IMG/VR virus record: IMGVR_UViG_3300023283_000076 | Span: 32,001 to 96,000 of that record | Length of the DNA: 64,000 bases | From: a virus | Lineage: Duplodnaviria > Caudoviricetes | Reading direction: 5' to 3' (one strand) | In this document: positions 1-64,000 of the stretch, in pieces | Position numbering within the stretch: the first letter of the stretch is position 1 | Layout: every line of letters begins with the position of its first letter | Translations under genes and position numbers: made by a program | Notes under the pieces: generated by a model | Databases searched by the model: none | The model's input: only the letters and a program-made list of their open reading frames with translations | Told to the model about the DNA's origin: nothing

Positions 1-323
1 AAACATGCGTTGATATGATCCGTTGACATGTCTTTAATCGTCACAAATTTTAATGGTTGATCTCCATTAGGACCATATGTTCCCCATTTAACATGTTCAC
101 GAACTTTCCCATGAGGATCATCAATGGTTAACGACAATTCGTTATAATCAGGAGCATCAGGTGTCCATCCTCTACGAAGATAAGCTGTTCCACCATCCAC
201 CATATATTCATAACCATTTTGGTCAGTATATGCTACATAATCATGGCGATGACGAGACTCAAGAATGGTCCCATCAGGTGTTTGAATTGCATTGTATACA
301 ATATTTTTCAATATTCTCACCAT
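1..323 (-). CDS. Hypothetical phage protein, partial; paralog of 39082..39660
   Basis: Manual translation MVRILKNIVYNAIQTPDGTILESRHRHDY matches the right-arm ORF. Confidence 0.85.
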   Translation of the reverse strand, partial: MVRILKNIVYNAIQTPDGTILESRHRHDYVAYTDQNGYEYMVDGGTAYLRRGWTPDAPDYNELSLTIDDPHGKVREHVKWGTYGPNGDQPLKFVTIKDMSTDHINAC

Positions 324-344
324 TTATCTAAAATAAATATTTGA

Positions 345-625
345 GTGTGCTATCACGCCAAAGGGATGGTAATGGTAGGGTATGACTTTTACCAATCCTA
401 CTCATGACATGCCTCGGTCAATTCCAAGGTTCTTACTGTCCCAACTCGGTACCTCCCCCACCCAACTCCCTACACAACATGAAGATGATCGGTCTTCAGA
501 AGTTGTTTCGGTTTCAATGCGCTATTGATGGTACCGTTTACGCATTTACATTACGTCAGCAAGGGGCATCGGTCCCACTCTTTAAAGGATGGCTGCTTCT
601 AAGCCCACCTTCTCAAAATATTCTC
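345..625 (-). ncRNA. Candidate ~280 nt structured ncRNA, left arm only
   Basis: GC-rich, follows a sigma70-like promoter, several hairpins, no credible ORF on -. Confidence 0.45.
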
Positions 626-631
626 AATTAC

Positions 632-659
632 ATTATACAATGTTTCTCTGACTTGTCAA
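632..659 (-). promoter_or_regulatory. Sigma70-like promoter TTGACA-N16-TATAAT
   Basis: Reverse complement of attata(632-637)...tgtcaa(654-659). Confidence 0.7.
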
Positions 660-685
660 GACAATTTCCAGATTAAAATAATATA

Positions 686-1108
686 TCAAAAATTTATGAG
701 ATTGTCAACGAATTTCATACGAATTCCATAATAAATTAAAGCATTACGCCATTGTTGATTGATGAATTCTCTTCCATGCAACCACTCTGATACTGCCACA
801 AGAACATCCATCAAAGAATATAATTCAAAAACTTTATTATATCTTCCAAGCCCTTCCCAATGATTAGATGAAAAGTAATATTTGATATGCAGGTATGATT
901 TTGCTTCGGTATTCAAATCATATAGAATTGCATTATCCTCGTGATCCCATTGACATGTCACTGGTATACCGAAAGCATACATAATTTCATTAATAAAGGC
1001 AGTTATGTCATTTTCCATAGATTCAAGGGTTATTTGATGTAACTCTTTTTCGTTATATGGAAATTTGAAAATACGACTTACCATTTTTTTACTCATTTTT
1101 TTACTCAT
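686..1108 (-). CDS. Hypothetical protein; right-arm copy truncated (38613..38738)
   Basis: ORF track; N-terminus matches the right-arm remnant. Confidence 0.75.
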   Translation of the reverse strand: MSKKMSKKMVSRIFKFPYNEKELHQITLESMENDITAFINEIMYAFGIPVTCQWDHEDNAILYDLNTEAKSYLHIKYYFSSNHWEGLGRYNKVFELYSLMDVLVAVSEWLHGREFINQQWRNALIYYGIRMKFVDNLINF

Positions 1109-1487
1109 TTTTAATAAGTGTTAAATATAGTTTATTCTTCTATGAAAACTTTGTACCCAAGAACAGGCCATCCGTAACACATATCTACCATGTGAAAGAG
1201 TATATCCTATATCGGAAAAAGTGTCAAGCCCTTTCTTTATTAATATTTTCTAAAAATATTTTTATACTATCATTGTGTTTCTGTACGGCAGCAACACCAA
1301 TTCCAATAGAAATTATCCACCCCCAAGATCATCGGGGTTTTCCAAAATTGTAAAACATTCATGCTCCATTAAAAAAAGTTTAAGGTAAAGTAAGCGGAAT
1401 TGCCTACATGTTTATATTAACAAATACTTCAAGGTCTGTCACCTTAATATACATTGAGTATTATCAAATTGAACAAGTGTCTTTAAT

Positions 1488-1566
1488 TGGTGGGTCCGGT
1501 TGGATTTGAACCAACAGTCTCGATCCTTATGAGGGATGTGTTTTGACCTGATTAAACTACGGACCC
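1488..1566 (-). tRNA. tRNA with CAU anticodon (Ile2 or Met)
   Basis: GGGTCCG/CGGACCC acceptor, loop CTCATAA, T-loop TTCAAAT, encoded CCA; 27-43 mismatch. Confidence 0.85.
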
Positions 1567-1941
1567 CAAATTGGTGACCTAGTGTTTATAAGATTTCGTT
1601 TAATACTCAGACAACCAAATCCTTTCTTGTAAACTAGTACCGTGGTCCTAGACCGCTATCCATTTTCACGTATTTTTACGCTAGGTACATTTTTCGTTTA
1701 ATTTCAGTTTGTAGCAGACATTGGCGTTCCTTCTTTACAAACCTCTATTGAACTTATAATCATTCTACACCATTTAGAAACTTTGTCAAGATATTATTCT
1801 CGATTTTCATAATTACATTTTCTTAACATATATTAATTACTATCATACCAATACTTTTCTACTTTTCCCGAATTTTATTGAAGCATTTTTCTAATGGTTC
1901 TCGATTCATTACAGGAGAACCTTTGTTTCTGATAAAACCAT

Positions 1942-2367
1942 CTATGCTACTTCATTCTCTTCGTTTGAAAAAGAATCAATAAAATTCTTGAACTCTTCTA
2001 TTGAACCAGAGAAAAACAAATCTTCATATTCCCCATCAACTGTAATGATAGGATCACCATACCCCATACCTTTAATAGGATAATTAATGGTATAATTAAA
2101 TTCCTGACTATCCTCTGGGCCAGTTATATACAATCCACCAGCACCATACTTATTATCTGCAATGAACTGTGCAGCTAGACATCCAACACCATTAGCATAT
2201 CGTACTCCATCATTACCATTACAGGGAATACCATTTACCATAGTAATGCTATTCAAAAAATTAAAAATTTCTTTACCAACAACTTCCGGGTATCCATCAT
2301 ACTGCCTGTATATTGCTACTAGGGTTTCACCATCTTTTTGAAATTTTGTCAAGCTTCGTGTGCCCAT
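1942..2367 (-). CDS. Conserved phage hypothetical protein; paralog of 35988..36395
   Basis: MGTRSLT...YRQYDGYP motif, near-identical to the right-arm copy. Confidence 0.85.
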   Translation of the reverse strand: MGTRSLTKFQKDGETLVAIYRQYDGYPEVVGKEIFNFLNSITMVNGIPCNGNDGVRYANGVGCLAAQFIADNKYGAGGLYITGPEDSQEFNYTINYPIKGMGYGDPIITVDGEYEDLFFSGSIEEFKNFIDSFSNEENEVA

Positions 2368-2750
2368 CTAATCTCATCAGGCGCAGTAAGCCTGAGATCA
2401 GCAAGATTTACAACCGTCTGATCCAATTCTCTCCATTCTCTAGAATCGGACGGCTGAGGCATGGCAATCGTAGCCTCAAACATACGATGCTCGTTAGAGC
2501 CTTTAATGCCAGTATTGAGACGAGTTCTGAGAATACTATTGGCGACTTTCTTGTTAAAATTATCTTGATTCGAACAGATTGCGCGGGCCACACGAACATG
2601 GAGATTGCGGCCGGTTTCGTCAGGGTCTACTACATATCCATAACTGACACAATCACTACGATCATGAATAATATGAATTCGCTTTCCGTCGCGAGTTAGA
2701 CGTCTAGGATTTTCAATCTTGTTCATTTGTTCACTCCTTTGTATGTTCAA
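2349..2750 (-). CDS. Hypothetical protein; paralog of 35130..35519 (start probably MNKIENP)
   Basis: ORF track; paralog on the right arm. Confidence 0.8.
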   Translation of the reverse strand: MNIQRSEQMNKIENPRRLTRDGKRIHIIHDRSDCVSYGYVVDPDETGRNLHVRVARAICSNQDNFNKKVANSILRTRLNTGIKGSNEHRMFEATIAMPQPSDSREWRELDQTVVNLADLRLTAPDEIRWAHEA

Positions 2751-2778
2751 TAGATATTATCAAAATTAGTTACTGATG

Positions 2779-2891
2779 TCAAACTTTTTCAAACCATTGC
2801 AGTTCTAACCCATCCAATTTCTTAAGCTGGCCATCATTATAATATTCAATTTCATTATTGTCAATTAAGAATTTTCAGGTAATTCGGTCAT
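2779..2891 (-). pseudogene. Relic of the 21-aa repeat protein gene (C-terminus only)
   Basis: Encodes IEYYNDGQLKKLDGLELQWFEKV*, like the C-terminus of 17528..18655; flanked by a ~60 bp direct repeat. Confidence 0.6.
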
Positions 2892-2944
2892 TTGATCGTT
2901 CCTTTTGTGTGTTCAGCAGATATTATCAAAATTAGTTACTGATG

Positions 2945-3220
2945 TCAATTACTATCCACCACTTCTCTTATGTTAAATAACATACGGTAAAACATGATAG
3001 CTGTAATAAATCCGGTTGCAGTTAGTTTTACATATTCTTCTCCTAGATAAAAATTAACACCCAAACCGATGCCTATCAGAAACAATACATAGAAATATAT
3101 TACTAAAGCCCCGCTGGATGCGGTTTTTTCAAATGCCGCCGATACAACATACAACAAGAACCCTAGCACCGACATTCCTATTATTGCTATAATGCTATGC
3201 TGTCCGATGAATTCTATCAT
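2945..3220 (-). CDS. Small membrane protein; paralog of 34803..35078
   Basis: Hydrophobic segments; AFEK..S...L.IYF shared. Confidence 0.7.
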   Translation of the reverse strand: MIEFIGQHSIIAIIGMSVLGFLLYVVSAAFEKTASSGALVIYFYVLFLIGIGLGVNFYLGEEYVKLTATGFITAIMFYRMLFNIREVVDSN

Positions 3221-3815
3221 AACGATCCTTTACCATTCTGTATATCATTTTATGAATACCCGGATTCACTTTCAATACCTCCGGGACGATGCTGTGTCGT
3301 ATTTGATTACGCATATAATTACAATCATTATTCGATGGATCATTAATATATTCTACCTCATGTGTATTAGCATAGTCAACGATTGCTTGCTTTTTAGTTA
3401 ACAAAAATGGCCGAATCACATTTGCTCGGTTATATTGAATTGTTTTAGGCTTTCCGTTAAATGTAGAAAATAACCATGTTTCCAAACAATCATCTAAATG
3501 ATGAGCAGTAACAATCGGAATATTGAAGCTTTCCAAAAATGTATAACGTAAATTTCTCCATGTCTCTTCTTTATTATTCGATACATGAAAATCATATTTA
3601 CCATCTACATTTGTACAAAACTCTAATCCTCTATACATAGATTGTTCTTTTACGAATTCTAATGCATAGGGAGAATGTTCAGTACCATGATTCACATGCA
3701 CCACAATAATATCTCTTTTTCCCTTGAGCAAGAAATCTAGAGCAACCATAGAATCGATTCCACCTGATACAGCCACTCCAATTTTCTGAGGAACTTTCCC
3801 AAGTAAGTTAATCAT
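3195..3815 (-). CDS. tilS: tRNA(Ile)-lysidine synthetase, PP-loop domain only
   Basis: SGGIDS PP-loop, HVNHG, TAHHLDD, RPFL, DPSN, RNQIRH motifs. Confidence 0.9.
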   Translation of the reverse strand: MINLLGKVPQKIGVAVSGGIDSMVALDFLLKGKRDIIVVHVNHGTEHSPYALEFVKEQSMYRGLEFCTNVDGKYDFHVSNNKEETWRNLRYTFLESFNIPIVTAHHLDDCLETWLFSTFNGKPKTIQYNRANVIRPFLLTKKQAIVDYANTHEVEYINDPSNNDCNYMRNQIRHSIVPEVLKVNPGIHKMIYRMVKDRYDRIHRTA

Positions 3816-4087
3816 CCGAAAATTTTAAACATAATTTCCATAAACGAAAACATAATAATGATTGCATTCATGAGCCCTACGATAATTGCAAGGGAAATAA
3901 ATATAAATGATACTATCATATATGATGGCAATAATATTAATGTAAATATACCAGTATAATCCATAATCAACTCTGGTATCGTACTAATCGCTATTTTCAA
4001 TATCGAAGGTATTACAAAAATTAACCCAAATACCAATACGAAGGGTGAATACGGATTATTTGCTATATCGTATATTAGTTGTACCAT
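3812..4087 (-). CDS. Small membrane protein; syntenic with 33936..34211
   Basis: Hydrophobic ORF overlapping the tilS start. Confidence 0.65.
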   Translation of the reverse strand: MVQLIYDIANNPYSPFVLVFGLIFVIPSILKIAISTIPELIMDYTGIFTLILLPSYMIVSFIFISLAIIVGLMNAIIIMFSFMEIMFKIFG

Positions 4088-4105
4088 AATCGTATAATAT
4101 CATTG

Positions 4106-4366
4106 TCAATTATTTCTAATAGAATGTTCGGCGATCCACTCTACAAGAGTTTCAAGTTCCACCAAATCATTGGATGTACCAAACAACATGTTACCGGATG
4201 CAGACGTAATTTCATGAATATTACCGTTCTGGCCAATAAAAGTCAACGCCTGAGATAATTCAGAAACACCATCGTTATATTTGATAATGCTAGTAGTTAG
4301 CATACCCAGTTTACCTATCTGAGTTGTCTTCTTCTCAATGCTATAATCCATTTTTTTTGCTTTCAT
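4106..4366 (-). CDS. Hypothetical protein; paralog of 33619..33876
   Basis: Shared Q.GKLG.LTT.I..YNDG.SEL.Q.LTF. Confidence 0.8.
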   Translation of the reverse strand: MKAKKMDYSIEKKTTQIGKLGMLTTSIIKYNDGVSELSQALTFIGQNGNIHEITSASGNMLFGTSNDLVELETLVEWIAEHSIRNN

Positions 4367-4404
4367 AGTGTGAACTCCTTTGTGGTGATGTATTATATCA
4401 GAGA

Positions 4405-4923
4405 TTATGCTTTTTTAAAATATTCTCTGAATTCAATAATATGATCTTGAGGCACTTGTTTAATTTTATACAGTCCCATGGGACCAGTGATATCTTTTTT
4501 TAAAATCTTCATAATATTATATGCGTATACCCCGGTCCACAATGGCCCATGTCCGGGATCCTTTATTTTATTTCCATTATAATGGAACTGCTTAGCACAT
4601 TCTACTATACCATGTGAAATCTCATGAATGATAGTCGAAGGGTAAATATGCTTGGCCGAAACATTTATTGCAGCACATTTATGGCTTATTGACCAAGCTT
4701 CACCTAGATTATCCCATTCATATTCTGGAAATATAGGTGTAATATATATACCCCAATGTTGTTCGAGACATCTTATTATACATAACGCCTCAGAAACATT
4801 GATGGTTTTCTCTTTATTAAACCAGCCTCCTTCGAAATTATTGACTTTAGCTACTTGCCAATCTTTGTTTGCTTTCAAATGTTTTAATGGAGCATTAAAT
4901 GCTGCAACCAAATTTTTATGCAT
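4405..4923 (-). CDS. Putative HExxH zinc-dependent protein; paralog of 33060..33578
   Basis: IIHEISHG plus DPGHG..W motif. Confidence 0.7.
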   Translation of the reverse strand: MHKNLVAAFNAPLKHLKANKDWQVAKVNNFEGGWFNKEKTINVSEALCIIRCLEQHWGIYITPIFPEYEWDNLGEAWSISHKCAAINVSAKHIYPSTIIHEISHGIVECAKQFHYNGNKIKDPGHGPLWTGVYAYNIMKILKKDITGPMGLYKIKQVPQDHIIEFREYFKKA

Positions 4924-5103
4924 ATTCTATCATATGTATTCTAACTTGTACAATACTATGATAATACCAATTTGTCAAGTTTTTACATTTGCACTTCTTC
5001 TTCAAAAAGAATCTGGTTGCATCTCTGGCAAGACACCCTGCAAATATCTCCATCATACGTTGCAATTAATTGACTATAAACATTGTTGCTATGGCCAAAC
5101 AAT

Positions 5104-5568
5104 TTACAAATTATCTTGGAAAACATTCAAAATATCCTCATTAGGCTCCTCTGCTTTGGTACTATTAATTTTTTGTTTAATTTCTTTATCAGTCAAATTA
5201 AATATATGTCTAATCAATTGGTTCCGAACATCGCCGGGTGTAATATTTTCATTTGTGTCTATATTAAACATGAAATCCACGTTAGACATATTAATTCCTT
5301 TAGGATTTTTTTTTCAATTGGACTTCTGAGATCTGAGATCTGAGATTCTGTTATTACGCTGAATAAACATTTCCTCAAAAGTTCTCGTGTCAGAAAAAAT
5401 AGTTCTCCAGAGTGCATTATATTCAGGACCTAGGCGTTTAACCATTCTTTGGAGAATGTCCATGTAATTGTATATATTATAATTCAATTCAGCATCTGTG
5501 AAAGATACTTGTTTAAGATATTTCATTTTAAAATCTCGTCTATTCATTATGGGGTAATCATACCACAA
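5104..5568 (-). pseudogene. Split copy of 32551..33009 (in-frame TGA between two same-frame ORFs)
   Basis: 5314..5568 and 5104..5289 together match the single right-arm ORF; (TCTGAGA)x3 and T9 tracts at the break. Confidence 0.75.
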
Positions 5569-5594
5569 CTCTTTAATGATGTCAAATGATGAAA

Positions 5595-5668
5595 TGGTGT
5601 CTCCTGACGGTTACGATCCGCCTACTACAACTTGTAAGGATGCCATGATTCCATTTCACCAAGGAGAC
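5595..5668 (-). tRNA. tRNA-Val(UAC)
   Basis: GTCTCCT/AGGAGAC acceptor, loop CTTACAA, atypical T-loop ATCGTAA, CCA. Confidence 0.8.
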
Positions 5669-5690
5669 CGTTACAAGCGAATTTCTAATC

Positions 5691-5768
5691 TGGTGCCGAT
5701 GGAGAGATTCGAACTCCCGCGCTTTCGCTTACAAGGCGACTGCTCTGGCCAAACTGAGCTACATCGGC
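5691..5768 (-). tRNA. tRNA-Thr(UGU)
   Basis: GCCGATG/CATCGGC acceptor, loop CTTGTAA, TTCGAAT, CCA. Confidence 0.93.
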
Positions 5769-5940
5769 ATATCCCTTATTTATTAACTCTGTATATCTTT
5801 GTCTTCTAGACGGTTTATGACCATAGCACGAGTATGTTCGCATATACCGTGTTTGATACTCGACCAACTAACAACATTAACCACTCTAGGTAGCATATTT
5901 GTTAAGTGTGTATAAAGAATACTACAGTTTTACCGATTTG

Positions 5941-6108
5941 TCAATCATCCCAATCTGTTTCATAACGTCGATTATACTCTTCTTCAATTTCATATTCTAA
6001 CTCTTCAATCTTATCTTCTAATTCTTCAATAGATTCTTCGTCGTTATCTCTACGTGCATTAGCTAACTGCTTAGTTAATTCGACAAGACGTTGTTCAAGT
6101 TTGTTCAT
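5941..6108 (-). CDS. Small acidic coiled-coil protein; paralog of 32004..32171
   Basis: MNKLEQRL...RRYETDWDD, near-identical in both arms. Confidence 0.8.
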   Translation of the reverse strand: MNKLEQRLVELTKQLANARRDNDEESIEELEDKIEELEYEIEEEYNRRYETDWDD

Positions 6109-6151
6109 AATGCTATTTAATAATTCCTTATTGTTAAATATGTCAAAAAAT

Positions 6152-6198
6152 GGACAGTATGGTATAAGCCAAAAGAAGGCATACACTACATACTGTCC
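6152..6198 (-). other. Conserved hairpin downstream of rIIB
   Basis: GGACAGTATG/CATACTGTCC stem; compensatory change in the right-arm copy 31901-31959. Confidence 0.7.
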
Positions 6199-6213
6199 AC
6201 TGTTTTGGTTACC

Positions 6214-7218
6214 TTACTTAACCCAAGCCCATGTATCACCGTTGCGAATCTTACGAATTGTAGCTTCATCTACATTATACACATCTGCAATTCGTACAAT
6301 CGGCCATATACCCTCTGCCAGCAACTGTCTAATCCCCCTAACCTTATGTTCGTTCAGTTTACTTCGAGTTACACGAGAGTTTGGGGTTTCAACGTTGGGC
6401 TTTGGTTCACCCTCTGCGCCCTCCAAGTCTGTAAATTGATCGTCATCATCCAAATCACCATCAACATCACCATATTCGTCAGTATAAAACGAAGGTGTCA
6501 GCGTTTCATCGTTATAGAACTGATCTGAAATATCATCTACAACTTCATAAGCGCAAACACGCATCTTGGCATTATTATAATCTTTGGGAACCGCTACTAC
6601 ATCCTTTGGATGAACCTTGACAAGGAGAACTTTGTTCCCCGGTCCACTACCGAAACAAGGAAGATAACTACGGGAACATACATGCAATCCATAGGAACAG
6701 GTACGTTCAGAATCTTCGTCTACCTTGTTACGTGGAATTTCAACCTTAGTTCCTACTACATTACTAATAGTACCGCTATGAATATCGGTAAAGTCATTAC
6801 GAACTTTCTTGTATGCAAGGAAATGTCCATCGTTAGTAAAAGGCAAATCACATGCTTCCAAAAATTGCCTATACAATTCATTAACAACACGATAACTGTT
6901 GTCCATTAGATTATCCATGACCCGAAGCAACGGCTTGTAGGGATACCCATTAGCCCACAGAAAATGCAATCTATTAACAATTACATTATAGATTTCATCA
7001 CCATTGAAATACAGATTGTAACCATCAAAAGTAATACGTCCAGCGGATTCACTTTCAATGTTTGCCTTTGCATTCAGCAAACGGTCAAGACTATATTCAT
7101 CACCATTAGTGATCGCATCCATCACTGCATCAAACTGATCGGTTGAACGCGGAATTGTGTGAGCCTTACCATTCAAAACTACACACAAATTTTGTTCCGT
7201 CAAATTCCAAGCTAACAT
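6214..7218 (-). CDS. rIIB: RIIB-like lysis inhibition protein with C-terminal HTH
   Basis: YKKVR.DF.DIHSG, D...TCSYGLHVCS, KVHPKDVVAVP.DY...KMRVC.YEV; adjacent to rIIA. Confidence 0.88.
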   Translation of the reverse strand: MLAWNLTEQNLCVVLNGKAHTIPRSTDQFDAVMDAITNGDEYSLDRLLNAKANIESESAGRITFDGYNLYFNGDEIYNVIVNRLHFLWANGYPYKPLLRVMDNLMDNSYRVVNELYRQFLEACDLPFTNDGHFLAYKKVRNDFTDIHSGTISNVVGTKVEIPRNKVDEDSERTCSYGLHVCSRSYLPCFGSGPGNKVLLVKVHPKDVVAVPKDYNNAKMRVCAYEVVDDISDQFYNDETLTPSFYTDEYGDVDGDLDDDDQFTDLEGAEGEPKPNVETPNSRVTRSKLNEHKVRGIRQLLAEGIWPIVRIADVYNVDEATIRKIRNGDTWAWVK

Positions 7219-7277
7219 TTTATAAATCTCCTATTTATTTAACGAGTATATAGTATAACCTATAATTTAAGGAATTG

Positions 7278-9731
7278 TCAAGCAATTTCATCAATAATTT
7301 CCTTTGCAATCCTGACCGGATCAATCAGAATAGTATCAGAATTGAAACAATCAATAATTTTGCAATGATTCCCAATTCTACCTTCAACAAACAGATTTAG
7401 AAAAGTCTTTCTATTAGCTGGATTCTTGAGCATTTTTACAATTATCTTATGATTCTCCACCATAGAAAGAATAGGGATATTCAAACCCTTTAATTCCTTT
7501 TCAAGCTGTTCCATTGAAGTGGCAGAATTTAGGATGTTTTGAACATTCTGTTGAAGATTCAAAACATCATGCGTACCCAAATATGCCATTACATTCTTAA
7601 ACCTTTCCGGGTGCATCGAGCCTAGAAAATTTGACTTTTCTTTACCTGAATTATTTTTTTCATATTCAGCTTTCGATACAAAAACATCATCCAACCCAAC
7701 CAGTGTAATGTCCCGTTCAATCTTGATACTTTCAAGAATGTTAAACATCATTCTGTTCATGTTGAAGTGCATATGTATTCTATTTTCATACGCTTCAACA
7801 ATAGCATCATTAATACTGCTTCGGGCGGTCTTAATGATTTCATCCTTGTGAGTTTCAAAGTAATCCTTAACAGATACAAAATTGTTTGGATTCTTTTTCA
7901 ATGCACGTTTCATATCTTTTTCTGAAATACCGATACATGCATAATCATCAGACTTTTTAATTGCAACATAATTAAATATCAAATGTAGAATTTCAAATGG
8001 CAATCCAGTATCACCAATCTTATTGTTGTACGTATTGAAACATACAAGAGTCTTACCATTATAATCTTCGACGGTTTCTTCAAATTCTTGATCGCAACCG
8101 TAACTATACAATGTATTACTACTATTATTAAAAATTTGACTGTTCAGCCAGAACCAAGAACGCCTCTTACCACCAGTAATACTATGACCAGTAGACTTGG
8201 TATTACGTGACGGCATAGGAAGGCTAGATATTTTTGTAATATCTCCCGCAGCACCATCTAGAAACTTAATGAAGCTATTATACTTATCCTTCGGCAAATC
8301 AATAATTACAAATTTTCTACCAGACTCGACATCATTGAACGTTCTTGTAACATACGCATAATTTTCATCCTTGTAATAAACAGGATTATTCCCGAGAATG
8401 CGATTCAACACATTAAACGCAAATGGGGAATTTTCATAGTCAGGAGTGCCATTGGCCCTATTTGAATTAGACCATGAATAGTGTGATTCTTTCTTAGGCT
8501 TACCATTGATACAAGAATAATCAGATACTTCCAATTCCTTAAATTTTCTAGGAAGTTTCAAATTTAACAAATTGTTCCTATTAATATAAAACGGATTGTA
8601 CTTTTGATTGAATCGTTCCCTCGGCAGAAGCGATACCATGAACTCCGGCAAATCATTATACAAATTGTAAAACTCACCTTTTGAAGTAGCAAAAGCATCA
8701 TCGAGTTTATGCTTGATAGAACCAAACATTTTATTCCTAACATTATCTAGTGCAACGCAAATATTATGCATCGTTTCTTGAGTGTACGAGATACCTTCAC
8801 GACTGGCCGTAACTTCTACGGTACCAATAGGCATATCCATATATGCACCATAAATATTAAACCTACCGCATGTTCTACGGTTGAACGATTCAAGAAACTG
8901 AATGAAACGCTCGCCCTCATGTTGTGGGTTTCGAGCATAATATGGCAGATTCTTAGAACTTCCGGTTTTACTAATATGAGTAGTGTAATAGTCACGTATT
9001 AAATCAAAGTCTACTGGATATGCTACCGGACCCTGCTTGATAAAGAATCCATGCATAACATCATCATTTGATTGAAAGTACACGAACTCATCAATCTTAG
9101 CAATTTCCTTTTCAATCGTCGGCCATTCTACGTTAGCTTCCGGCTTTACCGGAAAGAAACGAAGCTGCTTTACCAAAGAATTTTTAAATTCATGGAAATC
9201 CTTTGGATCAATAGTTACTGTTACTTCAAGACCGTTAGGTTCATCAGTTTCTTCACCTTCATTGAACATGCTAATCTGTGGTAATCCCTCTTCAAGATAA
9301 GCATTATATACACGCTTCACACCCTTATGAATAGAAGTCACCATGAATGAATCAGTGTATGAAAACGGAGTCTTAGAACCGAGACCGAATGCGCCTACAG
9401 CATCATTGGCCTGATCCTTAGTAGAACCAAAGTACGTGGTATAGATACCTTCAACATCCTCATGGCTTAACCCCGGACCAAAATCACGAACCGAAAAGGT
9501 AGGATCAAAAGCATCCGGAAGCTTAACCTTAAAAGGCTTTTCAGGACACCCGGCTTCAACGTGAGCATCAAAAGCATTGCAGCTAATCTCACGAATGATA
9601 GAACCAATCTTATCCTTATAAAGAGTATCAGACAAGACACGAGCCACCTTAGCGTTCATATCCATCTTGAATTTTGCAACTTCTTTAAATCCTACGCCTG
9701 TAGCCTTATGGGTACTGATATTGAGCTTCAC
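7278..9731 (-). CDS. rIIA: RIIA-like protein (GHKL/Hsp90-like ATPase N-domain)
   Basis: IREISCNAFDAH, VRDFGPGLS, GAFGLGSKTPFSY, SREG.SY. Confidence 0.9.
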   Translation of the reverse strand: MKLNISTHKATGVGFKEVAKFKMDMNAKVARVLSDTLYKDKIGSIIREISCNAFDAHVEAGCPEKPFKVKLPDAFDPTFSVRDFGPGLSHEDVEGIYTTYFGSTKDQANDAVGAFGLGSKTPFSYTDSFMVTSIHKGVKRVYNAYLEEGLPQISMFNEGEETDEPNGLEVTVTIDPKDFHEFKNSLVKQLRFFPVKPEANVEWPTIEKEIAKIDEFVYFQSNDDVMHGFFIKQGPVAYPVDFDLIRDYYTTHISKTGSSKNLPYYARNPQHEGERFIQFLESFNRRTCGRFNIYGAYMDMPIGTVEVTASREGISYTQETMHNICVALDNVRNKMFGSIKHKLDDAFATSKGEFYNLYNDLPEFMVSLLPRERFNQKYNPFYINRNNLLNLKLPRKFKELEVSDYSCINGKPKKESHYSWSNSNRANGTPDYENSPFAFNVLNRILGNNPVYYKDENYAYVTRTFNDVESGRKFVIIDLPKDKYNSFIKFLDGAAGDITKISSLPMPSRNTKSTGHSITGGKRRSWFWLNSQIFNNSSNTLYSYGCDQEFEETVEDYNGKTLVCFNTYNNKIGDTGLPFEILHLIFNYVAIKKSDDYACIGISEKDMKRALKKNPNNFVSVKDYFETHKDEIIKTARSSINDAIVEAYENRIHMHFNMNRMMFNILESIKIERDITLVGLDDVFVSKAEYEKNNSGKEKSNFLGSMHPERFKNVMAYLGTHDVLNLQQNVQNILNSATSMEQLEKELKGLNIPILSMVENHKIIVKMLKNPANRKTFLNLFVEGRIGNHCKIIDCFNSDTILIDPVRIAKEIIDEIA

Positions 9732-9850
9732 TTGTTAAATCTCCTATGTTTGTTAAGTGAACAGTCTACCAAAAAATTTAGTGATTTGCAATAGAAATTT
9801 TTAATTCATTTCCTTATTCACGAACCGCCATCGTACCATGGAACCCCATT

Positions 9851-10213
9851 CTAGTCAAGAGTCAACCCATGCCAATACTTAACACTAAGATTACGGGTAC
9901 TTTTTATTTTGTTATTCTTATCTACATACACATTTTTATAGTTTATTTCATCTAATTGTGCCTTTAATTTATTCAATGATTTTCCTGAAACAATATTGAT
10001 ATATGGATTAACGATATCGACAGACACATAAAAATTTTCTTTTGTGTCATAGCGTGCATATTCCAAACTCGCACAATCTCCATTTGATGACCGTGGATGG
10101 TATAACAAAACCATTCCGCTATCCTCATCTTCAATAAGCATAATGGCCTCTATTATTTCACCGATGTCACGTACTCCGAATTCACTAGTGACCTTATATT
10201 TAACAATATTCAT
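9851..10213 (-). CDS. Hypothetical protein; paralog of 27415..27759
   Basis: Shared LLYHPR.SNGDCASLEYA.YD. Confidence 0.8.
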   Translation of the reverse strand: MNIVKYKVTSEFGVRDIGEIIEAIMLIEDEDSGMVLLYHPRSSNGDCASLEYARYDTKENFYVSVDIVNPYINIVSGKSLNKLKAQLDEINYKNVYVDKNNKIKSTRNLSVKYWHGLTLD

Positions 10214-10378
10214 TGTTCAACACCTACTTCCATTGTTTCCAAAATGACATCCCCGAAACTTGGAGACACTGTTATTTCTTCATAGTAGCTATCAAAACGA
10301 TTCAATGTGTAACCACCAGTAGAAAACATATCGAGATCCTCTTTAACCATATATTTGATATTACTCAAAATATCATGT

Positions 10379-11154
10379 TTAAGCTACCTTTACATTCATA
10401 GAAATATTAAACCCTGTATTAGGGTCACGAACAAATCCTGACGTATCTTGTATAGCGTCAGCCTTTGCGGACAACGCTACAATGTGCCCACCATCAGGAT
10501 CAAGAAACCGTGCGTCAAATTCATCACCGTCAATGACAGGATACCCACCCCATGTTTTAGGCTTCGGATCATTACGCTTTAGTCGCATGACTACAGCAAG
10601 ATTGTAACCTTGCTTCAAGGCTTCGATAGCTTGAGCATCATTATCTTCGGCCAAGCTATACGTTAAATGATAATTAGGCATAGCCAATGCCATCTTTCTA
10701 TTCAGAATTTTTGTATAATCATAAAACTGGATTCCCGGAAATGCCCGCATGATATTACGATAATTAACACCCTGACGAACAACACGGATTTTTTCAAACG
10801 GAATATCACTGGTGCCGTTGAGACGAATTGCCGGTATCATTTTTCACGGTGGGCTTTACGCTCCAATGATTCAGCGTTCTGTACCAATTGTACCATGAAG
10901 CTGTCACGCTCTTCAAAAAACCACTTGGTCTTACGAATACGTGCCTTTTGTACATCATTAAAGCGACCATGCCCGGAAGTATACAAACATGCTTTCTTAC
11001 AACCTTCCGTAGCATTTGCGCATGTATTATAACCACTAATGTCATTCGGGGCGAGATACAAGATACCAGTCAATATACCCTTTTTAAGACTTTTGATCGT
11101 TTTGGCATCTGCACCTACGCTCAACAGGTTTTTCGACTTGTAACCAGTATGCAA
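10379..11154 (-). pseudogene. GP88-like phage protein split by a 1-nt deletion
   Basis: 10837..11154 plus 10379..10840 equal intact 26336..27112; GAAAAGATG became GAAAAATGA. Confidence 0.75.
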
Positions 11155-11225
11155 TTAAATTCTCCTAATTTGTTGGAAATAAAGTATATCTGATGTTTGC
11201 TTAACTGTCAATAGATTCTTTAATT

Positions 11226-11417
11226 TTACTTTAGACGCGGCAAAATTCTTTTTTCGATATGATCTGCGATTTCTGAAAATGACATTCCACCGTCATTCAT
11301 CTTTATCAGCGTAATTTTTGTATTTTCGGATAGTACATCATAACTAAGAATCTCTTGTTGTTCACCCCACTCAGGTTTATATTGAGGCTTATCCTGTGTA
11401 TCTTTCAAAACACCCAA
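11226..11417 (-). pseudogene. 5'-deleted remnant of 25940..26263
   Basis: Only the C-terminal part CCLGVLK.TQDKP...EKRILPR remains. Confidence 0.65.
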
Positions 11418-11477
11418 ACAACAAAAATATGCACAAGGATCTGTTCATAAACATCATTATTATACACAAAAACTCTA

Positions 11478-11838
11478 TCAAATCTCCTCAAAATAAACAT
11501 ACAATCCATTTCGGTTAATAGATAATACAATAAAACAATGCTCTTTTGTCAAATGAATAGAAAGATCATAGATTTCTACTTCGGTATCTACTTCCCATCC
11601 ATTTTCACATAATACATTGAATAAGATATCCAATCTTTTAATTAAATTCTTAATGGTTCGATTGTTGGAAAGATAAGTGTCTGACTCTATAAATGAAAAT
11701 CCATCACCGGGATAGGATTTTTCATTATTGCTTGTATAATTTGAAACAAATCTTTCATCCATACCTGTGATATTTGTAATGAATGTTTTAACTTCGTTTG
11801 CAAGTTCGGTTTTTCGTTTACTGTGTGTATTATTCATG
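11478..11838 (-). CDS. Hypothetical protein; paralog of 25261..25602
   Basis: Shared LFNVLCENGWEVDTE..HLTK.HCF. Confidence 0.75.
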
Positions 11839-11876
11839 ATAGTAAGAATACCATAGATTGAGGTTAAAGTAAATAA

Positions 11877-12075
11877 CAGCATGAGATTATTGCTACAAAT
11901 TGATCGCCTTTCGTCGCCGTACCCATAATTTTCCTATTATGGTTAACTCCTTATCCAGATAAACCAAGTGCAAAACACTTGCGAATACCTATCGATCAAG
12001 CAGTGCCATCTTGTAAAGTTGGAAGCTTTCACCTTCTGGAGCAAATGACTGATTCGATTACTCACTATCCAACTT
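11877..12075 (-). ncRNA. Two adjacent structured RNA domains (A 12016-12075, C 11877-12014) without the GOLLD-like insert
   Basis: Homologous to 24282-24361 and 25100-25238, with compensatory stems. Confidence 0.65.
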
Positions 12076-12142
12076 GGAAACCATCCTAACGCTTTATTTA
12101 TTCTTTGTCAACACTCTTTTCAATTTTTTCTCTCAATACATA

Positions 12143-12415
12143 CTATTCTTGTATTTCATCATCTAAATGTAAAGCCCATACAATATCAACAAATTGTTCT
12201 TCTGTCAAATCAGTCGGATCACCATAATATTCTTCTAACTTTACATGCATCAAATTACCCTGACCAACACGCCCTGTAAAAATACGACCAATGTCGACAA
12301 TTCGGTAAACCGTATTAGTCAAGCTATCATAGGCATAATCATCAACACTAGGCAAGCCATTACCACGTTCTTCAATTACGCCACTTATAATATCAGTCAT
12401 GTTTAATTTCTCCAT
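12143..12415 (-). CDS. Hypothetical protein; paralog of 23956..24213
   Basis: MTDIISGVIEERGNGLPSVDDYAY shared. Confidence 0.8.
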   Translation of the reverse strand: MEKLNMTDIISGVIEERGNGLPSVDDYAYDSLTNTVYRIVDIGRIFTGRVGQGNLMHVKLEEYYGDPTDLTEEQFVDIVWALHLDDEIQE

Positions 12416-12671
12416 TAAATACAGCTACAGCACAGTGAAAACCATCAGGGCCAAACCATTCTGTTGGCTCATTTTCTTCATGTTGTTTCTCTGGAGCATA
12501 CAAACCACCACAATGTCCAGCAGTCCTAGCAGTCTCATATAAACTTTCTTCAAGACCGACCTTACCGCTGTTAACTAAATCATACGCTTCACTCAAATTA
12601 GACACGACACCAAGAAATGATTCGCAGCATCCATCTGGCGCTTCATATACATTATATCCTACAATATCCAT
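12393..12671 (-). CDS. Hypothetical protein; only a C-terminal scrap on the right arm (~23920-23977)
   Basis: GFHCAVAVFNG..HD tail present on both arms. Confidence 0.7.
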   Translation of the reverse strand: MDIVGYNVYEAPDGCCESFLGVVSNLSEAYDLVNSGKVGLEESLYETARTAGHCGGLYAPEKQHEENEPTEWFGPDGFHCAVAVFNGEIKHD

Positions 12672-12754
12672 GTCATAAAATCCTTAGTTATAAGTGTTGA
12701 TAATTCCCTATGGGAAACGTCTATTATATATAATTAAAAAAAATATGTTAAACA

Positions 12755-12868
12755 CTAAGTATCATCAACTTCACGATAAGAATAACGATCATCCTTGCTT
12801 ATTTTAACATAACTCCATACAGTAACTGCAATCAATAACAACGCAATAAATCCAAATATGTAAATCAT
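12755..12868 (-). CDS. 37-aa single-TM protein; paralog of 23794..23907
   Basis: MIYIFGF..LLL.AVTVW, manual translation. Confidence 0.65.
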   Translation of the reverse strand: MIYIFGFIALLLIAVTVWSYVKISKDDRYSYREVDDT

Positions 12869-13644
12869 TTCTTCTTCCTCTTTGTCGGATATTTTCTGAA
12901 AGACCAATCATCAAATCCCTTGGCCTTAGACATGTCTTTATCAGATATATCTACCATATCAGGCTCAGACGGCGCAAACACCGATCCCATGTACATAGAC
13001 AATTCCTGATAAGCAGTATATGGATCAAATATAGCAGCAAATCCAAAATCTTGCAAGACCGGATTCCTCGTGATTCTTACCCGATTACTATACCTGATTG
13101 GCCTCAAATGAAAAATAGGACAATTAAGATGCAAAAAAATATCATTGGCATTTCCCCTTATTAAATCCTTTACCTCACCTACCACAATACGATCCTGCTC
13201 TTTCTTATCCATTTTTTTAAACAAACTATTTTTCTTATCAATTACCCGAAATACTTCACTTCTATAATCCATAAAATAACTAATCGAATACATTACAAAA
13301 AATCTACCACAAAATCCGATTACATCAACTTCACTAGAAATGACATTAACGTTCCTCTTGGAATATTGTTCAAAAATATTTTTTAAAATACGTCCGTTAT
13401 TATGTAAATTTCTGGCATTTTTATTACGAGGCCTATAACCATATCCGAAATATTCAGGATTCAATTTTTTTTCAAAAAATAAAGACTCTCCATCCCGTTC
13501 TACTGTAATATACGAATTACCAAAATCTACAGTAGATACAATAGATTTATCAAAAGCACCTTCACGTTTGAAAATCAACGTGGGATCATAACCTGACCCC
13601 ATCGCCGAATCATAATAATCTGAATATTTTGAAATTATTTTCAT
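12865..13644 (-). CDS. Conserved phage hypothetical protein; paralog of 23015..23797
   Basis: M.IISKYSDYYDS...IGFCG...DPYTAYQELSMY...KGF.DWSF.K.P. Confidence 0.85.
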   Translation of the reverse strand: MKIISKYSDYYDSAMGSGYDPTLIFKREGAFDKSIVSTVDFGNSYITVERDGESLFFEKKLNPEYFGYGYRPRNKNARNLHNNGRILKNIFEQYSKRNVNVISSEVDVIGFCGRFFVMYSISYFMDYRSEVFRVIDKKNSLFKKMDKKEQDRIVVGEVKDLIRGNANDIFLHLNCPIFHLRPIRYSNRVRITRNPVLQDFGFAAIFDPYTAYQELSMYMGSVFAPSEPDMVDISDKDMSKAKGFDDWSFRKYPTKRKKK

Positions 13645-13653
13645 CTCTATTCC

Positions 13654-13794
13654 CTATTTTGAACGCGCTCGCGAATCATCAATATGCTTCTTGAGCTTAC
13701 CCTTGATTCCTAATGCGAACCGGGACAATTTAGTCAATCCGATGACTACCAATATTCCAATTGTAGCATACAACGGCACAAAATACAAAACCAT
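13654..13794 (-). pseudogene. C-terminal remnant (46 aa) of the membrane protein 21250..21729
   Basis: VLYFVPLYATIGILVVIGLTKLSRF..GKL..HIDD aligns to the end of 21250..21729. Confidence 0.6.
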
Positions 13795-13803
13795 ATCTTA
13801 AGA

Positions 13804-13832
13804 CCTTTATCATATTTTTATGATGTTGTCAA
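13804..13832 (-). promoter_or_regulatory. TTGACA-N17-TAAAGG promoter-like motif
   Basis: One of 9 copies of the motif. Confidence 0.65.
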
Positions 13833-13896
13833 CCCTTGATCTAACACTTTTTGTATGCTATGCTATGGTAGCAAATACCATATCCCATACGCTAAA

Positions 13897-14071
13897 TGAG
13901 AATCATTATCATTTGCAATAGCGTTCGTATATGATAAAAATGTTTGACAATTTTTTGAAACTATGATACGATGAAAGTAATATGCAAAAAATCTGAATGC
14001 GAACGATTATCATTTCCAACCCTACTTGAGAATGGTTCGTATTCTCACAAGCGTGATGAGAATGATTCTCG
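13897..14071. promoter_or_regulatory. Fur-box-like sites
   Basis: TGAGAATcATTATCA (13897), TGCGAACgATTATCA (13998), TGAGAATgATTCTCG (14057) vs TGATAATnATTATCA. Confidence 0.6.
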
Positions 14072-14487
14072 TTTGTACCCTCATTACCATCCTCAATACC
14101 CTTTCCTACACTTGAAAAATATAAAATACTCTATCCATCATCCAAAAACATAGGGGGCCAAGCTATAAAATTGATTAGTCCCCTAGGGCAAAATCAATAC
14201 CCTTCAAAAAAAGTGTAATAAAAACAATTAGTTATGGTAACAAGGGTCTCAGTGAATTTTTTTAAATTTTTTGACGATAGGGGCCATGCCAAAAAGAGTT
14301 TTACAAGGATCTCCTAATATAGATAAAAAATAGAGTAAAAACAACACTTTAATGCAGGGTTTTTAAAAATTAATAATATAGTGTTTATAGGTTTTTCAGA
14401 ATGATATTATAATGATATCACGATAATATTTATATAATATGATTTTTACAGTTCACATAATAGTATATGTTATTGAAATATATTGAA

Positions 14488-14513
14488 AACCCCTAACGCA
14501 CGCGTTAGGGGTT
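14488..14513. repeat. 26-bp palindrome at the inner end of the left arm
   Basis: AACCCCTAACGC-AC-GCGTTAGGGGTT. Confidence 0.9.
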
Positions 14514-14602
14514 ATGATATATATGCTGATAGTGTTACGCTTAACGAAATATTTAATGGTTTGAAGGTATCTAATAAATATAAAATACTGTATACATAAT
14601 TA

Positions 14603-15150
14603 ATGAGAATTCAAACCATTCTTTCATTATATGAAGCCCTCAAACCTTCTCAATACAGAGATATTGTAAAAAATTGGGATAAGACATATTTGGAAAAGGT
14701 ATTTAAAAATTCTCCGCATAAGAAGGATAGGAATGCTTATAGGTTATACATTCCTATTTCGGCTACTGATAATATTGTTATAGAGCCCAATCCTAGGATT
14801 AAAGATTATTTGGATAGTAATGATTTTGAAATAGGAGATTATGTTAAGGGTTATGTTAAAAAGAAATCAGATGGTAGAACCATGAAAATCGGAAAAGTGT
14901 TGCCTGATGAACTAAAACAAGTATTTGTTAATGATCCTAAAAGGCGAGCATCCAAACATGAAACTATGGTGGTAATATCCCGGCATCCGTATGATATAGC
15001 TGGAATGAGTACTGACCGGGGGGTGGACTAGTTCCCAAAATTTAGTTAATGGATCGTACTGTAGATTTGTTCCTAACGATATTAAAGCGGGGACTATTAT
15101 TACATATGAGACAAATAATTTTAAAATATACATTTTTATTTTACCTATAT
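14603..15150 (+). pseudogene. Phage hypothetical protein frameshifted at a G6 run
   Basis: ORF 14603..15031 ends GMSTDRGVD; shifted frame continues RGWTSSQNLVNGSYCRF..DIKAGTII and soon stops. Confidence 0.55.
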
Positions 15151-15570
15151 ATTAAAAATAAAAGTATACTAAGAATTAAAAAATATGATAGCAAAAACAC
15201 ATAAATTAAAATGATGAATAAAAGAATACCAGTCCTAACGCCAGATATTTCTGAGTTATCTAGATCTACGGAGAATTTTATAATATTTTTAATCATTTAT
15301 ATACACTTCAATTTATTTTGACTATTATAACACAAGTCTAATGAAGTTTCTACGTTTATTCATTTCTCGAATGATACGATTCAAATAGGTATTCGATTTT
15401 TTTTCAAGGATTCTTACTTTTCGTGAATCGTCTTTATACATTATTTGATATACGGTTAGAAATATTTGGATCTTTTAAATCATACGAAATGTTTAGCGTA
15501 TAGTTTTTTGGCATTTACGGGAACAATATGTCCATCATCGTCATAAACAATAAAACTTTCATTGTTAAAA

Positions 15571-16213
15571 TTAATCGTTTTCATAAATTAAACCTCCAAC
15601 AACCCTAGAAATGTTTTCATAGGTAGGTTTAATATCATGATAAACATCATTTCTGATGATAAAACATCCATTCTTTATACGATTAGATAGATTCATCCAA
15701 TTTTCACCGATTGAATGTAACATTTCGTGAATATCATCAGTATTTTTATTATGTAATTCTTTGTGTAAAAAGAACTTCCTAGCAAACATTTGTAGACTGT
15801 TTCTTTTCCAATCCCTAGCTCTCCATAGAAAAGCATTACAAACGTCTTCACGAGGAACTGAGAAAGCCCTAGAGTCAAATACAGCCATCTATATCTCTTT
15901 CTTTAAGAATTTGATTGAAATATGCTGTCATGTATGCTGCACTTAGTGAAACCTGTTTTGAATGATTGTAATTAAACCACCCCTGTGTTTCATGCGTTTC
16001 ATAATCAGTAAGTAAAAATGTGACTTCATCCGACTGAATAAATGCGGCCTTGAAACCTTGCATTTGTTTTGAAACCATAAGAGCACTCGTGTCCATTGCA
16101 TCCATGAGTCTTCGCAAATGGATATTTACCCGAATAAACGTCTCCCGTAAGTGTAGTATCAACCATCTGTAATAATTCTCCGTTAAATAATAATAACATA
16201 AATCATTAAACAA
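15571..16213 (-). pseudogene. thg1: tRNA-His guanylyltransferase (Thg1)-like, split and N-terminally degraded
   Basis: AFIQSDEVTFLL, QGWF...K.VS.SA..MT..FN, AVFDSRAFSVP..DV.N.F.WR..D..RNSLQM; catalytic RLDG motif not found. Confidence 0.8.
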
Positions 16214-16323
16214 TTCAAGCCATTAACAGTTAAATAATTCGTTAAAATAATAAATCAATAGAAATCCGACTTTTGCATTCTTAGAATCAAAGATTAATAT
16301 AGTTTCCTTGAATATGAATTATT

Positions 16324-17523
16324 TTAATTATATTCCGTTGCATTTTTTCTGTTCAAATAATCATCAGAAATAGATTTTAAAATCAATCGACCAATAGTAG
16401 TATCAGGAATTTCATATTCAAGAGGTTTAATTACAGCACCTTCCCGAATGTGAGTTCCTGTGATCGAATCCTTTCCATCAGTATATTGCCCTATTGTGCC
16501 ATAAAAAATTGGCCCACGATAAAGCTCTGGAACAGTTTCAATTCCAAATCCTTCCATAACTTTAAGCATGTTTTTGTATGGAAGATATTTACCCTTTCCG
16601 GGTTCGCCTATATAAACATCAAATACTCTGAAATTGGTTTCATTCAACCCATAATCTAAATCTTGAACAGCTTTTCCATATATTTCGCCAATGATATATA
16701 TCGGCTTATTTACTGACGCATCTTCTTTGAGACTTTCCGCTACTTCATAAATATCAAACCGCTCATGAAATTTCTTGAAGGCTTTCATATACAAATTGTT
16801 TGTATTAGCTTCATTATCCTTGAAAGCTAACCCCTTTGAAGAAAGTCCCTTTGAAGTTACAATACAATTAGTATACGGAATTTCTTCGTGAACAGGGTGC
16901 TCTTGCACTCGCTCTCCATTAACATAATAATAATTAGGCCATACACCAAAACAACACCATGTGCCATGAAGCTTTTCTGTAATAACACATTGAATACCTA
17001 AAACCTCTAATGCTTGCTCATATTGAGGATGATTCTTGATATTTTCAATATCATACTTCAAAGTCTTACCAGAAAGATTACAAACCTCACCACTCATCTG
17101 TGTAGGAATTTCAGGTTCCCATTTTACAATATATAAAAATTGAGAAACATCTGTCCCAATATCTTCTTCACCTACAGACATGGCTTCTTCCATACCATAT
17201 TCATTACACAAAATACCATCAACAATAGGATATAATAACCCTAAACTCGTCTCTCCACGAAGCTTAACAGCCTTTACACGATTACCTCTAGAACCAGCTA
17301 GTTTACCAATGCCCTTCTCTACATCCCATAAGTTCATGTCTTCTAAAATGTATCGAGGAACAAGAGTTTGCTCAGGAATGTATACAACAAGATCACCTTC
17401 ATTAAATTGACCCTTTTTAACAATACATTGATATCCCAATACATCAGCAAACTCTAATGCATCTGCATTAGGATGTGGACGAATCCTTTCGATTTTTTCA
17501 ATTGTCGCTTTTCTATCTGCCAT
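16324..17523 (-). CDS. RNA ligase, DRB0094/Rnl2-like family
   Basis: HPNADALE N-domain; TEKLHGT (motif I), GEIYG, FRVFDV, EGAVIK, LILKSIS..YL. Confidence 0.88.
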   Translation of the reverse strand: MADRKATIEKIERIRPHPNADALEFADVLGYQCIVKKGQFNEGDLVVYIPEQTLVPRYILEDMNLWDVEKGIGKLAGSRGNRVKAVKLRGETSLGLLYPIVDGILCNEYGMEEAMSVGEEDIGTDVSQFLYIVKWEPEIPTQMSGEVCNLSGKTLKYDIENIKNHPQYEQALEVLGIQCVITEKLHGTWCCFGVWPNYYYVNGERVQEHPVHEEIPYTNCIVTSKGLSSKGLAFKDNEANTNNLYMKAFKKFHERFDIYEVAESLKEDASVNKPIYIIGEIYGKAVQDLDYGLNETNFRVFDVYIGEPGKGKYLPYKNMLKVMEGFGIETVPELYRGPIFYGTIGQYTDGKDSITGTHIREGAVIKPLEYEIPDTTIGRLILKSISDDYLNRKNATEYN

Positions 17524-17527
17524 ATAG

Positions 17528-18655
17528 TTAACTCGCTTTTTCAAACCATGGTATTTCTAATTCGTTAAATCTCTTAAGCTGTCCGTCATCATAATATTCA
17601 ATTTTATTTTTATATTCATATCCATCAGAATCTTTACGATGAATCAAATTATTATTCGAATCAAATTCTTTCCAATATTCATATCCATCAGAACTTTTAC
17701 AATGAATCAAATTATTATTCGAATCATATTCTTTCCAATATTCAACTTCATCGGAACTTTTATAATGAATCAAATTATTATTCGAATCATATTCTTGCCA
17801 ATATTGAAATCCATTAGAATTCTTATAATGAATTACATTATTATTGGAATCAAATTCTTGCCAATATTCATATCCATCAGAATTCTTATAATGAATCAAA
17901 CTATTATTGGAATCATATTTTTTCCAATATTCAACTTCACCAGAATTCTTATAATGAATCAAATTATTATTCGAATCAAATTCTTGCCAATATTCATGCC
18001 CATCAGAGTGGTTATAATGAATTAAATTATTATTGGAATCATATTTTCTCCAAGATTCTATACCATCAGAATTCTTAAAATGAATTAAATTATTATTGGA
18101 ATCATATTTTCTCCAAGATTCTATACCATCAGAATTCTTAAAATGAATTACATTATTATTCGAATCAAATTCTTGCCAATATTGAAATCCATCAGAATCT
18201 TTATGATGAGTCAAATTATTATTCGAATCAAATTCTTGCCAATATTCATGCCCATCAGAATCTTTACGATGAATCAAATTATTATTCGAATCAAATTCTT
18301 TCCAATATTCATATCCATCAGAACTTTTACAATGAATCAAATTATTATTCGAATCATATTCTTTCCAATATTGAAATCCATTAGAATTCTTATAATGAAT
18401 CAAATTATTATTGGAATCATATTTTTTCCAAGATTCTATACCATCAGAATTCTGATAATAAATCAAATTATTATTCGAATCAAATTCAATGCTATCTTTA
18501 TTATTCTTTAACCACCTGACATAATCTTTATGATCACCGTTAACTTGATCTAATAACTCAAGCGGAAATCCAATAAGATTATTATTTTTTACAAATTCAA
18601 CAGCACTAGTACATGCATCGCGTTCATTTAAAAATTTTTCAGTTAATGTATTCAT
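17528..18655 (-). CDS. Tandem 21-aa repeat protein (beta-repeat, YD/MORN-like)
   Basis: ~14-15 repeats of (E/K)(Y/F)DSNNNLIH(Y/R/F)K(N/D)SDG.EYW.; 63-bp DNA period. Confidence 0.85.
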   Translation of the reverse strand: MNTLTEKFLNERDACTSAVEFVKNNNLIGFPLELLDQVNGDHKDYVRWLKNNKDSIEFDSNNNLIYYQNSDGIESWKKYDSNNNLIHYKNSNGFQYWKEYDSNNNLIHCKSSDGYEYWKEFDSNNNLIHRKDSDGHEYWQEFDSNNNLTHHKDSDGFQYWQEFDSNNNVIHFKNSDGIESWRKYDSNNNLIHFKNSDGIESWRKYDSNNNLIHYNHSDGHEYWQEFDSNNNLIHYKNSGEVEYWKKYDSNNSLIHYKNSDGYEYWQEFDSNNNVIHYKNSNGFQYWQEYDSNNNLIHYKSSDEVEYWKEYDSNNNLIHCKSSDGYEYWKEFDSNNNLIHRKDSDGYEYKNKIEYYDDGQLKRFNELEIPWFEKAS

Positions 18656-18771
18656 TTGTTTACTCCATGGGGTTTCAATCAGTGAATTTTAAAGTAGGGC
18701 AAATACCACTCTTAACAGCTTTCATCTTTTCAATAATTATGTTATCAGAATCACTAATAATACCAGAAAGT

Positions 18772-18972
18772 CTATATTTTCTGAACAAAAATATACCATA
18801 TCCAGTCGCTATGGCTATCCATAACAAATATCCGATGACTAAAGATGTCAAAATACCTCCAGACCAAGAAAAGTGTTCCCATGTAATAATATAGAAATGG
18901 TGACATCAACGAAAATATACCCAGTCCTATCATGGATATTATCCATGATACGAAAAAAATTATGAATACCAC
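18772..18972 (-). CDS. Small membrane protein
   Basis: Hydrophobic ORF co-oriented with neighbours. Confidence 0.5.
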   Translation of the reverse strand: MVFIIFFVSWIISMIGLGIFSLMSPFLYYYMGTLFLVWRYFDIFSHRIFVMDSHSDWIWYIFVQKI

Positions 18973-19175
18973 CGACCATATAAATTACCAGAAAAATGTA
19001 CATACATTTTTAGCAGGATTTTTAAAAATAAGATTAGTTATTCTATATGTCTTGCTCTTTTTACTTATACTTAATTCTTTCACCAGTTTTTCTCCTAAGT
19101 TTTAACCAGTATTACATATATCATACATTAAGTCAAGAAGCTTCTAAACTTCTTCTATAAAATTAATATAAAAAC

Positions 19176-19427
19176 CTAACATAATCCTTCTTCTTCCTTT
19201 CCTTCTTCTTCTTTGATAATATTAGATATAAATATCTGTACTAAATAATTACCCGCATCAATATGAGTCTTGAATCCCTTTACACGACCATAACCCCCAT
19301 AAATCGATAACGCATCCCATCCACTATCATATTCAAAAATAGACCCCAAAAGTATATCTCCATAATAAAACATATATCCATCATCTGAATAATATACGAA
19401 ATTATAGTCCGATTCCTCAGTTTTCAT
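19176..19427 (-). CDS. Hypothetical protein
   Basis: ORF track; overlaps the stop of the upstream gene. Confidence 0.65.
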   Translation of the reverse strand: MKTEESDYNFVYYSDDGYMFYYGDILLGSIFEYDSGWDALSIYGGYGRVKGFKTHIDAGNYLVQIFISNIIKEEEGKEEEGLC

Positions 19428-19630
19428 AATAAATCCTCTTTATATGAATAATCTTCTCTTAAAGCATCTGTAATAGAAATCACTATACATCCGTGTTCAA
19501 TTTTAAACATCATGGAAGACGTAATAAGTAATCTACTTATACCATAATCATCATCATGAAGCAAAACCTCTACATCGCCGTGTTCGGCTTTTAGCCTTTC
19601 TAAATTTTTAATTAATTCACTTATAATCAT
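19424..19630 (-). CDS. Hypothetical phage protein
   Basis: MIISELIKNLERLKAEHGDVEV, common phage small-protein start; RBS GGAA. Confidence 0.7.
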   Translation of the reverse strand: MIISELIKNLERLKAEHGDVEVLLHDDDYGISRLLITSSMMFKIEHGCIVISITDALREDYSYKEDLL

Positions 19631-19817
19631 ATTTTAATTTCCTTTCAATTTTTGCCATTCTTTTATTCCTGATTTCTATTCGTCAATATACTACAGAATG
19701 GAATCAATGTCAATTCAATCCTTAAAAACATAAATGATCCTAAATTATATAATAAAAAATGTACCAGAATATAACATTAAATAATTCGTTAAGCTCATCA
19801 TAACCTACATATATACC

Positions 19818-19847
19818 AAAACCCCTAACGCACGCGTTAGAGGTTTT
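19818..19847. repeat. 30-bp palindrome at the inner end of the right arm
   Basis: AAAACCCCTAACGC-AC-GCGTTAGAGGTTTT. Confidence 0.9.
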
Positions 19848-20276
19848 TAATATATTTCAATAACATACATTATTATGTGAACTGTAAAAATTATATTATA
19901 TAAATATTATCGCAATATCATATTGATAACATTCCGAAAACCCTATAAACACTATATTTTCAATTTTAAAAAAATACTACATAAAGTATTGTTTTTAAAC
20001 ACTTTTTTATGATGATTGGGTGGAAAATGTAAAAATATATTTGGCATGGCCCGCAAAATATAAAAATATCAAAAAAATTCTCTCAGACCCTCTTTACCAT
20101 AAGTAACTGTTTTTATTACATTTTTTTATAATGTTATTAAGTTTTTCCCTAGGGGACTAATCAATTTTTACCTTGGCCCCCTATGTAATATAGATGATTT
20201 TTATAAAACAGTTTAAAATAGTAAAAACAATTGTAAGTATTGTTGATACAGTTTGGGATGGTAATGAGGGTAAAAA

Positions 20277-20482
20277 TGAGAATCATCCTCATCGGCGTAT
20301 TGCAAATGATTATCATTCTCATCACGCTCATGAGAATAAGAATCATTCTCAAATAGCGTCATAAATGATAATCATTCTCATTTAAGATTTTAGATATATT
20401 ACTTCCATCGTATCACATTTTTAAAAAGTTGTCAAGCATTTTCATCATATGCGAACGCTATTACAAATGATAACAATTCTCA
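20277..20482. promoter_or_regulatory. Array of five Fur-box-like sites
   Basis: 7-1-7 matches at 20277, 20307, 20337, 20366 (TGATAATcATTCTCA), 20468. Confidence 0.65.
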
Positions 20483-20546
20483 TTTAGCGTAGGACATAAT
20501 GATATTCTCTACCATATTATATCACAAAAAAAGTTTAAATCAAGGG

Positions 20547-20575
20547 TTGACATTGTATATATTATATGGTAAAGG
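20547..20575 (+). promoter_or_regulatory. TTGACA-N17-TAAAGG promoter-like motif
   Basis: Upstream of the first right-arm operon. Confidence 0.65.
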
Positions 20576-20590
20576 TACTAAAGTAGGAAT

Positions 20591-21250
20591 TTGTATTTTT
20601 CCATGTTGATATTGTGTACAAGTATTTTTTATGTTATACTGAGGGTTCAAATTATATTGGAGAATATAAAAATGATTAACAAGATATATAATATTGTTAG
20701 TATGGAAATGGATAACTCTAGGGTACGTTTTAACTACACTTCTAAGGTTACTATTGCGATATGGTTGACTCTAACTGTAGAGGTGTTTATTCATGTTGCA
20801 AGTGCGTTTCTATTTTTAGAAGTAAATAATGATGGCCACATTTATAGTGATGTTACTTTTAATCAATTTGCATTTTTATTAAATATTTTCCCATACCTGT
20901 TACTTTGTTTATGCAGTTTGATTGTTTTAATTGATAAGATTATTGGCGTATTAACTTCATTTATTACTGAGGATGATTATGTAGAAGAGCATTTCCTTTC
21001 TAGCCGGATTATTGGTGTTCCTTCTTATGAAATTGAAAATATTTTATTTTTACAAACGATATATATGGTATTATATATTACCGTGATGCCAATATTGTTT
21101 TTAGTTGTATTTCCGTCATGGATTCCACTTGTTGTAATAGTAGGCGTTATTGTTGGTGTAATGTATCTGGCGAGATTTTCATATCGTTTGAGTAAGCGAT
21201 TAAGGACACATATTAATGATCCTAATGCACATACAAAGGAGAATGCATAA
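20591..21250 (+). CDS. Multi-pass membrane protein (start probably ATG 20672)
   Basis: Several TM segments; C-terminal RF...RL.THINDPNAH. Confidence 0.75.
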   Translation: MYFSMLILCTSIFYVILRVQIILENIKMINKIYNIVSMEMDNSRVRFNYTSKVTIAIWLTLTVEVFIHVASAFLFLEVNNDGHIYSDVTFNQFAFLLNIFPYLLLCLCSLIVLIDKIIGVLTSFITEDDYVEEHFLSSRIIGVPSYEIENILFLQTIYMVLYITVMPILFLVVFPSWIPLVVIVGVIVGVMYLARFSYRLSKRLRTHINDPNAHTKENA

Positions 21251-21729
21251 TGTTTAATAAGATACTTAAAATATTTAACGATGATATTTCGTTTTTACAA
21301 TTTATAGCAGCAGTGACTGGTCCGGCTTCAGGTATAGCCATGGCCATGTTAATAGATCTTGATAAAAGTTCCAGTTCTGTAATTGTTACATCTGTTCCAA
21401 TGTTTTGGTTTATGCTGCTAGCTCTAATTACAGCTATTGTTAAGATTGGAGCTATGTATGTAGAATATGCTACCAGAGGTGAGTATACTATTCCTTCTGA
21501 CTGGATGTTATTTGATGATAAAGGTTTGTTGCATAGTTTGACTCTTTATTGGTATATACTCGTATTGACCACATATACTCTTATAGTCTTGTATTATACA
21601 CCATTATCTATTACAATTGGAATATTGTTAATTATAGGATTGACTGCGTTATCGAGATTCGTGTTTGGAATCATGGGTAAACTCGATACTCATGTTAATG
21701 ATGCTGATGCACATTTGAAGAAAAAATAA
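21250..21729 (+). CDS. Multi-pass membrane protein, paralog of the previous gene
   Basis: TM segments; C-terminal SRF...KLDTHVNDADAH. Confidence 0.8.
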   Translation: MFNKILKIFNDDISFLQFIAAVTGPASGIAMAMLIDLDKSSSSVIVTSVPMFWFMLLALITAIVKIGAMYVEYATRGEYTIPSDWMLFDDKGLLHSLTLYWYILVLTTYTLIVLYYTPLSITIGILLIIGLTALSRFVFGIMGKLDTHVNDADAHLKKK

Positions 21730-21833
21730 ACAAGGATATTTAAGAATGTTTTATATAATTGAATATTTCTATTGTTGTATGGATGTTGCAATAAAGTCTT
21801 GTATTTTTAGTCATGTATTCAAAGGAATAAAGA

Positions 21834-22979
21834 ATGAAATATTTTAGATTATCATATATAGTATTATTGTCATGTTTATTATTGTATAGTGAGGATGTTA
21901 TTGTTAAAGAATTATCTGTTAATGACGTTAGCATCATTGAACTATCGAATATATCTGAAGATAATTTAAAAGATATTGAGATAACTGTTTTTGGTCGATC
22001 ATTTACATTAGAACTCTCTAAAAACGTTGAATTGTTTTCCACATTGGTTTCTAATAATGGTGATGATTTATTTTTACGTGGAACGGTATCAGGTATTTCT
22101 AATTCTTGGGTTCGGTTGAATAGAATTGATGGAGATTTCAGTGGTGGATTCTTTGATGGTCAAGAACTCTATTTAATTGATCACAGTATGGGACTGACTA
22201 ATAATTCACTTAATGATAATACTATTGTATACAGATTATCTGATTTAAATATTCCATTTCATATTGATGATGGTGGTATTGAAAATATTTCTGTTAATGA
22301 TACAGAAAAAGATTATAAAACATTTATTGGACATTTACGTGAATTTGTTAAAATTCAAGAAACTGCTGTATTAGCATTACCTTTAACGATTGTCAGTGAT
22401 GTTGAATTTAATGATATTCATGGTGATAATGCTACATCTATAATAGCAGGTAGAATTAATTTAATTGATGGTATTTACACTAATCAATTAGGAGTTGGGC
22501 TTATATTTTATCATCATGAAATATTATCAGATAATGGTCCATTGATATCGAATGATGCATTACAATTATTAAGAACGTTTAGGACTTTTATGGATACTGG
22601 TATTGGGCAAGATATCCCCTTTGAAGGTATAGCTCATTTAGTTACTGGTAAGAATTTTGATGGTAGCACTATTGGTACTGCATTCATGGATGTTCTTTGT
22701 AGCAGTTTTGCTGGATACGGTGTTAATCAAGATTTTTCTAATGATACTACCAGTGCATTGATATTGGCACATGAGATCGGTCATAATTTTAGTGCTCCAC
22801 ATGATGGACAACCGAATTCTGCATGTGAAGATGAAACATTTAGGGGAATCATGAGTGCTAGTATTAATGGATCGCAACAGTTTAGTGATTGTAGTCTTGA
22901 TCGAATGGCGCAAGCAGTTTCTTCTGCAAATTGTTTAGTAGAACGTGGAGAAGTTATTTTTTCTGATGGTTTTGAATAA
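21834..22979 (+). CDS. Secreted reprolysin-like (M12B) zinc metalloprotease
   Basis: Signal-peptide-like N-terminus; HEIGHNFSAPHD; GIMS Met-turn; C-terminal IFSDGFE. Confidence 0.85.
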   Translation: MKYFRLSYIVLLSCLLLYSEDVIVKELSVNDVSIIELSNISEDNLKDIEITVFGRSFTLELSKNVELFSTLVSNNGDDLFLRGTVSGISNSWVRLNRIDGDFSGGFFDGQELYLIDHSMGLTNNSLNDNTIVYRLSDLNIPFHIDDGGIENISVNDTEKDYKTFIGHLREFVKIQETAVLALPLTIVSDVEFNDIHGDNATSIIAGRINLIDGIYTNQLGVGLIFYHHEILSDNGPLISNDALQLLRTFRTFMDTGIGQDIPFEGIAHLVTGKNFDGSTIGTAFMDVLCSSFAGYGVNQDFSNDTTSALILAHEIGHNFSAPHDGQPNSACEDETFRGIMSASINGSQQFSDCSLDRMAQAVSSANCLVERGEVIFSDGFE

Positions 22980-23014
22980 TTGACATTTATAAAAAGCTAT
23001 GATAGAGTAAATGA

Positions 23015-23797
23015 ATGAGAATAATTTCAAAATATTCAGATTATTATGATTCGGTGATGGGATCAGGTTATGACCCTTCATTGATTTTCAAACGTAAAGG
23101 CGCTTTTGATGATCCTATTGATTCATATGTGAATTTTGATGATTCATTTGGATATAGAGCCACGGTAGATCATACTGATCAGGCTCGCTATCTTGGAACA
23201 AAGTTGAATCCTGAATATTTTGGATATGTTTATCTAGGTAATCGAAGTAAAAAACTTCATAATAATAGAATCATTTTAGAGAAGGCTTTCAGAGCACATT
23301 CCAAGAGAAATGTTACTATTATTGATAGTGTTTTTTACGTAATAGGTTTCTGTGGTAAGACATATGTGATTTATGAAATTGATTATAGCATAGACAATAA
23401 TCGATCATGTTTTCGAATAGTGAATAAAAAGAATAAATTATTTCAAAAAGTGGATAAGAAAAAACGGGACATGATTGTAGTAGGTGAAATTCCTGATTTG
23501 ATACGGGGAAATGTTCATGACATTTTTCTTTATCTTAATTGCCCTATTTTTCTTTTAGAGATGGTTAAATATAATAACAGAGTTAAAATAATTCGTAACC
23601 CGATCTTGAAAGATTTAGGATTTGCTGCTATACTTGATCCATATACTGCTTATCAGGAATTGTCTATGTACATGGGATCGGTGTTTGCACCATCTGAGCC
23701 TGATATGGTAGATATATCTGATAAAGACTTATCTGAGTCCAAGGGATTCAATGATTGGTCTTTTAAAAAGTATCCAACAAAAAGGAAGAGTAAATGA
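23015..23797 (+). CDS. Conserved phage hypothetical protein; paralog of 12865..13644
   Basis: ORF track; paralog. Confidence 0.85.
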   Translation: MRIISKYSDYYDSVMGSGYDPSLIFKRKGAFDDPIDSYVNFDDSFGYRATVDHTDQARYLGTKLNPEYFGYVYLGNRSKKLHNNRIILEKAFRAHSKRNVTIIDSVFYVIGFCGKTYVIYEIDYSIDNNRSCFRIVNKKNKLFQKVDKKKRDMIVVGEIPDLIRGNVHDIFLYLNCPIFLLEMVKYNNRVKIIRNPILKDLGFAAILDPYTAYQELSMYMGSVFAPSEPDMVDISDKDLSESKGFNDWSFKKYPTKRKSK

Positions 23798-23907
23798 TTT
23801 ATATATTTGGATTTGTTTCATTGTTATTGGTTGCAGTCACCGTATGGTGTTTTGCCAAAGTATGCAAAACTGATCGATATTCATATCGTGAAGTTGATGA
23901 CAATTAG
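23794..23907 (+). CDS. 37-aa single-TM protein; paralog of 12755..12868
   Basis: Manual translation MIYIFGFVSLLLVAVTVW. Confidence 0.65.
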   Translation: MIYIFGFVSLLLVAVTVWCFAKVCKTDRYSYREVDDN

Positions 23908-23955
23908 CGCTTAACATTGGTTCTAATGGTTTTCACTGTGCTGTAGCTGTATTTA

Positions 23956-24213
23956 ATGGAAGAATGGAACATGACTGATATTATAAGTGGCGTAATCGAA
24001 GAACGTGGTAATGGTTTGCCTAGTGTTGATGATTATGCCTATCACAGCTTGACTAACACGGTCTACCGAATTGTTAACACTGGTTGTATTGTTACAGGAC
24101 GTGTTGGGCAGGGTAATTTAATGCATGTAAAACTAGAAGAATATGGTGATCCGTTTGATTTGACAGATGAACAATTTGATGATATTGTATGGGCTTTACA
24201 TTTAGAAGAATAG
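23956..24213 (+). CDS. Hypothetical protein; paralog of 12143..12415
   Basis: ORF track; paralog. Confidence 0.8.
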   Translation: MEEWNMTDIISGVIEERGNGLPSVDDYAYHSLTNTVYRIVNTGCIVTGRVGQGNLMHVKLEEYGDPFDLTDEQFDDIVWALHLEE

Positions 24214-24245
24214 TAAGTATTGACAGAAAAAAGTTGAAAAAAGTG

Positions 24246-24274
24246 TTGACAAAGAATAAATAAAGCGTTAGAAT
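24246..24274 (+). promoter_or_regulatory. Sigma70-like promoter of the ncRNA cluster
   Basis: TTGACA-N17-TAGAAT; left-arm copy has TAGGAT. Confidence 0.75.
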
Positions 24275-24281
24275 GGTTTCC

Positions 24282-24361
24282 AAGTTGGAGACAGAGAGTA
24301 ACTGAACCATATGATCCATAGTCATTTTCTCCGGTTGCTCTAGCGTAAATGTCTCCAACTT
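24282..24361 (+). ncRNA. Stem-closed small RNA domain A
   Basis: 11-bp AAGTTGGAGAC/GTCTCCAACTT closing stem at the predicted TSS. Confidence 0.55.
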
Positions 24362-24362
24362 T

Positions 24363-25099
24363 TAATTAAGAAAAAAGAAGTACAGTTTTGGGCATGACCG
24401 TGATAGCTCATTGAAAGATGGGTAACGGGAAAGGTGCTACCCACCTTCCCGCCTAGAGAAATTTAGGTTGAGTCATGCAAGCCGAGACTCTGGAAAATTC
24501 GTCCATAATAATTCAGGCGGATTTCAGACGAAACGGGATGGTAGGTTAGACCGAGGCCAACTGGTAAGGTCGTTCTAAGGTGACGCTTAGTACCTACATG
24601 TCAACATCTTGAGCGTTGGAGAGTCAAAGGGTAGTTATTTGGTGTGAGTCTTAGCGGATAAATGCTGAATAGCAATGTTAACGGTGAGCTAAACCTTATC
24701 GTGAAACATGGTCGAAAGTAATCTTAGCGGATGAAACGGCAAACGGTGTTGTCATATTTCGTACCTCAAAAGGGTATGAAGTGATGGAGACGGCACATCG
24801 TTAGGTAGTTTGCAGTCTTTGTAGCTCAATAGGTAGAGCTACCGCCTTATAAGCGGTTTGTTGTAGGTTCAAGTCCTACCAAAGACCCATAATAGATAAC
24901 TGGGTTTAAAATGCAAAAGTCCGTCTCGGTAAAAGGTGAGCAAGGTAGTTAAGTCTACACTGCGAAAGCAGAATGTAGAATCTTTGAGGGCCGCAAGCTT
25001 GATAAGATTTGGTTAGAAGCGCACGTCGAGGGCCGTACAACCTTCGGGGGAAGCTGAAAGCCGAGTAGCCTTTTATGACAGCGCAAACGCTAGCGCTTT
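24363..25099 (+). ncRNA. Large ornate ncRNA, GOLLD-like, with embedded tRNA
   Basis: ~740 nt, GC-richer, ORF-free, many hairpins (e.g. CTGC-GAAA-GCAG; TACC-TCAAAA-GGGTA), GAGTAGC near 3' end, internal tRNA; family by resemblance only. Confidence 0.55.
24815..24889 (+). tRNA. tRNA-Ile(UAU)
   Basis: GTCTTTG/CAAAGAC acceptor, ACCGC-CTTATAA-GCGGT, GTAGG-TTCAAGT-CCTAC. Confidence 0.9.
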
Positions 25100-25238
25100 A
25101 CAAGACAGCACTACTTGATCGATAGATATTCGCAAGTGTTTTGCGCTTGGTTTATCTGGATAAGAAGTTAACTTTAGGTTTGCAGCCTGAAGGTACGGCG
25201 ACGAAAGGCGATCAATTTGTAGCAATAATCTCATGCTG
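25100..25238 (+). ncRNA. Structured RNA domain C, conserved in both arms
   Basis: TTGATCG/CGATCAA core stem; inner hairpin differs in sequence between arms but still pairs. Confidence 0.7.
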
Positions 25239-25260
25239 CTATTTACTTTAACCTCAACAT

Positions 25261-25602
25261 ATGGTACTCTTAGTCATGGATAATTTACTCGATAGACAAA
25301 AGAATGATCTTGCAAACGAAATTACAACATTCATTACAAATATTACAGGAGTAGCTGTAGAACCTAATCCGAATGAAGGATTTGAATTTGTAGAGTACAG
25401 GAATTTTATTCCTAACAAACGATCAATTAATAATTCAATTAAAGAATTCAATATTCTATTTAATGTGCTATGTGAAAACGGATGGGAAGTAGATACTGAA
25501 ATAGAAGATTTTGATCTCGCTATCCATTTAACTAAAGCTCATTGTTTTGTTACTTTATCTATTTGTCGAAATGGATTACATGTTTTTTTTGAAGAGATTT
25601 GA
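25261..25602 (+). CDS. Hypothetical protein; paralog of 11478..11838
   Basis: ORF track; paralog. Confidence 0.75.
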   Translation: MVLLVMDNLLDRQKNDLANEITTFITNITGVAVEPNPNEGFEFVEYRNFIPNKRSINNSIKEFNILFNVLCENGWEVDTEIEDFDLAIHLTKAHCFVTLSICRNGLHVFFEEI

Positions 25603-25907
25603 TCATGAGTAATCAGGTAATTATTGATATTCGTCATTTCAGTGATGATATTATTATCTTGGCTGAAGATAATTATGGTAAAACGTTTCTTTCATTTACA
25701 CCAGACACCTACAAAAAATTTTCTAATGTAGAAGAACTTTTGTATGAAGTTGCGACCACACCCGAAATGGATGGATCGTTTTATATAGACCTTGAGGATT
25801 TTTCGGTCGTATGTGAATTATGTAACAGTGTAGAAGTGCATGGGTTTTATCCGCCGTCAGATGAACGTCACGATGAAGTTTTCGTGTATAATAATGACGA
25901 TGACTAA
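25599..25907 (+). CDS. Acidic hypothetical protein (deleted on the left arm)
   Basis: ORF track; coupled to the upstream stop. Confidence 0.7.
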   Translation: MIMSNQVIIDIRHFSDDIIILAEDNYGKTFLSFTPDTYKKFSNVEELLYEVATTPEMDGSFYIDLEDFSVVCELCNSVEVHGFYPPSDERHDEVFVYNNDDD

Positions 25908-25939
25908 TAGGTCTATTTAGAAGAAATCTAAAGGATAGT

Positions 25940-26263
25940 ATGATGAACAACTTAAAACTTACTAAAGATGAATGTAAGCAATGGATTGAGGATTTGCGCT
26001 CTGGTGAATATAAACAGTGCAAGGGCAAATTGAAAACTGCAAATCAACATGGTGTATATTTTTGTTGTTTGGGTGTTTTGAAAGAGACACAGGATAAGCC
26101 TCGACATAAAGCTGTGGGGGGGGGTGAACAACAAGAGATTCTTAGTTATGATGTATTATCCAAAAACACACAACATACTCTGATAAAGATGAATGACGGT
26201 GGAATATCATTTTCAGAAATCTCAGATCATATCGAAAAAAGAATTTTGCCGCGTCGAAAATAA
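25940..26263 (+). CDS. Conserved phage hypothetical protein
   Basis: W...LRSGEYKQ.KG.L...FCCLGVL...MND.G.SFSEI.D.IE; contains a G9 run. Confidence 0.8.
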   Translation: MMNNLKLTKDECKQWIEDLRSGEYKQCKGKLKTANQHGVYFCCLGVLKETQDKPRHKAVGGGEQQEILSYDVLSKNTQHTLIKMNDGGISFSEISDHIEKRILPRRK

Positions 26264-26335
26264 AATTAAAGAACCTATTGACAGTTAAGCAAACTTCGGA
26301 TATACTTTATTTCCAACAAAATTAGGAGAATTTAA

Positions 26336-27112
26336 TTGTATACTGGTTACAAGTCGAAAAATCTGTTGAGCGTAGGTGCAGATTCCAAAACGATCAAGAG
26401 TCTTAAGAAGGGTATCTTGACTGGTATTTTGTATCTCGCCCCGAATGACATTAGTGGTCATAATACATGTTCTAACGCCACAACGGGATGTAAGAAAGCA
26501 TGTTTGTATACTTCCGGGCATGGTCGCTTTAATAATGTACAAAAGGCACGTATTCGTAAGACTAAATGGTTTTTTGAAGAACGTGAAACCTTCATGGCAC
26601 AATTAGTAAAGAATGCTGAATCATTGGAGCGCAAGGCTTACCGTGAAAAGATGATACCGGCTATTCGTCTTAATGGTACAAGTGATATTCCGTTTGAAAA
26701 AATCCGTGTTGTTCGTCAGGGTGTTAATTATCGTAATATCATGCGAGCGTTTCCGGGTATTAGGTTTTACGACTATAGTAAAATCCTAGGACGTAAGATG
26801 GCTTTGGCAATGCCTAATTATCATTTAACGTTCAGTCTAGCTGAGGATAATGATACTCAAGCTGTTAAAGCATTGGGACAGGGTTATAATGTTGCTACTG
26901 TCATGCGTTTAAAGCGTAATGATCCAAAGCCTAAAACATGGGGTGGTTATCCTGTTATTGACGGTGATGAATTTGATGCACGTTTTCTTGATCCTGATGG
27001 TGGTCATATTGTAGCCCTATTTGCAAAGGCTGATGCTATACATGATACGTCAGGATTTGTTCGTGATCCTAATACAGGGTTTAATATTCCTATGAATGTA
27101 AAGGTGGCTTAA
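26336..27112 (+). CDS. GP88-like phage protein (Cys-rich)
   Basis: ILYLAP...C..AT.GC.KACL.TSG.G, IRLNGTSDI, FYDY.K, YHLTFS, DGD..D.RFLD. Confidence 0.75.
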   Translation: MYTGYKSKNLLSVGADSKTIKSLKKGILTGILYLAPNDISGHNTCSNATTGCKKACLYTSGHGRFNNVQKARIRKTKWFFEERETFMAQLVKNAESLERKAYREKMIPAIRLNGTSDIPFEKIRVVRQGVNYRNIMRAFPGIRFYDYSKILGRKMALAMPNYHLTFSLAEDNDTQAVKALGQGYNVATVMRLKRNDPKPKTWGGYPVIDGDEFDARFLDPDGGHIVALFAKADAIHDTSGFVRDPNTGFNIPMNVKVA

Positions 27113-27415
27113 ATGCAAACATCTAAAAGAGTACAAGTGCAGTATGACCAACTTAAATTGATTAATGCTGCAAAATATCTGGCCAAGTACAATAATATTG
27201 GCACTAAGAATCAAAACCGATCAGTAGATGATTGGTATCAAGATATTTTGAATAATATCAAACGTGCTGCTAAAGAAAAATTTGATATATTTTCTACAGG
27301 TGGTTACACATTGAATCTTGAAATTGATTCTTTTGATAGCTACCATGTAGATATAACAGTTTCTCCAAGTTTCGGAGATATTATTTTGAAAAGTACTGAG
27401 GTGTATATTCAATAA
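27113..27415 (+). CDS. Hypothetical protein (left copy 5'-deleted, ~10210-10378)
   Basis: ORF track; remnant on the left arm. Confidence 0.75.
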   Translation: MQTSKRVQVQYDQLKLINAAKYLAKYNNIGTKNQNRSVDDWYQDILNNIKRAAKEKFDIFSTGGYTLNLEIDSFDSYHVDITVSPSFGDIILKSTEVYIQ

Positions 27416-27759
27416 TGAATATTGTTAAATATAAGGTTACTGGTGAATTCGGGACATATAACATTGGTGAAGTTGTAGAATCAATTAAACTTATAGAAAC
27501 AGATAGTGGATTGGCTTTGTTATATCATCCAAGGGGTTCAAATGGAGATTGTGCAAGTTTGGAATATGCACAATATGATACCAAAGAAAATCTTTATGTA
27601 TCTGTTGATATCGTTGCTCAATACATCAATATTAATTCAGGAAAATTTTTGAATGAATTAAAAGCAAAATTAGATGAAATAAATTATCGGGACGTGTATT
27701 TAGATAAGAATAATAAAATACAAAAAGCAAATCAAAGTAAAGACAGCCTAAATGAATAA
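27415..27759 (+). CDS. Hypothetical protein; paralog of 9851..10213
   Basis: ORF track; paralog. Confidence 0.8.
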   Translation: MNIVKYKVTGEFGTYNIGEVVESIKLIETDSGLALLYHPRGSNGDCASLEYAQYDTKENLYVSVDIVAQYININSGKFLNELKAKLDEINYRDVYLDKNNKIQKANQSKDSLNE

Positions 27760-28006
27760 TGTAAACATGCATTATGTGAATATTATCATGCAGTATCTAT
27801 ATGATCGTGCTGCCACAGAAATGAAGTCGGTAACTCCCCGAGTAGTTTGGGGAGTGAATACTTTAGAAGAAAATGTAGATATCATTATAAAAGAATATGG
27901 ATTAGACTATCGTGAGGCATTTGACTTTGACGAATTTATGGACTCTGCTAGTTTTGTTGATCATAGCTTCGAAGATTTATTTGATTTAAAATATATTGAA
28001 AATTAG
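27752..28006 (+). CDS. Hypothetical protein, right arm only
   Basis: ORF track; overlaps the upstream stop. Confidence 0.6.
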   Translation: MNNVNMHYVNIIMQYLYDRAATEMKSVTPRVVWGVNTLEENVDIIIKEYGLDYREAFDFDEFMDSASFVDHSFEDLFDLKYIEN

Positions 28007-28033
28007 GTTAATTTAATTTTTCCTATTTTAGAG

Positions 28034-28106
28034 CCTTTATCATAGATCCTACTCTCGTGTCAACCCATTTTTGTAAATAATAAATTAATTGCAAAAATGG
28101 GTTGAC
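28034..28106. promoter_or_regulatory. Back-to-back promoter pair: TAAAGG-type on -, rIIA promoter on +
   Basis: 15-bp perfect inverted repeat GTCAACCCATTTTTG/CAAAAATGGGTTGAC carrying both -35 boxes. Confidence 0.7.
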
Positions 28107-28228
28107 TATAACGGGATGCCATGGTATGATAGCGGCTCGTGAATAGGGAAATGAATTAGAAATTTCTCTTGTAAATCGCTAAAAATTTTGGTAGACTATT
28201 CACTCAACAAATATAGGAGATTTAACCA

Positions 28229-30697
28229 GTGAAGCTCAATACCAGTAACTATAAGGCTACAGGCGCAGGATTTAAAGAAGTCGCAAAATTCAAGATGGAC
28301 ATGAACGCTAAGGCGGCTCGTGTTTTGTCTGATACTCTTTACAAGGATAAAATTGGTTCTATCATCCGTGAGATTAGCTGCAATGCTTTTGATGCTCACA
28401 TTGAAGCTGGGTGCCCTGAAAAGCCTTTTAAGGTTAAGCTGCCGGATGCTTTTGATCCTACCTTTTCGGTTCGTGATTTTGGACCGGGTTTGAGCCATGA
28501 GGACGTTGAAGGTATCTATACCACGTACTTTGGTTCTACTAAGGATCAGGCTAATGATGCTGTAGGCGCATTCGGGCTTGGTTCTAAGACTCCGTTTTCA
28601 TACACTGATTCATTCATGGTAACTTCCATTCATAAGGGTGTGAAGCGTGTATATAATGCTTATCTTGAAGAAGGGTTGCCACAGATTAGTATGTTCGGCG
28701 AAGGTGTAGAAACTGATGAGCCTAATGGTCTTGAAGTAACAGTAACTATTGATCCAAAGGATTTTCATGAATTTAAAAATTCATTGGTAAAGCAGCTTCG
28801 TTTCTTTCCAGTAAAGCCGGAAGCTAGTGTAGAATGGCCGACGATTGAAAAGGTAATTGCTAAGATTGATGGATTCATGTACTTTCAGTCAAGTAATGAT
28901 ATTATGCGTGGGTTCTTTATCAAGCAGGGTCCGGTAGCATATCCAGTAGATTTTGATTTGATTCGTGATTATTACACTACCCATATTAGTAAAACCGGAA
29001 GTTCTAAGAATCTGCCATATTATACTCGAAACCCGAAAAATGAAGGTGAACGTTTTATTCAGTTTCTTGAATCGTTCAATCGTCATTCATACGGTAGGTC
29101 TAATAATCATGGTGCATATATGGATATGCCCATTGGTACAGTAGAAGTTACTGCCAGCCGTGAAGGTATCTCTTACACTCAAGAAACGATGCATAACATT
29201 TGTGTTGCATTAGATAACGTTCGGAATAAAATGTTTGATTCTATCAAGCATGAGCTTGATGATGCTTTTGCTACTTCAAAAGGTGAGTTTTATAATTTGT
29301 ATAAGGATTTGCCGGAGTTCATGGTATCGTTTCTGCCGAAGGAACGGTTCAATCAAAAGTATAGCCCGTTTTATATTGATAAGAATAATACTTTTACTTT
29401 GAAACTTCCTAGAAAGTTTAAGGAGTTGGAAGTATCTACTTACAATACCATTAATAGTACGCCTAAGAAAGAAGCGCATTATTCATGGTCTAATTCAAAC
29501 AATCCTAATGGCAATGCTGACTATGAAAACTCTCCATTTGCGCTTAATGTATTGACGCACGTTCTTGGCGGTACTTCGGTTGGAGGTACTTCGGTTTACT
29601 ACAAGGATGAAAGTTATGCATTTGCTACAAGAGCGTATAATGATGCCGATACTAGAAAAATTGTAATCATTGAATTGCCAGAGGATAAGTACGATAGCTT
29701 TATTAAGTTTTTAGATGGTGCTGTGAAAAATATTACAAAGATATCTAGCCTTCCTATGCCGTCACGTAATACTAACTCTAGTAGTCATAGTATTACTGGT
29801 GGTCAGAAACGTTCTTGGTTCTGGTTGAACAGCCAAATTTTTAATAGTAGCAGTTTAACTAACACTTTGTATAGTTATGGTTGCGATCAAGAATTTGAAG
29901 AAACCATCGAAGATTATAATGGTAAGACTCTTGTATGTTTCAATACATTCAATAATAAGATTAGAGACACTGAGTTGCCATTTGAGATTCTACATTTGAT
30001 ATTTAATTATGTTACACTTAAAAAGTCTGATGATTATGCATGTATCGGCATTGCAGAAAAAGATATGAAACGTGCATTGAAAAATAATCCAAACAATTTT
30101 GTATCTGTCAAGGATTACTTTGAAACTCATAAGAGTGAAATCATTAAGGCAGTCCGAGACGGTATTAATGAAACTATTGTTGAAGAGTATGAAAACAGAA
30201 TGCGTAGGCATTTCGACGTAAACAGAATATTTAATACTCTTATGAATATCAAGATTGATCGAAGTATTACATTGGTTGGTCTGGATGATATTTTCTTATC
30301 GAAAGATGAGTATGAAGATAAGTCAGGTAGAGCGAAGCCAAGTCTCTTAGGTTCGATGCGCCCGAATAGTTTTAGGGACGCAATGACATATTTGGGTACG
30401 CATGATGTTTTAGACCGTCAACGGGATGCGCAAAAAATCCTAAATACTCTTGCCTCAATGGAACAAGTTGAAAAGGAATTAAAGGGTTTGAATGTTCCTA
30501 TTGTTTCTATGGTCGATAACCATAAGAAAATCGTAAAAATGTTTAAGAATCCAGTTAATAGAAAGAATTTTCTAAATCTGGTTATTGAAGGTAATATTGG
30601 AAATAGTTGCAGAATCTCTGACTATTGTTTTGATCCGAATACTATTCTGGTTGATCCGGTCAAGATTGCAAAAGAAATTATTGACGAAATTGCTTGA
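28229..30697 (+). CDS. rIIA: RIIA-like protein, second copy
   Basis: Same GHKL motifs as 7278..9731. Confidence 0.9.
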   Translation: MKLNTSNYKATGAGFKEVAKFKMDMNAKAARVLSDTLYKDKIGSIIREISCNAFDAHIEAGCPEKPFKVKLPDAFDPTFSVRDFGPGLSHEDVEGIYTTYFGSTKDQANDAVGAFGLGSKTPFSYTDSFMVTSIHKGVKRVYNAYLEEGLPQISMFGEGVETDEPNGLEVTVTIDPKDFHEFKNSLVKQLRFFPVKPEASVEWPTIEKVIAKIDGFMYFQSSNDIMRGFFIKQGPVAYPVDFDLIRDYYTTHISKTGSSKNLPYYTRNPKNEGERFIQFLESFNRHSYGRSNNHGAYMDMPIGTVEVTASREGISYTQETMHNICVALDNVRNKMFDSIKHELDDAFATSKGEFYNLYKDLPEFMVSFLPKERFNQKYSPFYIDKNNTFTLKLPRKFKELEVSTYNTINSTPKKEAHYSWSNSNNPNGNADYENSPFALNVLTHVLGGTSVGGTSVYYKDESYAFATRAYNDADTRKIVIIELPEDKYDSFIKFLDGAVKNITKISSLPMPSRNTNSSSHSITGGQKRSWFWLNSQIFNSSSLTNTLYSYGCDQEFEETIEDYNGKTLVCFNTFNNKIRDTELPFEILHLIFNYVTLKKSDDYACIGIAEKDMKRALKNNPNNFVSVKDYFETHKSEIIKAVRDGINETIVEEYENRMRRHFDVNRIFNTLMNIKIDRSITLVGLDDIFLSKDEYEDKSGRAKPSLLGSMRPNSFRDAMTYLGTHDVLDRQRDAQKILNTLASMEQVEKELKGLNVPIVSMVDNHKKIVKMFKNPVNRKNFLNLVIEGNIGNSCRISDYCFDPNTILVDPVKIAKEIIDEIA

Positions 30698-30756
30698 CAA
30701 TTGATTAAACGATAGGTTATACTATATACTCGTTAAACAAATAGGAGATTTATAAA

Positions 30757-31881
<1,125 letters not shown>

Positions 31882-31900
31882 CCAAGTCTAGCAAAAAATG

Positions 31901-31959
31901 GTGGTCAGTATGTAGTGTATGCTTTTTCTATTCCTTCTGGCGTATACCATACTGACCGC
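31901..31959 (+). other. Conserved hairpin downstream of rIIB
   Basis: GGTCAGTATG/CATACTGACC stem. Confidence 0.7.
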
Positions 31960-32003
31960 TTTTAAATTGACATATTTAACAATAGGAATTATTAGATACC
32001 ATT

Positions 32004-32171
32004 ATGAACAAACTTGAACAGCGTCTTATTGAATTAACTAAACAGTTATCTAATGCACGTAGAGATAATGATGAAGAATCTATTGAAGAATTAGAAGATG
32101 AGATTGATGAATTAGAATATGAAATTGAAGAAGAATATAATCGACGTTATGAAACAGATTGGGATGATTGA
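32004..32171 (+). CDS. Small acidic coiled-coil protein; paralog of 5941..6108
   Basis: Manual translation MNKLEQRLIELTKQLSNARRDND. Confidence 0.8.
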   Translation: MNKLEQRLIELTKQLSNARRDNDEESIEELEDEIDELEYEIEEEYNRRYETDWDD

Positions 32172-32347
32172 TAATTTTGTAATGGAGAAATAAACTAAAC
32201 TGGAAACTGGGCTAGTTAAAAAGCCCCTGATATGGCTCATCAATATTAAGGTAAATTAGAAATGTGATCGGTATATTTTAGTTCGCAAATCTATAAATAG
32301 AGCTATGTGCTGGTAGAGGTTGGAAAAGACATAAATGAAAAACTTAC

Positions 32348-32421
32348 GCCGGTATAGTTAAATGGTATAACGAGGGATTTGTAACCCCTAATTTGCAGTT
32401 CGATTCTGTGTACCGGCACCA
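32348..32421 (+). tRNA. tRNA-Thr(UGU)
   Basis: GCCGGTA/TACCGGC acceptor, loop TTTGTAA, TTCGATT, CCA. Confidence 0.85.
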
Positions 32422-32430
32422 GATTACAAA

Positions 32431-32504
32431 GTCTCCTTGGTGAAATGGAATCACGGCATCCTTACAAGTTGCAGTAGGCGGATCGTAACCGTCAGGAGAC
32501 ACCA
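32431..32504 (+). tRNA. tRNA-Val(UAC)
   Basis: Near-identical to 5595-5668. Confidence 0.8.
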
Positions 32505-32550
32505 GCTATCATTTGACACTCTCTTAAAATTGTGATATAATTAATTCATA

Positions 32551-33009
32551 ATGAATAGGAAAAAGTTAAAAATGAAAAACCCCAAAACTATGCAAGAATA
32601 TTTTAAACAGTCGTCCTTTACTGATGCCGAATTAAATTATATATACAATTTCATGGATACTCTTCAGAGAATGGTCAAAAGTCTAGGTATCGAATACAAT
32701 GCAGTCTGGAGAACCATTTTTTCTGATATGCGACTGTTTGAAGAAATGATGTTTAAGCGTTTCAATATGATTTCGAATTATAGTAATTCAATTGAAGATA
32801 GCCCTGAAGGGGTTGATAGTTTTTCAGTACCTTTTATTTTCAATGTAAATGTAAACGATAATACTATGCCTGATCACGTTCGTAATGAACTGTTCAGATA
32901 CATATGGAATTTGACTGATGAAGAAATAGCTACAAAAATTTCTATTCCTGAAACAGAAGAAGATGAACCGGATGAAGATATTTTGAATGTTTTCCAAGAC
33001 AATTTATAA
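32551..33009 (+). CDS. Hypothetical protein (intact copy of 5104..5568)
   Basis: ORF track; paralog. Confidence 0.8.
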   Translation: MNRKKLKMKNPKTMQEYFKQSSFTDAELNYIYNFMDTLQRMVKSLGIEYNAVWRTIFSDMRLFEEMMFKRFNMISNYSNSIEDSPEGVDSFSVPFIFNVNVNDNTMPDHVRNELFRYIWNLTDEEIATKISIPETEEDEPDEDILNVFQDNL

Positions 33010-33059
33010 ATTATGTGGTCATGATAGCATGGCTATGATCAGAACATACATATTGGAAC

Positions 33060-33578
33060 ATGGATAAAAAATTAATTTCATCTCTTAATATGCCTTCTAA
33101 ACATCTTAAGGCACTTCGAGATTGGCAAGCTACGAAAGTTAATACTTTTGAAGGTAAATGGTTCACAAAAGAACGTAAGATAAAAATTCCAACTGCCCTA
33201 GATATTATTAACAGATTAGAAAACCATTGGAATATATATGTTTCACCAATATTTCCAGAATATAAATGGCATAATTTTGGAGAAGCATGGCCGGTGAGTT
33301 ACAGATGTGTTGCAATAAATGTATCAGCAAAAGAATTATTCGCGTCGACCGTTATTCATGAAGTAAGTCATGGAATTGTGGAATGTGCAAAAACTTTTCA
33401 TAAAAATGGAAGAAAATTAAAAGATCCCGGCCATGGTGCTATATGGTGTGGGGTATATGCATATAATACAATGTTAATTACAAATAAAGATATCACAGGT
33501 CCTTTGGCCCTACATAATATTAAGCAGGTTAATCAAGATGACATATTAAAATTTCGAGACTATTTCAAAAATACCTGA
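33060..33578 (+). CDS. Putative HExxH zinc-dependent protein; paralog of 4405..4923
   Basis: VIHEVSHG...DPGHG..W. Confidence 0.7.
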   Translation: MDKKLISSLNMPSKHLKALRDWQATKVNTFEGKWFTKERKIKIPTALDIINRLENHWNIYVSPIFPEYKWHNFGEAWPVSYRCVAINVSAKELFASTVIHEVSHGIVECAKTFHKNGRKLKDPGHGAIWCGVYAYNTMLITNKDITGPLALHNIKQVNQDDILKFRDYFKNT

Positions 33579-33618
33579 AGTATGATACACTACCTAAACA
33601 CACAAAGGGATATTAGAT

Positions 33619-33876
33619 ATGAAACAAAATACAGATTATTCACCGACCACCAGAGTAACCCAGTTAGGAAAATTGGGTACTCTTACAACTACTATTAGAA
33701 ATTATAATGATGGAACATCTGAACTCCATCAGACACTTACCTTTCTAGATCAAAATCAAAATGTGCACGAAGTTGTATCTTCGACAGGCGACTTGATTTT
33801 TGGAAGTTTGAAAGATCTAAAAGAAGTAGAGGAGTTAACCGGGTGGATCTCTGGAAATTCAATTAGAGATGCTTGA
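33619..33876 (+). CDS. Hypothetical protein; paralog of 4106..4366
   Basis: ORF track; paralog. Confidence 0.8.
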   Translation: MKQNTDYSPTTRVTQLGKLGTLTTTIRNYNDGTSELHQTLTFLDQNQNVHEVVSSTGDLIFGSLKDLKEVEELTGWISGNSIRDA

Positions 33877-33935
33877 CATTTATAATTTTATTTGATATTA
33901 TTAATGAAACATAAATCATAAGGATGTAAGAATTC

Positions 33936-34211
33936 ATGGATATTTATGGCATTATCCTAAGTATGGACCCGATGGAAAGATATATGTATGGGGTATCTGG
34001 GTTAGTATTTTTGATTCCGGGTGTAATTCCTTTTTTGCTTGCCAAGGTTCCTGATTTTGTATTTGATCGTTTGTTCTTCTTGTCACCGTTTTTAATCATA
34101 TATGTTCCAGTGTGTGTGTTTGTTATTGCCATTGGAGTTATATGTGGTATTATTTCTGGGATTGCTTTTACTTTTACTGGCATGAATATTATTCTTAACC
34201 TTAGCGGATGA
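33936..34211 (+). CDS. Small membrane protein
   Basis: Hydrophobic; syntenic with 3812..4087. Confidence 0.65.
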   Translation: MDIYGIILSMDPMERYMYGVSGLVFLIPGVIPFLLAKVPDFVFDRLFFLSPFLIIYVPVCVFVIAIGVICGIISGIAFTFTGMNIILNLSG

Positions 34212-34819
34212 TTACTCTACTTGGAAAAATTCCCGAAAAGATTGGAATTGCAGTATCTGGCGGAATTGATTCTATGGTTGCTTTGGACTTCATTCAAAGA
34301 AGTTATCGAGATATCACGGTTGTTCATATTAACCATGGTACAGATCATGCTCCCGATGCTCTAGAGTTCGTTAAAGAGCAATCTGAACGTAGAAAACTGA
34401 AGTTTTGGACAAATAAGGAAGATCAATATAAATTCAGCGTGGCTAATAATAAAGAAGAAGCATGGAGAAATTTAAGGTATTCTCACTTTGAAAAATTTGA
34501 TATTCCTATTGTTACTGCCCATCATTTGGACGATTGTCTTGAGACATGGTTATTTTCTACATTCAATGGAAAACCCAAAACAATTCCATATAAACGGGGA
34601 AATGTAATTCGACCATTTTTGTTAACTAAAAGACAATCAATTGTTAACTATGCTAGCAAACATGGTGTAGAATACATTAATGATCCATCGAATAATGATT
34701 GTAATTATATGCGTAATCAGATTCGACATAAAATTGTTCCAGAAGTATTGAAAGTTAACCCGGGTATTCATAAAATTGTGCATCGTATAATAAAGGATAG
34801 ATATGACAGAACTATATAA
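34208..34819 (+). CDS. tilS: tRNA(Ile)-lysidine synthetase, second copy
   Basis: SGGIDS, HINHG, TAHHLDD, RPFL, RNQIRH. Confidence 0.9.
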   Translation: MITLLGKIPEKIGIAVSGGIDSMVALDFIQRSYRDITVVHINHGTDHAPDALEFVKEQSERRKLKFWTNKEDQYKFSVANNKEEAWRNLRYSHFEKFDIPIVTAHHLDDCLETWLFSTFNGKPKTIPYKRGNVIRPFLLTKRQSIVNYASKHGVEYINDPSNNDCNYMRNQIRHKIVPEVLKVNPGIHKIVHRIIKDRYDRTI

Positions 34820-35078
34820 TATCTTTCAAATTGTTATTGTATTAGTGGTTGGATATGTTATTGTATCTGCAGCGATAGCCTTTGAAAAAACAGTTTCTGA
34901 TCGTATACTAGCATTAATATATTTTTTATCAATGTTGGCAGGAATAGGACTTGCTCTAAAATTTTATTTAGAAAACAATCCTATGTTTTATTTGGCATTT
35001 TTTTTGATATTAATAATGTTTTATAATTTATATAAACTTATAATTGAAGCTATTGTTAAAAACTTTAGTGACAATTAA
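34803..35078 (+). CDS. Small membrane protein; paralog of 2945..3220
   Basis: Hydrophobic ORF. Confidence 0.7.
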   Translation: MTELYNIFQIVIVLVVGYVIVSAAIAFEKTVSDRILALIYFLSMLAGIGLALKFYLENNPMFYLAFFLILIMFYNLYKLIIEAIVKNFSDN

Positions 35079-35129
35079 GCTTGACTTCAGCATAGTTTTT
35101 TGATAGTATAATTAATACATTAAACAGGA

Positions 35130-35519
35130 GTGAAACAAATGAATGACAAAACAAACCCGAATCTAGTAACTCGTAATGGTCAACGAATCCATGTGATTCA
35201 TGATCGTGATAACCGTGCTAGTTATGGATATGTTCTACAACCGTCTGAAGATGGTCAAAATGTTCATGTTCGAGTAGCACGGTCTGTTTGTTCTAAGCAA
35301 GATAGCTTCAACAAGAAAGTTGCTATTCGTGTAGTAAAGAACCGTCTTGATTCTGGTCCTAAAGGTTCCAATCAGCATCGTATGTTTGATTCTACGATTG
35401 CGGTTCCAGTACCATCTAATTCTAATGAATGGCGTGAGCTAGACCAGACTATTGTTAGCCTTGCTAATTTGAAGCTTACTGAACCTGAAAAGATTCGCCG
35501 TTGGCATTCCAGTGAATGA
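35130..35519 (+). CDS. Hypothetical protein; paralog of 2349..2750
   Basis: ORF track; paralog. Confidence 0.8.
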   Translation: MKQMNDKTNPNLVTRNGQRIHVIHDRDNRASYGYVLQPSEDGQNVHVRVARSVCSKQDSFNKKVAIRVVKNRLDSGPKGSNQHRMFDSTIAVPVPSNSNEWRELDQTIVSLANLKLTEPEKIRRWHSSE

Positions 35520-35976
35520 AGAAATAAAACCATGTCCATTCTGCGGTAAATCCGTAGATATGGACGACGGCGACACATTATATCCAATTGGAGTATATTG
35601 GAGAGAAAGTGAATATGTTCCGGATGAAAGACATTATGTAGGGCACAAAGAACACAACCCTGAAACGGATCATCCATGTTACGGCATGCATTGTCCAGAG
35701 TCATCAGGGGGATGTGGAGCCCAAATTACTGGAGACTCATTAGAAGAAACTATTGACAATTGGAACACCAGAGTATATACTTTAAACATGTCTCAAAACA
35801 ATGAAAATTCTACAAAGGTAACACTTCAAAATAAGTATGGCACGTATACTGTTGAAGTTCCTAATAGTGACTTGACTATTAATGAAATGATGTCGCAGGT
35901 TATAGCTCCAGTATTAAAGGCTGCAACATATCCATCACAACTCGTAAACCAATACATAAACCCAGATATTAAATAG
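35512..35976 (+). CDS. Lar-like restriction-alleviation zinc-finger protein
   Basis: IKPCPFCG...C....GGCGA.....EE.I..WNTR. Confidence 0.65.
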   Translation: MNEEIKPCPFCGKSVDMDDGDTLYPIGVYWRESEYVPDERHYVGHKEHNPETDHPCYGMHCPESSGGCGAQITGDSLEETIDNWNTRVYTLNMSQNNENSTKVTLQNKYGTYTVEVPNSDLTINEMMSQVIAPVLKAATYPSQLVNQYINPDIK

Positions 35977-35987
35977 GAGATAATCTC

Positions 35988-36395
35988 ATGGGTACACGAA
36001 GCGTAACAAAATTTCAAGAAGATGGTGAAACCCTAGTAGCAATATACAGGCAGTATGATGGATACCCGGAAGTTGTTGGTAAAGAAATTTTTAATTTTTT
36101 GAATAGTATTACTATGGTAAATGGTATTCCTTGTACTGGTAAAGATGGAGTACGATATGCTAATGGTGTTGGATGTCTAGCTGCACAATTCATCGCAGAT
36201 AATAAGTATGATGTTGGCGGATTGTATATAACTACTCCAGATAATACACAAAAATTTAATTACACCATTAATTATCCTATTAAAGGTATGGGATATGATG
36301 ATCCTATTATTACAGTTGATGGGGAATATGGAGATTTGTTTTTCTCTGGTTCATTAGAAGAGTTTAAGGAATTTATTGAAAATTTCCAAGATTAA
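35988..36395 (+). CDS. Conserved phage hypothetical protein; paralog of 1942..2367
   Basis: ORF track; paralog. Confidence 0.85.
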   Translation: MGTRSVTKFQEDGETLVAIYRQYDGYPEVVGKEIFNFLNSITMVNGIPCTGKDGVRYANGVGCLAAQFIADNKYDVGGLYITTPDNTQKFNYTINYPIKGMGYDDPIITVDGEYGDLFFSGSLEEFKEFIENFQD

Positions 36396-36404
36396 AAGTT
36401 TTTT

Positions 36405-36896
36405 ATGAATATATTCGACTTTAATGTTGGAGATTATGTAGTACTCGATTGTCCGAGTTATGACGGATTTGATCCTACAGATTTATATATGGTAAAAAAT
36501 GTTGAAAAATCTAGAATCATGATAGATAATTTAATTCGTGGGTTTCAATGGATAGGAGAAAATGGCCCGAAAGAATTGTCTCGCTGGCCTGAAGGTACAC
36601 AATTCAGAAAAGCATATAATCTAGAAATTGTGTTAGGGTTGATATACCATAGTAACGAACGTATATGTTTTTTTGATCATAAAATACCAGAACCTACGGC
36701 GAGTGATAAAGCAGTAGGTTTACTACTAGGTAAGTATATCGATGATGTGAAGAATTTTCCTTTGGATGATTATTTTCACAAAGCTTTTAGACAAATTGAT
36801 GTGATAAGAGAAAGTAGAATGGATGATATTGTTCATACTCTTTTGAATGATGCACCGTTGTTTTGGTATTATTTTGATAAATTCAAAGATGAATAA
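36405..36896 (+). CDS. Hypothetical protein, right arm only
   Basis: ORF track. Confidence 0.7.
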   Translation: MNIFDFNVGDYVVLDCPSYDGFDPTDLYMVKNVEKSRIMIDNLIRGFQWIGENGPKELSRWPEGTQFRKAYNLEIVLGLIYHSNERICFFDHKIPEPTASDKAVGLLLGKYIDDVKNFPLDDYFHKAFRQIDVIRESRMDDIVHTLLNDAPLFWYYFDKFKDE

Positions 36897-36955
36897 AATG
36901 AATGATTTAATTGAAGCATCAATTTACGTAGGAGAAATTTAAAATAAATACAATT

Positions 36956-37708
36956 TTGAAATCATTTGATAGTTACTATATTCAGGCGTTTGAAGATGGG
37001 TCATGGAATGAAGTTTATGACCCGCATGTAGCAACTGTTTTCATATCAGAAAAAGCGGCAGAGGATTTTGCAAACAACAAAACCGATTTTAGTGAATATA
37101 TTACACTAATTAGTGGTTCTGATAATATTTTTGCAGAATACAATATTTTTGATGAATGGGTAGCTAATGGAATGATTCGTCGTCATTTTGAAGCTATGAA
37201 TCCTACATATAATGTCATGTATGATCCTGAAAAGCATGATTGCATGGATGTTCTGAAATGGAATTATCAGTTTGCTATCAAGGGCGATGATATGATGATT
37301 CATCAAGAAGTTTATAATTCATGGTGTAGTAGAATATGGGACCATTTCAATTTTATAAATGACTTCAACTCATATTGTTCAGGAGATTATACAGAAAAAT
37401 TTGTGAGCTTCGAAATCAAGGTTGATAGGAACGCAAAACTCGAAGACTTCAAAAAAGAATTAGATTTGGTTCTTGACAATTTTGAATTCAATTATGTAGA
37501 TAAAGATGGTGGGTTGATTATCAGTATCTTTGAACATGATCTTTGTGAAACTCGTTCTATGGTTCTCATTATGAATGATCGTGAAAACGATGAATGGAGT
37601 ATTGAAAACGAAAGATGTGGCTCTGCTTCACCTGTAATAAATCGAGAATCATTAGAAAAATGTTTCAAAAAAATTCGGAAAAAATATTGGTATTATAGTT
37701 ATTCATAG
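36956..37708 (+). CDS. Hypothetical protein, right arm only
   Basis: 250-aa ORF. Confidence 0.75.
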   Translation: MKSFDSYYIQAFEDGSWNEVYDPHVATVFISEKAAEDFANNKTDFSEYITLISGSDNIFAEYNIFDEWVANGMIRRHFEAMNPTYNVMYDPEKHDCMDVLKWNYQFAIKGDDMMIHQEVYNSWCSRIWDHFNFINDFNSYCSGDYTEKFVSFEIKVDRNAKLEDFKKELDLVLDNFEFNYVDKDGGLIISIFEHDLCETRSMVLIMNDRENDEWSIENERCGSASPVINRESLEKCFKKIRKKYWYYSYS

Positions 37709-37728
37709 TAGATTGGAGAAATATAATC

Positions 37729-37911
37729 ATGAAAACATTTAACAGTATATCATTTCCTGCTTTTATTTTTTTTGCAGTTATGTGTGTTATTCCATGGGGA
37801 TTTATGGTACACTCTTATGGAGTACTATATCAACTCGGTGGGGTAATTGTTCAACTAGTAGGATTGATTGGGTTGATTGGGTTAATTAAAATGTTTAACA
37901 AAAAGGATTGA
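37729..37911 (+). CDS. Small two-TM protein
   Basis: RBS GGAG; hydrophobic. Confidence 0.65.
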   Translation: MKTFNSISFPAFIFFAVMCVIPWGFMVHSYGVLYQLGGVIVQLVGLIGLIGLIKMFNKKD

Positions 37912-37991
37912 AAAAGTATACCACTATTAATTAAAATAAAAATCAAGAATAATATCTTGACAAAGTTTCTAAATAGTGTATAATGTTTTAT

Positions 37992-38065
37992 GTTGAATAA
38001 CAAACGAGACCTGACATGATCTTTCAGGCTCTGGACACTTTCGGGAAGGGAGTTGTTGTTCAACA
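37992..38065 (+). ncRNA. Candidate stem-closed small RNA upstream of the CAU tRNA
   Basis: 12-bp GTTGAATAACAA/TTGTTGTTCAAC stem right after a TTGACA..TATAAT promoter. Confidence 0.45.
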
Positions 38066-38108
38066 ATTTTAAAGTGCATAAGCAAGGTGTTACGAACACG
38101 ATTTTTAA

Positions 38109-38185
38109 GGGTCCATAACTCAATTGGTTAGAGTAAACCACTCATAATGGTTAAGTTGCAGGTTCGAGTCCTGCTGGACCCACCA
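38109..38185 (+). tRNA. tRNA-Ile2(CAU), probable TilS substrate
   Basis: GGGTCCA/TGGACCC, AACCA-CTCATAA-TGGTT; C29:G41 and C5:G68 fit TilS determinants. Confidence 0.88.
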
Positions 38186-38322
38186 ATTAAAGGCACTAGT
38201 TCAATTTAATAATACTCAATGTATATAAGGTGACAGACCTTAAAGTATTTATTAATATAAACATGTAGGCAATTTCTCTTACTTTATCTTAAACTTTTTT
38301 AATAACATAAGGAGTTATTGAA

Positions 38323-38604
38323 ATGAATTTCGCAAATTTTAAAGATGCAAAGCATCCTAGTGCCAAAATGCGTAATGACGCGGTGGTGCATAAAGTGAAG
38401 GATTATGGATTTTCCGAAATCGGGGAAGAAAGAAGTTTTGGGATGTCATGTGCCATGGAAGTATTTCGTCTGTCGGAAAATTTCCTTCATCGTCAATATT
38501 ATCATCGTGATTGTGCTATCGAAGCATTGGAATCTGGTGATACTAATACTGCTCTAGAGCATTTGAAGAGTATTGGCGATAGTGGCCATGGAATAACAAT
38601 TTAG
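38323..38604 (+). CDS. Hypothetical protein
   Basis: RBS AAGGAG; ORF track. Confidence 0.75.
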   Translation: MNFANFKDAKHPSAKMRNDAVVHKVKDYGFSEIGEERSFGMSCAMEVFRLSENFLHRQYYHRDCAIEALESGDTNTALEHLKSIGDSGHGITI

Positions 38605-38612
38605 GAGTAAAA

Positions 38613-38738
38613 ATGCTAAGTCATATTTTCAAATTCCCATATAACGAAAAAGAGTTACGTCAAATAACCCTTGAATCTATGGAAAATGACATAACATCCT
38701 TTATTAATGATATTATGTATGCTTTGTTATTAAATTAA
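38613..38738 (+). pseudogene. 3'-truncated copy of 686..1108
   Basis: MLSHIFKFPYNEKELRQITLESMENDITSFINDIMYA then stop. Confidence 0.7.
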
Positions 38739-38799
38739 TTATTGACATTTACAATTCTCTGTGATATATTAGAAACTACACGCTAATTAGGATTTCTCT

Positions 38800-39078
38800 A
38801 TGAGATTTCTAAAGAATAAGAAACGTACCATCGAAGTATGGTTTTGGCATGGTGCGGTAAAGTTAAATAGGGCGCTAGTGCTCGAAATTCTTGCCTCTGA
38901 ATTACATAAATTGGAGTTGATGTATGAAGGGCCAGAACGTGACCAGAATGTACTAGGTATTCGATATTATGGGACAGTAGATGATTTTATAAATGCTCTT
39001 CCTAATCGTCCTGTAATGAAACTAAGCGATCCGGATATCATTTATACAACTCAATTTAGAAATTTCTCTCAAAGGTGA
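38800..39078 (+). CDS. Hypothetical protein
   Basis: Own promoter upstream; ORF track. Confidence 0.65.
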   Translation: MRFLKNKKRTIEVWFWHGAVKLNRALVLEILASELHKLELMYEGPERDQNVLGIRYYGTVDDFINALPNRPVMKLSDPDIIYTTQFRNFSQR

Positions 39079-39081
39079 ATA

Positions 39082-39660
39082 ATGGAATTTAAATTTATGC
39101 CAAACATACATAATATAGTTTATAACGCAATCCGTACCCCTGACGGGACCGTTCTTGAGTCTCGTCACCGTCATGATTATGTAGAATATACTGACGAAAA
39201 TGGTTATGAGTATATGGTGGACGGTGGTTTAGAGTATCTTCGTAGGGGATGGACACCTGATGCCCCTGATTATAAAGAATTGTCATTAGGTATTGATGAT
39301 CCTCATGGGAAAGTTCGTGAACATGCTAAATGGGGAACATATGGACCTAATGGAGATCAACCATTAAAATTTGTGACTATTAAAGAAATGTCAACAGATC
39401 ATATTAACGCATGTTTGGAAAATGTTCCTAGTATGTCTGATAAGATTCGTACTGTCATGGAAAATGAATTGACCATGAGAGAGCTTCCGCCAGTACCTAA
39501 AGGTATGATATACTTGGGTATGTCTGGTGATTTCAATCCTGTCCACGTCGATATTCGTGCATGTTTTTTGAAAGGTGATGAAGATTGGATGACATGGGAA
39601 AAAGATGTATTAGATGGTGATGGTTTTTCTTTACATTATGCCGGATATATTTCGAATTAA
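39082..39660 (+). CDS. Conserved phage hypothetical protein
   Basis: NAIRTPDGTVLESRHRHDY...VDGG.EYLRR; paralog at 1..323. Confidence 0.85.
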   Translation: MEFKFMPNIHNIVYNAIRTPDGTVLESRHRHDYVEYTDENGYEYMVDGGLEYLRRGWTPDAPDYKELSLGIDDPHGKVREHAKWGTYGPNGDQPLKFVTIKEMSTDHINACLENVPSMSDKIRTVMENELTMRELPPVPKGMIYLGMSGDFNPVHVDIRACFLKGDEDWMTWEKDVLDGDGFSLHYAGYISN

Positions 39661-39694
39661 TTTAATTAAAAAGAAAACGAATAGAGTATAGAAA

Positions 39695-40027
39695 ATGATA
39701 TAAGAAACAGCACTAGATACCGTTTACGTTGTAAGGAAAAATGCGGATATGACCGAAGGCAGAGGCCCTATGGTTATTGTTTGTATATTCTCTGATCGAA
39801 AGGATGCAGAAAACTATATTGATAATAAACTGGGAGTAATGGGACGGAAAGCAGAGTGATCAACGGTGAAATATGGTGATTGGGATGTAAAAGAATATCC
39901 TCTCTATCATAGTTTAGAATTATTGGAAAAAAATGAGAAAGATGAGATGGCAGCAGAAGCTCACACAAGTGCTCTCAAAAAACTCACCGACAGAGAAATT
40001 GAAGCCCTTAAAAAAATAGGAATATAA
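39695..40027 (+). pseudogene. Phage hypothetical protein with in-frame TAA (39701) and TGA (39857)
   Basis: Reads KNADMTEGRGPMV...GVMGRKAE*STVKYGDWDVKE in a single frame. Confidence 0.55.
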
Positions 40028-40030
40028 CCC

Positions 40031-40255
40031 ATGACATGTGAAAATAACACACGTAAAATGCCTAACGGTGAACTAACTGATAATGTATATGAATATCTAG
40101 ATAGTTGGCAAGAAATTTGCTCTGCTGTAGAAAAGAAAGGATTAACCGTAATCGGGTTTGATCCGGGGATAACAGTTCAAGACAAGGATCACCCTCACAT
40201 AACATGTGGTATGCCTCTTACTATTGTGAAAAAATTTCTTGACAATGGACATTAA
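40031..40255 (+). CDS. Hypothetical protein
   Basis: ORF track. Confidence 0.65.
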   Translation: MTCENNTRKMPNGELTDNVYEYLDSWQEICSAVEKKGLTVIGFDPGITVQDKDHPHITCGMPLTIVKKFLDNGH

Positions 40256-40273
40256 AAATGGTATAGTATCAAA

Positions 40274-40486
40274 ATGAAAGTAAAAATTAGACATATAGAT
40301 AAAACGGTTTCAACATTTTTCACTGAATGTAAATTTACAGAATTTTATTTGATGATAAATTTTATCAATGAAGTTGGTGGAATTTATTATACTGAAACTG
40401 CGGAGTATGAACCAATCGTAACATGGTATCTTTGTGTTGATAATAATGAGTGTTATGCTGAAATTATCGTAGGAGAACATGAATGA
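40274..40486 (+). CDS. Hypothetical protein
   Basis: ORF track. Confidence 0.6.
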   Translation: MKVKIRHIDKTVSTFFTECKFTEFYLMINFINEVGGIYYTETAEYEPIVTWYLCVDNNECYAEIIVGEHE

Positions 40487-40803
40487 TTAACAATGAATAC
40501 GAAACAGGACCAGGACCTCTTATGGTGCATATTACCTCAGAATATTATCAAACTCTTCTATGGGCTAGTGAGTCTATTCCAAAGCTGGTGGTAAATCTAG
40601 CAAAACGTGAACTTGAACTAGCTAATAAAAACCGTATTGATGAAAATGAATGGCCAGCGGGTCAAAGTTGGAAAGATTTAGGAAATTCAAGTAAACAAAT
40701 ATTCGTGCGTAGAGCATGTGAATCGGTTGAAATTGATCCAGAAAAATATATTAAGTTGATACGTGATCATACACCAGATCGTATTTTGAAAGAGATTGAT
40801 TGA
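40483..40803 (+). CDS. Hypothetical protein
   Basis: ORF track; coupled start/stop. Confidence 0.65.
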   Translation: MINNEYETGPGPLMVHITSEYYQTLLWASESIPKLVVNLAKRELELANKNRIDENEWPAGQSWKDLGNSSKQIFVRRACESVEIDPEKYIKLIRDHTPDRILKEID

Positions 40804-40864
40804 TGAATCATACATTAGAGTGTTGACACTTTTACTAAATAGTGGTATCATTATTTTATTAACT

Positions 40865-40941
40865 GCCCGAATAGCCCAATTGGCAGAGGCGTTTGACTTA
40901 GAATCAAAATGTTGGGGGTTCGACTCCCTCTTCGGGCACCA
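40865..40941 (+). tRNA. tRNA-Leu(UAG), short variable loop
   Basis: TTTGA-CTTAGAA-TCAAA; variable region ATGTT; CCA. Confidence 0.9.
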
Positions 40942-40948
40942 AATTTTT

Positions 40949-41025
40949 GCGGATGTGACGGAATTGGCATACGTGTCAGATTCAAAATCTGAATTTTGTG
41001 GGTTCGAGTCCCACCTTCCGCACCA
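40949..41025 (+). tRNA. tRNA-Leu(CAA), short variable loop
   Basis: TCAGA-TTCAAAA-TCTGA; variable region ATTTT; CCA. Confidence 0.9.
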
Positions 41026-41033
41026 ACATAAAC

Positions 41034-41111
41034 GGGCAGGTAGAGAATTGGAATATCGGCTGGACTTAAAATCCGGTGTCATTGTGGGTTCGAGTCCCAC
41101 CCTGCCCACCA
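41034..41111 (+). tRNA. tRNA-Leu(UAA), short variable loop
   Basis: CTGGA-CTTAAAA-TCCGG; CCA. Confidence 0.9.
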
Positions 41112-41180
41112 TTTCATAATATATGGAATTTAAATATATTAACTTTAACTCAAAATACTCATAGAAAAATTGAAACGTGC

Positions 41181-41402
41181 ATGGACGAAGCTTATACCAA
41201 GGTTATTGAGCTTCTTGCAGAAGAACTATGTGGAAAGCATGTAAGACTCTCAAATGGTGTTGCTATATTGGATGCGAATGGAGAGTATTACATAGATTCT
41301 ATTTCAGACTACAGCCCAAATGAAGAATCTGTTTATGTGGGTGTCCTTTCCAATGTTGATCCACAATTTTTTGATGAATTTGCATTAGTAGATGAAATAT
41401 AA
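41181..41402 (+). CDS. Acidic hypothetical protein
   Basis: MDEAYTKVIELL; the 5' extension in the ORF track overlaps a tRNA. Confidence 0.6.
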   Translation: MDEAYTKVIELLAEELCGKHVRLSNGVAILDANGEYYIDSISDYSPNEESVYVGVLSNVDPQFFDEFALVDEI

Positions 41403-41703
41403 TTAATATGGATTTAGTTATGTATCGTAATAATATAGATCCTATACCTAAAAGAGAAGAGGAAGAAGACTATGATTAGACGTATTATTTTAACATTTTT
41501 ACCTTGGTGTATACTTGTAACTATTGCATGTGTTATCGCAATCCAGATTAATGCAAGTTTATCTATTGCGATATTATTAGGCGGAATTTCAAGTACAATT
41601 GGCGTAGTTAGTGGAGTTTTAATATATGATAACATTGAGAAATGATTAATATAGAAGAAACTCTTGACAAAACTGCTAAATAGTGTTAATATTAATTGAA
41701 TAT

Positions 41704-41789
41704 GGGTGAGATGGGAGAATCGGTACTCCTGCCGGGCTGTAACCCCGGTGCCTTAGTGCATGTTGGTTCGAATCCAACCTCACCCACCA
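41704..41789 (+). tRNA. tRNA-Tyr(GUA)
   Basis: CCGGG-CTGTAAC-CCCGG, long variable arm, CCA. Confidence 0.93.
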
Positions 41790-41848
41790 GATGAAGAAAT
41801 ACTTGATTAAAGTTTTCAAAAGATGTAATATTAGATAAATAGAAACAT

Positions 41849-41925
<77 letters not shown>

Positions 41926-41931
41926 ATTTAC

Positions 41932-42007
41932 ACCCTTGTAGCTCAACTGGAAGAGCAAGAGATTTCTACTCTCTAGGTTGCGGGTTCGAGTCCTGCCGAG
42001 GGTGCCA
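41932..42007 (+). tRNA. tRNA-Arg(UCU)
   Basis: AGAGA-TTTCTAC-TCTCT; GCCA end. Confidence 0.93.
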
Positions 42008-42019
42008 GAATTTAAAAAT

Positions 42020-42103
42020 GGGTAAGTCTGGTACGGGTGAACCAAGCTGACTGTACATCAGTGTCCTCTGGACTTGGACGTTCGAGTCTCTCCCTACCCA
42101 CCA
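42020..42103 (+). tRNA. Atypical second tRNA-Tyr(GUA), possibly degenerate
   Basis: GCTGA-CTGTACA-TCAGT; C37, acceptor mismatch, poorly paired T-stem. Confidence 0.6.
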
Positions 42104-42280
42104 ATTGTTTTTATAAATAATGTTGCTTATATATTGAATATATGTTATCATAAATATAATAATGAATAATAGGTATCAATATAAAGCTAACTATTCTAAT
42201 AGAGTTTTACGATGGTTAAGAAATACTCCACGTAAAGAAATCTATGAATGGATTGAAGAGCAGAAGCGTAAGAAATATAA

Positions 42281-42406
42281 GGGTGTGTAGCTCAGCGGTT
42301 TAGAGCGTCCGACTGTGGAAGTTGTGGGATACGTAGATCAGGTTCAACTCCTGAAACTTCAAAGGTAATCGGATGGTCGTAGGTTCAAATCCTACCACGC
42401 CCTCCA
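42281..42406 (+). tRNA. tRNA with ~49-nt insertion in the anticodon loop (possibly Asn GUU after removal)
   Basis: Perfect acceptor, D, T arms and TCCGA/TCGGA anticodon stem enclosing 56 nt instead of 7. Confidence 0.85.
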
Positions 42407-42410
42407 ATTT

Positions 42411-42701
42411 TTGACCCCCCTTCATGTTTTAGTTTGCCATACCTATAAAATCGAGAATAGTAATGTTAGTAAACAAACCTTAAAATCTAGATATTTGAAA
42501 CACAGGGAAACTCTTGACATTACTTTCGAATGTGATATAATAGACTGTAAAATATCAAAATGGTATGGTAAAAAATTGAATCTTCAATTAGATCATATCA
42601 ATGGTATAAATAATGATAACAGGTTGAAAAATTTAAGATTACTTTGTCCTAATTGCCATAGTCTAACGGAGACATTTGCAGGGCGAAAGAAATTACAATA
42701 G
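42411..42701 (+). CDS. HNH endonuclease (probably N-terminally truncated)
   Basis: LQLDHINGINNDNRLKNLRLLCPNCHS. Confidence 0.8.
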   Translation: MTPLHVLVCHTYKIENSNVSKQTLKSRYLKHRETLDITFECDIIDCKISKWYGKKLNLQLDHINGINNDNRLKNLRLLCPNCHSLTETFAGRKKLQ

Positions 42702-42768
42702 GTACGAGCATAGATTGCCGACCAGATTTGGAATCTGGGAGAGAGATTTCGATTATCTTCGCACCCGC
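42700..42768 (+). tRNA. Degenerate short tRNA-like gene, UGG anticodon
   Basis: CCAGA-TTTGGAA-TCTGG, GAGAT-TTCGATT-ATCTT, reduced D-arm, mismatched acceptor, GCCA. Confidence 0.5.
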
Positions 42769-42786
42769 CAAATTAAAAATGTAATA

Positions 42787-42860
42787 GACAGGATGCCAGA
42801 GTGGTAATGGGCGTGGTTGCAACCCACGAGTCGAGGGTTCGATTCCCTCTCTTGTCTCCA
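42787..42860 (+). tRNA. tRNA-Cys(GCA)
   Basis: CGTGG-TTGCAAC-CCACG; U73; CCA. Confidence 0.92.
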
Positions 42861-42870
42861 AAGTTTCAAT

Positions 42871-42948
42871 GGTGAGTGTGGCGGAACTGGTAGACGCACC
42901 TGACTGTGAATCAGGCACTTGTGGGTTCGAGTCCCATCATTCACCCCA
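42871..42948 (+). tRNA. tRNA-His(GUG) with encoded G-1
   Basis: CCTGA-CTGTGAA-TCAGG; G-1:C73. Confidence 0.93.
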
Positions 42949-42954
42949 ATTTAA

Positions 42955-43027
42955 ACAAGACTGGTCCTCGCATGACTGTCCCGATAGTAAGAGCAAAGGT
43001 CGTTAATTGATTTGCCACCAGTCTTGT
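42955..43027 (+). repeat. 73-bp stem-closed element, copy 1 (copy 2 at 49582-49653)
   Basis: ACAAGACTGGT...ACCAGTCTTGT; two near-identical dispersed copies. Confidence 0.9.
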
Positions 43028-43043
43028 ATTTTCTTTAAACATA

Positions 43044-43118
43044 AAAATCATCCCGTTCGGGATGATTTTCTATTATTATCTGTTATTTTAATTGAATCAT
43101 CCCGAACGGGTTGATTTC
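43044..43118. terminator. Two related hairpins at the convergence of the + tRNA cluster and - genes
   Basis: AAAATCATCCCG-TT-CGGGATGATTTT and GAATCATCCCGAACGGGTTGATTTC. Confidence 0.65.
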
Positions 43119-43396
43119 ATGTTTATAATTTAATTACGCATTTCCTAGATAGTACTCTACTGGCGGCGCTTCTACACTAAAATCTGGTTCTTGCATTTTT
43201 TGCTGATTTTCTGCGCACTCATTAAACATTTTAATATGTTTTAATGCGCTGTCTAACGCATCTTTAGTTTTTTTCTTCATCAGTTAAAGGTTCACCATTA
43301 GAAGTACCTTTTCTAATATCAAGACTTTTGGACGCACCAGTAGTAGCCATAGCCATCCAATAATGTGCATAGAGTTCATGCATTTTCTTTTGATCT

Positions 43397-43687
43397 TCAA
43401 TTTTCATTAGTGTATCCTCTCATCCATTCTACGATACCTATAGCCCATTTCTTACCATAATCAATATGGCCATATGCATTACTTTCATATCGTTCAATTA
43501 TATTTAGGGTAGGTTCTTTTAGATTGTCTCTTTTAGCTATTTCACAAGCTTTTCTATAAACAGCAATCCGTTCACGTTTAATCCACTCATTAGAATGATA
43601 TTCTCTATGTTTTGCTACATCTTGAAAAGTATCATACAGTTCTGTAGTAATAGAATCATGTGTCGGTCTGAAAAAATCGTGTTTCAT
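43397..43687 (-). CDS. Hypothetical phage protein
   Basis: ORF track; A.GHIDY..KWA motif. Confidence 0.75.
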   Translation of the reverse strand: MKHDFFRPTHDSITTELYDTFQDVAKHREYHSNEWIKRERIAVYRKACEIAKRDNLKEPTLNIIERYESNAYGHIDYGKKWAIGIVEWMRGYTNEN

Positions 43688-43902
43688 TATTTATCTCGCT
43701 GTTGAGCTGGCATAATTGCATCACATACTGCATGAGATGCCCCATTTTCGCATGTGGAAATTGTGACTAAAACAATAATAACCATGATAGGAACTATAAT
43801 TATGAATATCATTGGAAGATATCCAAGACCAGTCATAATATTTCCTACAGTATTGTCCAGAAAACTTCCTAACTGCTTGATATTTTTAAAATTATCACCC
43901 AT
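43687..43902 (-). CDS. Small membrane protein
   Basis: One TM segment; RBS AGGA. Confidence 0.65.
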   Translation of the reverse strand: MGDNFKNIKQLGSFLDNTVGNIMTGLGYLPMIFIIIVPIMVIIVLVTISTCENGASHAVCDAIMPAQQRDK

Positions 43903-43973
43903 TTCATTTGTTTCCTGTATTTAATGATTAATTATAATAACATATATATTTGTGGATGTCAATTGGAGGAAGG

Positions 43974-44064
43974 TGGAGGAAGGTGGAGGAATCGAACCCC
44001 TATCGGCTCTTCACCGATACCCCGGATTTCAAGTCCGGTTGCCAGCCACTTAGCGGCACCTTCC
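43974..44064 (-). tRNA. tRNA-Ser(UGA) with 8/4 acceptor/T-stem fold
   Basis: GGAAGGTG/CACCTTCC 8 bp, GGGG/CCTC 4 bp, long variable arm; last 10 nt tandemly duplicated at 43964-43973. Confidence 0.88.
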
Positions 44065-44088
44065 AGTATATTGCGTTATTTATAATGA

Positions 44089-44165
44089 TGGTACGGGTGG
44101 TGGGATTCGAACCCACACTGTGCGGATTTTAAGTCCGATCTCTCTGCCAATTGGAGTACACCCGC
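44089..44165 (-). tRNA. tRNA-Leu(UAA), short variable loop
   Basis: TCGGA-CTTAAAA-TCCGC; variable region ACAGT; CCA. Confidence 0.9.
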
Positions 44166-44173
44166 TTAAAAAA

Positions 44174-44740
44174 TCAATTCGTATCGTCTTTTTTACCTTT
44201 TAATTCTGGATATTTCTTATACATTTTAGAAACAAAATCATTTATTTCTCTATCTTCCTCTTCATTATAAAGCGGGGCTATTTTATCATTAGTTTTTTGT
44301 TGAAATTCTGTAATAGTATCAATGATATTTAATGCATTAACATGAATATGTTTTTCGACCAGTATTCTATCATATAATTGATTAATTGTGGTATCTAAAT
44401 ATTTACTTTTGTTAAACATGGATATAAGTTTAATAAGCCCATATGCAGACACTAAAACTAATACCAATTGCAATAATGTATTATCGCTACCATTGGTAAA
44501 CATAAGAAATATAAAACTAGAAACAATAATATAAAATATTTCTTTTGTATGATAAAGAATTTTATGTTTGAAAATAAAATCAAATTGATTTTTATGTAAC
44601 ATTGTTTGAGAATGAACCTGAGACCATAAATTATTTTTAATTAACGTGAGTTCTCTATCATTCTTGAGTGCTTCGGAGTTTTCGTTATTCTTTAAATTAT
44701 TTTCAATTGTATTAATTAGTTTCTTAACTCTTTTATTCAT
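44174..44740 (-). CDS. Two-TM coiled-coil protein
   Basis: ORF track. Confidence 0.75.
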   Translation of the reverse strand: MNKRVKKLINTIENNLKNNENSEALKNDRELTLIKNNLWSQVHSQTMLHKNQFDFIFKHKILYHTKEIFYIIVSSFIFLMFTNGSDNTLLQLVLVLVSAYGLIKLISMFNKSKYLDTTINQLYDRILVEKHIHVNALNIIDTITEFQQKTNDKIAPLYNEEEDREINDFVSKMYKKYPELKGKKDDTN

Positions 44741-44920
44741 TTCAAAACTCTTGTTAAAATAGTGTGTATAAATTGTACCATAAAAATACGAAAAAGCTAA
44801 TAGTGCATAACACTAAACAGCATTCTGGTAAATATTTTTTCATATTAATCCTATTATAAACATTCTAATTATAATTTATAAATTACAATTAGAGCATCCA
44901 ACCTAATCAGTTATTTATTT

Positions 44921-45154
44921 CTACGGCGAAATTTTGTTTCCCATATTATCTAAGATATAAACATGAGGAACATTTGCCATTCTAACTTCATGTTTATAAA
45001 AATCCAACATTTGTATAGATTCAAACATATTTGCCTCATTAACAATTCGATCATCTGAAATAATACGTGATGGATCAAACGAAACATGTGTGCCATATGA
45101 ATGAAATGTATAAGTAGAACGATTTTGTGATCTCTTACGTACAACTCTTTTCAT
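44921..45154 (-). CDS. Hypothetical protein
   Basis: ORF track; RBS AAGGGA. Confidence 0.6.
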   Translation of the reverse strand: MKRVVRKRSQNRSTYTFHSYGTHVSFDPSRIISDDRIVNEANMFESIQMLDFYKHEVRMANVPHVYILDNMGNKISP

Positions 45155-45287
45155 GTGTATAGTTCCCTTCTTTTTATAATTTAAGTTAATAATTAAAGTA
45201 CGTAGTTAAGTATGTAATTAACTACTCGTTAAGTATATATGAATACGGGCATGTATGTCAAACCATTAACGTATGCGTTAGCAGTTT

Positions 45288-45701
45288 TTAGTGTTTGATC
45301 CATGCAAAGCCATTATGTGTAATACATATTACGATATGCTTGAACAACCGTAAAATTAAAACTCCTTCATCACAATCTTCAACAATAATTTCACTACTTG
45401 GTATTATAAGGAATTTTTCTTTGATTGTTTTCAATTGTACATTTTCCATAAAATCTGGTGTAAGAATCTTGATCATTTTCTTCAACGCTTTATCAGCATC
45501 TGGTCTTGGAAGAATTGTATCATATCCTGTTCCTACACATTCAGGACATTCCCATTCATCATAAGAGATATCTCCTATATCAGCATTGTCTATATATCCT
45601 AGACCCATACATTCAAGACACTTTTTAGAGTTCAATTTATTTTTTTCTTTATTGTATAGACTAGTGTCTTTTTTCATAAAACACTCCATTTGTAAATCCA
45701 T
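45288..45701 (-). CDS. Protein with DnaJ-type CxxCxGxG zinc finger
   Basis: CLECMGLG...CPECVGTG. Confidence 0.65.
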   Translation of the reverse strand: MDLQMECFMKKDTSLYNKEKNKLNSKKCLECMGLGYIDNADIGDISYDEWECPECVGTGYDTILPRPDADKALKKMIKILTPDFMENVQLKTIKEKFLIIPSSEIIVEDCDEGVLILRLFKHIVICITHNGFAWIKH

Positions 45702-45707
45702 TGCAAA

Positions 45708-45848
45708 TGATTATCATTCTCTAAAAATTAATATTTAATTTACGAATACGAATCATTCGCATTAACTTGATTTCATATTTCACCCTTTAGTATAACAGAA
45801 AAAAAAATTAAATCAAGGGTTGACATTGTATGTATTATATGGTAAAGG
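45708..45848 (+). promoter_or_regulatory. Two Fur-box-like sites plus a TAAAGG promoter, homologous to 20460-20590
   Basis: TGATTATcATTCTCT (45708), TACGAATcATTCGCA (45747), TTGACA-N17-TAAAGG (45820). Confidence 0.6.
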
Positions 45849-46073
45849 TATTAAAATAGGAATTAAAAAAAGACTTGCATTCTTTTGGTGGATATGATAT
45901 ATTACACATTCGCATTCAAAATATTGGAGTTTAATACATGGAACATCGTTAATGGAGAAATATTCTGAAATGGTGTTTACCGAACCCAAGTAAAATAATT
46001 GTATATTGGTATTGACAACCGTATAATGCTGGTGTATACTGAGCACTCTCAACAATTAAACAGGAGTTAACAC

Positions 46074-46820
46074 ATGAAATTTGTCGTATATGAATCGGAG
46101 TCTGGTTGCAAGTTTCGTTGTACTGAGGCACAGCAAGAGACTCTGAGAAAGCTGGAAACAATCGTTAAAGGCGGTATTGGTACCGTTCATGGTTATACGA
46201 TGAAATCTGGCCGTGTGAAACCCGAAAAGGCCGATATCCAGTTTCTTACTGCATTCTCTACTGAGCGTCTTTATAAGCGTCGAATTGCAGCACTCGAATC
46301 TATCAGTTATGATGACATTGCTGATAATCTTCCAGACAATCCGAAGTTGACGAAACTGACAGAAGATGAGCGCAGAGAAGTGTTCAATACTCGCCGCCAA
46401 AAGGAAATCGAGAGTTATCAGAAGTCTCTTGATGGTGACCGTAGTGATTCGCATCGTCAAGCGCATGATCGGTGTTATTGTAAGATTGGACAAGGTGTTA
46501 AGGTTCACTATCGTACCGAAAAAGATGCTGATGGTATTCGCCAGCCGATTATGGTTAACGGTTTGCCTGTTGTAGAATCTATCATGCTGACGATTCTTGA
46601 AATCAAGCGTAAGGTAATCGAACCGGGCGAGTATAAGAAGGTCAATTCTGGCGCTCCGGTGCTTATCTCTAATACGATTAAGTCTACCATGAATCTTCGA
46701 TCAGTCGGTCTTAAGACTCTTTCACTGAAAGAAGATAACTTCGACAGGCTTGTACTGGACAAGACGGAGTTTTTGCCTGAACAGGTTGAAACCATTCCGG
46801 CTGACTTGTTTATCCGATAA
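46074..46820 (+). CDS. Conserved phage hypothetical protein
   Basis: 248 aa; RBS AGGAG; own promoter. Confidence 0.85.
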   Translation: MKFVVYESESGCKFRCTEAQQETLRKLETIVKGGIGTVHGYTMKSGRVKPEKADIQFLTAFSTERLYKRRIAALESISYDDIADNLPDNPKLTKLTEDERREVFNTRRQKEIESYQKSLDGDRSDSHRQAHDRCYCKIGQGVKVHYRTEKDADGIRQPIMVNGLPVVESIMLTILEIKRKVIEPGEYKKVNSGAPVLISNTIKSTMNLRSVGLKTLSLKEDNFDRLVLDKTEFLPEQVETIPADLFIR

Positions 46821-46887
46821 AAGTTTGATATACTCCAAGGGTCAGTCGTTAATCGGCTGACCCATTTCTCAACACTTAGGAGAGCAA

Positions 46888-47193
46888 ATGAATAAACTTC
46901 AATTTAATACTGGTGGTGATGCATATGGTACGAGTTTGAGAGGATACGTCACGACTGTATTTGATCAACTCGTGGAAATTTTCGGGGAGCCTGAGCTTGG
47001 ACCCAATGCCGGTGATGATGACGACAAGGTTACGTGTGAATGGGTAATTACATTTGCCGATGGGGCAGTAGCTACTGTTTATGACTGGAAAACTGACGGC
47101 ACTCCAAAAACCTTGTATAATTGGCATATTGGTGGGATGAAAAACACTGACGTTGTAAATCGTATCAATGCATTGGTAAATAATTGTCTTTAA
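46888..47193 (+). CDS. Conserved phage hypothetical protein
   Basis: TSL.GY......LVE.FGEP...DKV..EW...ATVYDWK...WHIGG. Confidence 0.85.
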   Translation: MNKLQFNTGGDAYGTSLRGYVTTVFDQLVEIFGEPELGPNAGDDDDKVTCEWVITFADGAVATVYDWKTDGTPKTLYNWHIGGMKNTDVVNRINALVNNCL

Positions 47194-47216
47194 TTATAGA
47201 ACATGAGAATTGACAA

Positions 47217-47405
47217 ATGACAGAACGAAAAACATACATTTGTAATCATTGTGGTAGTGATGAAATACTCTTTGATGCATGGGTTGCATGGGATGTTGAA
47301 AATCAATGTATGAGCATCACTACAACAATGGATAAAGGGCATGTATGCGAGAATTGCAATGGTATATCTACTGATCCTATTGAAGTAAATTTAAAGGAAC
47401 TATGA
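47217..47405 (+). CDS. Small zinc-ribbon protein
   Basis: CNHCGS...DAW..WD...CENC. Confidence 0.75.
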   Translation: MTERKTYICNHCGSDEILFDAWVAWDVENQCMSITTTMDKGHVCENCNGISTDPIEVNLKEL

Positions 47406-47503
47406 TACTGGAACTCTTAAATGTACTCTCGGCAATTGCAGTAATCTTTGTTACAGGGATGATTGCAGGTGCTAAACTCATACTCAAATTGATGAAGAAA
47501 TAA

Positions 47504-47701
47504 ATGGAATTGAATCAATGTCAATATGGTGTTTTGGTTGAAAGCGAACATGGTGAAATTGGTATGATTGTTGGGATCACGAATAATGCAAAAAGCGCAG
47601 AGCTTTCTGTACGCAAGAAAAAAATTCATGCAATTCCAATAGTTCAATGGTCTTATGGAGAAACCAGCAGTATTCATTACGAAAACATCAAGAAACTCTA
47701 A
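47504..47701 (+). CDS. Small hypothetical protein
   Basis: ORF track. Confidence 0.55.
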   Translation: MELNQCQYGVLVESEHGEIGMIVGITNNAKSAELSVRKKKIHAIPIVQWSYGETSSIHYENIKKL

Positions 47702-47943
47702 TATTCTATTGAAAGGGGATAAGATAATTTTTATTCCTAACATAGAGCCTTTATCATATATTTTAAATAATGTCAAGAGTTTTTTTAGTTGACTTTTTGA
47801 GTATTCTATGATAATATTTTAAGAGTTTAAATAATGGAAACAATGAGGCAAAGTCATGTGTGTACATAAAGTCACGGTAAATTTAAATGTATTGAACCGT
47901 AAAAAAAGTTGACAATTGTTTCCCCATATGCGATACTACAGTT

Positions 47944-49344
47944 ATGAATGATAATATCCTAGTAGGAAAAGGCGAAGAGTCGCAAGTACATTTACTTGGA
48001 CAATATGCAAATCGTCATGGACTTGTTGCCGGTGCTACTGGTACTGGTAAAACTGTGACCCTGATGATGTTGGCCGAAGGGTTTTCCCGTATGGGTGTAC
48101 CTGTATTCATGGCTGACGTTAAGGGTGATATGGCAGGTTTGGCAATGCAAGGTAACGACAATCCAAAAATTCTCGAACGTGCTGAAAATATCGGTATTGA
48201 TAATTTTTCGTTTAATGGAAATCCTGTATCTTTCTGGGATTTATGGAACAATTCAGGCAATCCAATTAGAACGAGTGTCGAAAGTATCGGTGCCACCTTG
48301 ATGGCTAGAATGCTCGATGTTAGCGATGCTCAAGAAGGTGTATTAGATGTTGCATATCATTATGCAAGAGAACGTAATATTGCACTTAATACACTCAAAG
48401 ATTTTAGAGCTTTGCTGACGTACATGGCACAAAATAGAGAATTTATCAGCACCGAATATGGATTGATAAATTCAAATAGCATTGGAGCTATTCAGCGTCG
48501 ATTGCTCACACTGGAAAACGATGGAATCGATAATTTTTTTGGCACACCTGCATTAGAATTATCGGATTTTATGCGAAATCAAAATGGTAAGGGTATAATT
48601 AACATTCTTTCTGCCGAGAGTTTAATCTTGCGTCCTAGAATGTATTCTACCTTTTTGCTTTGGCTGCTATCAGAGTTGTTTGATAAGATGCCAGAGCTAG
48701 GTGATGTTGACAAACCTGAATTAGTATTTTTCTTTGACGAAGCCCACCTATTATTTGATGATTGTTCAGGTGCATTGCTTCGTAGAGTTGAACAAGTGGT
48801 GAGATTGATTCGTTCCAAGGGTGTAGGTGTATACTTTTGTTCGCAGAACCCTGATGATATTCCTGAGACTGTCCTAGGGCAGCTTGGAAATCGTGTTCAG
48901 CATGCTTTAAGGGCGTTCACGCCTAGAGACCAAAAGGCTGTTAGAGCGGCTGCTGAGACGTTTGTAGAGAATCCTAATTTTGATGTTGGTGATGTTATAA
49001 CCCGTCTAGGCGTTGGTGAAGCATTAACTTCAATGTTAGATGACAAAGGGATTCCGCAACCAGTTCAACGCACAATGATTTCTCCACCGCAATGTCGGCT
49101 TGGTACAATCAGCCATGAAGAGAGAATGCAAATTGTCGATAATGATTCATTGAAAAGAAAATATAGTAACGACAATAATGTAGACACTACTAATAAATAT
49201 GATCCACGGGATGACTTTGATGATACGATTGATTATTGGAACATTGAGCCATCAAAAAATATCAATCCTGAACCAGAGTCACCTGATAATTTTGTAACAC
49301 GGTTTATGAATGAATTTAGAAAAGCATTAATGTTTAAAAATTAA
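47944..49344 (+). CDS. HerA-like P-loop ATPase, DUF853/YjgR family
   Basis: ANRHGLVAGATGTGKT, DVKGD, FFFDEAHLLF, IRSKGVGVYF.SQNP.D.P..VL.QLGNRVQHALRAFTP. Confidence 0.9.
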   Translation: MNDNILVGKGEESQVHLLGQYANRHGLVAGATGTGKTVTLMMLAEGFSRMGVPVFMADVKGDMAGLAMQGNDNPKILERAENIGIDNFSFNGNPVSFWDLWNNSGNPIRTSVESIGATLMARMLDVSDAQEGVLDVAYHYARERNIALNTLKDFRALLTYMAQNREFISTEYGLINSNSIGAIQRRLLTLENDGIDNFFGTPALELSDFMRNQNGKGIINILSAESLILRPRMYSTFLLWLLSELFDKMPELGDVDKPELVFFFDEAHLLFDDCSGALLRRVEQVVRLIRSKGVGVYFCSQNPDDIPETVLGQLGNRVQHALRAFTPRDQKAVRAAAETFVENPNFDVGDVITRLGVGEALTSMLDDKGIPQPVQRTMISPPQCRLGTISHEERMQIVDNDSLKRKYSNDNNVDTTNKYDPRDDFDDTIDYWNIEPSKNINPEPESPDNFVTRFMNEFRKALMFKN

Positions 49345-49455
49345 TTAAAAACAAATGATCAGAAATATTGTCGAAAAAGTCTTGACAATCTTTGATAAAT
49401 AGATTAGACTGTAGTTGTGATGATAAATCACACATGTAAACAATACGATGAAAAA

Positions 49456-49558
49456 GCGGTGGACAAGAGTACATCGCGGGGCAACCCTACAGTATCGGCC
49501 ATGCTGATCCGGTGATGGTGACAAAGATACTGTGAGTCGGACGCCAAGCGACCGGCCC
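49456..49558 (+). ncRNA. Candidate ~100 nt structured RNA
   Basis: GC-rich; GGG-GCAA-CCC, TACAGTATC/GATACTGTG, GTCG/CGAC stems; upstream promoter. Confidence 0.45.
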
Positions 49559-49581
49559 AAAAAAATTCTCGTTAATAGAAA

Positions 49582-49653
49582 ACAAGACTGGTCCTCGCAT
49601 GACCGTCCCGATAGTAAGAGCAAAGGTCGTTAATTGATTGCCACCAGTCTTGT
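49582..49653 (+). repeat. 72-bp stem-closed element, copy 2
   Basis: Differs from copy 1 by one C/T change and one T indel. Confidence 0.9.
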
Positions 49654-49765
49654 ATTTTAAAAATGTCCTTTCTTGGGCGGTATATCAGCAACTATAAAAA
49701 GCGCGGGGATGGACAGCCCCTTAATAAATGATATATTAACCCTTTTTCTTTTCACCTATAGGAGA

Positions 49766-49795
49766 AAAGGCCCGATTCATTTGGGCCTTTTATTT
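49766..49795 (+). terminator. Intrinsic terminator
   Basis: AAAAGGCCC-gattcattt-GGGCCTTTT followed by T-rich tail. Confidence 0.75.
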
Positions 49796-49919
49796 TTCCT
49801 ACACTAGGACCTTTACCATAAAACTGAATGTATTGTCAAGGAAAATAATAATAAATATCCCTTGACCTTTGAACGAATATTCGGTATAGTGTTATACATA
49901 ATTTAAGAAAGGAGTTGCA

Positions 49920-50087
49920 ATGAACACGTACAAGAAGATTTCTCGTTATGGTCCGGGTGGCCGTAATTGCAATTGTTGTGGTCCTGCTCCTCGGCATCGT
50001 AAGACACATGATCGTATGGTTAAGCGTCGTGAGCGTCAGTATACTAAGAAAGAAGTAGAACAGGAAATGATGAACGTAAATCTCTAA
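49920..50087 (+). CDS. Small basic CxCC protein (55 aa)
   Basis: RBS AAGGAG; MNTYKKISRYGPGGRNCNCCGP; own promoter. Confidence 0.75.
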   Translation: MNTYKKISRYGPGGRNCNCCGPAPRHRKTHDRMVKRRERQYTKKEVEQEMMNVNL

Positions 50088-50200
50088 AACCCCCTTGACA
50101 TATATGTTTTTTAAGATACAATAGTAAGTATAAATAAAGTAGTTCCGAAGAAACCCTTAATATAAGTCGATTTGAAAGGCTTAAAACAAAAACTCATGAA

Positions 50201-50330
50201 GAACAAACTAGACGCAGAATTAGAAACTCTGCAACGAAACAGGGTCCGGAGGGAATGCCGGTAGAATGGTAGGATAGCGCCTATCACGTTGCCCCGCTAG
50301 GTAATTGCCAATCCCTAGCCTAGTTTGTTC
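50201..50330 (+). ncRNA. Candidate 130 nt stem-closed multi-hairpin RNA
   Basis: GAACAAACTAG/CTAGTTTGTTC closing stem; inner stems GCAGA/TCTGC, GCAACG/CGTTGC, GATAG/CTATC. Confidence 0.55.
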
Positions 50331-50343
50331 ATTTTTAATCTTT

Positions 50344-50420
50344 GGGTCTGTGGCGCAATTGGCTAGCGCAGTGGACTTTTAATCCATTGGTTGTGAGTTC
50401 GAGTCTCACCAGACCCACCA
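50344..50420 (+). tRNA. tRNA-Lys(UUU)
   Basis: GGGTCTG/CAGACCC, GTGGA-CTTTTAA-TCCAT, CCA. Confidence 0.95.
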
Positions 50421-50718
50421 ATTTTATTACATAGAAAGCCCATTGGAGAAAAAATGGACAGCCGAAAAGAAGGAATTACAGTAAAACAACACAGCGATGG
50501 GCAGAACAGGGTTTTGACATCGTGGGATATCATGGATATACTATGGGAAGTATATTTTTACTAATTAATGTATGGTATCTTCTTAGAAAGGTCCCGGATA
50601 ATGGAATTATGTATAGTGCATACCTTATGCGATGGGGTGATGATAATGTAGAAGCGATAGATGCAATTAAACCGAATTAACGCTTGACAGATGAAATGAG
50701 ATATGTATAATAGGTTGC

Positions 50719-51191
50719 AAGTGGTCGTTTCAGAGTAAAAGCCGTAATTCAATCGGGCTTTGTACTTTAGATTGAACTAGATATTGCTGGCTGTAGGGTA
50801 ATATCATCACGTATCTACAGGGCGAGGCTACCGTCTTAGCAGTCAACATATAGTCTCAGTCTCGCAGAGACTTTATAAAACCCAGTGAGCGCGAGATTAA
50901 CTGGAAAACAATAACTGGCAGGTTGGGAGAGCGACCCAATGCCCTTGGCGACAAGGTAGCGTAGTGTGACCAGATTATGTAGAGAACGTGCAAACCTTAT
51001 TCTAGATAAGTTAGGCTAGGAGACGAGAAACTTCGAAGAATCAAATTCAGGGCACATTGTAGCAGTCTGTGAAGCGTGGCCCGCGTGGAGACTGCTATTT
51101 CAATTTCAACGGTAAATGCTCTCACCGGAGAAAATATCCACCATCGAGGGTGGTGGGAGATGTAGGTACCAAATCCTACCGGTGCCCACCA
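50719..51191 (+). ncRNA. ~470 nt structured RNA with tmRNA-like features and a tRNA-like 3' end
   Basis: Own TTGACA/TATAAT promoter, many hairpins, pseudoknot then AATAACT-GGC, T-arm-like plus GTGCCC-A-CCA end. Confidence 0.5.
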
Positions 51192-51264
51192 TCTTTAAAA
51201 AATTCTTGACATTAAGATGACTTTGCATTATGATGTAAAATCATATCAATAAAGGATCATATAA

Positions 51265-51582
51265 ATGAAATCAATTGAAGAATGGAGCGCAACACGTTGG
51301 ATTTTTACCGCAATGGCATCTATCATTGCAATATCAGTATTTTTCTTTGTACTGGCATCTGCCGGATTGATCGGTGAAAAGGTGGTGGAGAGAGAAGTAT
51401 TTGAAAATAGTTTTCAATATAGTGAAGCACGAAAAACTGCCATCGCTACATATGAAGCACAGTTGGCTGAAATTGATTCCCAACTTCGAAGCACCAATCT
51501 TTCAGAACGTGAAAGAAGTAATCTACGCTCCCAAGCCGCCCGTCTAAGGGTTCTACTACAAACCGAAAGGAGAAAACAGTAA
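51265..51582 (+). CDS. Single-TM coiled-coil protein
   Basis: ORF track; N-terminal TM segment. Confidence 0.8.
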   Translation: MKSIEEWSATRWIFTAMASIIAISVFFFVLASAGLIGEKVVEREVFENSFQYSEARKTAIATYEAQLAEIDSQLRSTNLSERERSNLRSQAARLRVLLQTERRKQ

Positions 51583-51775
51583 TGAAAAATATTTTTAATG
51601 TGCTAGCCGCAGTAGTCGTCGTCTTTGTCATGGAATGGAGCGCAACACGTTGGATTTTTACCGCAATGGCATTTATCATTGCAATATCAGTATTTTTCTT
51701 TGTATTATCATCTGCCGGATTGATCGGTGAACCCGTCTAAGGGTTCTACTACAAACCGAAAGGAGAAAACAGTAA
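51582..51775 (+). repeat. Chimeric local duplication between two genes
   Basis: Start of the next gene + copy of 51280-51378 + copy of 51539-51581. Confidence 0.85.
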
Positions 51776-52341
51776 TGAAAAATATTTTTAATGTACTAGC
51801 CGCAGTATTCGTCGTCTTTGTCATGGCAGGCTGTCAAGATACGTCTACAACTGCCGAAAGTGAATCTGTCATGAAACAACAGAAGCAGATGCTTACTAGC
51901 CAGCCTATTCCATCATTCAACTGGTCATTGGAACGTGACCTTCTGATTCAGTTGTATAATATTCGTAATGAACGTGTCAGCACCCATAGTGTATGGCGCA
52001 GTAATCATGGAATGGTTGAAGGTGATTGTCCGTCTATTGGATATGGCATTCCCTATGATACTTCTTTGACCAACCCACAGCGAGCTACGGCCCAAGCTGC
52101 TGACAAACGATACACTTCTGAATCTCTAGCCACAATTGAACAAGCTGAACCTAATGGTATCTTCGCCAGTAAGAATACGGCAGCTACATGGGTATTCTGC
52201 GTGGGTAGTGCGGGGGCGTTGAATCCAGTATACGTCGAAACCAAGGTTACTGCATATCCGTATCCAGTTGAGGTTGATTATGAGACCAACAGGGTTACTC
52301 AAGCTGGTGAATCAAGTGTTAATGTGACAGTTAACCGCTAG
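51776..52341 (+). CDS. Phage lipoprotein
   Basis: MKNIFNVLAAVFVVFVMAGC lipobox-like; GYGIPY.T.LTNP, AEPNG.F motifs. Confidence 0.8.
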
Positions 52342-52370
52342 ATTAATTGAAAAGTAGTCAATATAATAAT

Positions 52371-52398
52371 GAAACAGGGGGCTCCCCTGTTTCTTTTT
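52371..52398 (+). terminator. Intrinsic terminator
   Basis: GAAACAGGGG-gct-CCCCTGTTTC-TTTTT. Confidence 0.85.
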
Positions 52399-52452
52399 CA
52401 ACAGAATGTAAGTTTCCCTTGACATTTACAAAAATAATGGTATATTGAAACC

Positions 52453-53226
52453 ATGACGACATTAATCAAAAACCGAGAAATGTACGATACTTTCATTGAA
52501 TTGCTTCCAGAGTTGGAGCGTGATGAAGTTTATTTTCTTTCATTGTCAGCACGTAACAAATACCTAACCGAAAATGAACGTGAAGCCTATTCTCTTGGTA
52601 AAACTGAAATGTTTTCACGACACATTGCACATGATAAGGAAGGCATTGAATATGCTATCAAGAAAATGGAAGCCGAACTGGAAGTAAAGACTACTCGTGG
52701 TGGGCATAGAATTCCAGAGAAAGCATTGGTAGTATACTTTAATATTCATCCTTCTTCAATGATCAAAGCGTATACTTCATTCAAACAACAAATGAACTCG
52801 CATTACGATGAAATTATTAAATCATTGATGAAGGGAACTAATCCACATTGCCATCCATTCTTAGGAATGTGTACTAAGTTGATGAGTCATATACAAAAAT
52901 GCTCTTCAAGAAAGGAATGGGTGGATATAGATATTGATGCACCTGCTGAAGAAACCGCATTGCGATACTCTGCGGCTATAGCTAATGCTTTATTCATGCA
53001 TTCTATCAATAATGTGAAAATCAAGACTCAGGGTGGCATTCATCTTTTGGTGAATCGGAACGATCTTAACACAAAGCCAATGGACGTTCCGTTACATAAA
53101 CTTATTGAAAACATGCATAAAGAACTCAAAGAGTTAAATGGTGAATGCAAATTTAACGATAACGCTATGGTGCCGTTACCGGGAACTAATCAAGCTGGTA
53201 AATTGGTAGAACTCTTGACAATTTAG
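52453..53226 (+). CDS. Conserved phage protein with AEP/prim-pol-like motifs
   Basis: VDIDID and KTQGGIHLLV resemble AEP motifs I and II; family assignment tentative. Confidence 0.5.
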   Translation: MTTLIKNREMYDTFIELLPELERDEVYFLSLSARNKYLTENEREAYSLGKTEMFSRHIAHDKEGIEYAIKKMEAELEVKTTRGGHRIPEKALVVYFNIHPSSMIKAYTSFKQQMNSHYDEIIKSLMKGTNPHCHPFLGMCTKLMSHIQKCSSRKEWVDIDIDAPAEETALRYSAAIANALFMHSINNVKIKTQGGIHLLVNRNDLNTKPMDVPLHKLIENMHKELKELNGECKFNDNAMVPLPGTNQAGKLVELLTI

Positions 53227-53273
53227 TTATGATTTGATATGATCTAATTTTACAAACAGGCATGGAAAAGTAA

Positions 53274-53741
53274 ATGAATCCCGGTACACATTATTCGATG
53301 GCATTTGATTTAAATCGTATGCAAACACTGTGTAATGAAGCTGCTTTTAAATTAAATGAATATCAAAAGGAAAATAAGTGTGACATTGTTTTCGTTTATT
53401 CTGGGATGTCTGGAATAGCTACAGCAACAGCATTGGCGCATTATCTATATTGTGGCTATGATATTGCTGCGCATATGATCTATGTACGTAAGGAAAATGA
53501 TATTAATCATAATGGATCAAATGTTGAATGGAGCGACAATGACCTAAAATATCATAAAGCTGTGGTCTTTTTTGTCGATGATCTTATTGAAAGTGGAGAT
53601 ACGTTTAATCATACACGAGATTATGCAAGTAAAGCAACGTTTATAAAAACAGAAAAACTTACTAATAAACATATAGGCGAAATTCTTATTGGATTTGATT
53701 TGAATTTTAATGTTCCTCAAAAACATACAATGATTGTTTAA
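53274..53741 (+). CDS. Type I phosphoribosyltransferase-like protein
   Basis: GMSG, YVRK, VFFVDDLIESGDT PRPP-binding loop. Confidence 0.75.
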   Translation: MNPGTHYSMAFDLNRMQTLCNEAAFKLNEYQKENKCDIVFVYSGMSGIATATALAHYLYCGYDIAAHMIYVRKENDINHNGSNVEWSDNDLKYHKAVVFFVDDLIESGDTFNHTRDYASKATFIKTEKLTNKHIGEILIGFDLNFNVPQKHTMIV

Positions 53742-53761
53742 TTATGGCTGAGGATAGATAG

Positions 53762-53971
53762 ATGTTTGATAAAAGAACTTTTTATGGTAATATTGTTACA
53801 GTACATGTTAGATCTAACAATATTGTTCATGTTAAACATAACATATATGATTACGAACATGAAATACCATTAAATGATGCCATCAATAATGGTAAAATTA
53901 TCAGTGAGGATAGAACCAAACAATATCATTTCTCTCTGCCCATAATAGAATGGTTGAAAAATTTTAAATAA
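53762..53971 (+). CDS. Hypothetical protein
   Basis: ORF track; RBS GAGG. Confidence 0.6.
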   Translation: MFDKRTFYGNIVTVHVRSNNIVHVKHNIYDYEHEIPLNDAINNGKIISEDRTKQYHFSLPIIEWLKNFK

Positions 53972-53982
53972 AGGAAAAATTC

Positions 53983-54195
53983 ATGAAAGAATATGGATAT
54001 ACACTGTATACAAATACAGGTAAAAAAATTAGAGGAACTGTCACGAGTAAGAATGAATCAATTGCAAATTCAACTGTGAAGGAAATTGAAAACTCTAGGC
54101 AAGATGTTGAGTTTGCTACAATTGATAGTCTTGATATGCCTTGTGATTATGATTGGGACGAAGAATGTAAGGCATGGCAGTCAAAAATGTTTTAA
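53983..54195 (+). CDS. Hypothetical protein
   Basis: ORF track; RBS AAGGA. Confidence 0.65.
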   Translation: MKEYGYTLYTNTGKKIRGTVTSKNESIANSTVKEIENSRQDVEFATIDSLDMPCDYDWDEECKAWQSKMF

Positions 54196-54258
54196 TATGC
54201 TCTTGACAATATTTTAAAATAAAGGTATAGTTATATAATCACATAATACAACATAGGA

Positions 54259-54945
54259 GTGATACATATGGAAACACAAACAATAGAAGTACTTAAAAAT
54301 CATGGTCTTGAAATTAACGAAGAAGTTGATTCTGAAAATTTGGCATCTCAGCTAGGTGAAATGGATGTATGTGATCTGTGGCCTATTGTCGAAGACTTTA
54401 CTGGTGATGAAACTATCGGAATTGATGGAAACGAACAGATACAAGGGCTGACTCTTAGTTATGCTTTGGTTGATGCCTTTGAAAATAATCTTGATCATAT
54501 TGGACAGGCAGAAATCGACGGTGCTCTCAAAAAGGCAACTGAAACTGTTAATAAGATGACAGAAGAAGAAACTGTCACCGATGAGAGTGCTGAGAGTGCT
54601 ACGCCCAAGATTAATAAAAAAGATATCGTAAGTGGTCTTGTTCAAGAAAATCCTACTGCATTAGCTGATGAAATTGTCGCAATGGCTGTCGAAGCTGATT
54701 CTACCATCAATGAATCGACTGCTAAACAATATTATTATAATGTTCGAAAAGAGTTGAATATGGCACCTGTAGGGAAACGAGGCCGTAAACCATCCGACAC
54801 ACTTGATCGTATTAAGAGTATGCTAGAAGGAAACCTCGATACGCCCAAGGCAGAAATGGTTGAATCTATTGTAGATAAACTTGGTCTTACCGAGGGCACT
54901 GCAGCAACATATTACTCAAAAGTCAAGAAACAACTGAAATCGTAA
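54259..54945 (+). CDS. Acidic protein with two C-terminal HTH-like repeats
   Basis: INESTAKQYYYNVRKEL and LTEGTAATYYSKVKKQL. Confidence 0.75.
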   Translation: MIHMETQTIEVLKNHGLEINEEVDSENLASQLGEMDVCDLWPIVEDFTGDETIGIDGNEQIQGLTLSYALVDAFENNLDHIGQAEIDGALKKATETVNKMTEEETVTDESAESATPKINKKDIVSGLVQENPTALADEIVAMAVEADSTINESTAKQYYYNVRKELNMAPVGKRGRKPSDTLDRIKSMLEGNLDTPKAEMVESIVDKLGLTEGTAATYYSKVKKQLKS

Positions 54946-55010
54946 ACAATTAACAAATAAAGGTGGGACCACGACAGTCCCACCTTTTAAATAATTAAAG
55001 GATATCATAT

Positions 55011-55208
55011 ATGAGAAAGAAGAATTTTCCAGAACGTAAGAAAGCTCGACGCCGTCAGGCTCTTGAACAAGTAAATGCACGTATTAAGCGTGGTGGTAAA
55101 GCTGCTAACTCTGATGAACGTGAAAGCAAGGGTATCACAGGAAATAAGGAAGCTCAACGTCTTGAACAGGCTAAGTATGAAAAAGCTCTACTAGAAAAAA
55201 GAGTTTGA
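55011..55208 (+). CDS. Small basic protein
   Basis: K/R-rich; RBS AAGGA. Confidence 0.7.
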   Translation: MRKKNFPERKKARRRQALEQVNARIKRGGKAANSDERESKGITGNKEAQRLEQAKYEKALLEKRV

Positions 55209-55393
55209 TGGAATCGTACTTAATAGAGTTGTGGAAGGAACTTGACCCATTGCGCAATATTTGGCTTTGGGTCGTTCTTGCTGGAATTCTTATATTTTTT
55301 TATTTGACGTTCAAGCTCTGGTTAGGTATAATTATCCTAATGGGAGCAATTACTGCTTATCGTAGATTTAACAAAAATCAACATAATCATTGA
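55205..55393 (+). CDS. Small membrane protein
   Basis: Hydrophobic ORF. Confidence 0.6.
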   Translation: MMESYLIELWKELDPLRNIWLWVVLAGILIFFYLTFKLWLGIIILMGAITAYRRFNKNQHNH

Positions 55394-55435
55394 TCTCGAT
55401 GTGTCCAAGAACTTATGGCTTGACAGCGTAGCTTA

Positions 55436-55666
55436 ATGACATTAAACTGCTGGAACTCTTTTAAGGAATCTCTCATGAACGAAATGCGAAAGATTGAAGT
55501 GTCCAAGGGAAAATACATTCTTTACAATGGTACTTTTTTTGTCAAATCATGCGGCGAACATATTGTATGGACTTCTGCAAGACAGGATGCATATGTGTTC
55601 GATTCAAACATTCAAGTAGAAGATTGCCTTGAAAAAATAAATAAATTTCTTCGTAATAGTACTTGA
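55436..55666 (+). CDS. Hypothetical protein (start probably MNEMRK)
   Basis: ORF track. Confidence 0.55.
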   Translation: MTLNCWNSFKESLMNEMRKIEVSKGKYILYNGTFFVKSCGEHIVWTSARQDAYVFDSNIQVEDCLEKINKFLRNST

Positions 55667-55750
55667 CAGACATGAATTTTTCTGTATAATGGTTCACATG
55701 GTCATCGGGACCAGACATTAACATTAACCCTTCAATCAGGAGAATATAAA

Positions 55751-55927
55751 ATGAGCAATCGTACTCGGGAATACACTCTAGAAGTCTATCGCAACAAGCG
55801 CTATCGTACCGTTCATGCTTCTCGCAAGATTTCACAATGTCTCAAGCGGGTGGAAAGCATGTATAATCGTTGCCGTATTCGCCTGAACGGGGAATCTGTA
55901 GTGCACCAGTTTGCTGCCCGTCAGTAA
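55751..55927 (+). CDS. Small basic protein MSNRTREYTLEVYRNKR
   Basis: RBS AGGAG, own promoter, downstream hairpin; manual translation. Confidence 0.65.
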   Translation: MSNRTREYTLEVYRNKRYRTVHASRKISQCLKRVESMYNRCRIRLNGESVVHQFAARQ

Positions 55928-56005
55928 TCCTCAACTCAAACGTGTGGGGAAGGAAATTCCTTCCTCATACTACCCAGTTTATAACATCTAATACGTGATA
56001 TATTA

Positions 56006-56197
56006 ATGTTTTCATTTCATAAAGGATCAAATTCCATGCAGACAAACTTTGATGTGTACCAAAATGGAAAACTAATTCACATTCTTCAATTTAACTATGA
56101 AGTAAGTCCACAAAAAATTCGTGAAGATATGCAAAATAGAGATGGATTTGAAGGTCCGCTTGTGATAGTTAAAAAACCTATGATTAAAACTAAATAA
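56006..56197 (+). CDS. Hypothetical protein
   Basis: ORF track. Confidence 0.55.
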   Translation: MFSFHKGSNSMQTNFDVYQNGKLIHILQFNYEVSPQKIREDMQNRDGFEGPLVIVKKPMIKTK

Positions 56198-56221
56198 ATA
56201 AGTTATTTAAAAGGAAGACAA

Positions 56222-56782
56222 GTGAATAATATATTGAGAGATATAATATTAACCAGTATGTATATATTTTTATGTCTATGGATGTGTGTTCATGTATTCA
56301 TGGAAATTACCGGAAACTATTATTCTCGGGAAGTTCCTTTAGAAATTGAGCTTAACCCGGAATCACTTTATGATGGAGAACATATTGATATCGCATCCCC
56401 TGAAATTCTGTGCCTAGCTAAAAACATATACCATGAAGCTCGCGGTGAAGGAATTAAAGGAATGAGTGCAGTAGCTGCCGTAACATTGAATAGGGTAAAT
56501 TCATATTATTATCCTGATAATATATGTGATGTAGTATATCAACCATTTCAATTTTCATGGGTTTATGAAAACATGAAAATTGATTATACTAACCCCATTA
56601 ATTTAACATCGTGGGAAACTTCAAAAAAAGTAGCATTGATGATATTGAATAATGGAATCCCTTCTGATATGATAGATGTTTTACATTACCATGCTGACCA
56701 TATTAAACCTGATTGGTCTGATAGTAAAATTGAACATAAAAGAATAGCGAATCACATTTTCTATACGAATGCAGGAACTTAA
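56222..56782 (+). CDS. SleB-like cell wall hydrolase (Hydrolase_2)
   Basis: CLAKNIYHEARGE...AVAAVTLNRV...ICDVVYQ..QFSW...HYHA....P.W...I.NHIFY. Confidence 0.9.
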   Translation: MNNILRDIILTSMYIFLCLWMCVHVFMEITGNYYSREVPLEIELNPESLYDGEHIDIASPEILCLAKNIYHEARGEGIKGMSAVAAVTLNRVNSYYYPDNICDVVYQPFQFSWVYENMKIDYTNPINLTSWETSKKVALMILNNGIPSDMIDVLHYHADHIKPDWSDSKIEHKRIANHIFYTNAGT

Positions 56783-57193
56783 TTATGGTCGATCTCAACA
56801 CTAGAATAATTTTCTTTGATATAGATTAGGAGTATAATACATGTTAACTGAACATCAACGTAATATGATTAATGAGCTTCGTGATTGTGGATGTGCTGTT
56901 ACTGTCTTCCAACCAGAAGAGATGAAAGGTGTTGACCCTGAATTGATTGAAGAAGGGCTAATAGTTGAGGGTAACACTATTATTGAAAAGCTGTCTCAAG
57001 AATAATGGGTAACTTCTTGTCTAAAAAGGAAAAATGGACACTTGTAATTCTTTATGTGATAGTAATCATAGAATTTGCGGCTGTTATATATGCAGTTTTC
57101 AATCAATGAAGAGAAATTAATTGTAAATGGGGGTTGCAATATCTGAATTTTTCTGTATAATAGATTTCACATTCATTGATAGGAGAGTATTTG

Positions 57194-57700
57194 ATGCATA
57201 CCATTCGTGAAGCACGTTAAGAAGTTGAAAAGTGCCTTGAGCGTGCAAAGGAACTCTTTGGTTTTAACGCGGACATAGACATTTCTTTTGACAAGCGTGG
57301 TCGTATTGCTGGAACAGCACATAACTTGCCTAATGGATATGCCTTGAAATTCAATCATCAATTGCTCGAAAACGAACATTGGAGAGAATTGATTGATGAA
57401 ACGATTCCCCATGAGGTCGCACATATTGTCTGCTACTTTAATCCTACTCTTGGTAAGAATCATAACCAAGGCTGGCGTAGAGTATGCAGAATGTTGGGTG
57501 GTCGTGGTGATCGTACTCATAATATGCCGCTCAAACGTGCTAGGGTAACTCGCAAGGCAATCTATGATATCAATGGTAAGACTACCCATATCGGTCTTAC
57601 TGTACATCGTAGAATCCAACAGGGAAGGTCTTATACCATGCGTGGTGCTGGCAAGATTCACCCTACTCACTTCACTGGAGAGATTGTAGAAGTAAAATAA
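57194..57700 (+). pseudogene. SprT-like zinc metalloprotein with in-frame TAA at codon 9
   Basis: RBS + ATG 57194; TAA 57218-57220; then GRIAGTA...TIPHEVAH...HNQGW. Confidence 0.7.
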
Positions 57701-57968
57701 GACTTGACAAAACCCTCGATGGTTGATACTATTACAACCATCGAGGATGTTTTAAGAGTGACTTTAACACTGGCCTTACATTTTAAGACGCTGCCAGTCA
57801 CCCTTTCCTCAGGAATATTGGATGAGTTGATGAATGGTGCGGATTCAATAGCAATCCAATCTTGGAATCACGAGGATCATTCAGTAAGTTAGAGTCACTC
57901 TTAAAGCATTATAAGACTGTAATAAGCAGACTAATAAACTGGATTCAACATAGATACGGGACATAAAA

Positions 57969-58259
57969 ATGAGAACTCTAGAACAAATCGAACAAGAATA
58001 TCGGAGAGTTAGTGATATTCTTTCATGGGAAGCTGTTACGGAAGAAAGTTTGTTAGAACTTCCCTTCCCAGACGATGTAAACTTCGTGCAGTTTACAGGC
58101 CGTATGAATAACAGATTCGTGCGAGGTCGTCTTACTCGGGATCGTTCCGGTACTGTTAGTGTTAACATCGATCATACCATGTTGGCATGTAATTTACATG
58201 ATGCAATCAGAGCACTACACACCGAAGCAGGTGAAGTGTATTTGGCAAACAATTCTTGA
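57969..58259 (+). CDS. Hypothetical protein
   Basis: ORF track. Confidence 0.7.
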   Translation: MRTLEQIEQEYRRVSDILSWEAVTEESLLELPFPDDVNFVQFTGRMNNRFVRGRLTRDRSGTVSVNIDHTMLACNLHDAIRALHTEAGEVYLANNS

Positions 58260-58282
58260 CAAATCTGGAATCTATTGTATAA

Positions 58283-58600
58283 TTGTTTCATCATTTAAAT
58301 AAAGGAACCATAATGTCAAAAGTATATCGATTCTATAGTGATCCCGGTCATGGATGGCTAGCAGTAAAAATTACTGATCTTGTGCGATTGGGCATTGTAG
58401 AAAAAATTACCAGTTTTTCATATATTCGTGGCAAGACTGCGTATCTTGAAGAGGATGCAGACTTATCCACCTTTGTTAAAGCATTAAAGGCCAATGGTGA
58501 AGAATTCTTAAATAAAGAGGGTTCATATAATGACTCTCGCAGTCATATTCGATCATATGATCAATATACACTACAAAAAGCATTGAATGCTATCAAATAA
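58283..58600 (+). CDS. Conserved phage hypothetical protein (start probably MSKVY)
   Basis: SDPGHGWL.V...S.FSY..G...YLEED.D. Confidence 0.85.
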   Translation: MFHHLNKGTIMSKVYRFYSDPGHGWLAVKITDLVRLGIVEKITSFSYIRGKTAYLEEDADLSTFVKALKANGEEFLNKEGSYNDSRSHIRSYDQYTLQKALNAIK

Positions 58601-58794
58601 AGGAATCTCCAATGAATACACATGATAATAATCAAGCTATCTATGAAGAGCTTAAGAAACGATTTCCTGAACTCTGGACTGATGAACCTCTTCCCGGTGC
58701 AGATGCTGTAGATCGTCTAGTTTGGTGGAAAAAACAGCTTGACAACATTGACGAAGAATGATAATATACAATTAAATCAAACGTAAGGAAACCC

Positions 58795-59307
58795 ATGGAA
58801 GATTTTACTCGTATTGTCTGTCCCGGTGAAGCTTTTGTGAATGATACCATTTTTAAAAAGGTAATTTGCAGAATTTCATATGCTAATGGAAAATTGACGA
58901 TTACTGGTGTACATGGCCCGAAACGTAATGGCGATGCGTTTGGATCATGTGGTCAGATTAACCTTGAAAAACTCGATTTTGATTCATTCGAGGATGGATG
59001 GACGCAAGAGCGTCTTAACATGTTTATCAGTATTTGGAAAAGATTTCACCTGAATGATGTAAATGCTGGTTCACCTGCTCAACAGTTTTATTTGCAGAAT
59101 AATCCTATTGAGGGTGGCCAGTTGAACCATTACGAAAGGGCATGTGAAGCATTGGAGTTAGCAAGGTTGAACCCTGACCCTTATTATATTCATAATGGTA
59201 AGCCTTACTTATATGGCTCTGCATGGATTTCAATGGATGTACCTGAATGGGCATTGAAATGGCTCCACGATCTCCCGGAGACTAACAGAAATTACGCTTG
59301 GGTTTAA
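58795..59307 (+). CDS. Conserved phage hypothetical protein
   Basis: GSCGQI...W.RFHLND..AG...Y.YGSAW....VP. Confidence 0.85.
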   Translation: MEDFTRIVCPGEAFVNDTIFKKVICRISYANGKLTITGVHGPKRNGDAFGSCGQINLEKLDFDSFEDGWTQERLNMFISIWKRFHLNDVNAGSPAQQFYLQNNPIEGGQLNHYERACEALELARLNPDPYYIHNGKPYLYGSAWISMDVPEWALKWLHDLPETNRNYAWV

Positions 59308-59315
59308 GATTCCCT

Positions 59316-59368
59316 GTCAGTGAATGGTCAGTGGAATGTAAGGGCACAAAACATCGTGCCCCTTTTTT
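59316..59368 (+). repeat. ~52-bp direct repeat ending in a terminator (copy at 60035-60086)
   Basis: GTCAGTGAATGGTCAGTGGAATGTAAGGGCAC..GTGCCC-T tract. Confidence 0.85.
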
Positions 59369-59528
59369 AATCGTATTCTAGGGCCTTTACTCCATCATAA
59401 TCCATTTGTCAAAAACTTTCGACGGAACTACATCACATAAAAAATTTACAATTATTTTCGGAAATCGGTTGACAGATTAATCATGATGCTGTATAATTGT
59501 ACTCACACTCACTGATAGAAAAAACAAC

Positions 59529-60029
59529 ATGCGAACAGTAAATCTTACATGTACACAATACTTCAATAATGCCGGTCAACTGTTCCTTACGGAATACAGG
59601 CTGAATGATCAACTTCATCGAGAAGATGGTCCGGCATATCAAGAATGGAATTATGCCGGTCAACTGATCCGTAAGGAATATTGGCTGAATGATCAACTTC
59701 ATCGAGAAGATGGTCCAGCAATCCAAAACTGGAATGATGCTGGTCAACTGATCCGTAAGGAATATTGGCTGAATGATCAACTTCATCGAGAAGATGGTCC
59801 AGCATATCAACAATGGAACGATGATGGTCAACTGTTCTTTGAAGCATACTGGTTGAATGATCAACTTCATCGAAAAGAGGGTCCAGCAATCAAAGGATGG
59901 AATGATGCTGATCAACTGATCCGTGAGGAATACTGGCTGAATGGAAAAATTGTTGACTCTTTGCCGGATTCATACGATAATAAAATCGTAGAGATTGATG
60001 GCAAGAAGTTTCGGCTTCAAAAGATTTAA
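59529..60029 (+). CDS. 22-aa repeat (MORN-variant) protein
   Basis: ~4.5 repeats of EYWLNDQLHREDGPA..W...GQL. Confidence 0.85.
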   Translation: MRTVNLTCTQYFNNAGQLFLTEYRLNDQLHREDGPAYQEWNYAGQLIRKEYWLNDQLHREDGPAIQNWNDAGQLIRKEYWLNDQLHREDGPAYQQWNDDGQLFFEAYWLNDQLHRKEGPAIKGWNDADQLIREEYWLNGKIVDSLPDSYDNKIVEIDGKKFRLQKI

Positions 60030-60034
60030 TCCTA

Positions 60035-60086
60035 GTCAGTGAATGGTCAGTGGAATGTAAGGGCACAGAGCATCGTGCCCTTTTTT
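60035..60086 (+). repeat. Second copy of the 59316-59368 repeat/terminator
   Basis: Direct reading. Confidence 0.85.
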
Positions 60087-60229
60087 ATTTTCTATTCTAC
60101 AACCTTTACCATATTATTCCCATACTGTCAAGTAAAAAATTAAAAAATAATTTCAAAAAACTATTGCATTTCTTAAATTGTTTAGTATAATTTCACTGCA
60201 CTTTCCAAAAACAGTTAAGGATATTCATA

Positions 60230-60760
60230 ATGGAACTGCTAGAATATTTTAAGGATTGCATGTCTGAGATTCACGAGAGAGTATCTAAGAGTATTGAACT
60301 AATTAACCATGGTGGTTGTGCTATCTTTGCTGTTGAACTTGTTAAGAGAATGCACAAATTGGGAATGAATCCAAGTATCAGAGTTTATGGAGAAGAAGAG
60401 GTAGACGTATCTTTAGCAGAACAGCACATTCTGGAATATGAAGAACCCATGGATGTTGAATCATGGAATGATAATGGTGTTGAATTTGTTCATATTGTGG
60501 TAGAATGGGCTGGATATCTATGGGACGCTGAGACTATAGAATCGATAGAAGATGCTTATGAATATGGTTGGCATGATTATCCTCTGCTCGCCGGTGAGAT
60601 ATCTTTTAATTCATTAAAAGAGATTGCATTGCAAAGAGACGGTTGGAATAGTACCTATAACAGATCACAAAACCCCATTCTGTATAACATTCTTGATGAT
60701 GTATTTGAACGTCTCGAAAATAATTTGGGGCAGGAACGGCAGGAACTGATTGCTGCTTGA
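60230..60760 (+). CDS. Acidic hypothetical protein
   Basis: INHGGC..FA...H.VVEW.G..WD.E. Confidence 0.8.
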   Translation: MELLEYFKDCMSEIHERVSKSIELINHGGCAIFAVELVKRMHKLGMNPSIRVYGEEEVDVSLAEQHILEYEEPMDVESWNDNGVEFVHIVVEWAGYLWDAETIESIEDAYEYGWHDYPLLAGEISFNSLKEIALQRDGWNSTYNRSQNPILYNILDDVFERLENNLGQERQELIAA

Positions 60761-60815
60761 CAAACATGAAAATATCTGTATAATAGTTCATATTGTTGAC
60801 AGTTAAGGAATATCA

Positions 60816-61082
60816 ATGAACACTCGTGAACTTATGGTTAATCTCGAACTCATTCATAACCTTCTTATAGAAGGTAACCATAAAGAAGCAGAGCACAAGC
60901 TTCGCAATCTTCGTGCTCAGTTCGCGGAAACTGAAACTGTGTTGAATGGTCATGATTGTCGGGACATTATTACAAAATACGATGCTGGTAAAATTTCATT
61001 TGTATGTTTTGTTCGTGCTGTCCGAAACCGTACTGACGTGAGTATTGCTGAACTCAAACAATTTTGTGAAAAGTTTCGTTAA
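60816..61082 (+). CDS. Hypothetical protein
   Basis: RBS AAGGA; own promoter. Confidence 0.75.
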   Translation: MNTRELMVNLELIHNLLIEGNHKEAEHKLRNLRAQFAETETVLNGHDCRDIITKYDAGKISFVCFVRAVRNRTDVSIAELKQFCEKFR

Positions 61083-61146
61083 ACAGCCGTTGAAGCCTTG
61101 ACAAGCATGAAAACATCTGTGTAATAGGTTACAAGATTTAAGGTTT

Positions 61147-61224
61147 CAACAAGGTTTGTAGTCGAAGCCCTTAGAGCCGTGAAACCGGAGCTAGATTGAA
61201 AACTGGTCAAAACAAACCTTGTTG
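61147..61224 (+). ncRNA. Candidate stem-closed small RNA
   Basis: 13-bp CAACAAGGTTTGT/ACAAACCTTGTTG stem after its own promoter, followed by a T tract. Confidence 0.5.
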
Positions 61225-61254
61225 CTTTTTTATTTAATTAAAAGGATATTAGTC

Positions 61255-61704
61255 ATGAACACAGTGTACCTGCTTGAAAGGGATATTCCCTATGAAGGAA
61301 ACACTATTAAATCTGTCCATAGCACTCTTTCAAAGGCTGTAGAAGCTCTTGCAGATATTGCAATGAGTGAAGGGCCAATGGGTTTTGCTTACACTGTGAA
61401 TTACCATATTTATTCTATGGAAACTGATGGTGAAGAAGAGAGCCATAATCATTTTTTTAGTGTTGGTGATAGTAACTTTTTTGTTCGAGGAGCAGATTCT
61501 GATGTAAAAAACTTCACCAATCTTACTCATAATGATATTGTCCATGCTATCAATACCAACATGGAACACCGTAAAGAATATCCACATACTACATTGAGCC
61601 TCTGCAACATTCTGTATTACATGGAGCAGTTCAATATAGATTATGATACTGCCTATCGGTGGTACGCTCAAGCTGATGAAAAATGGTGGAAAGAAAATTA
61701 TTAA
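61255..61704 (+). CDS. Hypothetical protein (MNTVYLLERD start)
   Basis: RBS AAGGA; ORF track. Confidence 0.75.
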   Translation: MNTVYLLERDIPYEGNTIKSVHSTLSKAVEALADIAMSEGPMGFAYTVNYHIYSMETDGEEESHNHFFSVGDSNFFVRGADSDVKNFTNLTHNDIVHAINTNMEHRKEYPHTTLSLCNILYYMEQFNIDYDTAYRWYAQADEKWWKENY

Positions 61705-61770
61705 ATCTGCTTGACAAACATGAAAACATTTGTATAATGGATTTCAATGTCCCCCAAACAGGAACAAAAA

Positions 61771-62092
61771 CATGAAAGCATTTTTGATTGATCCCCGAAA
61801 TGAAACCGTTACCGAAACAACGTATAACGGTAACATCGAAGATATCTACAATCAAATTGATGTACGAAATTTTGAAGTTGCAACAATCAACGATGAAGGG
61901 GATGGTGTATATGTCGATGGTGAGGGACTATTCTCAGATGAGCGTTTTGTGTTCACTGTAAGAGGGTATTCGGGACCACTTGTGAACCCGGCAATGGTTA
62001 TCGGTTGCAATCCTGAAACGGGTGAAAATCGTGAAGCGTCAGTGACACTAGAATGGCTTGAACGCAATGTAAATTTTATGGGCCGAGTGTAA
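61771..62092 (+). CDS. DUF3846-like phage protein (MKAFLIDP start, approximate)
   Basis: KAFLIDP...V.E...D.VYVD.EGL. Confidence 0.7.
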
Positions 62093-62201
62093 TAACTTAC
62101 TCGGATATTCTAAAGGAGACCTTAAAAATGCTTAGACGAAATAAAGATCCGCCCGCGAGGGTATAATTAGATGATTATTTTAAGATAATAAGAAAGATGA
62201 A

Positions 62202-62240
62202 AGAACCCGGTTCGTAGATGGCCGGGTTCTTTCTTTTTTA
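62202..62240 (+). terminator. Intrinsic terminator
   Basis: AAGAACCCGG-ttcgtagatgg-CCGGGTTCTT-T tract. Confidence 0.8.
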
Positions 62241-62368
62241 TCCTATTCTAAAACCTTTATCATATGTTCAACATTATGTCAAGATATTTCTTGTTTAATT
62301 TTCCATTGCATTTTCTTTGGTTTTCAGGTAGACTATAATTATTAAATTACATGTTAGGAGTCTAAAAA

Positions 62369-62701
62369 ATGTCTGAGAAACCTCGTCATACATGCATGAA
62401 GAGAATTCATGTTCGTCAGGCTATCGAAGAAACAATCATGGAATCCGATTTCCATACTCATGTTGTACTGACAACATCGTGGACTTGGACTGAAGTAATC
62501 GATGGTGTCGTCAAATATTTCAGAGAACGTCCTAGTATGCAAGAAGAATATTTTTATGACGTGATCGAAATTGCTACTGAAATTGTAGGTGAAGATAGAT
62601 TAACAGAACGTGCTGCGCCCTATGGTGACGCTGATACAGGTCAGGCCATTAGCTTTCCTGCTTTCATCGAAACTATTGCGGGAGATGTGTTTGACATTTG
62701 A
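62369..62701 (+). CDS. Acidic hypothetical protein
   Basis: RBS AGGAG. Confidence 0.75.
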   Translation: MSEKPRHTCMKRIHVRQAIEETIMESDFHTHVVLTTSWTWTEVIDGVVKYFRERPSMQEEYFYDVIEIATEIVGEDRLTERAAPYGDADTGQAISFPAFIETIAGDVFDI

Positions 62702-62734
62702 GATATAGTATACTATTGTTTTACACTTAACAGG

Positions 62735-63046
62735 ATGATTATTATGGCTTCTGCAATTCATTTCCATGGCACCGATTTTTTTCTTGATCCGTCAGAACTG
62801 GATGGTAACATTCTGCAAGATTTGAAGGATTGTGGCGGTCAAGGTGACGCTTCCAGTGCAGTTGACTATGTAATGGACAATTATCAAATTACTGGAAATG
62901 AGCAGGATTGTCAAAACTATCTCAAGGGATATGGTGCATGGGAAGATCATGAACTTCAAGATCATCATGAAAATCTGCGTCGTCTTGTATGGCTTGCAGG
63001 ATGCGACTTAGATGAACAAAACGAAATATATTTTTCAACCTATTAA
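62735..63046 (+). CDS. Acidic hypothetical phage protein
   Basis: L..YGAW...EL.DH.ENL.RL.WL. Confidence 0.8.
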   Translation: MIIMASAIHFHGTDFFLDPSELDGNILQDLKDCGGQGDASSAVDYVMDNYQITGNEQDCQNYLKGYGAWEDHELQDHHENLRRLVWLAGCDLDEQNEIYFSTY

Positions 63047-63065
63047 AATTCAATGGAGATATTAG

Positions 63066-63485
63066 ATGTTTACACTTCAAGATTGCTTCAATGCTGCATG
63101 GCACCATTTTATCGAAAATCAAAATCCTCCATCCGTAGTATCAAGGACATGGGATGATAATAGCTATATGCCAGCATACAATAATGGCACAAATAAATGT
63201 GCAATTGGTCTATTGACTGATGATCTTAAAGATTGGGATGGTAGCATTGAAGAATTATTTACTCCGGGTCCTGAAAACGAAAAATTTAAAAGTCTTGTAG
63301 AACAATTTGATGTTGATCTTTCATCCGAAGAGAGTATTGAATCATGGCAAGAAGCGCAAAATAAACTCCATGATTTTCATATTGACTTCGAGTCTGGAGA
63401 ATGGGTTTGTTCATTTGAAGAGCTTAAAGATAACTATATTCGATTTGCTCATGAACATGCTTTGGATATCCCAAATGAACATTAA
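63066..63485 (+). CDS. Acidic hypothetical phage protein
   Basis: KCAIG.L...Q..HD motif. Confidence 0.75.
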   Translation: MFTLQDCFNAAWHHFIENQNPPSVVSRTWDDNSYMPAYNNGTNKCAIGLLTDDLKDWDGSIEELFTPGPENEKFKSLVEQFDVDLSSEESIESWQEAQNKLHDFHIDFESGEWVCSFEELKDNYIRFAHEHALDIPNEH

Positions 63486-63861
63486 TAAGATTTATGAAAA
63501 TCTGTGCATTCGTGATTCCAGAAATCCGATGTATGATGAATTGAAGGATTCTTATGAACCATATGATATCATGCCTGAACCTAGAGCCGATTGTGCTTGT
63601 GACAATTGTTTCTATGGTAGAGACAGATTAGCACTTGAAATTATTCGACTGCGTATTAAATTGGGGTTGTATCATTAGATTATTTTTTGTAGAATATACG
63701 TATGTCATTGTGGGCGAACGAACACGGATGGATCAACCCGATTAACCATGTTTTAGTATTTACAAAAACAGAACGGGATACGTTGAATCTACCCATGGGT
63801 GAACACTGGCACCGTATTGTTGGTTAAGTGTCCATATACCCTCTATATACCCCCTAATATA

Positions 63862-63875
63862 TAACGCATGCGTTA
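63862..63875. repeat. Perfect palindrome TAACGCATGCGTTA
   Basis: Same core as 14494, 19826 and 45267. Confidence 0.75.
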
Positions 63876-64000
63876 GTAGTTAATGTATCATATTCTTTAC
63901 ACTATCTTACTTAATGTATAAAATGAGATACATTACCATCTAAAATCATTTTTAAATTTCTCTTGCATTGTTTGATTGATCATGCTATTATATATCCACG

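Follow-up and report, generated by a model that had tools for sequence, protein, structure and literature searches.

The uncultured phage recorded as IMGVR_UViG_3300023283_000076 has a 270-kb genome (record ~79% complete), from which we analyzed a window of 64,000 nt (positions 32,001–96,000); coordinates below are those of the window unless marked as genome positions. Three clusters of 7-1-7 palindromes, A, B, and C, lie at 13897–14071, 20277–20482, and 45708–45761, where the first-pass annotation had placed them. As it had also described, every cluster sits between divergently oriented genes, with a TAAAGG-type promoter (TTGACA-N17-TAAAGG) no more than 300 bp away. Sites were scored against the published Fur-box consensus of Xanthomonas campestris pv. 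campestris (Xcc; 18 specified bases, PMC1790865). All promoters and transcription starts given below were predicted by consensus.

Cluster B contains box B1 (20274–20294; 19-mer start 20275, 2/18 mismatches) and two pairs of sites that overlap with a 6-bp shift: B2 (20298–20324; 20305 with 3/18 and 20299 with 4/18 mismatches) and B3 (20328–20354; 20329 with 4/18 and 20335 with 3/18). Next come the best box, B4 (20363–20383; start 20364, 1/18), and B5 (20465–20485; start 20466, 2/18). A predicted minus-strand sigma-70-type promoter (20407–20435; TTGACA, spacer of 17, TACGAT with TG) fires through B4 to B1, B4 being the first box behind it at about +25 to +45. B5 lies at about +24 to +44 behind a second such promoter, also on the minus strand (20516–20543; TTGATT, spacer of 16, TATAAT with TG). 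This second promoter stands back to back with TAAAGG-type promoter B (20547–20575, plus strand; repeat D7), predicted to fire toward a membrane-protein gene that starts at 20672. Downstream of the boxed promoter, a mirror hairpin (19825–19840, minus strand) probably ends a noncoding transcript of ~575 nt.

Cluster A resembles cluster B in its boxed promoter (13944–13972, plus strand; TTGACA, spacer of 17, TACGAT with TG): the two copies agree fully in the −35 and −10 and differ in the spacer. This promoter fires through A2 (13995–14015; start 13996, 3/18 mismatches), which is degraded relative to its copy-B partner, a degenerate box-like unit homologous to the overlapping pair B3 (14024–14044; PWM score 11.3), and A4 (14054–14074; start 14055, 2/18). 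One 30-bp box unit of copy B is missing from copy A. Box A1 (13894–13914; start 13895, 1/18) precedes the −35 at 13944 by 30 bp and lies at about +23 behind a predicted weak rightward promoter (13836–13864, plus strand). TAAAGG-type promoter A (13804–13832, minus strand), free of box overlap, is predicted to fire toward a 259-aa gene. A strong hairpin (14493–14508, plus strand) downstream of the boxed promoter probably ends a noncoding transcript of ~530 nt. No Rfam match was found in 13700–20700, and the folding z-scores of the two predicted transcripts, −1.3 and −3.1, are not decisive.

Cluster C lies in the leader of a 129-aa CXXCXGXG-type zinc-finger gene (45288–45677, minus strand) and is clearly weaker, its sites having 3 and 4 mismatches: C2 (45744–45764; start 45745, 3/18), at about +18 to +38, and the weak overlapping pair C1 (45699–45725; start 45700, 4/18, PWM score 13–14). 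The sigma-70-type promoter predicted for the gene (45789–45816, minus strand; TTGATT, spacer of 16, TATACT with TG) adjoins TAAAGG-type promoter C (45820–45848, plus strand; repeat D7), which belongs to a copy of the cluster-B cassette with 90% identity. The protein has a paralogue encoded at genome position 20925 (53% identity), and both cassettes keep the boxed leader. Such promoter cassettes recur in the early region and look mobile and recently copied. No DNA-binding domain was recognized in the genes adjoining the clusters, and Pfam searches with the neighboring small genes gave sub-threshold matches only. Outside the window, transcription through the arrays at genome 6981 and 96319 leads to no downstream gene. 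Two arrays have promoters on one side and the 3′ end of a converging gene on the other.

Number and Identity of the Sites

The first-pass annotation had left the excess over AT-rich background to be established by a scan. In the whole 270-kb genome, we found 20 sites with at most 3/18 mismatches, compared to 0.67 ± 0.72 (maximum 3) in 60 third-order Markov simulations. The 34 kb of noncoding early DNA holds 18 sites against 0.07–0.15 simulated (200 simulations per model, with models trained on the same 34 kb, boxes kept in), which brings the expectation overall to ~0.1–0.7, and the reversed, uncomplemented consensus has no match in this DNA. All nine of the 20 sites that fall within the window belong to clusters A, B, or C. 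Matches in a TGATGA repeat run (31548–31673), which inflates loose consensus counts, were discarded. Palindromes with C for A in the half-site (genome 2784, 3877, and 100664) were dropped from the set as terminators, because each forms the core of a longer, GC-clamped hairpin with a T run behind it.

The phage palindrome consensus equals the Xcc Fur box over all 19 bp, and the Xcc consensus is experimentally anchored (Blanvillain et al. 2007, PMC1790865). The mismatch counts of the first-pass annotation need one correction: the G at half-site position 4, which it had counted against the sites, is what the Xanthomonas-type box prefers there. The phage sites are thus better Fur boxes than first scored. 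Half-site variation is mostly G/T at one position, and the overlapping 7-1-7 pairs (20301/20307, 20331/20337, and 45702/45708) are all shifted by 6 bp. Fur is known to tolerate this G/T alternation, and pairs offset in this way (hexamer arrays) are classical for strong Fur operators. PerR and Zur had been named as alternative owners of the sites. A PerR-type 7-1-7 consensus matches at positions scattered away from the clusters and a Zur-type 7-1-7 consensus has no match, so that neither picks out the clusters. No Fur-family gene was found in the ~79% of the phage genome on record.

The exact 19-mer occurs at more than 120 bacterial loci, nearly always in intergenic DNA. Among 20 neighboring genes checked, 14–15 are of Fur-regulon type: three for TonB-dependent receptors, four for FeoB, one for FTR1, and two for iron-type binding proteins, together with fur itself and genes for an ECF sigma factor, AhpC, and a ZnuA-type protein. 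In many bacteria, the 19-mer thus stands upstream of genes for iron uptake. Taken with the recurrence of the arrays in unrelated phages (below), these matches uphold the original reading of the motif as the Fur consensus, and the identification of the palindromes as putative operators for host Fur is well supported computationally. Compared to the Fur boxes of Xcc (PMC1790865), B. subtilis, and E. coli, the phage sites share the 19-bp palindrome and 7-1-7 arrangement, the G/T tolerance, and the 6-bp-shifted overlap. They differ in standing three to six in a row, with no iron gene nearby, and behind the transcription start.

Relatives and Other Phages

The capsid protein is 62–65% identical to those of Xanthomonas and Stenotrophomonas jumbo phages. 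These two genera are also the hosts of the nearest cultured phages, and the Xanthomonas box is the phage box (PMC1790865). Each of four cultured relatives has just 0–2 boxes, so that the arrays are lineage-specific and dispensable for the basic programme of the clade. Queries with the 260-aa, 822-aa, HerA-like, and zinc-finger proteins found no match in viral contigs or metagenomes; DNA anchors (the inner-end element and the promoter–leader cassette) gave no useful match to early-region relatives, and GenBank phages gave none at the DNA level. The capsid relatives that were found are late-region fragments without boxes, and the single other assembly with the locus is 100% identical.

The motif is not private to this lineage. 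By the same exact-match criterion, arrays of at least three boxes occur at 16 of 120 viral loci and at one of 120 bacterial loci, so that bacterial loci chosen in this way almost never carry such an array. The viral arrays lie in unrelated phages, and the complete genomes among them yielded no Fur-family gene. In one other phage, the array lies upstream of the promoter.

In the 121.7-kb genome of phage T5, all eight box matches fall in the two copies of the terminal repeat, in early-entering noncoding DNA; the sites at 9577 and 9612 have one mismatch each and those at 9473 and 9508 have three. A published account assigns direct repeat C copies 1–4 and palindromes E–I to repeat region 3, the injection-stop region, and its accessible text neither describes the repeats as Fur boxes nor mentions Fur (Davison, bioRxiv 10.1101/866236). 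The boxes span 9473–9630, and the shear point is at about 9618. With the array at the injection-stop point, Fur would become a candidate host factor in T5 two-step injection, a 50-year-old puzzle, on the tentative and rather improbable reading of the arrays as a general phage device (below). Our phage resembles T5 in carrying an array of the same box in noncoding early DNA. The T5 array, however, is part of a terminal repeat and has DnaA-box pairs next to it, whereas here DnaA boxes are not enriched in the window and none lies near the arrays, and no terminal repeat was detected in the phage record.

Sites for host regulators are known on phage DNA: LexA and DnaA provide examples, and toxin genes can carry a lone operator, for Fur at stx1 of Shiga-toxin phages and for DtxR at tox of corynephage β. 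The likeness to these phages that we propose is that a host iron repressor would read a site on phage DNA. In the toxin systems, a temperate phage has a single operator at one cargo gene, in contrast to a large and apparently virulent phage whose ~20 boxes are spread over several early promoters. Our literature text searches found no report of multibox Fur arrays at early promoters of a virulent-type giant phage.

Boxes behind Early Promoters and Their Possible Uses

In all three clusters, boxes lie at about +18 to +125 behind predicted sigma-70-type promoters. The first-pass annotation was right that the sites are close to TAAAGG-type promoters; overlap with these does not hold, as no box covers one, and the boxes follow the neighboring sigma-70-type promoter that fires in the opposite direction. 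With ~20 Fur boxes just behind a set of early promoters, the phage probably reads or soaks up the host iron signal. The best reading, to which we give about an even chance, is that host Fur–Fe binds as a multidimer roadblock and that the transcripts are inducible by iron starvation. Each array would lie within the first 20–125 transcribed bases of an ordinary sigma-70-type promoter, paired with a TAAAGG-type early promoter of the phage either back to back or in tandem. In an iron-replete host, Fur–Fe(II) dimers would coat the array, two per overlapping 6-bp-shifted box, and transcription would be stopped at promoter escape or during elongation; with the host starved of iron, it would proceed. 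The gated products in the window would be the two noncoding RNAs (~530–575 nt), both predicted to extend into the spacer at the center of the inverted duplication, and the small zinc-finger protein. As a side effect, replication of a genome with ~20 boxes would draw Fur off host sites.

The computation shows that the sites are real, far exceed chance, match a known Fur box, and are placed as described relative to predicted promoters; Fur binding, promoter activity, the direction of regulation, and any benefit to the phage are inferred. The roadblock is favored by the promoter-proximal position of the best box, by the conservation of the −35 and −10 between diverged copies, and by the retention of the boxed leader although the zinc-finger paralogues have diverged so far. 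Repression sites of Fur usually cover the −35 and −10. That the boxes instead lie downstream of the start site counts against the roadblock, as do the arrays at genome 6981 and 96319 that precede no gene and the scarcity of boxes in the four cultured relatives. Constraint on the boxes may be weak, since those of copy A are lost or degraded relative to copy B, and the conservation of the cassettes may reflect history rather than selection because they look recently copied.

An unlikely alternative is that the arrays act mainly as a Fur sponge: once replicated, they would titrate Fur and derepress host iron uptake for iron-needing phage enzymes, and the nearness of promoters would be incidental. 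The number of boxes per genome, the arrays without a downstream gene, the excess of such arrays at viral loci, and a phage-encoded di-iron NrdB are all consistent with this use, as are identical tandem units among the ~20 boxes, which point to recent amplification. The principle is that of FURTA, in which multicopy Fur boxes titrate Fur. Like FURTA plasmids, the phage carries many Fur boxes on replicating DNA; FURTA is, however, a laboratory tool, and we know of no demonstrated natural viral counterpart. Titration depends on a high genome copy number, which is reached at a late stage, and by then the host may have lost its transcription or its DNA; in T5, with the same arrays, host DNA is destroyed within minutes (10.1101/866236). 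Placement at +18 to +125 would be superfluous for titration, and a search of the phage for ferritin or other iron-handling cargo found none. The earlier suggestion that the array derepresses TonB-dependent receptors is purely speculative, since late host transcription may be off.

Less probable still, the sites could be operators that only resemble Fur boxes and are bound by a DNA-binding protein of the phage itself, or by a different Fur-family protein of the host such as Zur or PerR. Phages commonly encode their own repressors with palindromic operators, the boxes in the leaders of the zinc-finger genes themselves look like autoregulation, and such a binder could be encoded in the 21% of the genome that is missing from the record; one bacterial match also lies beside AhpC and one beside the ZnuA-type gene. 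Against this, the 19-bp consensus is identical to the Fur box, its bacterial neighbors are mostly iron-uptake genes, the PerR-type and Zur-type scans lead elsewhere or nowhere, the adjacent genes have no recognized DNA-binding domain, and no such protein is common to the unrelated phages in which the arrays recur.

We consider it improbable that Fur-coated arrays serve an architectural purpose and not that of an iron switch, for instance as boundaries that keep H-NS-type silencing off this AT-rich DNA or as insulators between converging transcripts. The arrays lie 80–270 bp upstream of TAAAGG-type promoters in DNA of 27–30% GC, two of them separate promoters from a converging 3′ end, the T5 array occupies a long noncoding region at the injection-stop site, and Fur reverses H-NS silencing at E. 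coli ftnA, a precedent. The promoter-proximal position of the best boxes would be left unexplained. Slightly more doubtful is a role as RNA hairpins in transcribed leaders (stability, processing, or protein binding) rather than as DNA sites. All clusters are predicted to be transcribed, 16 of 37 non-Watson–Crick symmetric pairs are G–U-compatible on the transcribed strand compared to three on the other, and the 23-bp arrays outside the window have solely Watson–Crick and G–U pairs. Yet the remaining 21 pairs are disruptive, mostly through the G/T alternation expected of Fur half-sites, five of the 16 G–U pairs are central, where a 1-nt loop is impossible, and the strand bias fits the phage-wide G-over-C skew of sense strands. 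The upstream array of the other phage and the use of the identical sequence as a DNA operator in bacteria also argue against RNA function. Least probable of all are functionless boxes that hitchhiked on a promoter cassette copied around the early region: the repeated, mobile-looking cassettes, the decay of copy A, and relatives without arrays would fit, but a neutral origin would not account for a host operator matched over 19 bp in 20 copies, for a box unit that is itself amplified in tandem, or for independent arrays in other phage lineages.

If Fur binds, the phage would tie some of its early programme to the iron status of the host, or would disturb it. Iron is growth-limiting in many natural waters. 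More tentatively, and in our view with a low probability, Fur-box arrays may be a general, hitherto unrecognized device among large virulent phages that infect Proteobacteria, sited where the DNA is first to enter or to be expressed, with Fur as iron sensor, roadblock, or decoy. The same boxes in T5 and its relatives open the idea to a standard laboratory system, and it can be tested cheaply with synthetic DNA and purified Fur.

Box sites and their identity

Scanning the genome with a 21-bp matrix built from the phage's own sites yielded clusters confined to its first 100 kb: at genome 854, 6981-7047, 20888, and 96319-96456, outside the window, and at 45894-46074, 52274-52485, and 77699-77764, the Fur-box-like arrays A, B, and C of the window (13894-14074, 20274-20485, and 45699-45764). 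Every site named in the first-pass annotation was found. To avoid the circularity of a self-built matrix, we scored the genome with a published, independent consensus from nine Fur-repressed Xanthomonas campestris genes (PMC1790865). At no more than 3 mismatches in 18 positions, this consensus gave 20 sites genome-wide versus 0.67 ± 0.72 (maximum 3) in 60 third-order Markov simulations. Nine of the 20 fall in the window, all within clusters A, B, and C. Non-coding early DNA, 34 kb in all, contains 18 sites versus 0.07-0.15 under Markov models trained on that very DNA with the boxes left in, and the reversed consensus pattern gave none there. The box sites are real and far exceed an AT-matched background, the kind of comparison that the first-pass annotation had proposed.

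Across 19 bp, the phage consensus is the Xanthomonas Fur box. The exact 19-mer occurs at more than 120 bacterial loci among the matches listed, nearly all intergenic, in taxa that include Burkholderiales, Nitrosomonadales, SAR86, Pelagibacteraceae, and Lysobacterales. The 20 neighboring genes checked include three TonB-dependent receptors, four FeoB proteins, one FTR1 permease, two iron-type periplasmic binding proteins, an ECF sigma factor, fur, AhpC, and a ZnuA-type protein. Most variation among phage half-sites is a G/T alternation at a single position, the one that separates Xanthomonas from Bacillus/E. coli box forms. Several sites are overlapping pairs offset by 6 bp, the classical Fur operator layout. 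PerR or Zur sites, suggested earlier as an alternative, are disfavored, as scans with PerR-type and Zur-type consensus sequences did not single out the clusters. No Fur-family gene was found in the phage record, an estimated 79% of the genome.

Phage identity and genome layout

The record (270,653 bp, estimated 79% complete, with the window at 32001-96000) encodes a major capsid protein 65% and 63% identical to those of Xanthomonas phages XacN1 and Xoo-sp13, 62% to those of Stenotrophomonas phages RAS14 and CM1, and 47% to that of Ralstonia phage RsoM2USA. A GP88-family protein of the window ranks these relatives in the same way. By sequence the phage is therefore an uncultured XacN1-like jumbo myovirus, and its host is likely a Xanthomonadales-like gammaproteobacterium.

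The window carries 19 tRNA genes and a large, diverged inverted duplication (~1-14,300 versus 20,100-39,400) whose arms are separated by ~5.5 kb of unique sequence; the duplicated blocks are 73-94% identical and hold early, accessory, and tRNA genes. An RNA-ligase gene (16324-17544) adjoins a 375-aa gene with RHS-repeat matches that contains 14 tandem 63-nt repeats (17496-18614). The cluster-B operon includes a reprolysin-type (M12B) zinc metalloprotease gene (21834-22979) that is missing in copy A. Local duplications of ~95-99 nt, 96-98% identical, span a ribosome-binding site and gene start at 51280-51826.

Promoter geometry and predicted transcripts

All promoters described here are consensus predictions. 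The 22 strict TTGACA-N16-18-TAAAGG promoters of the genome lie within its first 101 kb. The first-pass annotation had placed the boxes next to promoters of this TAAAGG type; boxes do lie within 300 bp of seven of the 22 but overlap none, and a second promoter fires through them. This predicted sigma-70-type promoter, present in each cassette, has an extended -10. On the minus strand, one at 20435-20407 is followed by four boxes at ~+18 to +125, one at 20543-20516 by box B5, and one at 45816-45789 by boxes C2 and C1; on the plus strand, one at 13944-13972 precedes boxes A2-A4. Between copies A and B, homologous cassettes on the two duplication arms, the TACGAT promoter has invariant -35 and -10 elements and a variable spacer; copy A has exactly one 30-bp box unit fewer, and its boxes are weaker.

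The predicted cluster A and B transcripts would be non-coding, ~530-575 nt long, and end at strong hairpins (14493-14508 and 19825-19840, respectively); comparison with Rfam matched them to no family. A CXXCXGXG zinc-finger gene of 129 aa (45288-45677, minus strand) has cluster C as its leader; a paralogue of this gene outside the window encodes a 53% identical protein and keeps the boxed leader at 84% DNA identity. Two further arrays outside the window have a 23-bp period and lie between tandem promoters and a convergent gene for a 92-aa Cys/His-rich protein. This gene lies at L249 7042-7320 (minus strand) and its paralogue ends at genome 96299, both 3' ends facing the arrays; the protein has only sub-threshold Pfam matches (ferritin-like cargo protein and iron-sulfur membrane protein, E ~0.05-0.08). 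At genome 2784-2804, 3877-3897, and 100664-100684, outside the window, box-like palindromes sit inside longer hairpins with GC clamps and trailing T runs; they look like two-way terminators right behind TAAAGG-type promoters.

The best-supported explanation, with about an even chance of being right, is that host Fur-Fe(II) gates the sigma-70-type transcripts. With plentiful iron, Fur-Fe(II) would sit on the arrays and stop these transcripts, which would be produced in iron-starved cells. It is also physically plausible that the ~20 boxes of each replicating genome titrate Fur, which may contribute to the effect; as a main function, titration meets a timing problem, because it requires late, high copy number. 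Lower weight falls on the boxes acting as RNA hairpins: G-U-compatible mismatches number 16 on the transcribed strand versus 3 on the other, but this excess is consistent with the phage's general strand skew and is counterbalanced by 21 disruptive pairs. Architectural use of Fur and neutral hitch-hiking of the boxes are likewise less probable than gating by host Fur.

Arrays in other phages

Four cultured relatives (309-385 kb) hold only 0-2 boxes each, so the arrays are specific to the lineage of the present phage; searches of viral contigs and metagenomes found no close relatives of its early region. Among the matches listed, more than 120 viral contigs carry the exact box. At least three boxes within 250 bp were present at 16 of 120 viral versus 1 of 120 bacterial loci, each set being the first 120 matches listed under the same exact-match criterion and not a random sample. 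Six DNA-level groups cover the 16 loci; the largest, which includes Phage NBSal003, is T5-like, and another is a T5-like Vibrio-phage type that is more distant. Binding by a phage-encoded protein or by another member of the Fur family is given lower weight. No Fur gene was found in complete array-bearing phages, so a shared host protein is a simpler candidate than phage proteins specific to each lineage.

In the injection-stop region of T5 (AY587007), the repeats annotated as direct repeat C and the palindromes annotated as E-I (9473-9640) are Fur-box-like: two sites have 1 mismatch and two have 3. A second copy lies at 121086-121243. All eight matches in the T5 genome fall in these two terminal-repeat copies. 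A preprint that analyses the injection-stop region (10.1101/866236) puts forward DnaA boxes; its available text does not mention Fur. An unrelated viral contig (L195 1810-1888) has a perfect Fur box in every one of three perfect 30-bp tandem units, which stop ~15 bp upstream of a promoter with the TTGACA/TATAAT consensus. The Fur-box array of Phage NBSal003 (L182 5738-5830) immediately adjoins several perfect DnaA boxes.

What the first reader, a model, noticed from the sequence alone, without database searches (positions are those of the whole stretch)
24246..25238. ncRNA operon: GOLLD-like giant RNA with embedded tRNA-Ile(UAU), present in only one arm
Seen: one promoter precedes domain A (80 nt), a ~740 nt ornate ORF-free insert containing a full tRNA-Ile(UAU), and domain C. 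The left arm has A and C joined directly at CCAACTTT|ACAAG (12011-12023), so the insert is a clean indel with CTTT at both junctions. Known: GOLLD RNAs are large phage-associated RNAs that can carry internal tRNAs. Inference: a mobile or excisable giant-RNA module; family identity is by resemblance only.
Basis: partly seen in the sequence, partly recalled or inferred. Interest (0 to 1): 0.85.

Follow-up and report, generated by a model that had tools for sequence, protein, structure and literature searches.

The report
GOLLD phage RNA carrying tRNA-Ile
This gene-free kilobase of a jumbo-phage contig encodes a divergent member of the known GOLLD family of giant cage-forming phage RNAs, with a normal-looking isoleucine tRNA in its internal linker. 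The copy in the other arm is a deletion remnant, not evidence of a mobile element.

Summary
Window 24246-25239 (+) has a near-consensus sigma-70 promoter, an 80-nt leader hairpin and about 870 nt with no ORF over 53 aa. A canonical tRNA-Ile(UAU) lies at 24815-24888.

Rfam GOLLD (RF02032) matches 24744-25237 over the whole model. The E-value is 4e-31, but the score is 114.6 bits, below the curated cut-off of 150. The 5' half is homologous to the 5' domains of GOLLDs that do pass the cut-off (L026, L127). A 9-sequence alignment gives 125 consensus pairs, 98 with compensatory changes. The tRNA sits in the GOLLD linker, where the literature already reports tRNAs.

The left arm keeps the promoter, a degraded leader hairpin and only the last 140 nt of GOLLD. 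The 737 nt absent there are flanked by CTTT. Because the retained piece is an integral part of GOLLD, this is a microhomology deletion, not a mobile or excisable module.

No transcript data and no close relatives were found. Whether both arms lie on one molecule rests on the assembly alone.

Verdict: a new, divergent member of a known kind. This scan has already reported GOLLDs with tRNA or tRNA-like linker modules on other DNA. Interest is modest.

The parts
24246..24274 (+). Sigma-70-type promoter TTGACA-17-TAGAAT; the transcription start is predicted near 24281
   Evidence: 11 of 12 consensus positions, the best site in 23800-25800. 96% identical to the left-arm copy. Function not shown.
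24282..24362 (+). A 12-bp outer stem encloses a 10-bp inner stem and an apical hairpin. It is lineage-specific and not part of GOLLD.
   Evidence: -31.4 kcal/mol, z -5.57. L127 and L131 have their promoter immediately upstream of the 5' domain, without this hairpin. No Rfam family matches it.
24367..24743 (+). GOLLD 5' (cap) domain, the variable half of the family
   Evidence: Shares blocks with the 5' domains of L026 and L127, both above the Rfam cut-off, and with L131. nhmmer E 6.6e-60. 47 consensus pairs, 37 with compensatory change against 8-17 in slid controls.
24744..24806 (+). Hinge hairpin that opens the conserved GOLLD 3' region (Rfam model positions 1-62), with the conserved CUCAAAAGGG loop
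   Evidence: alignment. Covarying 14-pair helix 24751-24766/24772-24785.
24787..24927 (+). Linker loop closed by a 7-bp covarying helix (24787-24793 with 24921-24927). It holds the tRNA.
   Evidence: columns 587-593/750-756, every pair with compensatory changes. Linker position as in Kretsch et al. (bioRxiv 10.1101/2024.12.08.627333) and PMC12990946 (J13/15).
24815..24888 (+). tRNA-Ile(UAU) with a canonical cloverleaf and no complete encoded CCA
   Evidence: ARAGORN; Rfam tRNA, 71.6 bits. It is the only UAU-anticodon tRNA among the 48 tRNAs of the record. After discriminator C73 the sequence reads C-A-U.
24906..25239 (+). Conserved GOLLD 3' (ring) domain with the long-range helix 24929-24937/25068-25076 and the conserved GCAAAAGUC, GAGUAG, UGGAUAAG and UAAUCUCA motifs
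   Evidence: RF02032 positions about 120-416; 74 pairs in 24744-25245, 57 with compensatory change.
25100..25239 (+). This is the 3'-terminal three-way junction plus terminal hairpin of GOLLD, by helix order P23-P27. It is the only GOLLD part also present in the left arm.
   Evidence: Mapping to P23-P27 is inferred from the description in Kretsch et al. (L27 pairs with P23 and J24/26; L26 docks on P14) and was not verified on a structure.
12083..12111 (-). Left-arm copy of the promoter, TTGACA-17-TAGGAT
   Evidence: 10 of 12.
12016..12076 (-). Left-arm copy of the leader hairpin. It is shorter and has lost the inner stem.
   Evidence: -14.7 kcal/mol, z -1.65.
11876..12014 (-). Left-arm remnant of the GOLLD 3' terminus (the counterpart of 25100-25239), joined directly to the leader hairpin at a CTTT microhomology. 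One hairpin has been replaced by an unrelated 7-bp hairpin.
   Evidence: 91% and 95% identity either side of the replaced hairpin. nhmmer with the subfamily C profile gives E 4e-16. The Rfam GOLLD model does not see it.

Best explanation
Window 24281-25239 is a GOLLD RNA gene of a jumbo phage, carried on a 270,653-bp IMG/VR record.

Proposed working, with shown and inferred steps marked:
- Host RNA polymerase starts at a strong sigma-70-type promoter (inferred from consensus).
- It transcribes a stable leader hairpin and then a GOLLD of about 870 nt. The parts are a 5' cap domain, a hinge hairpin, a linker closed by a 7-bp helix, and the conserved 3' ring domain (shown by model match, homology and covariation).
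- By homology with the solved env-38 (14-mer) and Streptococcus agalactiae (12-mer) GOLLDs, the RNA most likely self-assembles into a closed RNA-only cage, with the linker pointing inward (inferred; not testable here).
- The linker carries a canonical tRNA-Ile(UAU). AUA is the phage's commonest Ile codon and this is its only UAU tRNA. I therefore expect the tRNA to be matured from at least part of the transcripts by RNase P and a 3' endonuclease plus the CCA-adding enzyme. Cage assembly would delay or shield that release (inferred).
- The leader hairpin is a lineage-specific addition, most likely a 5' stabiliser.

The left-arm copy descends from the same gene. It lost 737 nt in one deletion between two CTTT repeats: the whole 5' domain, the tRNA and most of the 3' domain. 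What remains is the promoter, a decaying hairpin and the terminal P23-P27 module. It is most likely a remnant.
For: GOLLD identity
- RF02032 matches 24744-25237 across model positions 1-416 at 114.6 bits, E 4.1e-31, with the long-range helix and conserved motifs in place. It is the only hit in the record.
- The 5' half shares conserved blocks with L026 (159.5 bits) and L127 (181 bits), both above the cut-off, and with L131 (81.8 bits, from a complete 328-kb phage).
- In the 9-sequence alignment A4, 98 of 125 consensus pairs show compensatory changes. 89.9% of cells are paired, against 35-41% when partners are slid. In the 5' domain alone, 37 of 47 pairs are compensatory, against 8-17 in controls.
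- The whole RNA folds at z -6.5. It is ORF-free.

tRNA
- It lies 349-422 nt before the GOLLD 3' end. That is the same place as the linker tRNAs in L026 and in five other of the 119 pattern-hit loci, and the alignment places L127 and L131's tRNA-like genes at the same spot.
- The literature says tRNAs are sometimes in the GOLLD linker and face the cage interior (bioRxiv 10.1101/2024.12.08.627333; PMC12990946; PMC6582537).
- AUA runs at 36-39 per 1000 codons, above AUU and AUC. There is one tRNA-Ile(UAU) among 48 tRNAs.

Deletion in the left arm
- Domain C corresponds to the last part of the GOLLD model. All relatives have a contiguous GOLLD.
- CTTT is present at both right-arm breakpoints and once at the left-arm junction.
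- The left copy also has a weaker -10 box, a truncated hairpin and a replaced hairpin loop that lacks the family's GCA motif.

Assembly
- Logan contigs of two runs carry 23931-25221 as one 1,291-nt piece with no differences. These runs are probably the source samples, so this is not independent support.
Against: - The Rfam score is below the curated gathering cut-off (114.6 against 150), so by Rfam's own rule this is not an automatic member.
- There are no expression data. No RNA run holds the stretch.
- No terminator follows the RNA, so the 3' end and the independence of the transcript are unknown.
- Cage formation and tRNA release are pure inference.
- The consensus structure was derived from the same alignment used to count covariation, which inflates the contrast with the controls.
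- For 'remnant': the left C piece is 91-95% identical to the right one, while third codon positions of flanking genes are 68-83% identical. Two point substitutions in its stems keep pairing (A-U to G-U; U-G to U-A), and the replaced hairpin is again a perfect 7-bp stem. Continued constraint on the left copy therefore cannot be excluded.
Confidence: 0.85

Rival explanations
1. The left-arm unit (promoter, hairpin A, P23-P27) is not a dead remnant. It is a selected small RNA of about 200 nt derived from GOLLD. It could be a stand-alone terminal module that binds a GOLLD partner or interferes with assembly of the full-length RNA, or a structured 5' leader for the downstream genes.
For: - The promoter is 96% conserved and C is 91-95% conserved, against 68-83% at third codon positions of neighbouring genes.
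- The stem substitutions preserve pairing, and the replaced hairpin is again a perfect 7-bp stem with an A-rich loop.
- The UGGAUAAG and UAAUCUCA motifs are invariant in both arms. According to Kretsch et al., the terminal loop L27 pairs with J24/26; from the sequence I place UAAUCUCA in L27 and UGGAUAAG in J24/26.
Against: - The constraint could date from before the deletion. With the right copy constrained, a neutral left copy would show only about half the neutral divergence (10-15% expected, 7% seen over 159 nt), which is a weak contrast.
- Hairpin A has decayed in the left arm (z -1.65) and the -10 box is weaker.
- The known partner of the replaced loop (P14) is deleted.
- A whole-hairpin replacement can arise in one template-switch event without selection.
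- No other orphan terminal modules turned up among 119 loci. The two clear candidates checked were full GOLLDs and two were chance matches.
Confidence: 0.12
2. One reading: the 737-nt block is a mobile or excisable giant-RNA module that inserted between A and C, or can leave precisely, with CTTT as its target duplication or excision site.
For: A clean junction with CTTT at both ends in the right arm and once in the left.
Against: - The block is not a self-contained unit. It is GOLLD without its last ~140 nt, and C supplies exactly the missing end of the Rfam model.
- No integrase, homing endonuclease, intron or ribozyme signature lies in or beside it.
- No contig in the two holder runs shows the joined form in the right-arm context or the insert in the left (no joints). 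This is weak evidence, because contigs drop rare variants.
- Relatives carry a contiguous GOLLD.
- A 4-nt microhomology is typical of replication-slippage deletion.
Confidence: 0.03
3. The two 'arms' are not paralogues in one genome. They are homologous regions of two related phage strains joined head-to-head by the metagenome assembly. 'Present in one arm only' would then be a strain polymorphism: one strain has lost GOLLD and tRNA-Ile.
For: - The inverted homology covers record positions 1-46.5 kb against 51.8-102.7 kb at 69-93% identity, and it runs to the very end of the contig.
- So large a diverged inverted duplication is unusual for a phage.
- Per-contig k-mer depths of left and right pieces differ about 2:1 in run X1 and are about equal in X2. 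Two contigs have loose ends at 14814 and 22006.
Against: - The depth figures are per-contig means that sum strains, and the tool warns against ranking by them.
- The centre (14.5-19.8 kb) is asymmetric and carries a 63-bp x 14 tandem array.
- GC skew switches sign at the centre, as expected for divergent transcription or replication from one molecule.
- Assemblers do not normally merge sequences that are 70-93% identical.
- This rival does not change what the RNA is.
Confidence: 0.2

Closest known systems
GOLLD RNA (Rfam RF02032; Weinberg et al. 2009; solved cages env-38 14-mer and Streptococcus agalactiae 12-mer, as described in bioRxiv 10.1101/2024.12.08.627333 and PMC12990946)
   Same: - Size (about 870 nt), ORF-free, phage context.
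- Two-domain layout with a variable 5' half and a conserved 3' half.
- Full-length match to the covariance model at E 4e-31.
- Conserved motifs and the long-range helix.
- A variable linker between hinge and 3' core.
   Different: - Scores below Rfam's gathering cut-off (114.6 against 150 bits), as does the L131 GOLLD of a 328-kb phage (81.8 bits).
- Has an extra 80-nt leader hairpin between promoter and 5' domain.
- Has a longer penultimate hairpin.
- Assembly state is unknown.
GOLLDs with a tRNA in the J13/15 linker (Mycolicibacterium tRNA-array GOLLDs, Morgado et al. 2020 as cited in PMC12990946; pseudo-tRNA in M. aubagnense GOLLD, PMC6582537)
   Same: A tRNA gene lies on the same strand inside the linker. 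The literature describes this region as facing the cage interior.
   Different: - Here the tRNA is a high-scoring canonical tRNA-Ile(UAU) (71.6 bits), not a pseudo-tRNA.
- It is the record's only reader with a UAU anticodon for the phage's commonest Ile codon.
- The closest relatives carry tRNA-Gln(UUG) (L026) or Gln-like genes with 8-nt anticodon loops (L127, L131) at the same spot, so the passenger has been exchanged.
ROOL RNA (the other phage-associated cage-forming giant RNA)
   Same: A large, ornate phage RNA near tRNA genes, with no known protein partner.
   Different: No ROOL model match at E up to 10. ROOL's two halves are intertwined, whereas here the halves are separable as in GOLLD.

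Membership tests
GOLLD RNA (RF02032) | Match to the Rfam covariance model at or above the curated gathering score (150 bits) | tested here: not met
   114.6 bits over model positions 1-416. The E-value is 4.1e-31 for the 1.3-kb search and 2e-32 per genome, so the match is far beyond chance but under the curators' line. Much of the loss appears to come from the tRNA-bearing linker insertion and a few divergent hairpins.
GOLLD RNA (RF02032) | Conserved 3' domain: hinge hairpin, long-range helix enclosing two hairpins and a branched stem, terminal three-way junction and terminal hairpin with the UAAUCUCA loop | tested here: met
   The alignment covers every element. Helices were recovered independently by RNAalifold on the subfamily alignment, with compensatory changes in 57 of 74 pairs.
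GOLLD RNA (RF02032) | Structured but variable 5' domain of about 400 nt, contiguous with the 3' domain | tested here: met
   24367-24743 is homologous to the 5' domains of L026 and L127, whose 3' halves pass the Rfam cut-off. 37 of 47 pairs have compensatory changes.
GOLLD RNA (RF02032) | Phage or prophage location, typically near tRNA genes; non-coding | tested here: met
   IMG/VR virus record of 270,653 bp with rIIA and rIIB nearby. 48 tRNAs in the record. No ORF over 53 aa inside the RNA.
GOLLD RNA (RF02032) | Self-assembly into a closed homo-oligomeric RNA cage | not testable with these tools
   Known for env-38 and S. agalactiae GOLLD (bioRxiv 10.1101/2024.12.08.627333; PMC12990946). Testing it here needs in vitro transcription plus cryo-EM or mass photometry.
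GOLLD RNA (RF02032) | Expressed as a discrete RNA during phage growth | tested here: inconclusive
   Only two DNA runs, the likely source samples, hold the stretch. The single RNA run listed shares 6% of the words, and I did not lay its reads to see which part it shares.
Functional tRNA-Ile(UAU) | Canonical cloverleaf, 7-nt anticodon loop with U33, standard T-loop, and a maturable 3' end | tested here: met
   Rfam tRNA 71.6 bits with all stems Watson-Crick; ARAGORN. No complete CCA is encoded, whereas all but three or four of the other 47 tRNAs carry one. Maturation would therefore need CCA addition. Aminoacylation was not tested.
Mobile genetic element / intron | A self-contained unit with its own mobility function or splice or ribozyme signature, found at independent sites | tested here: not met
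   The 737-nt block is an incomplete GOLLD. No intron or ribozyme family matched. No mobility gene is adjacent. It has a single copy in the record.

The most novel reading that the evidence does not exclude
Two related ideas are not excluded.

1. The left-arm unit may be a naturally minimised GOLLD derivative that is still expressed: a 200-nt RNA made of a leader hairpin plus the terminal P23-P27 module. It would work alongside the full-length GOLLD of the other arm, for example by titrating a shared partner or capping and modulating cage assembly.

2. The full-length GOLLD may cage the phage's only AUA-reading UAU tRNA, so that decoding of its commonest Ile codon is gated by cage assembly or disassembly.

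Together they would give GOLLD its first concrete, testable function.
Probability: 0.1. Interest if true: 0.75.

Novelty: new member of a known kind. Interest (0 to 1): 0.33.

Why it matters
GOLLD is one of the largest bacterial or phage non-coding RNAs, and its function is still unknown. Recent cryo-EM work showed that it builds RNA-only cages, but not what the cages are for.

This locus adds three things:
- A divergent jumbo-phage member that standard Rfam thresholds miss.
- A clear case where the linker passenger is a fully canonical tRNA that the phage probably needs, because AUA is its commonest Ile codon. That makes the 'stored or caged tRNA' idea testable on a defined substrate.
- A natural deletion variant that keeps only the P23-P27 module.

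None of this changes the picture of what GOLLD is, and this scan has already met linker-tRNA GOLLDs on other DNA. The value is as a good test substrate rather than as a discovery.

Tried and rejected
- BLAST of 24246-25260 and of 26000-33900 against GenBank phages found only tRNA-level or distant rII matches and no relative.
- Searches for syntenic loci with the two flanking small proteins in IMG/VR found nothing.
- Two exact-pattern scans of metagenome contigs, one for the lineage-specific C core and one for the promoter, found nothing.
- The 5'-motif scan of IMG/VR gave 16 loci, but only 3 are GOLLDs. The other 13 were chance matches.
- A search for other 'orphan' terminal modules using nhmmer profiles was uninformative. 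My core profile misses other GOLLD subfamilies. Of the four candidates checked, two were full GOLLDs and two were chance matches.
- The Rfam GOLLD model does not recognise the left-arm remnant, even in a 501-nt search at E up to 10.
- Rfam gave no family for hairpin A, only noise-level miRNA and snoRNA hits.
- No RNA run holds the stretch, so expression could not be addressed.
- Depths of Logan contigs differ between the arms, but they are per-contig means and cannot decide whether the arms share a molecule. No listed contig spans the centre.
- I did not use the count of structure pairs, because it would have needed a typed 1,166-character structure string. The same counts and slid controls were computed in a script instead.
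- I could not map the L20-J13/15 kissing loop described for env-38 onto this sequence by eye.

Full report
**What is there**

The window is positions 32001-96000 of a 270,653-bp linear IMG/VR virus record, with a CheckV completeness estimate of 79%.

After an 85-aa ORF ending at 24213, the plus strand holds these elements in order:
- The best sigma-70-type promoter of the neighbourhood, TTGACA-17-TAGAAT at 24246-24274.
- A very stable stem-loop at 24282-24362 (-31.4 kcal/mol, z -5.6).
- About 870 nt without any convincing ORF. The longest inside the RNA is 53 aa, on the minus strand.

ARAGORN and the Rfam tRNA model both find a canonical tRNA-Ile with anticodon UAU at 24815-24888 (71.6 bits). 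The whole 963-nt stretch folds far better than shuffles (z -6.5).

The next ORF probably starts at the second ATG, 25276. A 2-nt indel between the two ATGs puts the first one out of frame in one arm.

**Identity**

At Rfam gathering thresholds only tRNAs are reported. With E-value reporting, the GOLLD model RF02032 aligns to 24744-25237 over all 416 model positions. The score is 114.6 bits and the E-value 4.1e-31, below the curated cut-off of 150 bits. It is the only such hit in the record.

The alignment shows the following:
- the hinge hairpin with its CUCAAAAGGG loop;
- the A/U-rich linker, where the tRNA is treated as an insertion;
- the GCAAAAGUC element;
- the long-range helix 24929-24937/25068-25076;
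- GAGUAG;
- the terminal three-way junction with UGGAUAAG;
- the terminal hairpin with the UAAUCUCA loop.

A pattern built on the last three motifs retrieved at least 119 IMG/VR loci, many from contigs over 200 kb. A motif from the 5' half then picked out three real GOLLDs that share this RNA's 5' domain. They are L026 (159.5 bits), L127 (181 bits) and L131 (81.8 bits, from a complete 328-kb phage). An nhmmer profile added L092, L046, L076, L085 and L029.

On the 9-sequence alignment A4, RNAalifold predicts 125 pairs, 98 of them with compensatory double changes. In my own count, 89.9% of cells are standard pairs, against 35-41% when the 3' partners are slid by 1-3 columns. The 5' domain alone has 47 pairs, 37 with compensatory change, against 8-17 in the slid controls.

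The structure was derived from this same alignment, so the contrast is somewhat inflated. It is nevertheless large. Taken together, this is a GOLLD RNA of a divergent subfamily that Rfam's threshold misses.

**The tRNA**

The tRNA sits in a loop closed by a covarying 7-bp helix, 24787-24793 with 24921-24927. It lies 349-422 nt before the 3' end of GOLLD.

The same position holds tRNA-Gln(UUG) in L026. In L127, L131 and L076 it holds Gln-like genes that ARAGORN reads with 8-nt anticodon loops. In other loci it holds Leu, Asn, Arg and a CUA-anticodon tRNA. About 6 of the 119 pattern loci have such a passenger.

This feature is already in print. Kretsch et al. [quoted passage not shown] A 2026 review (PMC12990946) cites a tRNA-Phe in J13/15 of Mycolicibacterium GOLLD and proposes 'inhibited storage'. 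PMC6582537 reports a pseudo-tRNA inside a mycobacterial GOLLD.

Specific to this locus:
- The tRNA looks fully functional.
- It is the only UAU-anticodon tRNA among the record's 48 tRNAs.
- AUA is the phage's most used Ile codon, at 36-39 per 1000 in long ORFs, against 24-29 for AUU.
- It lacks a complete encoded CCA, whereas all but three or four of the other 47 tRNAs carry one.

**The two arms**

Record positions 1-46.5 kb are a diverged inverted copy (69-93% identity) of 51.8-102.7 kb. In window coordinates these are 1-14.5 kb and 19.8-39.4 kb.

The left-arm counterpart of the locus, read in reverse complement, aligns as follows:
- to the right-arm promoter at 96% identity;
- to the start of hairpin A;
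- then, across a single junction, directly to 25095-25272 at 91% and 95% identity either side of one replaced hairpin.

The junction reads CCAACTTT|ACAAG at 12010-12022. In the right arm, CTTT stands at 24359-24362 and at 25096-25099, so 737 nt are absent on the left.

The retained piece is the end of the GOLLD model. By helix order it is P23-P27, a compact module in which, according to Kretsch et al., loop L27 pairs with P23 and J24/26. It has no independent existence in any relative, and all relatives carry a contiguous GOLLD.

The parsimonious history is therefore a microhomology-mediated internal deletion in the left copy, not insertion or excision of a mobile module.

The left copy shows further decay:
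- a weaker -10 box;
- a hairpin A that has lost its inner stem (z -1.65 against -5.6);
- a penultimate hairpin whose loop no longer carries the GCA motif shared by the family.

Hairpin A itself is not a GOLLD element. In L127 and L131 a TTGAC-17-TATAAT promoter lies immediately before the 5' domain.

**What remains open**

The left remnant is better conserved than the third codon positions of neighbouring genes (91-95% against 68-83%). Two stem substitutions preserve pairing, and the replaced hairpin is again a perfect 7-bp stem.

This is compatible with continued selection on a small derived RNA. It is equally compatible with a recent deletion in a copy whose partner is constrained, plus a one-step hairpin replacement. 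I give the functional-remnant reading about 0.12.

No transcript evidence could be obtained. No terminator follows the RNA, so it may be co-transcribed with the downstream small genes.

Whether both arms are on one molecule rests on the IMG/VR assembly. Logan contigs of the two holder runs confirm the right-arm locus as one 1,291-nt piece and show no alternative joints. They do not bridge the centre, and their depths differ between arms in one run.

**Comparison and verdict**

The 'mobile or excisable module' inference is not.

The locus is a new, divergent member of a known RNA family with a known type of passenger. This scan has already reported GOLLDs with tRNA or tRNA-like linker modules on other DNA.

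Its practical value is as a clean substrate for asking whether GOLLD cages control release of an embedded, needed tRNA. It also offers a natural truncation series: the full RNA against P23-P27 alone.

Noticed in passing
window 1-14560 versus 19775-39416 (record 1-46.5 kb versus 51.8-102.7 kb): A roughly 46-kb diverged inverted duplication (69-93% identity) that runs to the very start of the contig. It includes second copies of rIIA, rIIB and several tRNAs. GC skew changes sign at the centre. It is either a very unusual phage architecture or a head-to-head assembly of two related strains.
   Followed up: partly
window 17612-18487: A tandem array of 13.9 copies of a 63-bp unit (86% matches) in the asymmetric centre between the arms. 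It could be an iteron-like origin region or a repeat-protein gene.
   Followed up: no
L127:6719-6794, L131:5241-5318, L076 (linker), L046 (linker): Linker passengers of related GOLLDs include tRNA-like genes that ARAGORN reads with 8-nt anticodon loops (four-base 'anticodons' UUGA and UUUG) and one with a CUA (amber-reading) anticodon. GOLLD linkers may favour unusual decoders.
   Followed up: no
window 24886-24892: The GOLLD-embedded tRNA-Ile has C73 followed by C-A-U, so no complete CCA is encoded. All but three or four of the other 47 tRNAs of the record encode CCA. The linker tRNAs of L026, L127 and L131 also appear to lack CCA when read by eye in the alignment.
   Followed up: partly
whole record (G000): AUA is the commonest isoleucine codon (36-39 per 1000 in ORFs of at least 150-500 codons), above AUU and far above AUC. 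This is unusual even for a 35% GC genome.
   Followed up: partly
window 25240-25275 and 11840-11875: The 36 nt between the GOLLD 3' end and the likely start codon (25276) are about 90% conserved between the arms. They share UUUACUUUA with the sequence just after the L026 GOLLD, and no Shine-Dalgarno sequence is visible. A 2-nt indel shows that the first ATG (25261) is not the conserved start.
   Followed up: no
window 14814 and 22006: In run X2, one Logan contig at each place continues into 255 nt unlike the window. This hints at strain variants or alternative joins near the inner ends of the arms.
   Followed up: no

Follow-up and report, generated by a model that had tools for sequence, protein, structure and literature searches.

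A divergent tRNA-carrying GOLLD RNA below the Rfam cut-off in a large-phage record and a probable deletion remnant of its counterpart

Parts of the right-hand locus

The window, by which we mean the whole 64,000-nt stretch of DNA analyzed here, belongs to a virus record of 270,653 nt with 48 tRNA calls. On its plus strand, a sigma70-type promoter is predicted at 24246–24274 (TTGACA-17-TAGAAT, 11 of 12 consensus matches, predicted start near 24282), and this promoter is retained at a second, left-hand copy of the motif described below. Fold prediction places an 81-nt leader hairpin with a 12-bp closing stem, which we term domain A, at 24282–24362 (+); compared by BLAST with about 450 GOLLD loci, it found no match. 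The leader hairpins of the two copies (24282–24362 and 12075–12015) retain their structure with altered sequence, and a T run follows. Several relatives have the end of a tRNA at roughly the leader hairpin's distance from the GOLLD 3′ end.

The GOLLD RNA itself spans about 24390–25239 (+), ~850 nt without the leader. Its 5′ domain, up to the linker, covers 24390–24810 (+), with an approximate start, as supported by an nhmmer profile and a folding z-score. The variable linker contains a tRNA-Ile(UAU) at 24815–24888 (+), with an intact 7-bp acceptor stem and no canonical NCCA. The first part of the 3′ domain, placed by the Rfam alignment at 24913–25099 (+), contains GCAAAAGTC, a long-range helix (24929–36/25069–76), the P22 hairpin (25080–25097), and the pseudoknot partners AGT (24947–49) and GCT (25089–91). 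Its P20–P21 region is reduced to one hairpin of 65 nt, compared with 78 to 82 nt in most relatives (about 16 nt short). The 3′ end, comprising P23–P27, lies at 25100–25239 (+), as supported by the Rfam alignment and by covariation in relatives. Using helix numbers that are our own mapping onto the published GOLLD scheme, it consists of the pseudoknot strands AGC (25107–09) and ACT (25110–12), P23 (25115–21/25209–15), P24 (25123–28/25153–58) with its tip (25133–38/25144–49), J24/26 with the word TGGATAA (25157–63), P26 (25164–69/25197–202), a variable L26 hairpin (25172–92), and P27 (25219–24/25234–39) with the loop ATAATCTCA. The motif originally predicted here as a unit of ~135 nt thus forms the end of a far longer RNA, and its proposed start, position 25100, corresponds to the site at which the left copy is rejoined across its deletion.

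Several other features were observed in the window. A palindromic AATGATAATCATTCTCATT word that resembles a Fur box recurs several times in noncoding DNA at 20275–20486. A 381-aa, secreted-looking metalloprotease of the reprolysin type (HEIGH motif, Pfam reprolysin families) is encoded at 21834–22979 (+), on the right side only. A tRNA match at 42281–42406 measures 123 nt, about 50 nt above the normal length, suggesting that it contains an insert.

Identity of the RNA and the fold of its 3′ end

When Rfam was searched in E-value mode, the GOLLD model RF02032 aligned over its entire length (positions 1–416 of 416) at 24744–25237, with 114.6 bits and E 3.8e-31, and the motif at 25100–25238, which the original prediction had called unassigned, was identified as the GOLLD 3′ end, the final quarter of the model. 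The RF02032 gathering cut-off of 150 bits is not reached because the alignment is penalized for the tRNA, the insertions in L26 and P24, and the short P21 region; the RNA therefore receives no automatic Rfam annotation, and its membership rests on structural and contextual features. At gathering level, an Rfam search of the window returned tRNAs only, and BLAST against annotated phages likewise matched only the tRNA. Neither an exact 24-mer from the invariant stretch nor the neighboring 260-aa protein, used as queries, found a close relative among viral contigs. The unpaired words GCAAAAG, GAGTAG, TGGATAA, AAAG, and TAATCTCA are all present in the window, in the order and with the spacing of GOLLD, as are a variable 5′ domain, a total length above 800 nt, and a phage location with tRNA genes (a 270-kb virus record, rIIA and rIIB nearby, and the embedded tRNA). 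We conclude that the RNA is a divergent, tRNA-carrying GOLLD that the Rfam cut-off misses and that displays every structural and contextual feature of the family open to testing.

Relatives were gathered by pattern scans (TGGATAA...AAAG...TAATCTCA, and a TTAAC-hairpin-GTACGG signature) of viral and metagenome contigs. Among 17 copies that share this signature and were scored, 14 pass the RF02032 cut-off (159–213 bits), and the other three, which are full-length members of the subtype, score 100 to 115 bits, like the window. The tRNA of most relatives ends ~330 nt ahead of the GOLLD 3′ end, as it does in the window, and a tRNA T-arm motif occurs at the equivalent place in 35 of 42 relatives. 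Its anticodon differs across the subtype (Lys, Arg, Leu, Asn, Gln, Glu, Asp, His, and others), and such free change suggests that the linker tRNA serves structure more than decoding. The ARAGORN calls in the linkers of L029, L033, L038, L078, L202, and other subtype loci include Lys, Arg, Leu, Asn, SeC, Pyl, Stop, and undetermined. An nhmmer profile of the 5′ parts of 38 relatives matches 24403–24810 (103 bits, E 1.5e-31), and the stretch 24280–24815 folds far better than shuffled sequences (z −4.35). A covariance model, R1, built from 43 relatives with the window left out, has only two matches within the window, at 25077–25241 (67.4 bits) and at 12038–11874 (56.5 bits).

The relatives also support the claim of the original prediction that selection acts on structure. 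Across the 43 relatives, P22, the L22 pseudoknot, P26, the L26 insert, and P27 are paired in 90.7% of cells, and the covariation score is 0.733, compared with 0.196 for shuffles and at most 0.217 when partners are slid; kinship inflates such scores, and the slid-partner control retains that kinship. P23 has at least 6 bp in 37 of 44 copies and the three inner pairs of P27 are present in 43 to 44 of 44, with 37 distinct sequences of the L26 insert among the same number. The L22 pseudoknot and the adjacent second pseudoknot both covary; the second is formed with three of three pairs in 35 of 39 parsed relatives, using nine different triples. In the window, the pseudoknots pair GCT with AGC and AGT with ACT, the latter a further triple beyond those nine.

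Of the four nested stems originally proposed for both copies, TTGATCG/CGATCAA corresponds to P23 and CAAGTG/CGCTTG to the P24 tip, and both are kept in the left copy as well, the latter as CAAGTG/C(A/G)CTTG. The two outer stems fared differently. CAGCA/TGCTG and CTAC/GTAG would consume the two pseudoknot strands along with the 5′ and 3′ sides of P27, and the left copy has TGGCA and CTGC in place of CAGCA and CTAC, with G-U closure possible. Because the equivalent positions pair at only 54% and 25% in 40 relatives, none of which exceeds two of four pairs for CTAC/GTAG, these stems are an accident of the window sequence that competes with P27 and both pseudoknots. Relatives thus break two of the four proposed stems. 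It is accordingly very improbable that the motif is a stand-alone riboswitch, ribozyme, or sRNA that uses the nested fold to control the 113-aa gene at 25261. Folded in isolation, the piece does show the outer stems in its minimum-energy structure, and a start codon lies 22 nt downstream of P27. However, the 151-nt piece alone folds no better than shuffled sequences (z −1.17) and its centroid lacks the outer stems, a search of the riboswitch and self-cleaving ribozyme families of Rfam 15 at E up to 10 gave none over either copy, and the rest of GOLLD lies upstream in 174 of 175 relatives.

The two arms of the record and the truncated left copy

A second copy of the motif lies at 12018–11874 (−), with 88% identity over 162 nt, and the first 46 kb of the record mirror the region at 52–103 kb with 68 to 94% identity. 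Taken at face value, the record would describe a single real genome in which 46 kb occur twice, as a diverged inverted duplication, and the short copy is a decaying paralog; recombination of related phages at a repeat gene is possible. We consider this unlikely. Other assemblies break or diverge at a tandem-repeat gene of 63-nt units (21-aa repeats) at 17528–18655 (−): the 58.7-kb contig L204 matches the left arm at 99.5% identity outwards from window position 17731 and beyond it runs into 4.4 kb of genes unmatched in this record, L205 starts at 17570, and L208 ends inside the gene. Moreover, the homology between the arms extends all the way to base 1 of the record, and GC skew over 51–270 kb alone resembles two balanced replichores. 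The right arm is a separate contig from the same sample as L204, and contigs longer than 200 kb carry left-arm proteins, among them an RNA ligase that differs by 4% from that of the record; two right-side proteins are not found there. A join between two phage genomes near 17731, in the tandem-repeat gene, is therefore probable, and the simplest reading, which we consider likely, is that the arms are two co-occurring related phages joined there. Because the gene is the probable assembly join, its 375-aa product may be a hybrid. The L204 version of this gene encodes 124 aa with one unit, and L204 also carries, at 2449–4377 (−), a 642-aa intein-containing gene beside a dCMP deaminase that is not in this record. 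What the original prediction described as covariation between arms is thus probably a comparison of two phages, and of that covariation the two-sided change in one replaced hairpin stands; the seven other changes are one-sided.

The left copy retains a predicted promoter (TTGACA-17-TAGGAT, 12083–12111, −), a 61-nt leader hairpin with an 11-bp stem of changed sequence (12015–12075, −), and the GOLLD 3′ end P23–P27 (11876–12018, −), which is joined to the leader at CTTT. Missing are the 737 nt that in right-copy coordinates lie between CTTT at 24359–62 and CTTT at 25096–99. BLAST finds no match to them elsewhere in the record, which rules out their relocation within it, and the presence of the upstream part in 174 of 175 relatives rules out an insertion in the right copy. 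An apparent rebuilt P22 was also dismissed as an alignment forced by the model over a stretch homologous to the closing stem of the leader. The assemblies L204 and L205 carry the left copy letter for letter, so it is not a sequencing error. It lacks P14–P22 and the 5′ domain, and with them a complete P14–P27 3′ domain, and the RF02032 search did not report it; it is a fragment of a GOLLD and not a family member.

What remains has been constrained in sequence. As originally predicted, GGATAAG.AGTTAAC and GGTACGGCGACGAAAGG are identical in both copies, and the hairpin after TTAAC is entirely replaced yet forms seven of seven pairs in each, a replacement accounted for by the free variation of the L26 insert in relatives. 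Outside this hairpin, ~119 nt contain seven substitutions, whereas fourfold sites in paired genes differ at 22% (binomial P about 1e-6; pS 0.35 for six gene pairs between the arms). All seven are one-sided transitions compatible with the GOLLD fold. The left copy retains GGC and ACT, whose pseudoknot partners are deleted, and since GGC is the family consensus at that strand, the GGC/ACT changes are most simply older than the deletion. The neighborhood of the left copy has decayed recently: the gp88-like gene (PF17338) at 10379–11154 (−) is split by a single 1-nt frameshift deletion in an A run (pN 0.05, pS 0.39) and two further left-arm ORFs are reduced to fragments. The gp88-like gene is also split in L204 and L205, and its intact counterpart lies at 26336–27112.

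Deletion derivatives mediated by microhomology occur in nonessential tRNA and noncoding RNA regions of phages. The left copy resembles them in the 4-nt direct repeat at its ends and in the cuts to neighboring genes, and differs in that its breakpoints coincide with helix boundaries and that what remains after the promoter is a closed RNA module. We read it as the product of a recent 737-nt deletion via CTTT microhomology in a related phage, with the replaced hairpin older than the deletion. We assign a probability of roughly 90% to the reading that 25100–25239 is the terminal P23–P27 module of a phage GOLLD RNA of the tRNA-carrying subtype and that the left copy is the 737-nt deletion remnant in a related phage.

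A remnant is likelier than a working short RNA because neighboring genes are broken and because the upstream GOLLD RNA is absent from just one of 175 other distinct 3′ ends with enough flank, a count resting on patterns that require the GOLLD 3′ end by design. That one case, the provirus L016, has only the last ~170 nt of GOLLD (900–1091, +), immediately after a tRNA-Met, and its near relative L032 is full-length. Five more candidates for truncated copies were rejected as full GOLLDs at or above the cut-off. Two points count against a remnant: no change in the left copy breaks a stem, and both deletion ends fall at helix ends, as would also be expected of a functional short form. One could propose that leader hairpin and P23–P27 work as a ~200-nt RNA maintained by selection, serving perhaps as a monomeric decoy or as a cage-capping partner for the full GOLLD of a co-infecting relative. 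The retained promoter, the fit of all seven point changes to the GOLLD fold, the identity of three assemblies, and the natural 3′-only copy in an unrelated provirus all favor such an RNA, which we nevertheless consider improbable: its pseudoknot strands are orphaned, the breakpoints differ between the left copy and L016, and the known cage bridges, L24 excepted, all lie in the deleted part (PMC12286853, PMC12990946). Two such cases, whose breakpoints differ, are too few to constitute a family. We find it similarly doubtful that GOLLD has been trimmed naturally, in the left copy and independently in L016, to a self-contained P23–P27 core of ~140 to 170 nt that is still expressed and selected; if true, that core would be a minimal functional GOLLD unit separable from cage formation.

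The 3′ module might instead outlast deletions only since P27 and the T-rich run after it end or protect the transcript, the rest being carried along. A T-rich run does follow P27 in the window and in 18 of 46 copies, and the L016 remnant sits directly behind a tRNA. This, too, is a poor candidate, however, as the terminator scan does not call P27, the retained sequence extends far beyond it, and the tails of the other 28 copies are not T-rich.

A putative role and comparison with known GOLLD RNAs

Structures have been solved for the env-38 GOLLD 14-mer (PDB 9MEE) and for the Streptococcus agalactiae 12-mer (9L0R) and 3′ domain 10-mer (9LMF) (PMC12286853, PMC12990946). In env-38, L27 is base-paired to P23 and J24/26, L26 docks on P14 through its adenosines, L22 takes part in a pseudoknot, the molecule is divided into distinct 5′ and 3′ domains, and the 14-mer cage encloses the linker (PMC12286853); the S. 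agalactiae 3′ domain forms its 10-mer by itself (PMC12990946). Judged from these structures, the near-invariant unpaired words TGGATAA and TAATCTCA and the adenosines flanking the L26 insert would make tertiary contacts in the window RNA. L27 pairing with J24/26 and P23, together with L26 docking on P14, would knit the 3′ domain together; AUCU of L27 could pair with GGAU of J24/26, in a register that we infer, and the L26 hairpin and the P24 tip would be peripheral and free in sequence. By homology, the window GOLLD likely forms a cage, with many copies enclosing a hollow in which the linker tRNA-Ile(UAU) would reside, and some of the cage bridges may differ given the short P20–P21 region. An inhibited storage role has been proposed for GOLLD-embedded tRNA (PMC12990946). 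As a tentative first choice, ahead of a host-nuclease decoy or a ribosome-binding role (a ribosome pull-down has been mentioned), the putative job of the RNA is to keep the tRNA module shielded or stored while infection proceeds, out of reach of host nucleases or processing.

Overall, the window RNA shares with RF02032 GOLLD its phage origin, a length above 800 nt, a variable 5′ domain followed by a linker and a conserved 3′ domain ending in P23–P27, the words TGGATAA and TAATCTCA, two pseudoknots, and a tRNA-rich genome. Unlike RF02032 members, it scores below the Rfam cut-off, has a hairpin inserted in L26 and a long P24, and has a single-hairpin P20–P21 about 16 nt short, although S. agalactiae GOLLD also lacks P21b. 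Its own predicted promoter and 81-nt leader hairpin set it apart from GOLLD relatives. A tRNA-shaped linker module just before GCAAAAG is a feature common to the linker-tRNA and pseudo-tRNA GOLLDs of, for example, Mycolicibacterium tRNA arrays (PMC6582537, PMC12990946); compared with the linker-tRNA GOLLDs of these arrays, the window has a tRNA-Ile(UAU) with an intact acceptor stem, in a subtype whose anticodon varies.

The window RNA therefore adds a member missed by Rfam to a GOLLD subtype of large phages that is marked by the L26 hairpin insert and a linker tRNA of varying anticodon. The two copies form a natural deletion pair, in which near-related phages from the same sample carry a full and a 737-nt-deleted GOLLD, and this suggests that at least one lineage can do without GOLLD RNA. 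The same pair supplies ready constructs for testing whether P23–P27 folds alone.

Follow-up and report, generated by a model that had tools for sequence, protein, structure and literature searches.

A compact tRNA-shaped insert between anticodon nucleotides 35 and 36 in a family of large-phage tRNA genes

The tRNA-Asn gene and its insert

The window analysed here is a 64,000-nt stretch of a Caudoviricetes genome (IMG/VR record IMGVR_UViG_3300023283_000076, positions 32,001 to 96,000), with a genomic GC content of 34.5% and Asn codons making up 7.2% of all codons. Positions 42281-42406 hold a complete tRNA plus 49 extra bases (42317-42365), which lie between anticodon nucleotides 35 and 36. The 5' exon (42281-42316, plus strand; tRNA nucleotides 1-35) supplies the 5' strand of the acceptor stem, the D-arm, the 5' strand of the anticodon stem, and C32 U33 G34 U35. 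The 3' exon (42366-42406, plus strand) resumes at U36 A37 A38 and continues through the other anticodon-stem strand, the variable loop, the T-arm, the 3' acceptor strand, U73 and an encoded CCA. Together they give an acceptor stem of GGGTGTG/CACGCCC, an anticodon stem of TCCGA/TCGGA and a T-arm of GTAGG-TTCAAAT-CCTAC. The strands of the anticodon stem are separated by 56 nt, not the usual 7, and when 42317-42365 is taken out the loop becomes CUGUUAA, that of Asn-GUU. A working tRNA would presumably require removal of the intron RNA.

Two programs support this assignment. The Rfam tRNA model (RF00005) aligns end to end with 42281-42403 at 58.8 bits (gathering score 29), matching model positions 1-71 and placing a 52-nt insertion in the anticodon loop. 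ARAGORN, with introns allowed (-i), calls tRNA-Asn(gtt) with a 49-nt intron at gene position 37, i(37,49). The window contains no second tRNA-Asn. The original prediction, made from the letters alone, had described a tRNA body with 49 extra nucleotides in its anticodon loop and an Asn GUU anticodon absent elsewhere in the window; every element can be read off in the sequence, and both descriptions hold. The default ARAGORN call, tRNA-Leu(CAA) at 42311-42406, is an artefact of forbidding introns. We also considered a tRNA-His(GUG) with a canonical 37/38 intron and rejected it, given an intron-less homologue, an Asn gene at the same place in a related arm of the record, and the lack of G-1. The intron junction is fixed by Agrobacterium phage OLIVR5, which has a near-identical intron-less tRNA-Asn. 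A 600-nt unitig spans 42216-42815 with 0 differences in two sequencing runs, so the insert did not arise as a mistake of this one assembly.

The insert (42317-42365, plus strand) corresponds to positions 1-76 of a mini-tRNA that lacks the anticodon arm, and our covariance model R1 scores it at 70.8 bits (E = 4.6e-17). One unpaired G (42317) stands ahead of an acceptor-like stem, P1, whose 5' strand GAAGTT (42318-42323) pairs with AACTTC (42355-42360). Between the two strands lie a D-loop-like linker of 14 nt containing GGG (42324-42337) and a T-arm, TCAGG/TTCAACT/CCTGA (42338-42354), with a 5-bp stem in which four of five pairs covary across relatives. The 3' strand of P1 follows directly after the T-stem, as the acceptor strand does in a tRNA. 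Next comes a 5-nt single-stranded tail, AAAGG (42361-42365), which family anatomy equates with positions 72-76, and the predicted 3' splice junction follows G42365. All of these elements are on the plus strand. The equivalent of pair 1:72 in this minihelix is a G.A mismatch, and the linker and T-loop may make an elbow contact within the intron. The fold is thus present just as first described, and the first reading of it as a tRNA-like element nested within a genuine tRNA-Asn gene is supported.

Relatives and intron-less alleles

When viral and metagenome contigs were searched with pattern scans and model R1, about 20 distinct relatives emerged, located in tRNA-Asn, tRNA-Lys(UUU) and CAU tRNAs of large phages and ranging from 43 to 52 nt. 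They share one layout: one base, a stem of about 6 bp, a GG-containing loop, a T-arm, five bases and then the 3' exon. Insertion at 35|36 with a 3' exon starting U36 A37 A38 is found in 20 of 20 members, although this restriction to a 35|36-UAA context is partly a search bias, since the pattern demanded TAAT; across five whole genomes, model R1 turned up no member of another type. A single nucleotide precedes P1 in all 20, and the 5-nt tail follows its 3' strand in 19. The distance from the end of the T-loop to the 3' junction is 16 nt in 16 members (15 in three, 17 in one), and 16 nt is the span of positions 61-76 in a mature tRNA. Most members carry (A)AGG in the linker, looped out in some and placed on a short hairpin in others, and the T-loop consensus T-K-C-R-A-N-Y is kept throughout (20/20).

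Pairing within the family is maintained despite sequence change. In MAFFT alignment A4, 91.5% of the cells pair versus 61% in shuffles, the covariation score is 0.78 versus 0.18 (a value that none of 500 shuffles reached), and cells changed on both sides number 97 versus 27.8. All six pairs of P1 show changes on both sides. When the partners are slid along the alignment, pairing falls to 26-47%. It is this comparison with homologous inserts, and not fold stability, that marks the insert as more than chance: taken alone, the window insert is no stabler than shuffled sequence (z = -0.74). That lack of unusual stability, together with the unusual U73 of the window tRNA and the fact that the host could supply tRNA-Asn, might suggest a dead gene, a recombination scar or tRNA fragment tolerated because the host makes up for it. 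G73 is the identity base for E. coli AsnRS, and most Asn members of the family do carry it. We regard a dead gene as very improbable, and covariation has already largely refuted it: the roughly 20 members share one site and one architecture, with compensatory changes in both stems, and the interrupted genes include the sole isoacceptor copies in two complete genomes. The original prediction had named a one-off recombination scar between two tRNA genes as the finding that would count against it, and the family speaks against such an origin. We conclude with high confidence that the insert is a real, selected, intron-like RNA element.

Those two genomes and one cultured phage suggest that the interrupted genes are required, as do the G73 of most Asn members and the 7.2% share of Asn codons. 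In the complete 315-kb genome G001 the sole GUU tRNAs are intron-bearing, and in the complete 208-kb genome G002 the sole tRNA-Lys and tRNA-Asn genes are. Atu_ph07, a cultured Agrobacterium phage, has an unannotated tRNA-Asn with a 46-nt intron at MF403008.1 323910-324019; its genome paper reports tRNAs for every amino acid but Asn and Thr (PMC6102473). Standard annotation misses such intron-bearing genes, so phage tRNA inventories, and codon-usage arguments built on them, are biased. The Atu_ph07 member belongs to a cultured phage-host pair, with Agrobacterium tumefaciens C58 as host, which makes a direct bench test feasible.

These genomes also bear on whether the exons are meant to be rejoined at all. 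The gene could instead be only a carrier of the mini-tRNA, which RNase P and other nucleases would set free, perhaps as a decoy for tRNA-binding defence proteins or enzymes, or as a regulator of tRNA processing. The conserved T-loop and GG loop suggest a folded tRNA elbow suited to protein binding, and intron-less tRNA-Asn genes also occur in some of the phages or in a co-occurring relative (L004, L028, L031, L033 and arm 1 of the record). However, the exons are intact in all family members: as tRNAs they remain perfect, with the correct anticodon halves and in most cases G73, and the insert always sits at 35|36, where its removal can bring back a 7-nt loop. A carrier would need neither an intact anticodon stem nor an exact insertion site, and G001 and G002 have no Asn/Lys(UUU) genes other than the interrupted ones. 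We therefore consider a pure carrier improbable. A narrower suggestion, that the insert is a decoy shielding the anticodon from anticodon nucleases, finds nothing in its favour in our data; a spliced tRNA would be no less exposed than any other.

The family appears to be confined to phages. The same pattern, run against representative genomes of 185,579 bacterial and archaeal species, gave no credible member; there were 34 pattern matches and one weak model match (31 bits), which lay outside any tRNA and was judged false. This absence fits dependence on a phage factor. An exact 25-mer of the window intron has no match in IMG/VR, and relatives were reached only with degenerate patterns. Megablast of 41600-43100 against isolate phages returned only ordinary tRNA-Pro matches, and a pattern combining the T-arm and tail returned mostly ordinary tRNAs followed by AAAGTAA, with L013 the only new member.

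Intron-less alleles are found close to intron-bearing ones. In the related arm of the record, or co-occurring phage, a plain 75-nt tRNA-Asn stands in place of the segment 42281-42786 (tRNA, intron and an HNH ORF). Depth ratios in four runs differ between the two arms, so that they probably derive from two phages. The original prediction had proposed searching for the same body without the insert, and OLIVR5 provides one: its tRNA-Asn matches the exons of member L007, minus exactly the intron. A contig from run X5, derived from a diverged relative of Atu_ph07, likewise lacks exactly the 46 nt of the intron; the run is labelled "METAGENOMIC RNA-Seq", and the contig is not distinguishable from an intron-less allele. 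No run on record as RNA contained the window or Atu_ph07.

The HNH ORF (42411-42701, plus strand) begins 5 nt past the tRNA-Asn. It encodes 96 amino acids with a complete HNH zinc-finger motif and is a candidate free-standing homing endonuclease, with Pfam matches to HNH_3 (21.3 bits) and HNH (21.0 bits) that are both slightly below the cut-offs. Genes for HNH, GIY-YIG or DUF559-type endonucleases lie within about 1.5 kb at 8 of 12 loci, and the other four have no endonuclease gene nearby. Homing-endonuclease genes are common in phage tRNA clusters generally. This DNA-level behaviour, that is, the adjoining HNH gene and the varying presence of the insert among close relatives, had been overlooked in the first reading of the window. 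Because close relatives lack it exactly and homing-endonuclease genes are often adjacent, the intron behaves like a mobile intron. It breaks the most conserved DNA stretch of the gene and would probably spread, or be kept, alongside free-standing homing endonucleases.

Possible routes of removal

No known bacterial splicing route explains this insert family. To our knowledge, the bacterial and phage tRNA introns of known mechanism are all self-splicing group I introns. It is tempting to see a minimal ribozyme-type intron here as well, self-splicing or served by a trans-acting phage RNA, since the window 5' exon ends in U (U42316) and the intron in G (G42365), echoing the group I rule. However, a group I core cannot fit in 49 nt, and relaxing the search to E up to 10 brings up no ribozyme or intron family of Rfam. 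The U/G rule is broken within the family (A35 in CAU tRNAs; intron-end C or U in two Lys members), and few unpaired bases outside the T-loop are conserved. Models of small self-cleaving ribozymes (hammerhead, twister, pistol, hatchet and others) have no match in 42200-42480, where the sole non-tRNA Rfam match is a chance-level plastid leader (E = 0.77). A catalytic RNA is thus quite improbable.

Protein-dependent tRNA splicing is regarded as an archaeal and eukaryal trait, and we consider it extremely unlikely that a splicing endonuclease removes the insert as a bulge-helix-bulge intron of archaeal type. A 3-nt UAA bulge does lie on the 3' strand beside the anticodon stem, and next to it C32-U35 may form a 4-position helix with the intron tail. 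Yet the 5' junction has a single unpaired base where a 3-nt bulge would be expected, the central helix contains a G.A mismatch, and the junctions fall at helix ends, not in bulges. The EndA domain (PF01974) and RtcB (PF01139) are absent from phage genomes G000-G004, while both were detected in control genomes. The initial judgement stands: the insert is not long enough to be a group I intron, nor is it a bulge-helix-bulge.

We propose instead that the minihelix shape recruits enzymes that recognise a stacked acceptor and T-arm. RNase P would cut between U35 and the first intron G, leaving the 5' exon with a 3'-OH. The 5' junction is the exact RNase P cut position for a minihelix with G.A at 1:72; the tail is AAAG-like, not CCA, so there would be no RCCA contact with the bacterial RNase P RNA. 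A second endonuclease would cut where the tail ends, at the counterpart of position 76, and leave U36 with a 5'-phosphate. RNase Z in its usual mode does not fit this step: it normally cuts after position 73, which would leave three extra bases and a 10-nt loop, and so the simple combination of RNase P and RNase Z gives no 7-nt loop. The AAAG|UAAU context of the second cut resembles an RNase E-type site. With the halves kept together by the anticodon stem, a phage ATP-dependent RNA ligase would then seal the nick.

The window encodes a candidate for this last step, an ATP-dependent RNA ligase of 406 amino acids with an N-terminal OB domain (16324-17544, minus strand; PF09414 at 68.8 bits, PF21189 OB-fold at 65.5 bits). 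The original prediction had pointed to this ligase; the gene exists, but it is on the minus strand. ATP-dependent RNA ligases are present in G000-G003 and kinase-like AAA_33 genes in G001-G004, and Atu_ph07 encodes an Rnl1. RNA ligase and polynucleotide-kinase-like genes are commonplace in jumbo phages (PMC7824862), so their presence does not discriminate between routes. Neither an RNase Z-like metallo-beta-lactamase protein (five phage genomes) nor tRNA_bind domains were found in the phage genomes searched.

The same ligase and kinase genes would serve an alternative in which a dedicated, still unrecognised phage endonuclease removes the intron, after which polynucleotide kinase/phosphatase and RNA ligase of the phage restore and join the ends in the manner of T4 tRNA repair. 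Several observations are consistent with this: the element is confined to phages, the 3' junction matches no known host tRNA nuclease, and both junctions lie at a fixed distance from P1, as they would for one ruler-like enzyme. However, no candidate gene was identified, the five genomes hold no EndA-like domain, and no neighbour gene is common to all loci. Existing tRNA enzymes also give a simpler explanation for the exact match to tRNA dimensions, with 12 stacked positions and a 4-nt overhang. We regard a dedicated endonuclease as rather unlikely.

The degree of confidence in the tRNA-enzyme route depends on which part is meant. The enzymatic route as stated, with RNase P, a second cut and the phage ligase, is tentative. 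For the whole statement, that the window holds a functional tRNA-Asn(GUU) gene with a mini-tRNA intron at 35/36, that this intron belongs to a conserved phage family and that it is removed by such an enzymatic route, we would put the probability at roughly 0.4. A wider generalisation would be that large phages use a third tRNA-splicing route, in which a tRNA-mimic intron is cut by the cell's tRNA-end nucleases (RNase P and a second nuclease), a phage ATP-dependent RNA ligase joins the anticodon, and the introns propagate as selfish elements, shielding tRNA genes against homing endonucleases; this we offer as a somewhat doubtful but possible extension. The phage ATP-dependent RNA ligase has so far been seen only as a repair enzyme, and routine splicing would give such ligases a role beyond damage repair. 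The insert has no known way of splicing itself, yet it occupies the sole Asn or Lys gene of some complete phage genomes, which implies an undescribed RNA-processing pathway in infected bacteria.

Comparison with known systems

We found no published account of this compact intron class, nor of any mechanism for it. The nearest published match is the set of "enigmatic" tRNA introns of Lak megaphages (Devoto et al. 2019, Nat Microbiol, PMC6784885, Fig. 4 and Table S6). Like the present family, these lie in anticodon loops of tRNAs from very large phages, are not group I introns, have a tRNA-like part (in Lak, a 7-bp acceptor-like stem and a GTTCGAWT T-arm), have intron-less alleles, and have no known mechanism (PMC6784885). 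Compared by layout as read from Table S6, and not by sequence alignment, the two differ in several ways. Lak introns are 79-114 nt long versus 43-52 nt here, and they begin with a leader of 25-31 nt (a hairpin and an A-rich run) ahead of a fuller tRNA-like element, whereas the present family has no leader. They end 1-2 nt past the acceptor-like stem, whereas the present introns have a 5-nt tail and lack an anticodon arm. The insertion site is about 36/37 in Tyr, Phe, Thr and Gly tRNAs in Lak, and 35|36 in Asn, Lys(UUU) and CAU tRNAs here.

Group I introns of tRNA genes, such as that of tRNA-Leu(UAA) (surveyed in bioRxiv 10.1101/2020.01.27.920355), resemble the mini-intron in behaviour. They too are inserted in the anticodon loop, vary in presence among relatives, have homing-endonuclease genes nearby and interrupt the most conserved DNA stretch, which would protect against an endonuclease specific for the uninterrupted site. 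In contrast, the mini-intron has no ribozyme core (P3-P9) and no match to Rfam Intron_gpI at E up to 10, and the smallest natural group I introns are about 200 nt versus 49 nt here. Pairing of a group I intron with a free-standing homing endonuclease has precedent in the "collaborative homing" at cyanophage psbA.

The RNA side of our proposal has its closest parallels in tRNA-like processing signals for RNase P and RNase Z, namely the mascRNA of MALAT1, the t-elements of plant mitochondria and the tRNA punctuation of mitochondrial transcripts. There, as would be the case here, an embedded acceptor/T-arm minihelix marks cuts by tRNA-end nucleases. However, the flanks in those systems are not rejoined, whereas the flanks of the mini-intron are tRNA halves that need ligation to function. 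The archaeal and eukaryal bulge-helix-bulge introns, which are spliced by proteins, are also short, lie in the anticodon loop and have exon ends held by the anticodon stem; unlike them, the mini-intron lacks the 3-4-3 motif and is not at 37/38. T4 tRNA repair by Pnkp and Rnl1 (reviewed in PMC7824862) is alike in that a phage ligase seals an anticodon-loop break held together by the rest of the tRNA. That system answers host damage at 33/34 of tRNA-Lys, whereas the break in a mini-intron tRNA would be programmed by the phage itself, at 35|36.

The interrupted tRNA-Asn gene and its intron family

In the gene at window positions 42281-42406, the tRNA body comprises an acceptor stem of 7 bp, one of them G.U, followed by a D-arm, an anticodon stem of TCCGA/TCGGA, a 5-nt variable loop, a T-arm of GTAGG-TTCAAAT-CCTAC, and U73 followed by an encoded CCA. 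The strands of its anticodon stem are separated by 56 nt, compared with the usual 7. The Rfam tRNA model is matched in full across this gap, scoring 58.8 bits against a gathering score of 29 and treating 52 nt as an insertion, and ARAGORN, with introns allowed, calls a tRNA-Asn(gtt) with a 49-nt intron. Run without introns, ARAGORN gives an implausible tRNA-Leu at 42311-42406. The insert (42317-42365) consists, in order, of one G, GAAGTT, a 14-nt GGG-containing linker, a perfect T-arm-like hairpin (TCAGG-TTCAACT-CCTGA), AACTTC, which pairs with GAAGTT as the first stem, and a 5-nt 3' tail, AAAGG. The original prediction of a tRNA body with a mini-tRNA-like insert is accurate by sequence, Rfam, and ARAGORN. 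The insert alone folds no better than shuffled sequence (z = -0.74), so the case against chance rests on comparison with other sequences.

We searched IMG/VR and JGI/ENA metagenome contigs with degenerate pattern scans. The first eight sequences served to build a covariance model, R1, which was used to filter the matches. This gave a family of about 20 distinct members, most of them in tRNA-Asn(GUU) and others in tRNA-Lys(UUU), with two in CAU tRNAs (Met or lysidine-Ile) and one in an odd long-variable-arm tRNA with GUU. At L005:1952-2090, a class II body (long variable arm) with U73 carries the same 50-nt mini-tRNA intron; excision would give the anticodon GUU (Asn), a combination of isotype and body not expected in bacteria. 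Jumbo phages of 208, 285, and 315 kb are among the member contigs, and one member lies in the cultured 490-kb Agrobacterium phage Atu_ph07 (MF403008.1 323910-324019, a stretch with no annotation). The same pattern found no credible member in bacterial and archaeal representatives of 185,579 species, only one weak non-tRNA match. This absence is compatible with dependence on a phage factor, or just with a selfish element restricted to phages.

Every member follows a common plan. The 5' exon ends at nucleotide 35 and is followed by one purine, a first stem about 6 positions long, a D-like segment that varies (usually with (A)AGG, sometimes on a short hairpin), and a 5-position T-stem with the loop T-K-C-R-A-N-Y. 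Directly after the T-stem, without a spacer, come the 3' strand of the first stem, a 5-nt tail, usually AAAAG, and the 3' exon, which starts with U36 A37 A38. In an independent MAFFT alignment of 20 sequences, 91.5% of cells in the three helices are paired, versus 61% in shuffles, and 97 cells have changed on both sides, versus 27.8. The covariation score is 0.78 versus 0.18, a value reached by none of 500 shuffles, and sliding the partners by 1 to 3 columns drops pairing to 26 to 47%. Five Asn members have almost the same D-like loop and T-arm with entirely different first stems (GATACT, AGAGGC, GGCGCT, GATGCT, and GAAGCT), a clear case of compensatory evolution. A one-off recombination scar, the explanation that the original prediction had set against its own, fails because about 20 members share the element and show compensatory changes. 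Altogether, we give a probability of about 90% to the insert being a real, selected, intron-like element.

Junctions, dimensions, and probable need for the gene

Agrobacterium phage OLIVR5 has an intron-less tRNA-Asn, annotated by tRNAscan-SE, whose sequence is almost that of the exons of family locus L007: CTGT runs straight into TAA, with precisely the 47-nt insert missing. Because the intron has G at both ends and is flanked by T on both sides, the junction can be placed in only one way, between U35 and U36, inside the anticodon, whereas the canonical site of archaeal and eukaryal introns is 37/38. The first stem (6 positions plus a purine-purine mismatch at its base) and the 5-position T-stem form a stack of 12 positions, as do the acceptor and T-arm of tRNA. 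The distance between the T-loop end and the 3' junction is 16 nt in 16 of the 20 members; three Lys members have 15 nt and one member has 17. Positions 61 to 76 of a tRNA likewise span 16 nt. Given this stack and this distance, the intron corresponds to positions 1 to 76 of a tRNA without its anticodon arm. By analogy, the 5' junction would sit at the predicted RNase P cut site and the 3' junction at the place of the mature 3' end.

The interrupted genes also appear to be needed. In G002 (complete, 208 kb), the only tRNA-Lys and tRNA-Asn genes are interrupted, as are the only GUU tRNAs in G001 (complete, 315 kb). The "missing" tRNA-Asn of Atu_ph07, whose paper (PMC6102473) reports tRNAs for all amino acids except Asn and Thr, is an unannotated interrupted gene. 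G73 is kept in most Asn members, and the window's genome, with a GC content of 34.5%, uses Asn for 7.2% of codons in its long ORFs. The sole copies, the Atu_ph07 gene, G73, and Asn codon use speak for selection on the exons as tRNA, from which we infer that the insert must leave the RNA. Among sequencing runs recorded as RNA, none contained the window or Atu_ph07.

Possible routes of excision

Neither the group I nor the bulge-helix-bulge class fits the insert. Rfam group I intron and self-cleaving ribozyme models gave no match to the window insert, even at E up to 10, and 49 nt is too short for a group I core. The U and G at the window junctions echo the group I rule, but elsewhere in the family the base at 35 can be A, or the last intron base C or U. 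The predicted fold has a 3-nt UAA bulge adjoining the anticodon stem and a possible 4-position helix of C32-U35 with the tail. With only one unpaired base at the 5' junction, there is no 3-4-3 bulge-helix-bulge motif. Models and fold thus bear out the earlier view that the insert is too short for group I and no clean bulge-helix-bulge. EndA and RtcB domains were absent from the five intron-bearing genomes (G000 to G004) and detected in control genomes.

Our best reading, largely that of the original prediction, is a route through RNase P and a ligase, which we put at clearly below even odds. RNase P, which prefers U at -1 and G at +1, would cut at U35|G, a second endonuclease would cut after the tail, and a phage ATP-dependent ligase would join the 3'-OH to the 5'-phosphate across the nick, the two halves being kept in place by the anticodon stem. 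Rnl1-type ligases occur in G000, G002, and G003 and PF09414-type ligases in G000 to G003; the window's own ligase has 406 aa and an N-terminal OB domain. This route has weak points. Cleavage by RNase Z, normally behind position 73, would leave three bases too many; the tail does not read CCA; and no RNase Z-like gene was found in the five phage genomes. At the 3' junction, the sequence (A-rich, then G|UAAU) is reminiscent of RNase E sites, for example ACAG|UAUU in RNA I, but this is only a lead. Alternatively, an unrecognized dedicated nuclease could leave cyclic-phosphate ends, a route that the kinase-like genes in G001 to G004 would allow.

Other tRNA genes in these contigs are also unusual. 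A second class of short anticodon-loop insert comprises simple hairpins of 26, 33, and 36 nt, at G001 35367-35479 (L049), G001 100663-100770 (L053), and G002 192665-192786 (L046). The first of these genes has an intron-less twin tRNA-Lys at G001 34337-34423, and one placement of its insert junctions would leave the 2-nt 3' overhang characteristic of RNase III. L033:4761-5003 and L028:1211-1330 combine good acceptor and T arms with long unclassified middles (∼167 and ∼37 nt extra); R1 matches neither, and they may be further insert types. A tRNA with a CUA anticodon (amber suppressor; ARAGORN label Pyl) accompanies the intron in several phage contigs, at L028:4912-4987, L031:88-163, L033:2680-2755, and G001 76266-76343.

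Probable mobility, empty sites, and published relatives

The 270-kb record contains a diverged inverted duplication of ∼46 kb (75 to 95% identity; window 1-14558 versus 19775-64000, genome 1-46558 versus 51775-102686). At the tRNA-Asn locus, unitig depths of arm 2 (the window copy) to arm 1 in four runs are 35.5:22.9, 6.2:20.3, 0:76, and 0:15.8. These differing ratios suggest that the arms come from two related phages, probably joined head to head by the assembler into a chimeric record. A tandem array at the center of the inverted structure (window 17612-18487; 63-bp period, ∼14 copies, 83 to 91% identical) may be where the assembly switched. The arm-1 locus has the same upstream ORF and downstream tRNA-Cys, and between them a plain, rather different 75-nt tRNA-Asn without the window's 506-nt cassette of tRNA, intron, and HNH ORF. 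The pair amounts to one occupied and one empty site in relatives that occur together. A relative of Atu_ph07 supplies what may be a second empty site. It is a 2,194-nt rhizosphere contig (run X5, library labeled "METAGENOMIC RNA-Seq") that aligns with the tRNA-Ser/Asn region of Atu_ph07 and has a joint omitting precisely the 46 nt of the intron (L013:7849-7896); its flanks have diverged, making it a relative, and the joint may reflect either an empty site or spliced RNA.

The HNH ORF starts 5 nt after the window tRNA, at a TTG (42411) that is its sole start, there being no in-frame ATG. It has a full HNH zinc-finger motif and Pfam scores of 21.3 and 21.0 bits, just under cut-offs. Within it, at 42514-42541, is a perfect sigma-70 consensus (TTGACA, 16 nt, TG-TATAAT) facing tRNA-Cys/His. 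Endonuclease genes within ∼1.5 kb of the interrupted tRNA at other loci include HNH_3 (44.7 bits), SegE-type GIY-YIG (31.6 bits), and DUF559 (46 bits), and 8 of 12 loci have such a neighbor. Mobile introns that work together with free-standing homing endonucleases show this pattern, though phage tRNA clusters often contain such genes in any case. Two further features lie near these tRNAs. Beside its tRNA-Cys/Asn pair, arm 1 alone has 5.5 kb (genome 23431-28937), with nothing there in arm 2, carrying the record's sole Rnl1-type RNA ligase (24990-25604). At window 42020-42103, an 84-nt tRNA-Tyr(GUA)-like sequence ending in ACCA has no ARAGORN or Rfam call (A6.C67 mismatch, C37), and its arm-1 counterpart (genome 29228-29314, minus strand) is called tRNA-Tyr; the window copy looks like a decaying duplicate.

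The closest published relatives are the "enigmatic" introns in Lak megaphage tRNAs described by Devoto et al. in 2019, one of which "itself may encode a tRNA"; no mechanism was offered (PMC6784885). As we read Table S6 of that paper, the Lak introns differ in length (79 to 114 nt), have a 25- to 31-nt leader, end 1 to 2 nt after the acceptor-like stem, and occupy other tRNAs. They begin with a hairpin leader similar to the hairpin inserts of G001 and G002. In a 2020 survey (10.1101/2020.01.27.920355), bacterial tRNA introns are taken to be group I, and a 2026 jumbo-phage review mentions introns in passing only. To these, we add a 35|36 family with its covariance model, its ruler-like dimensions, a cultured host-phage pair with a member, and an occupied/empty site pair with an HNH cassette.
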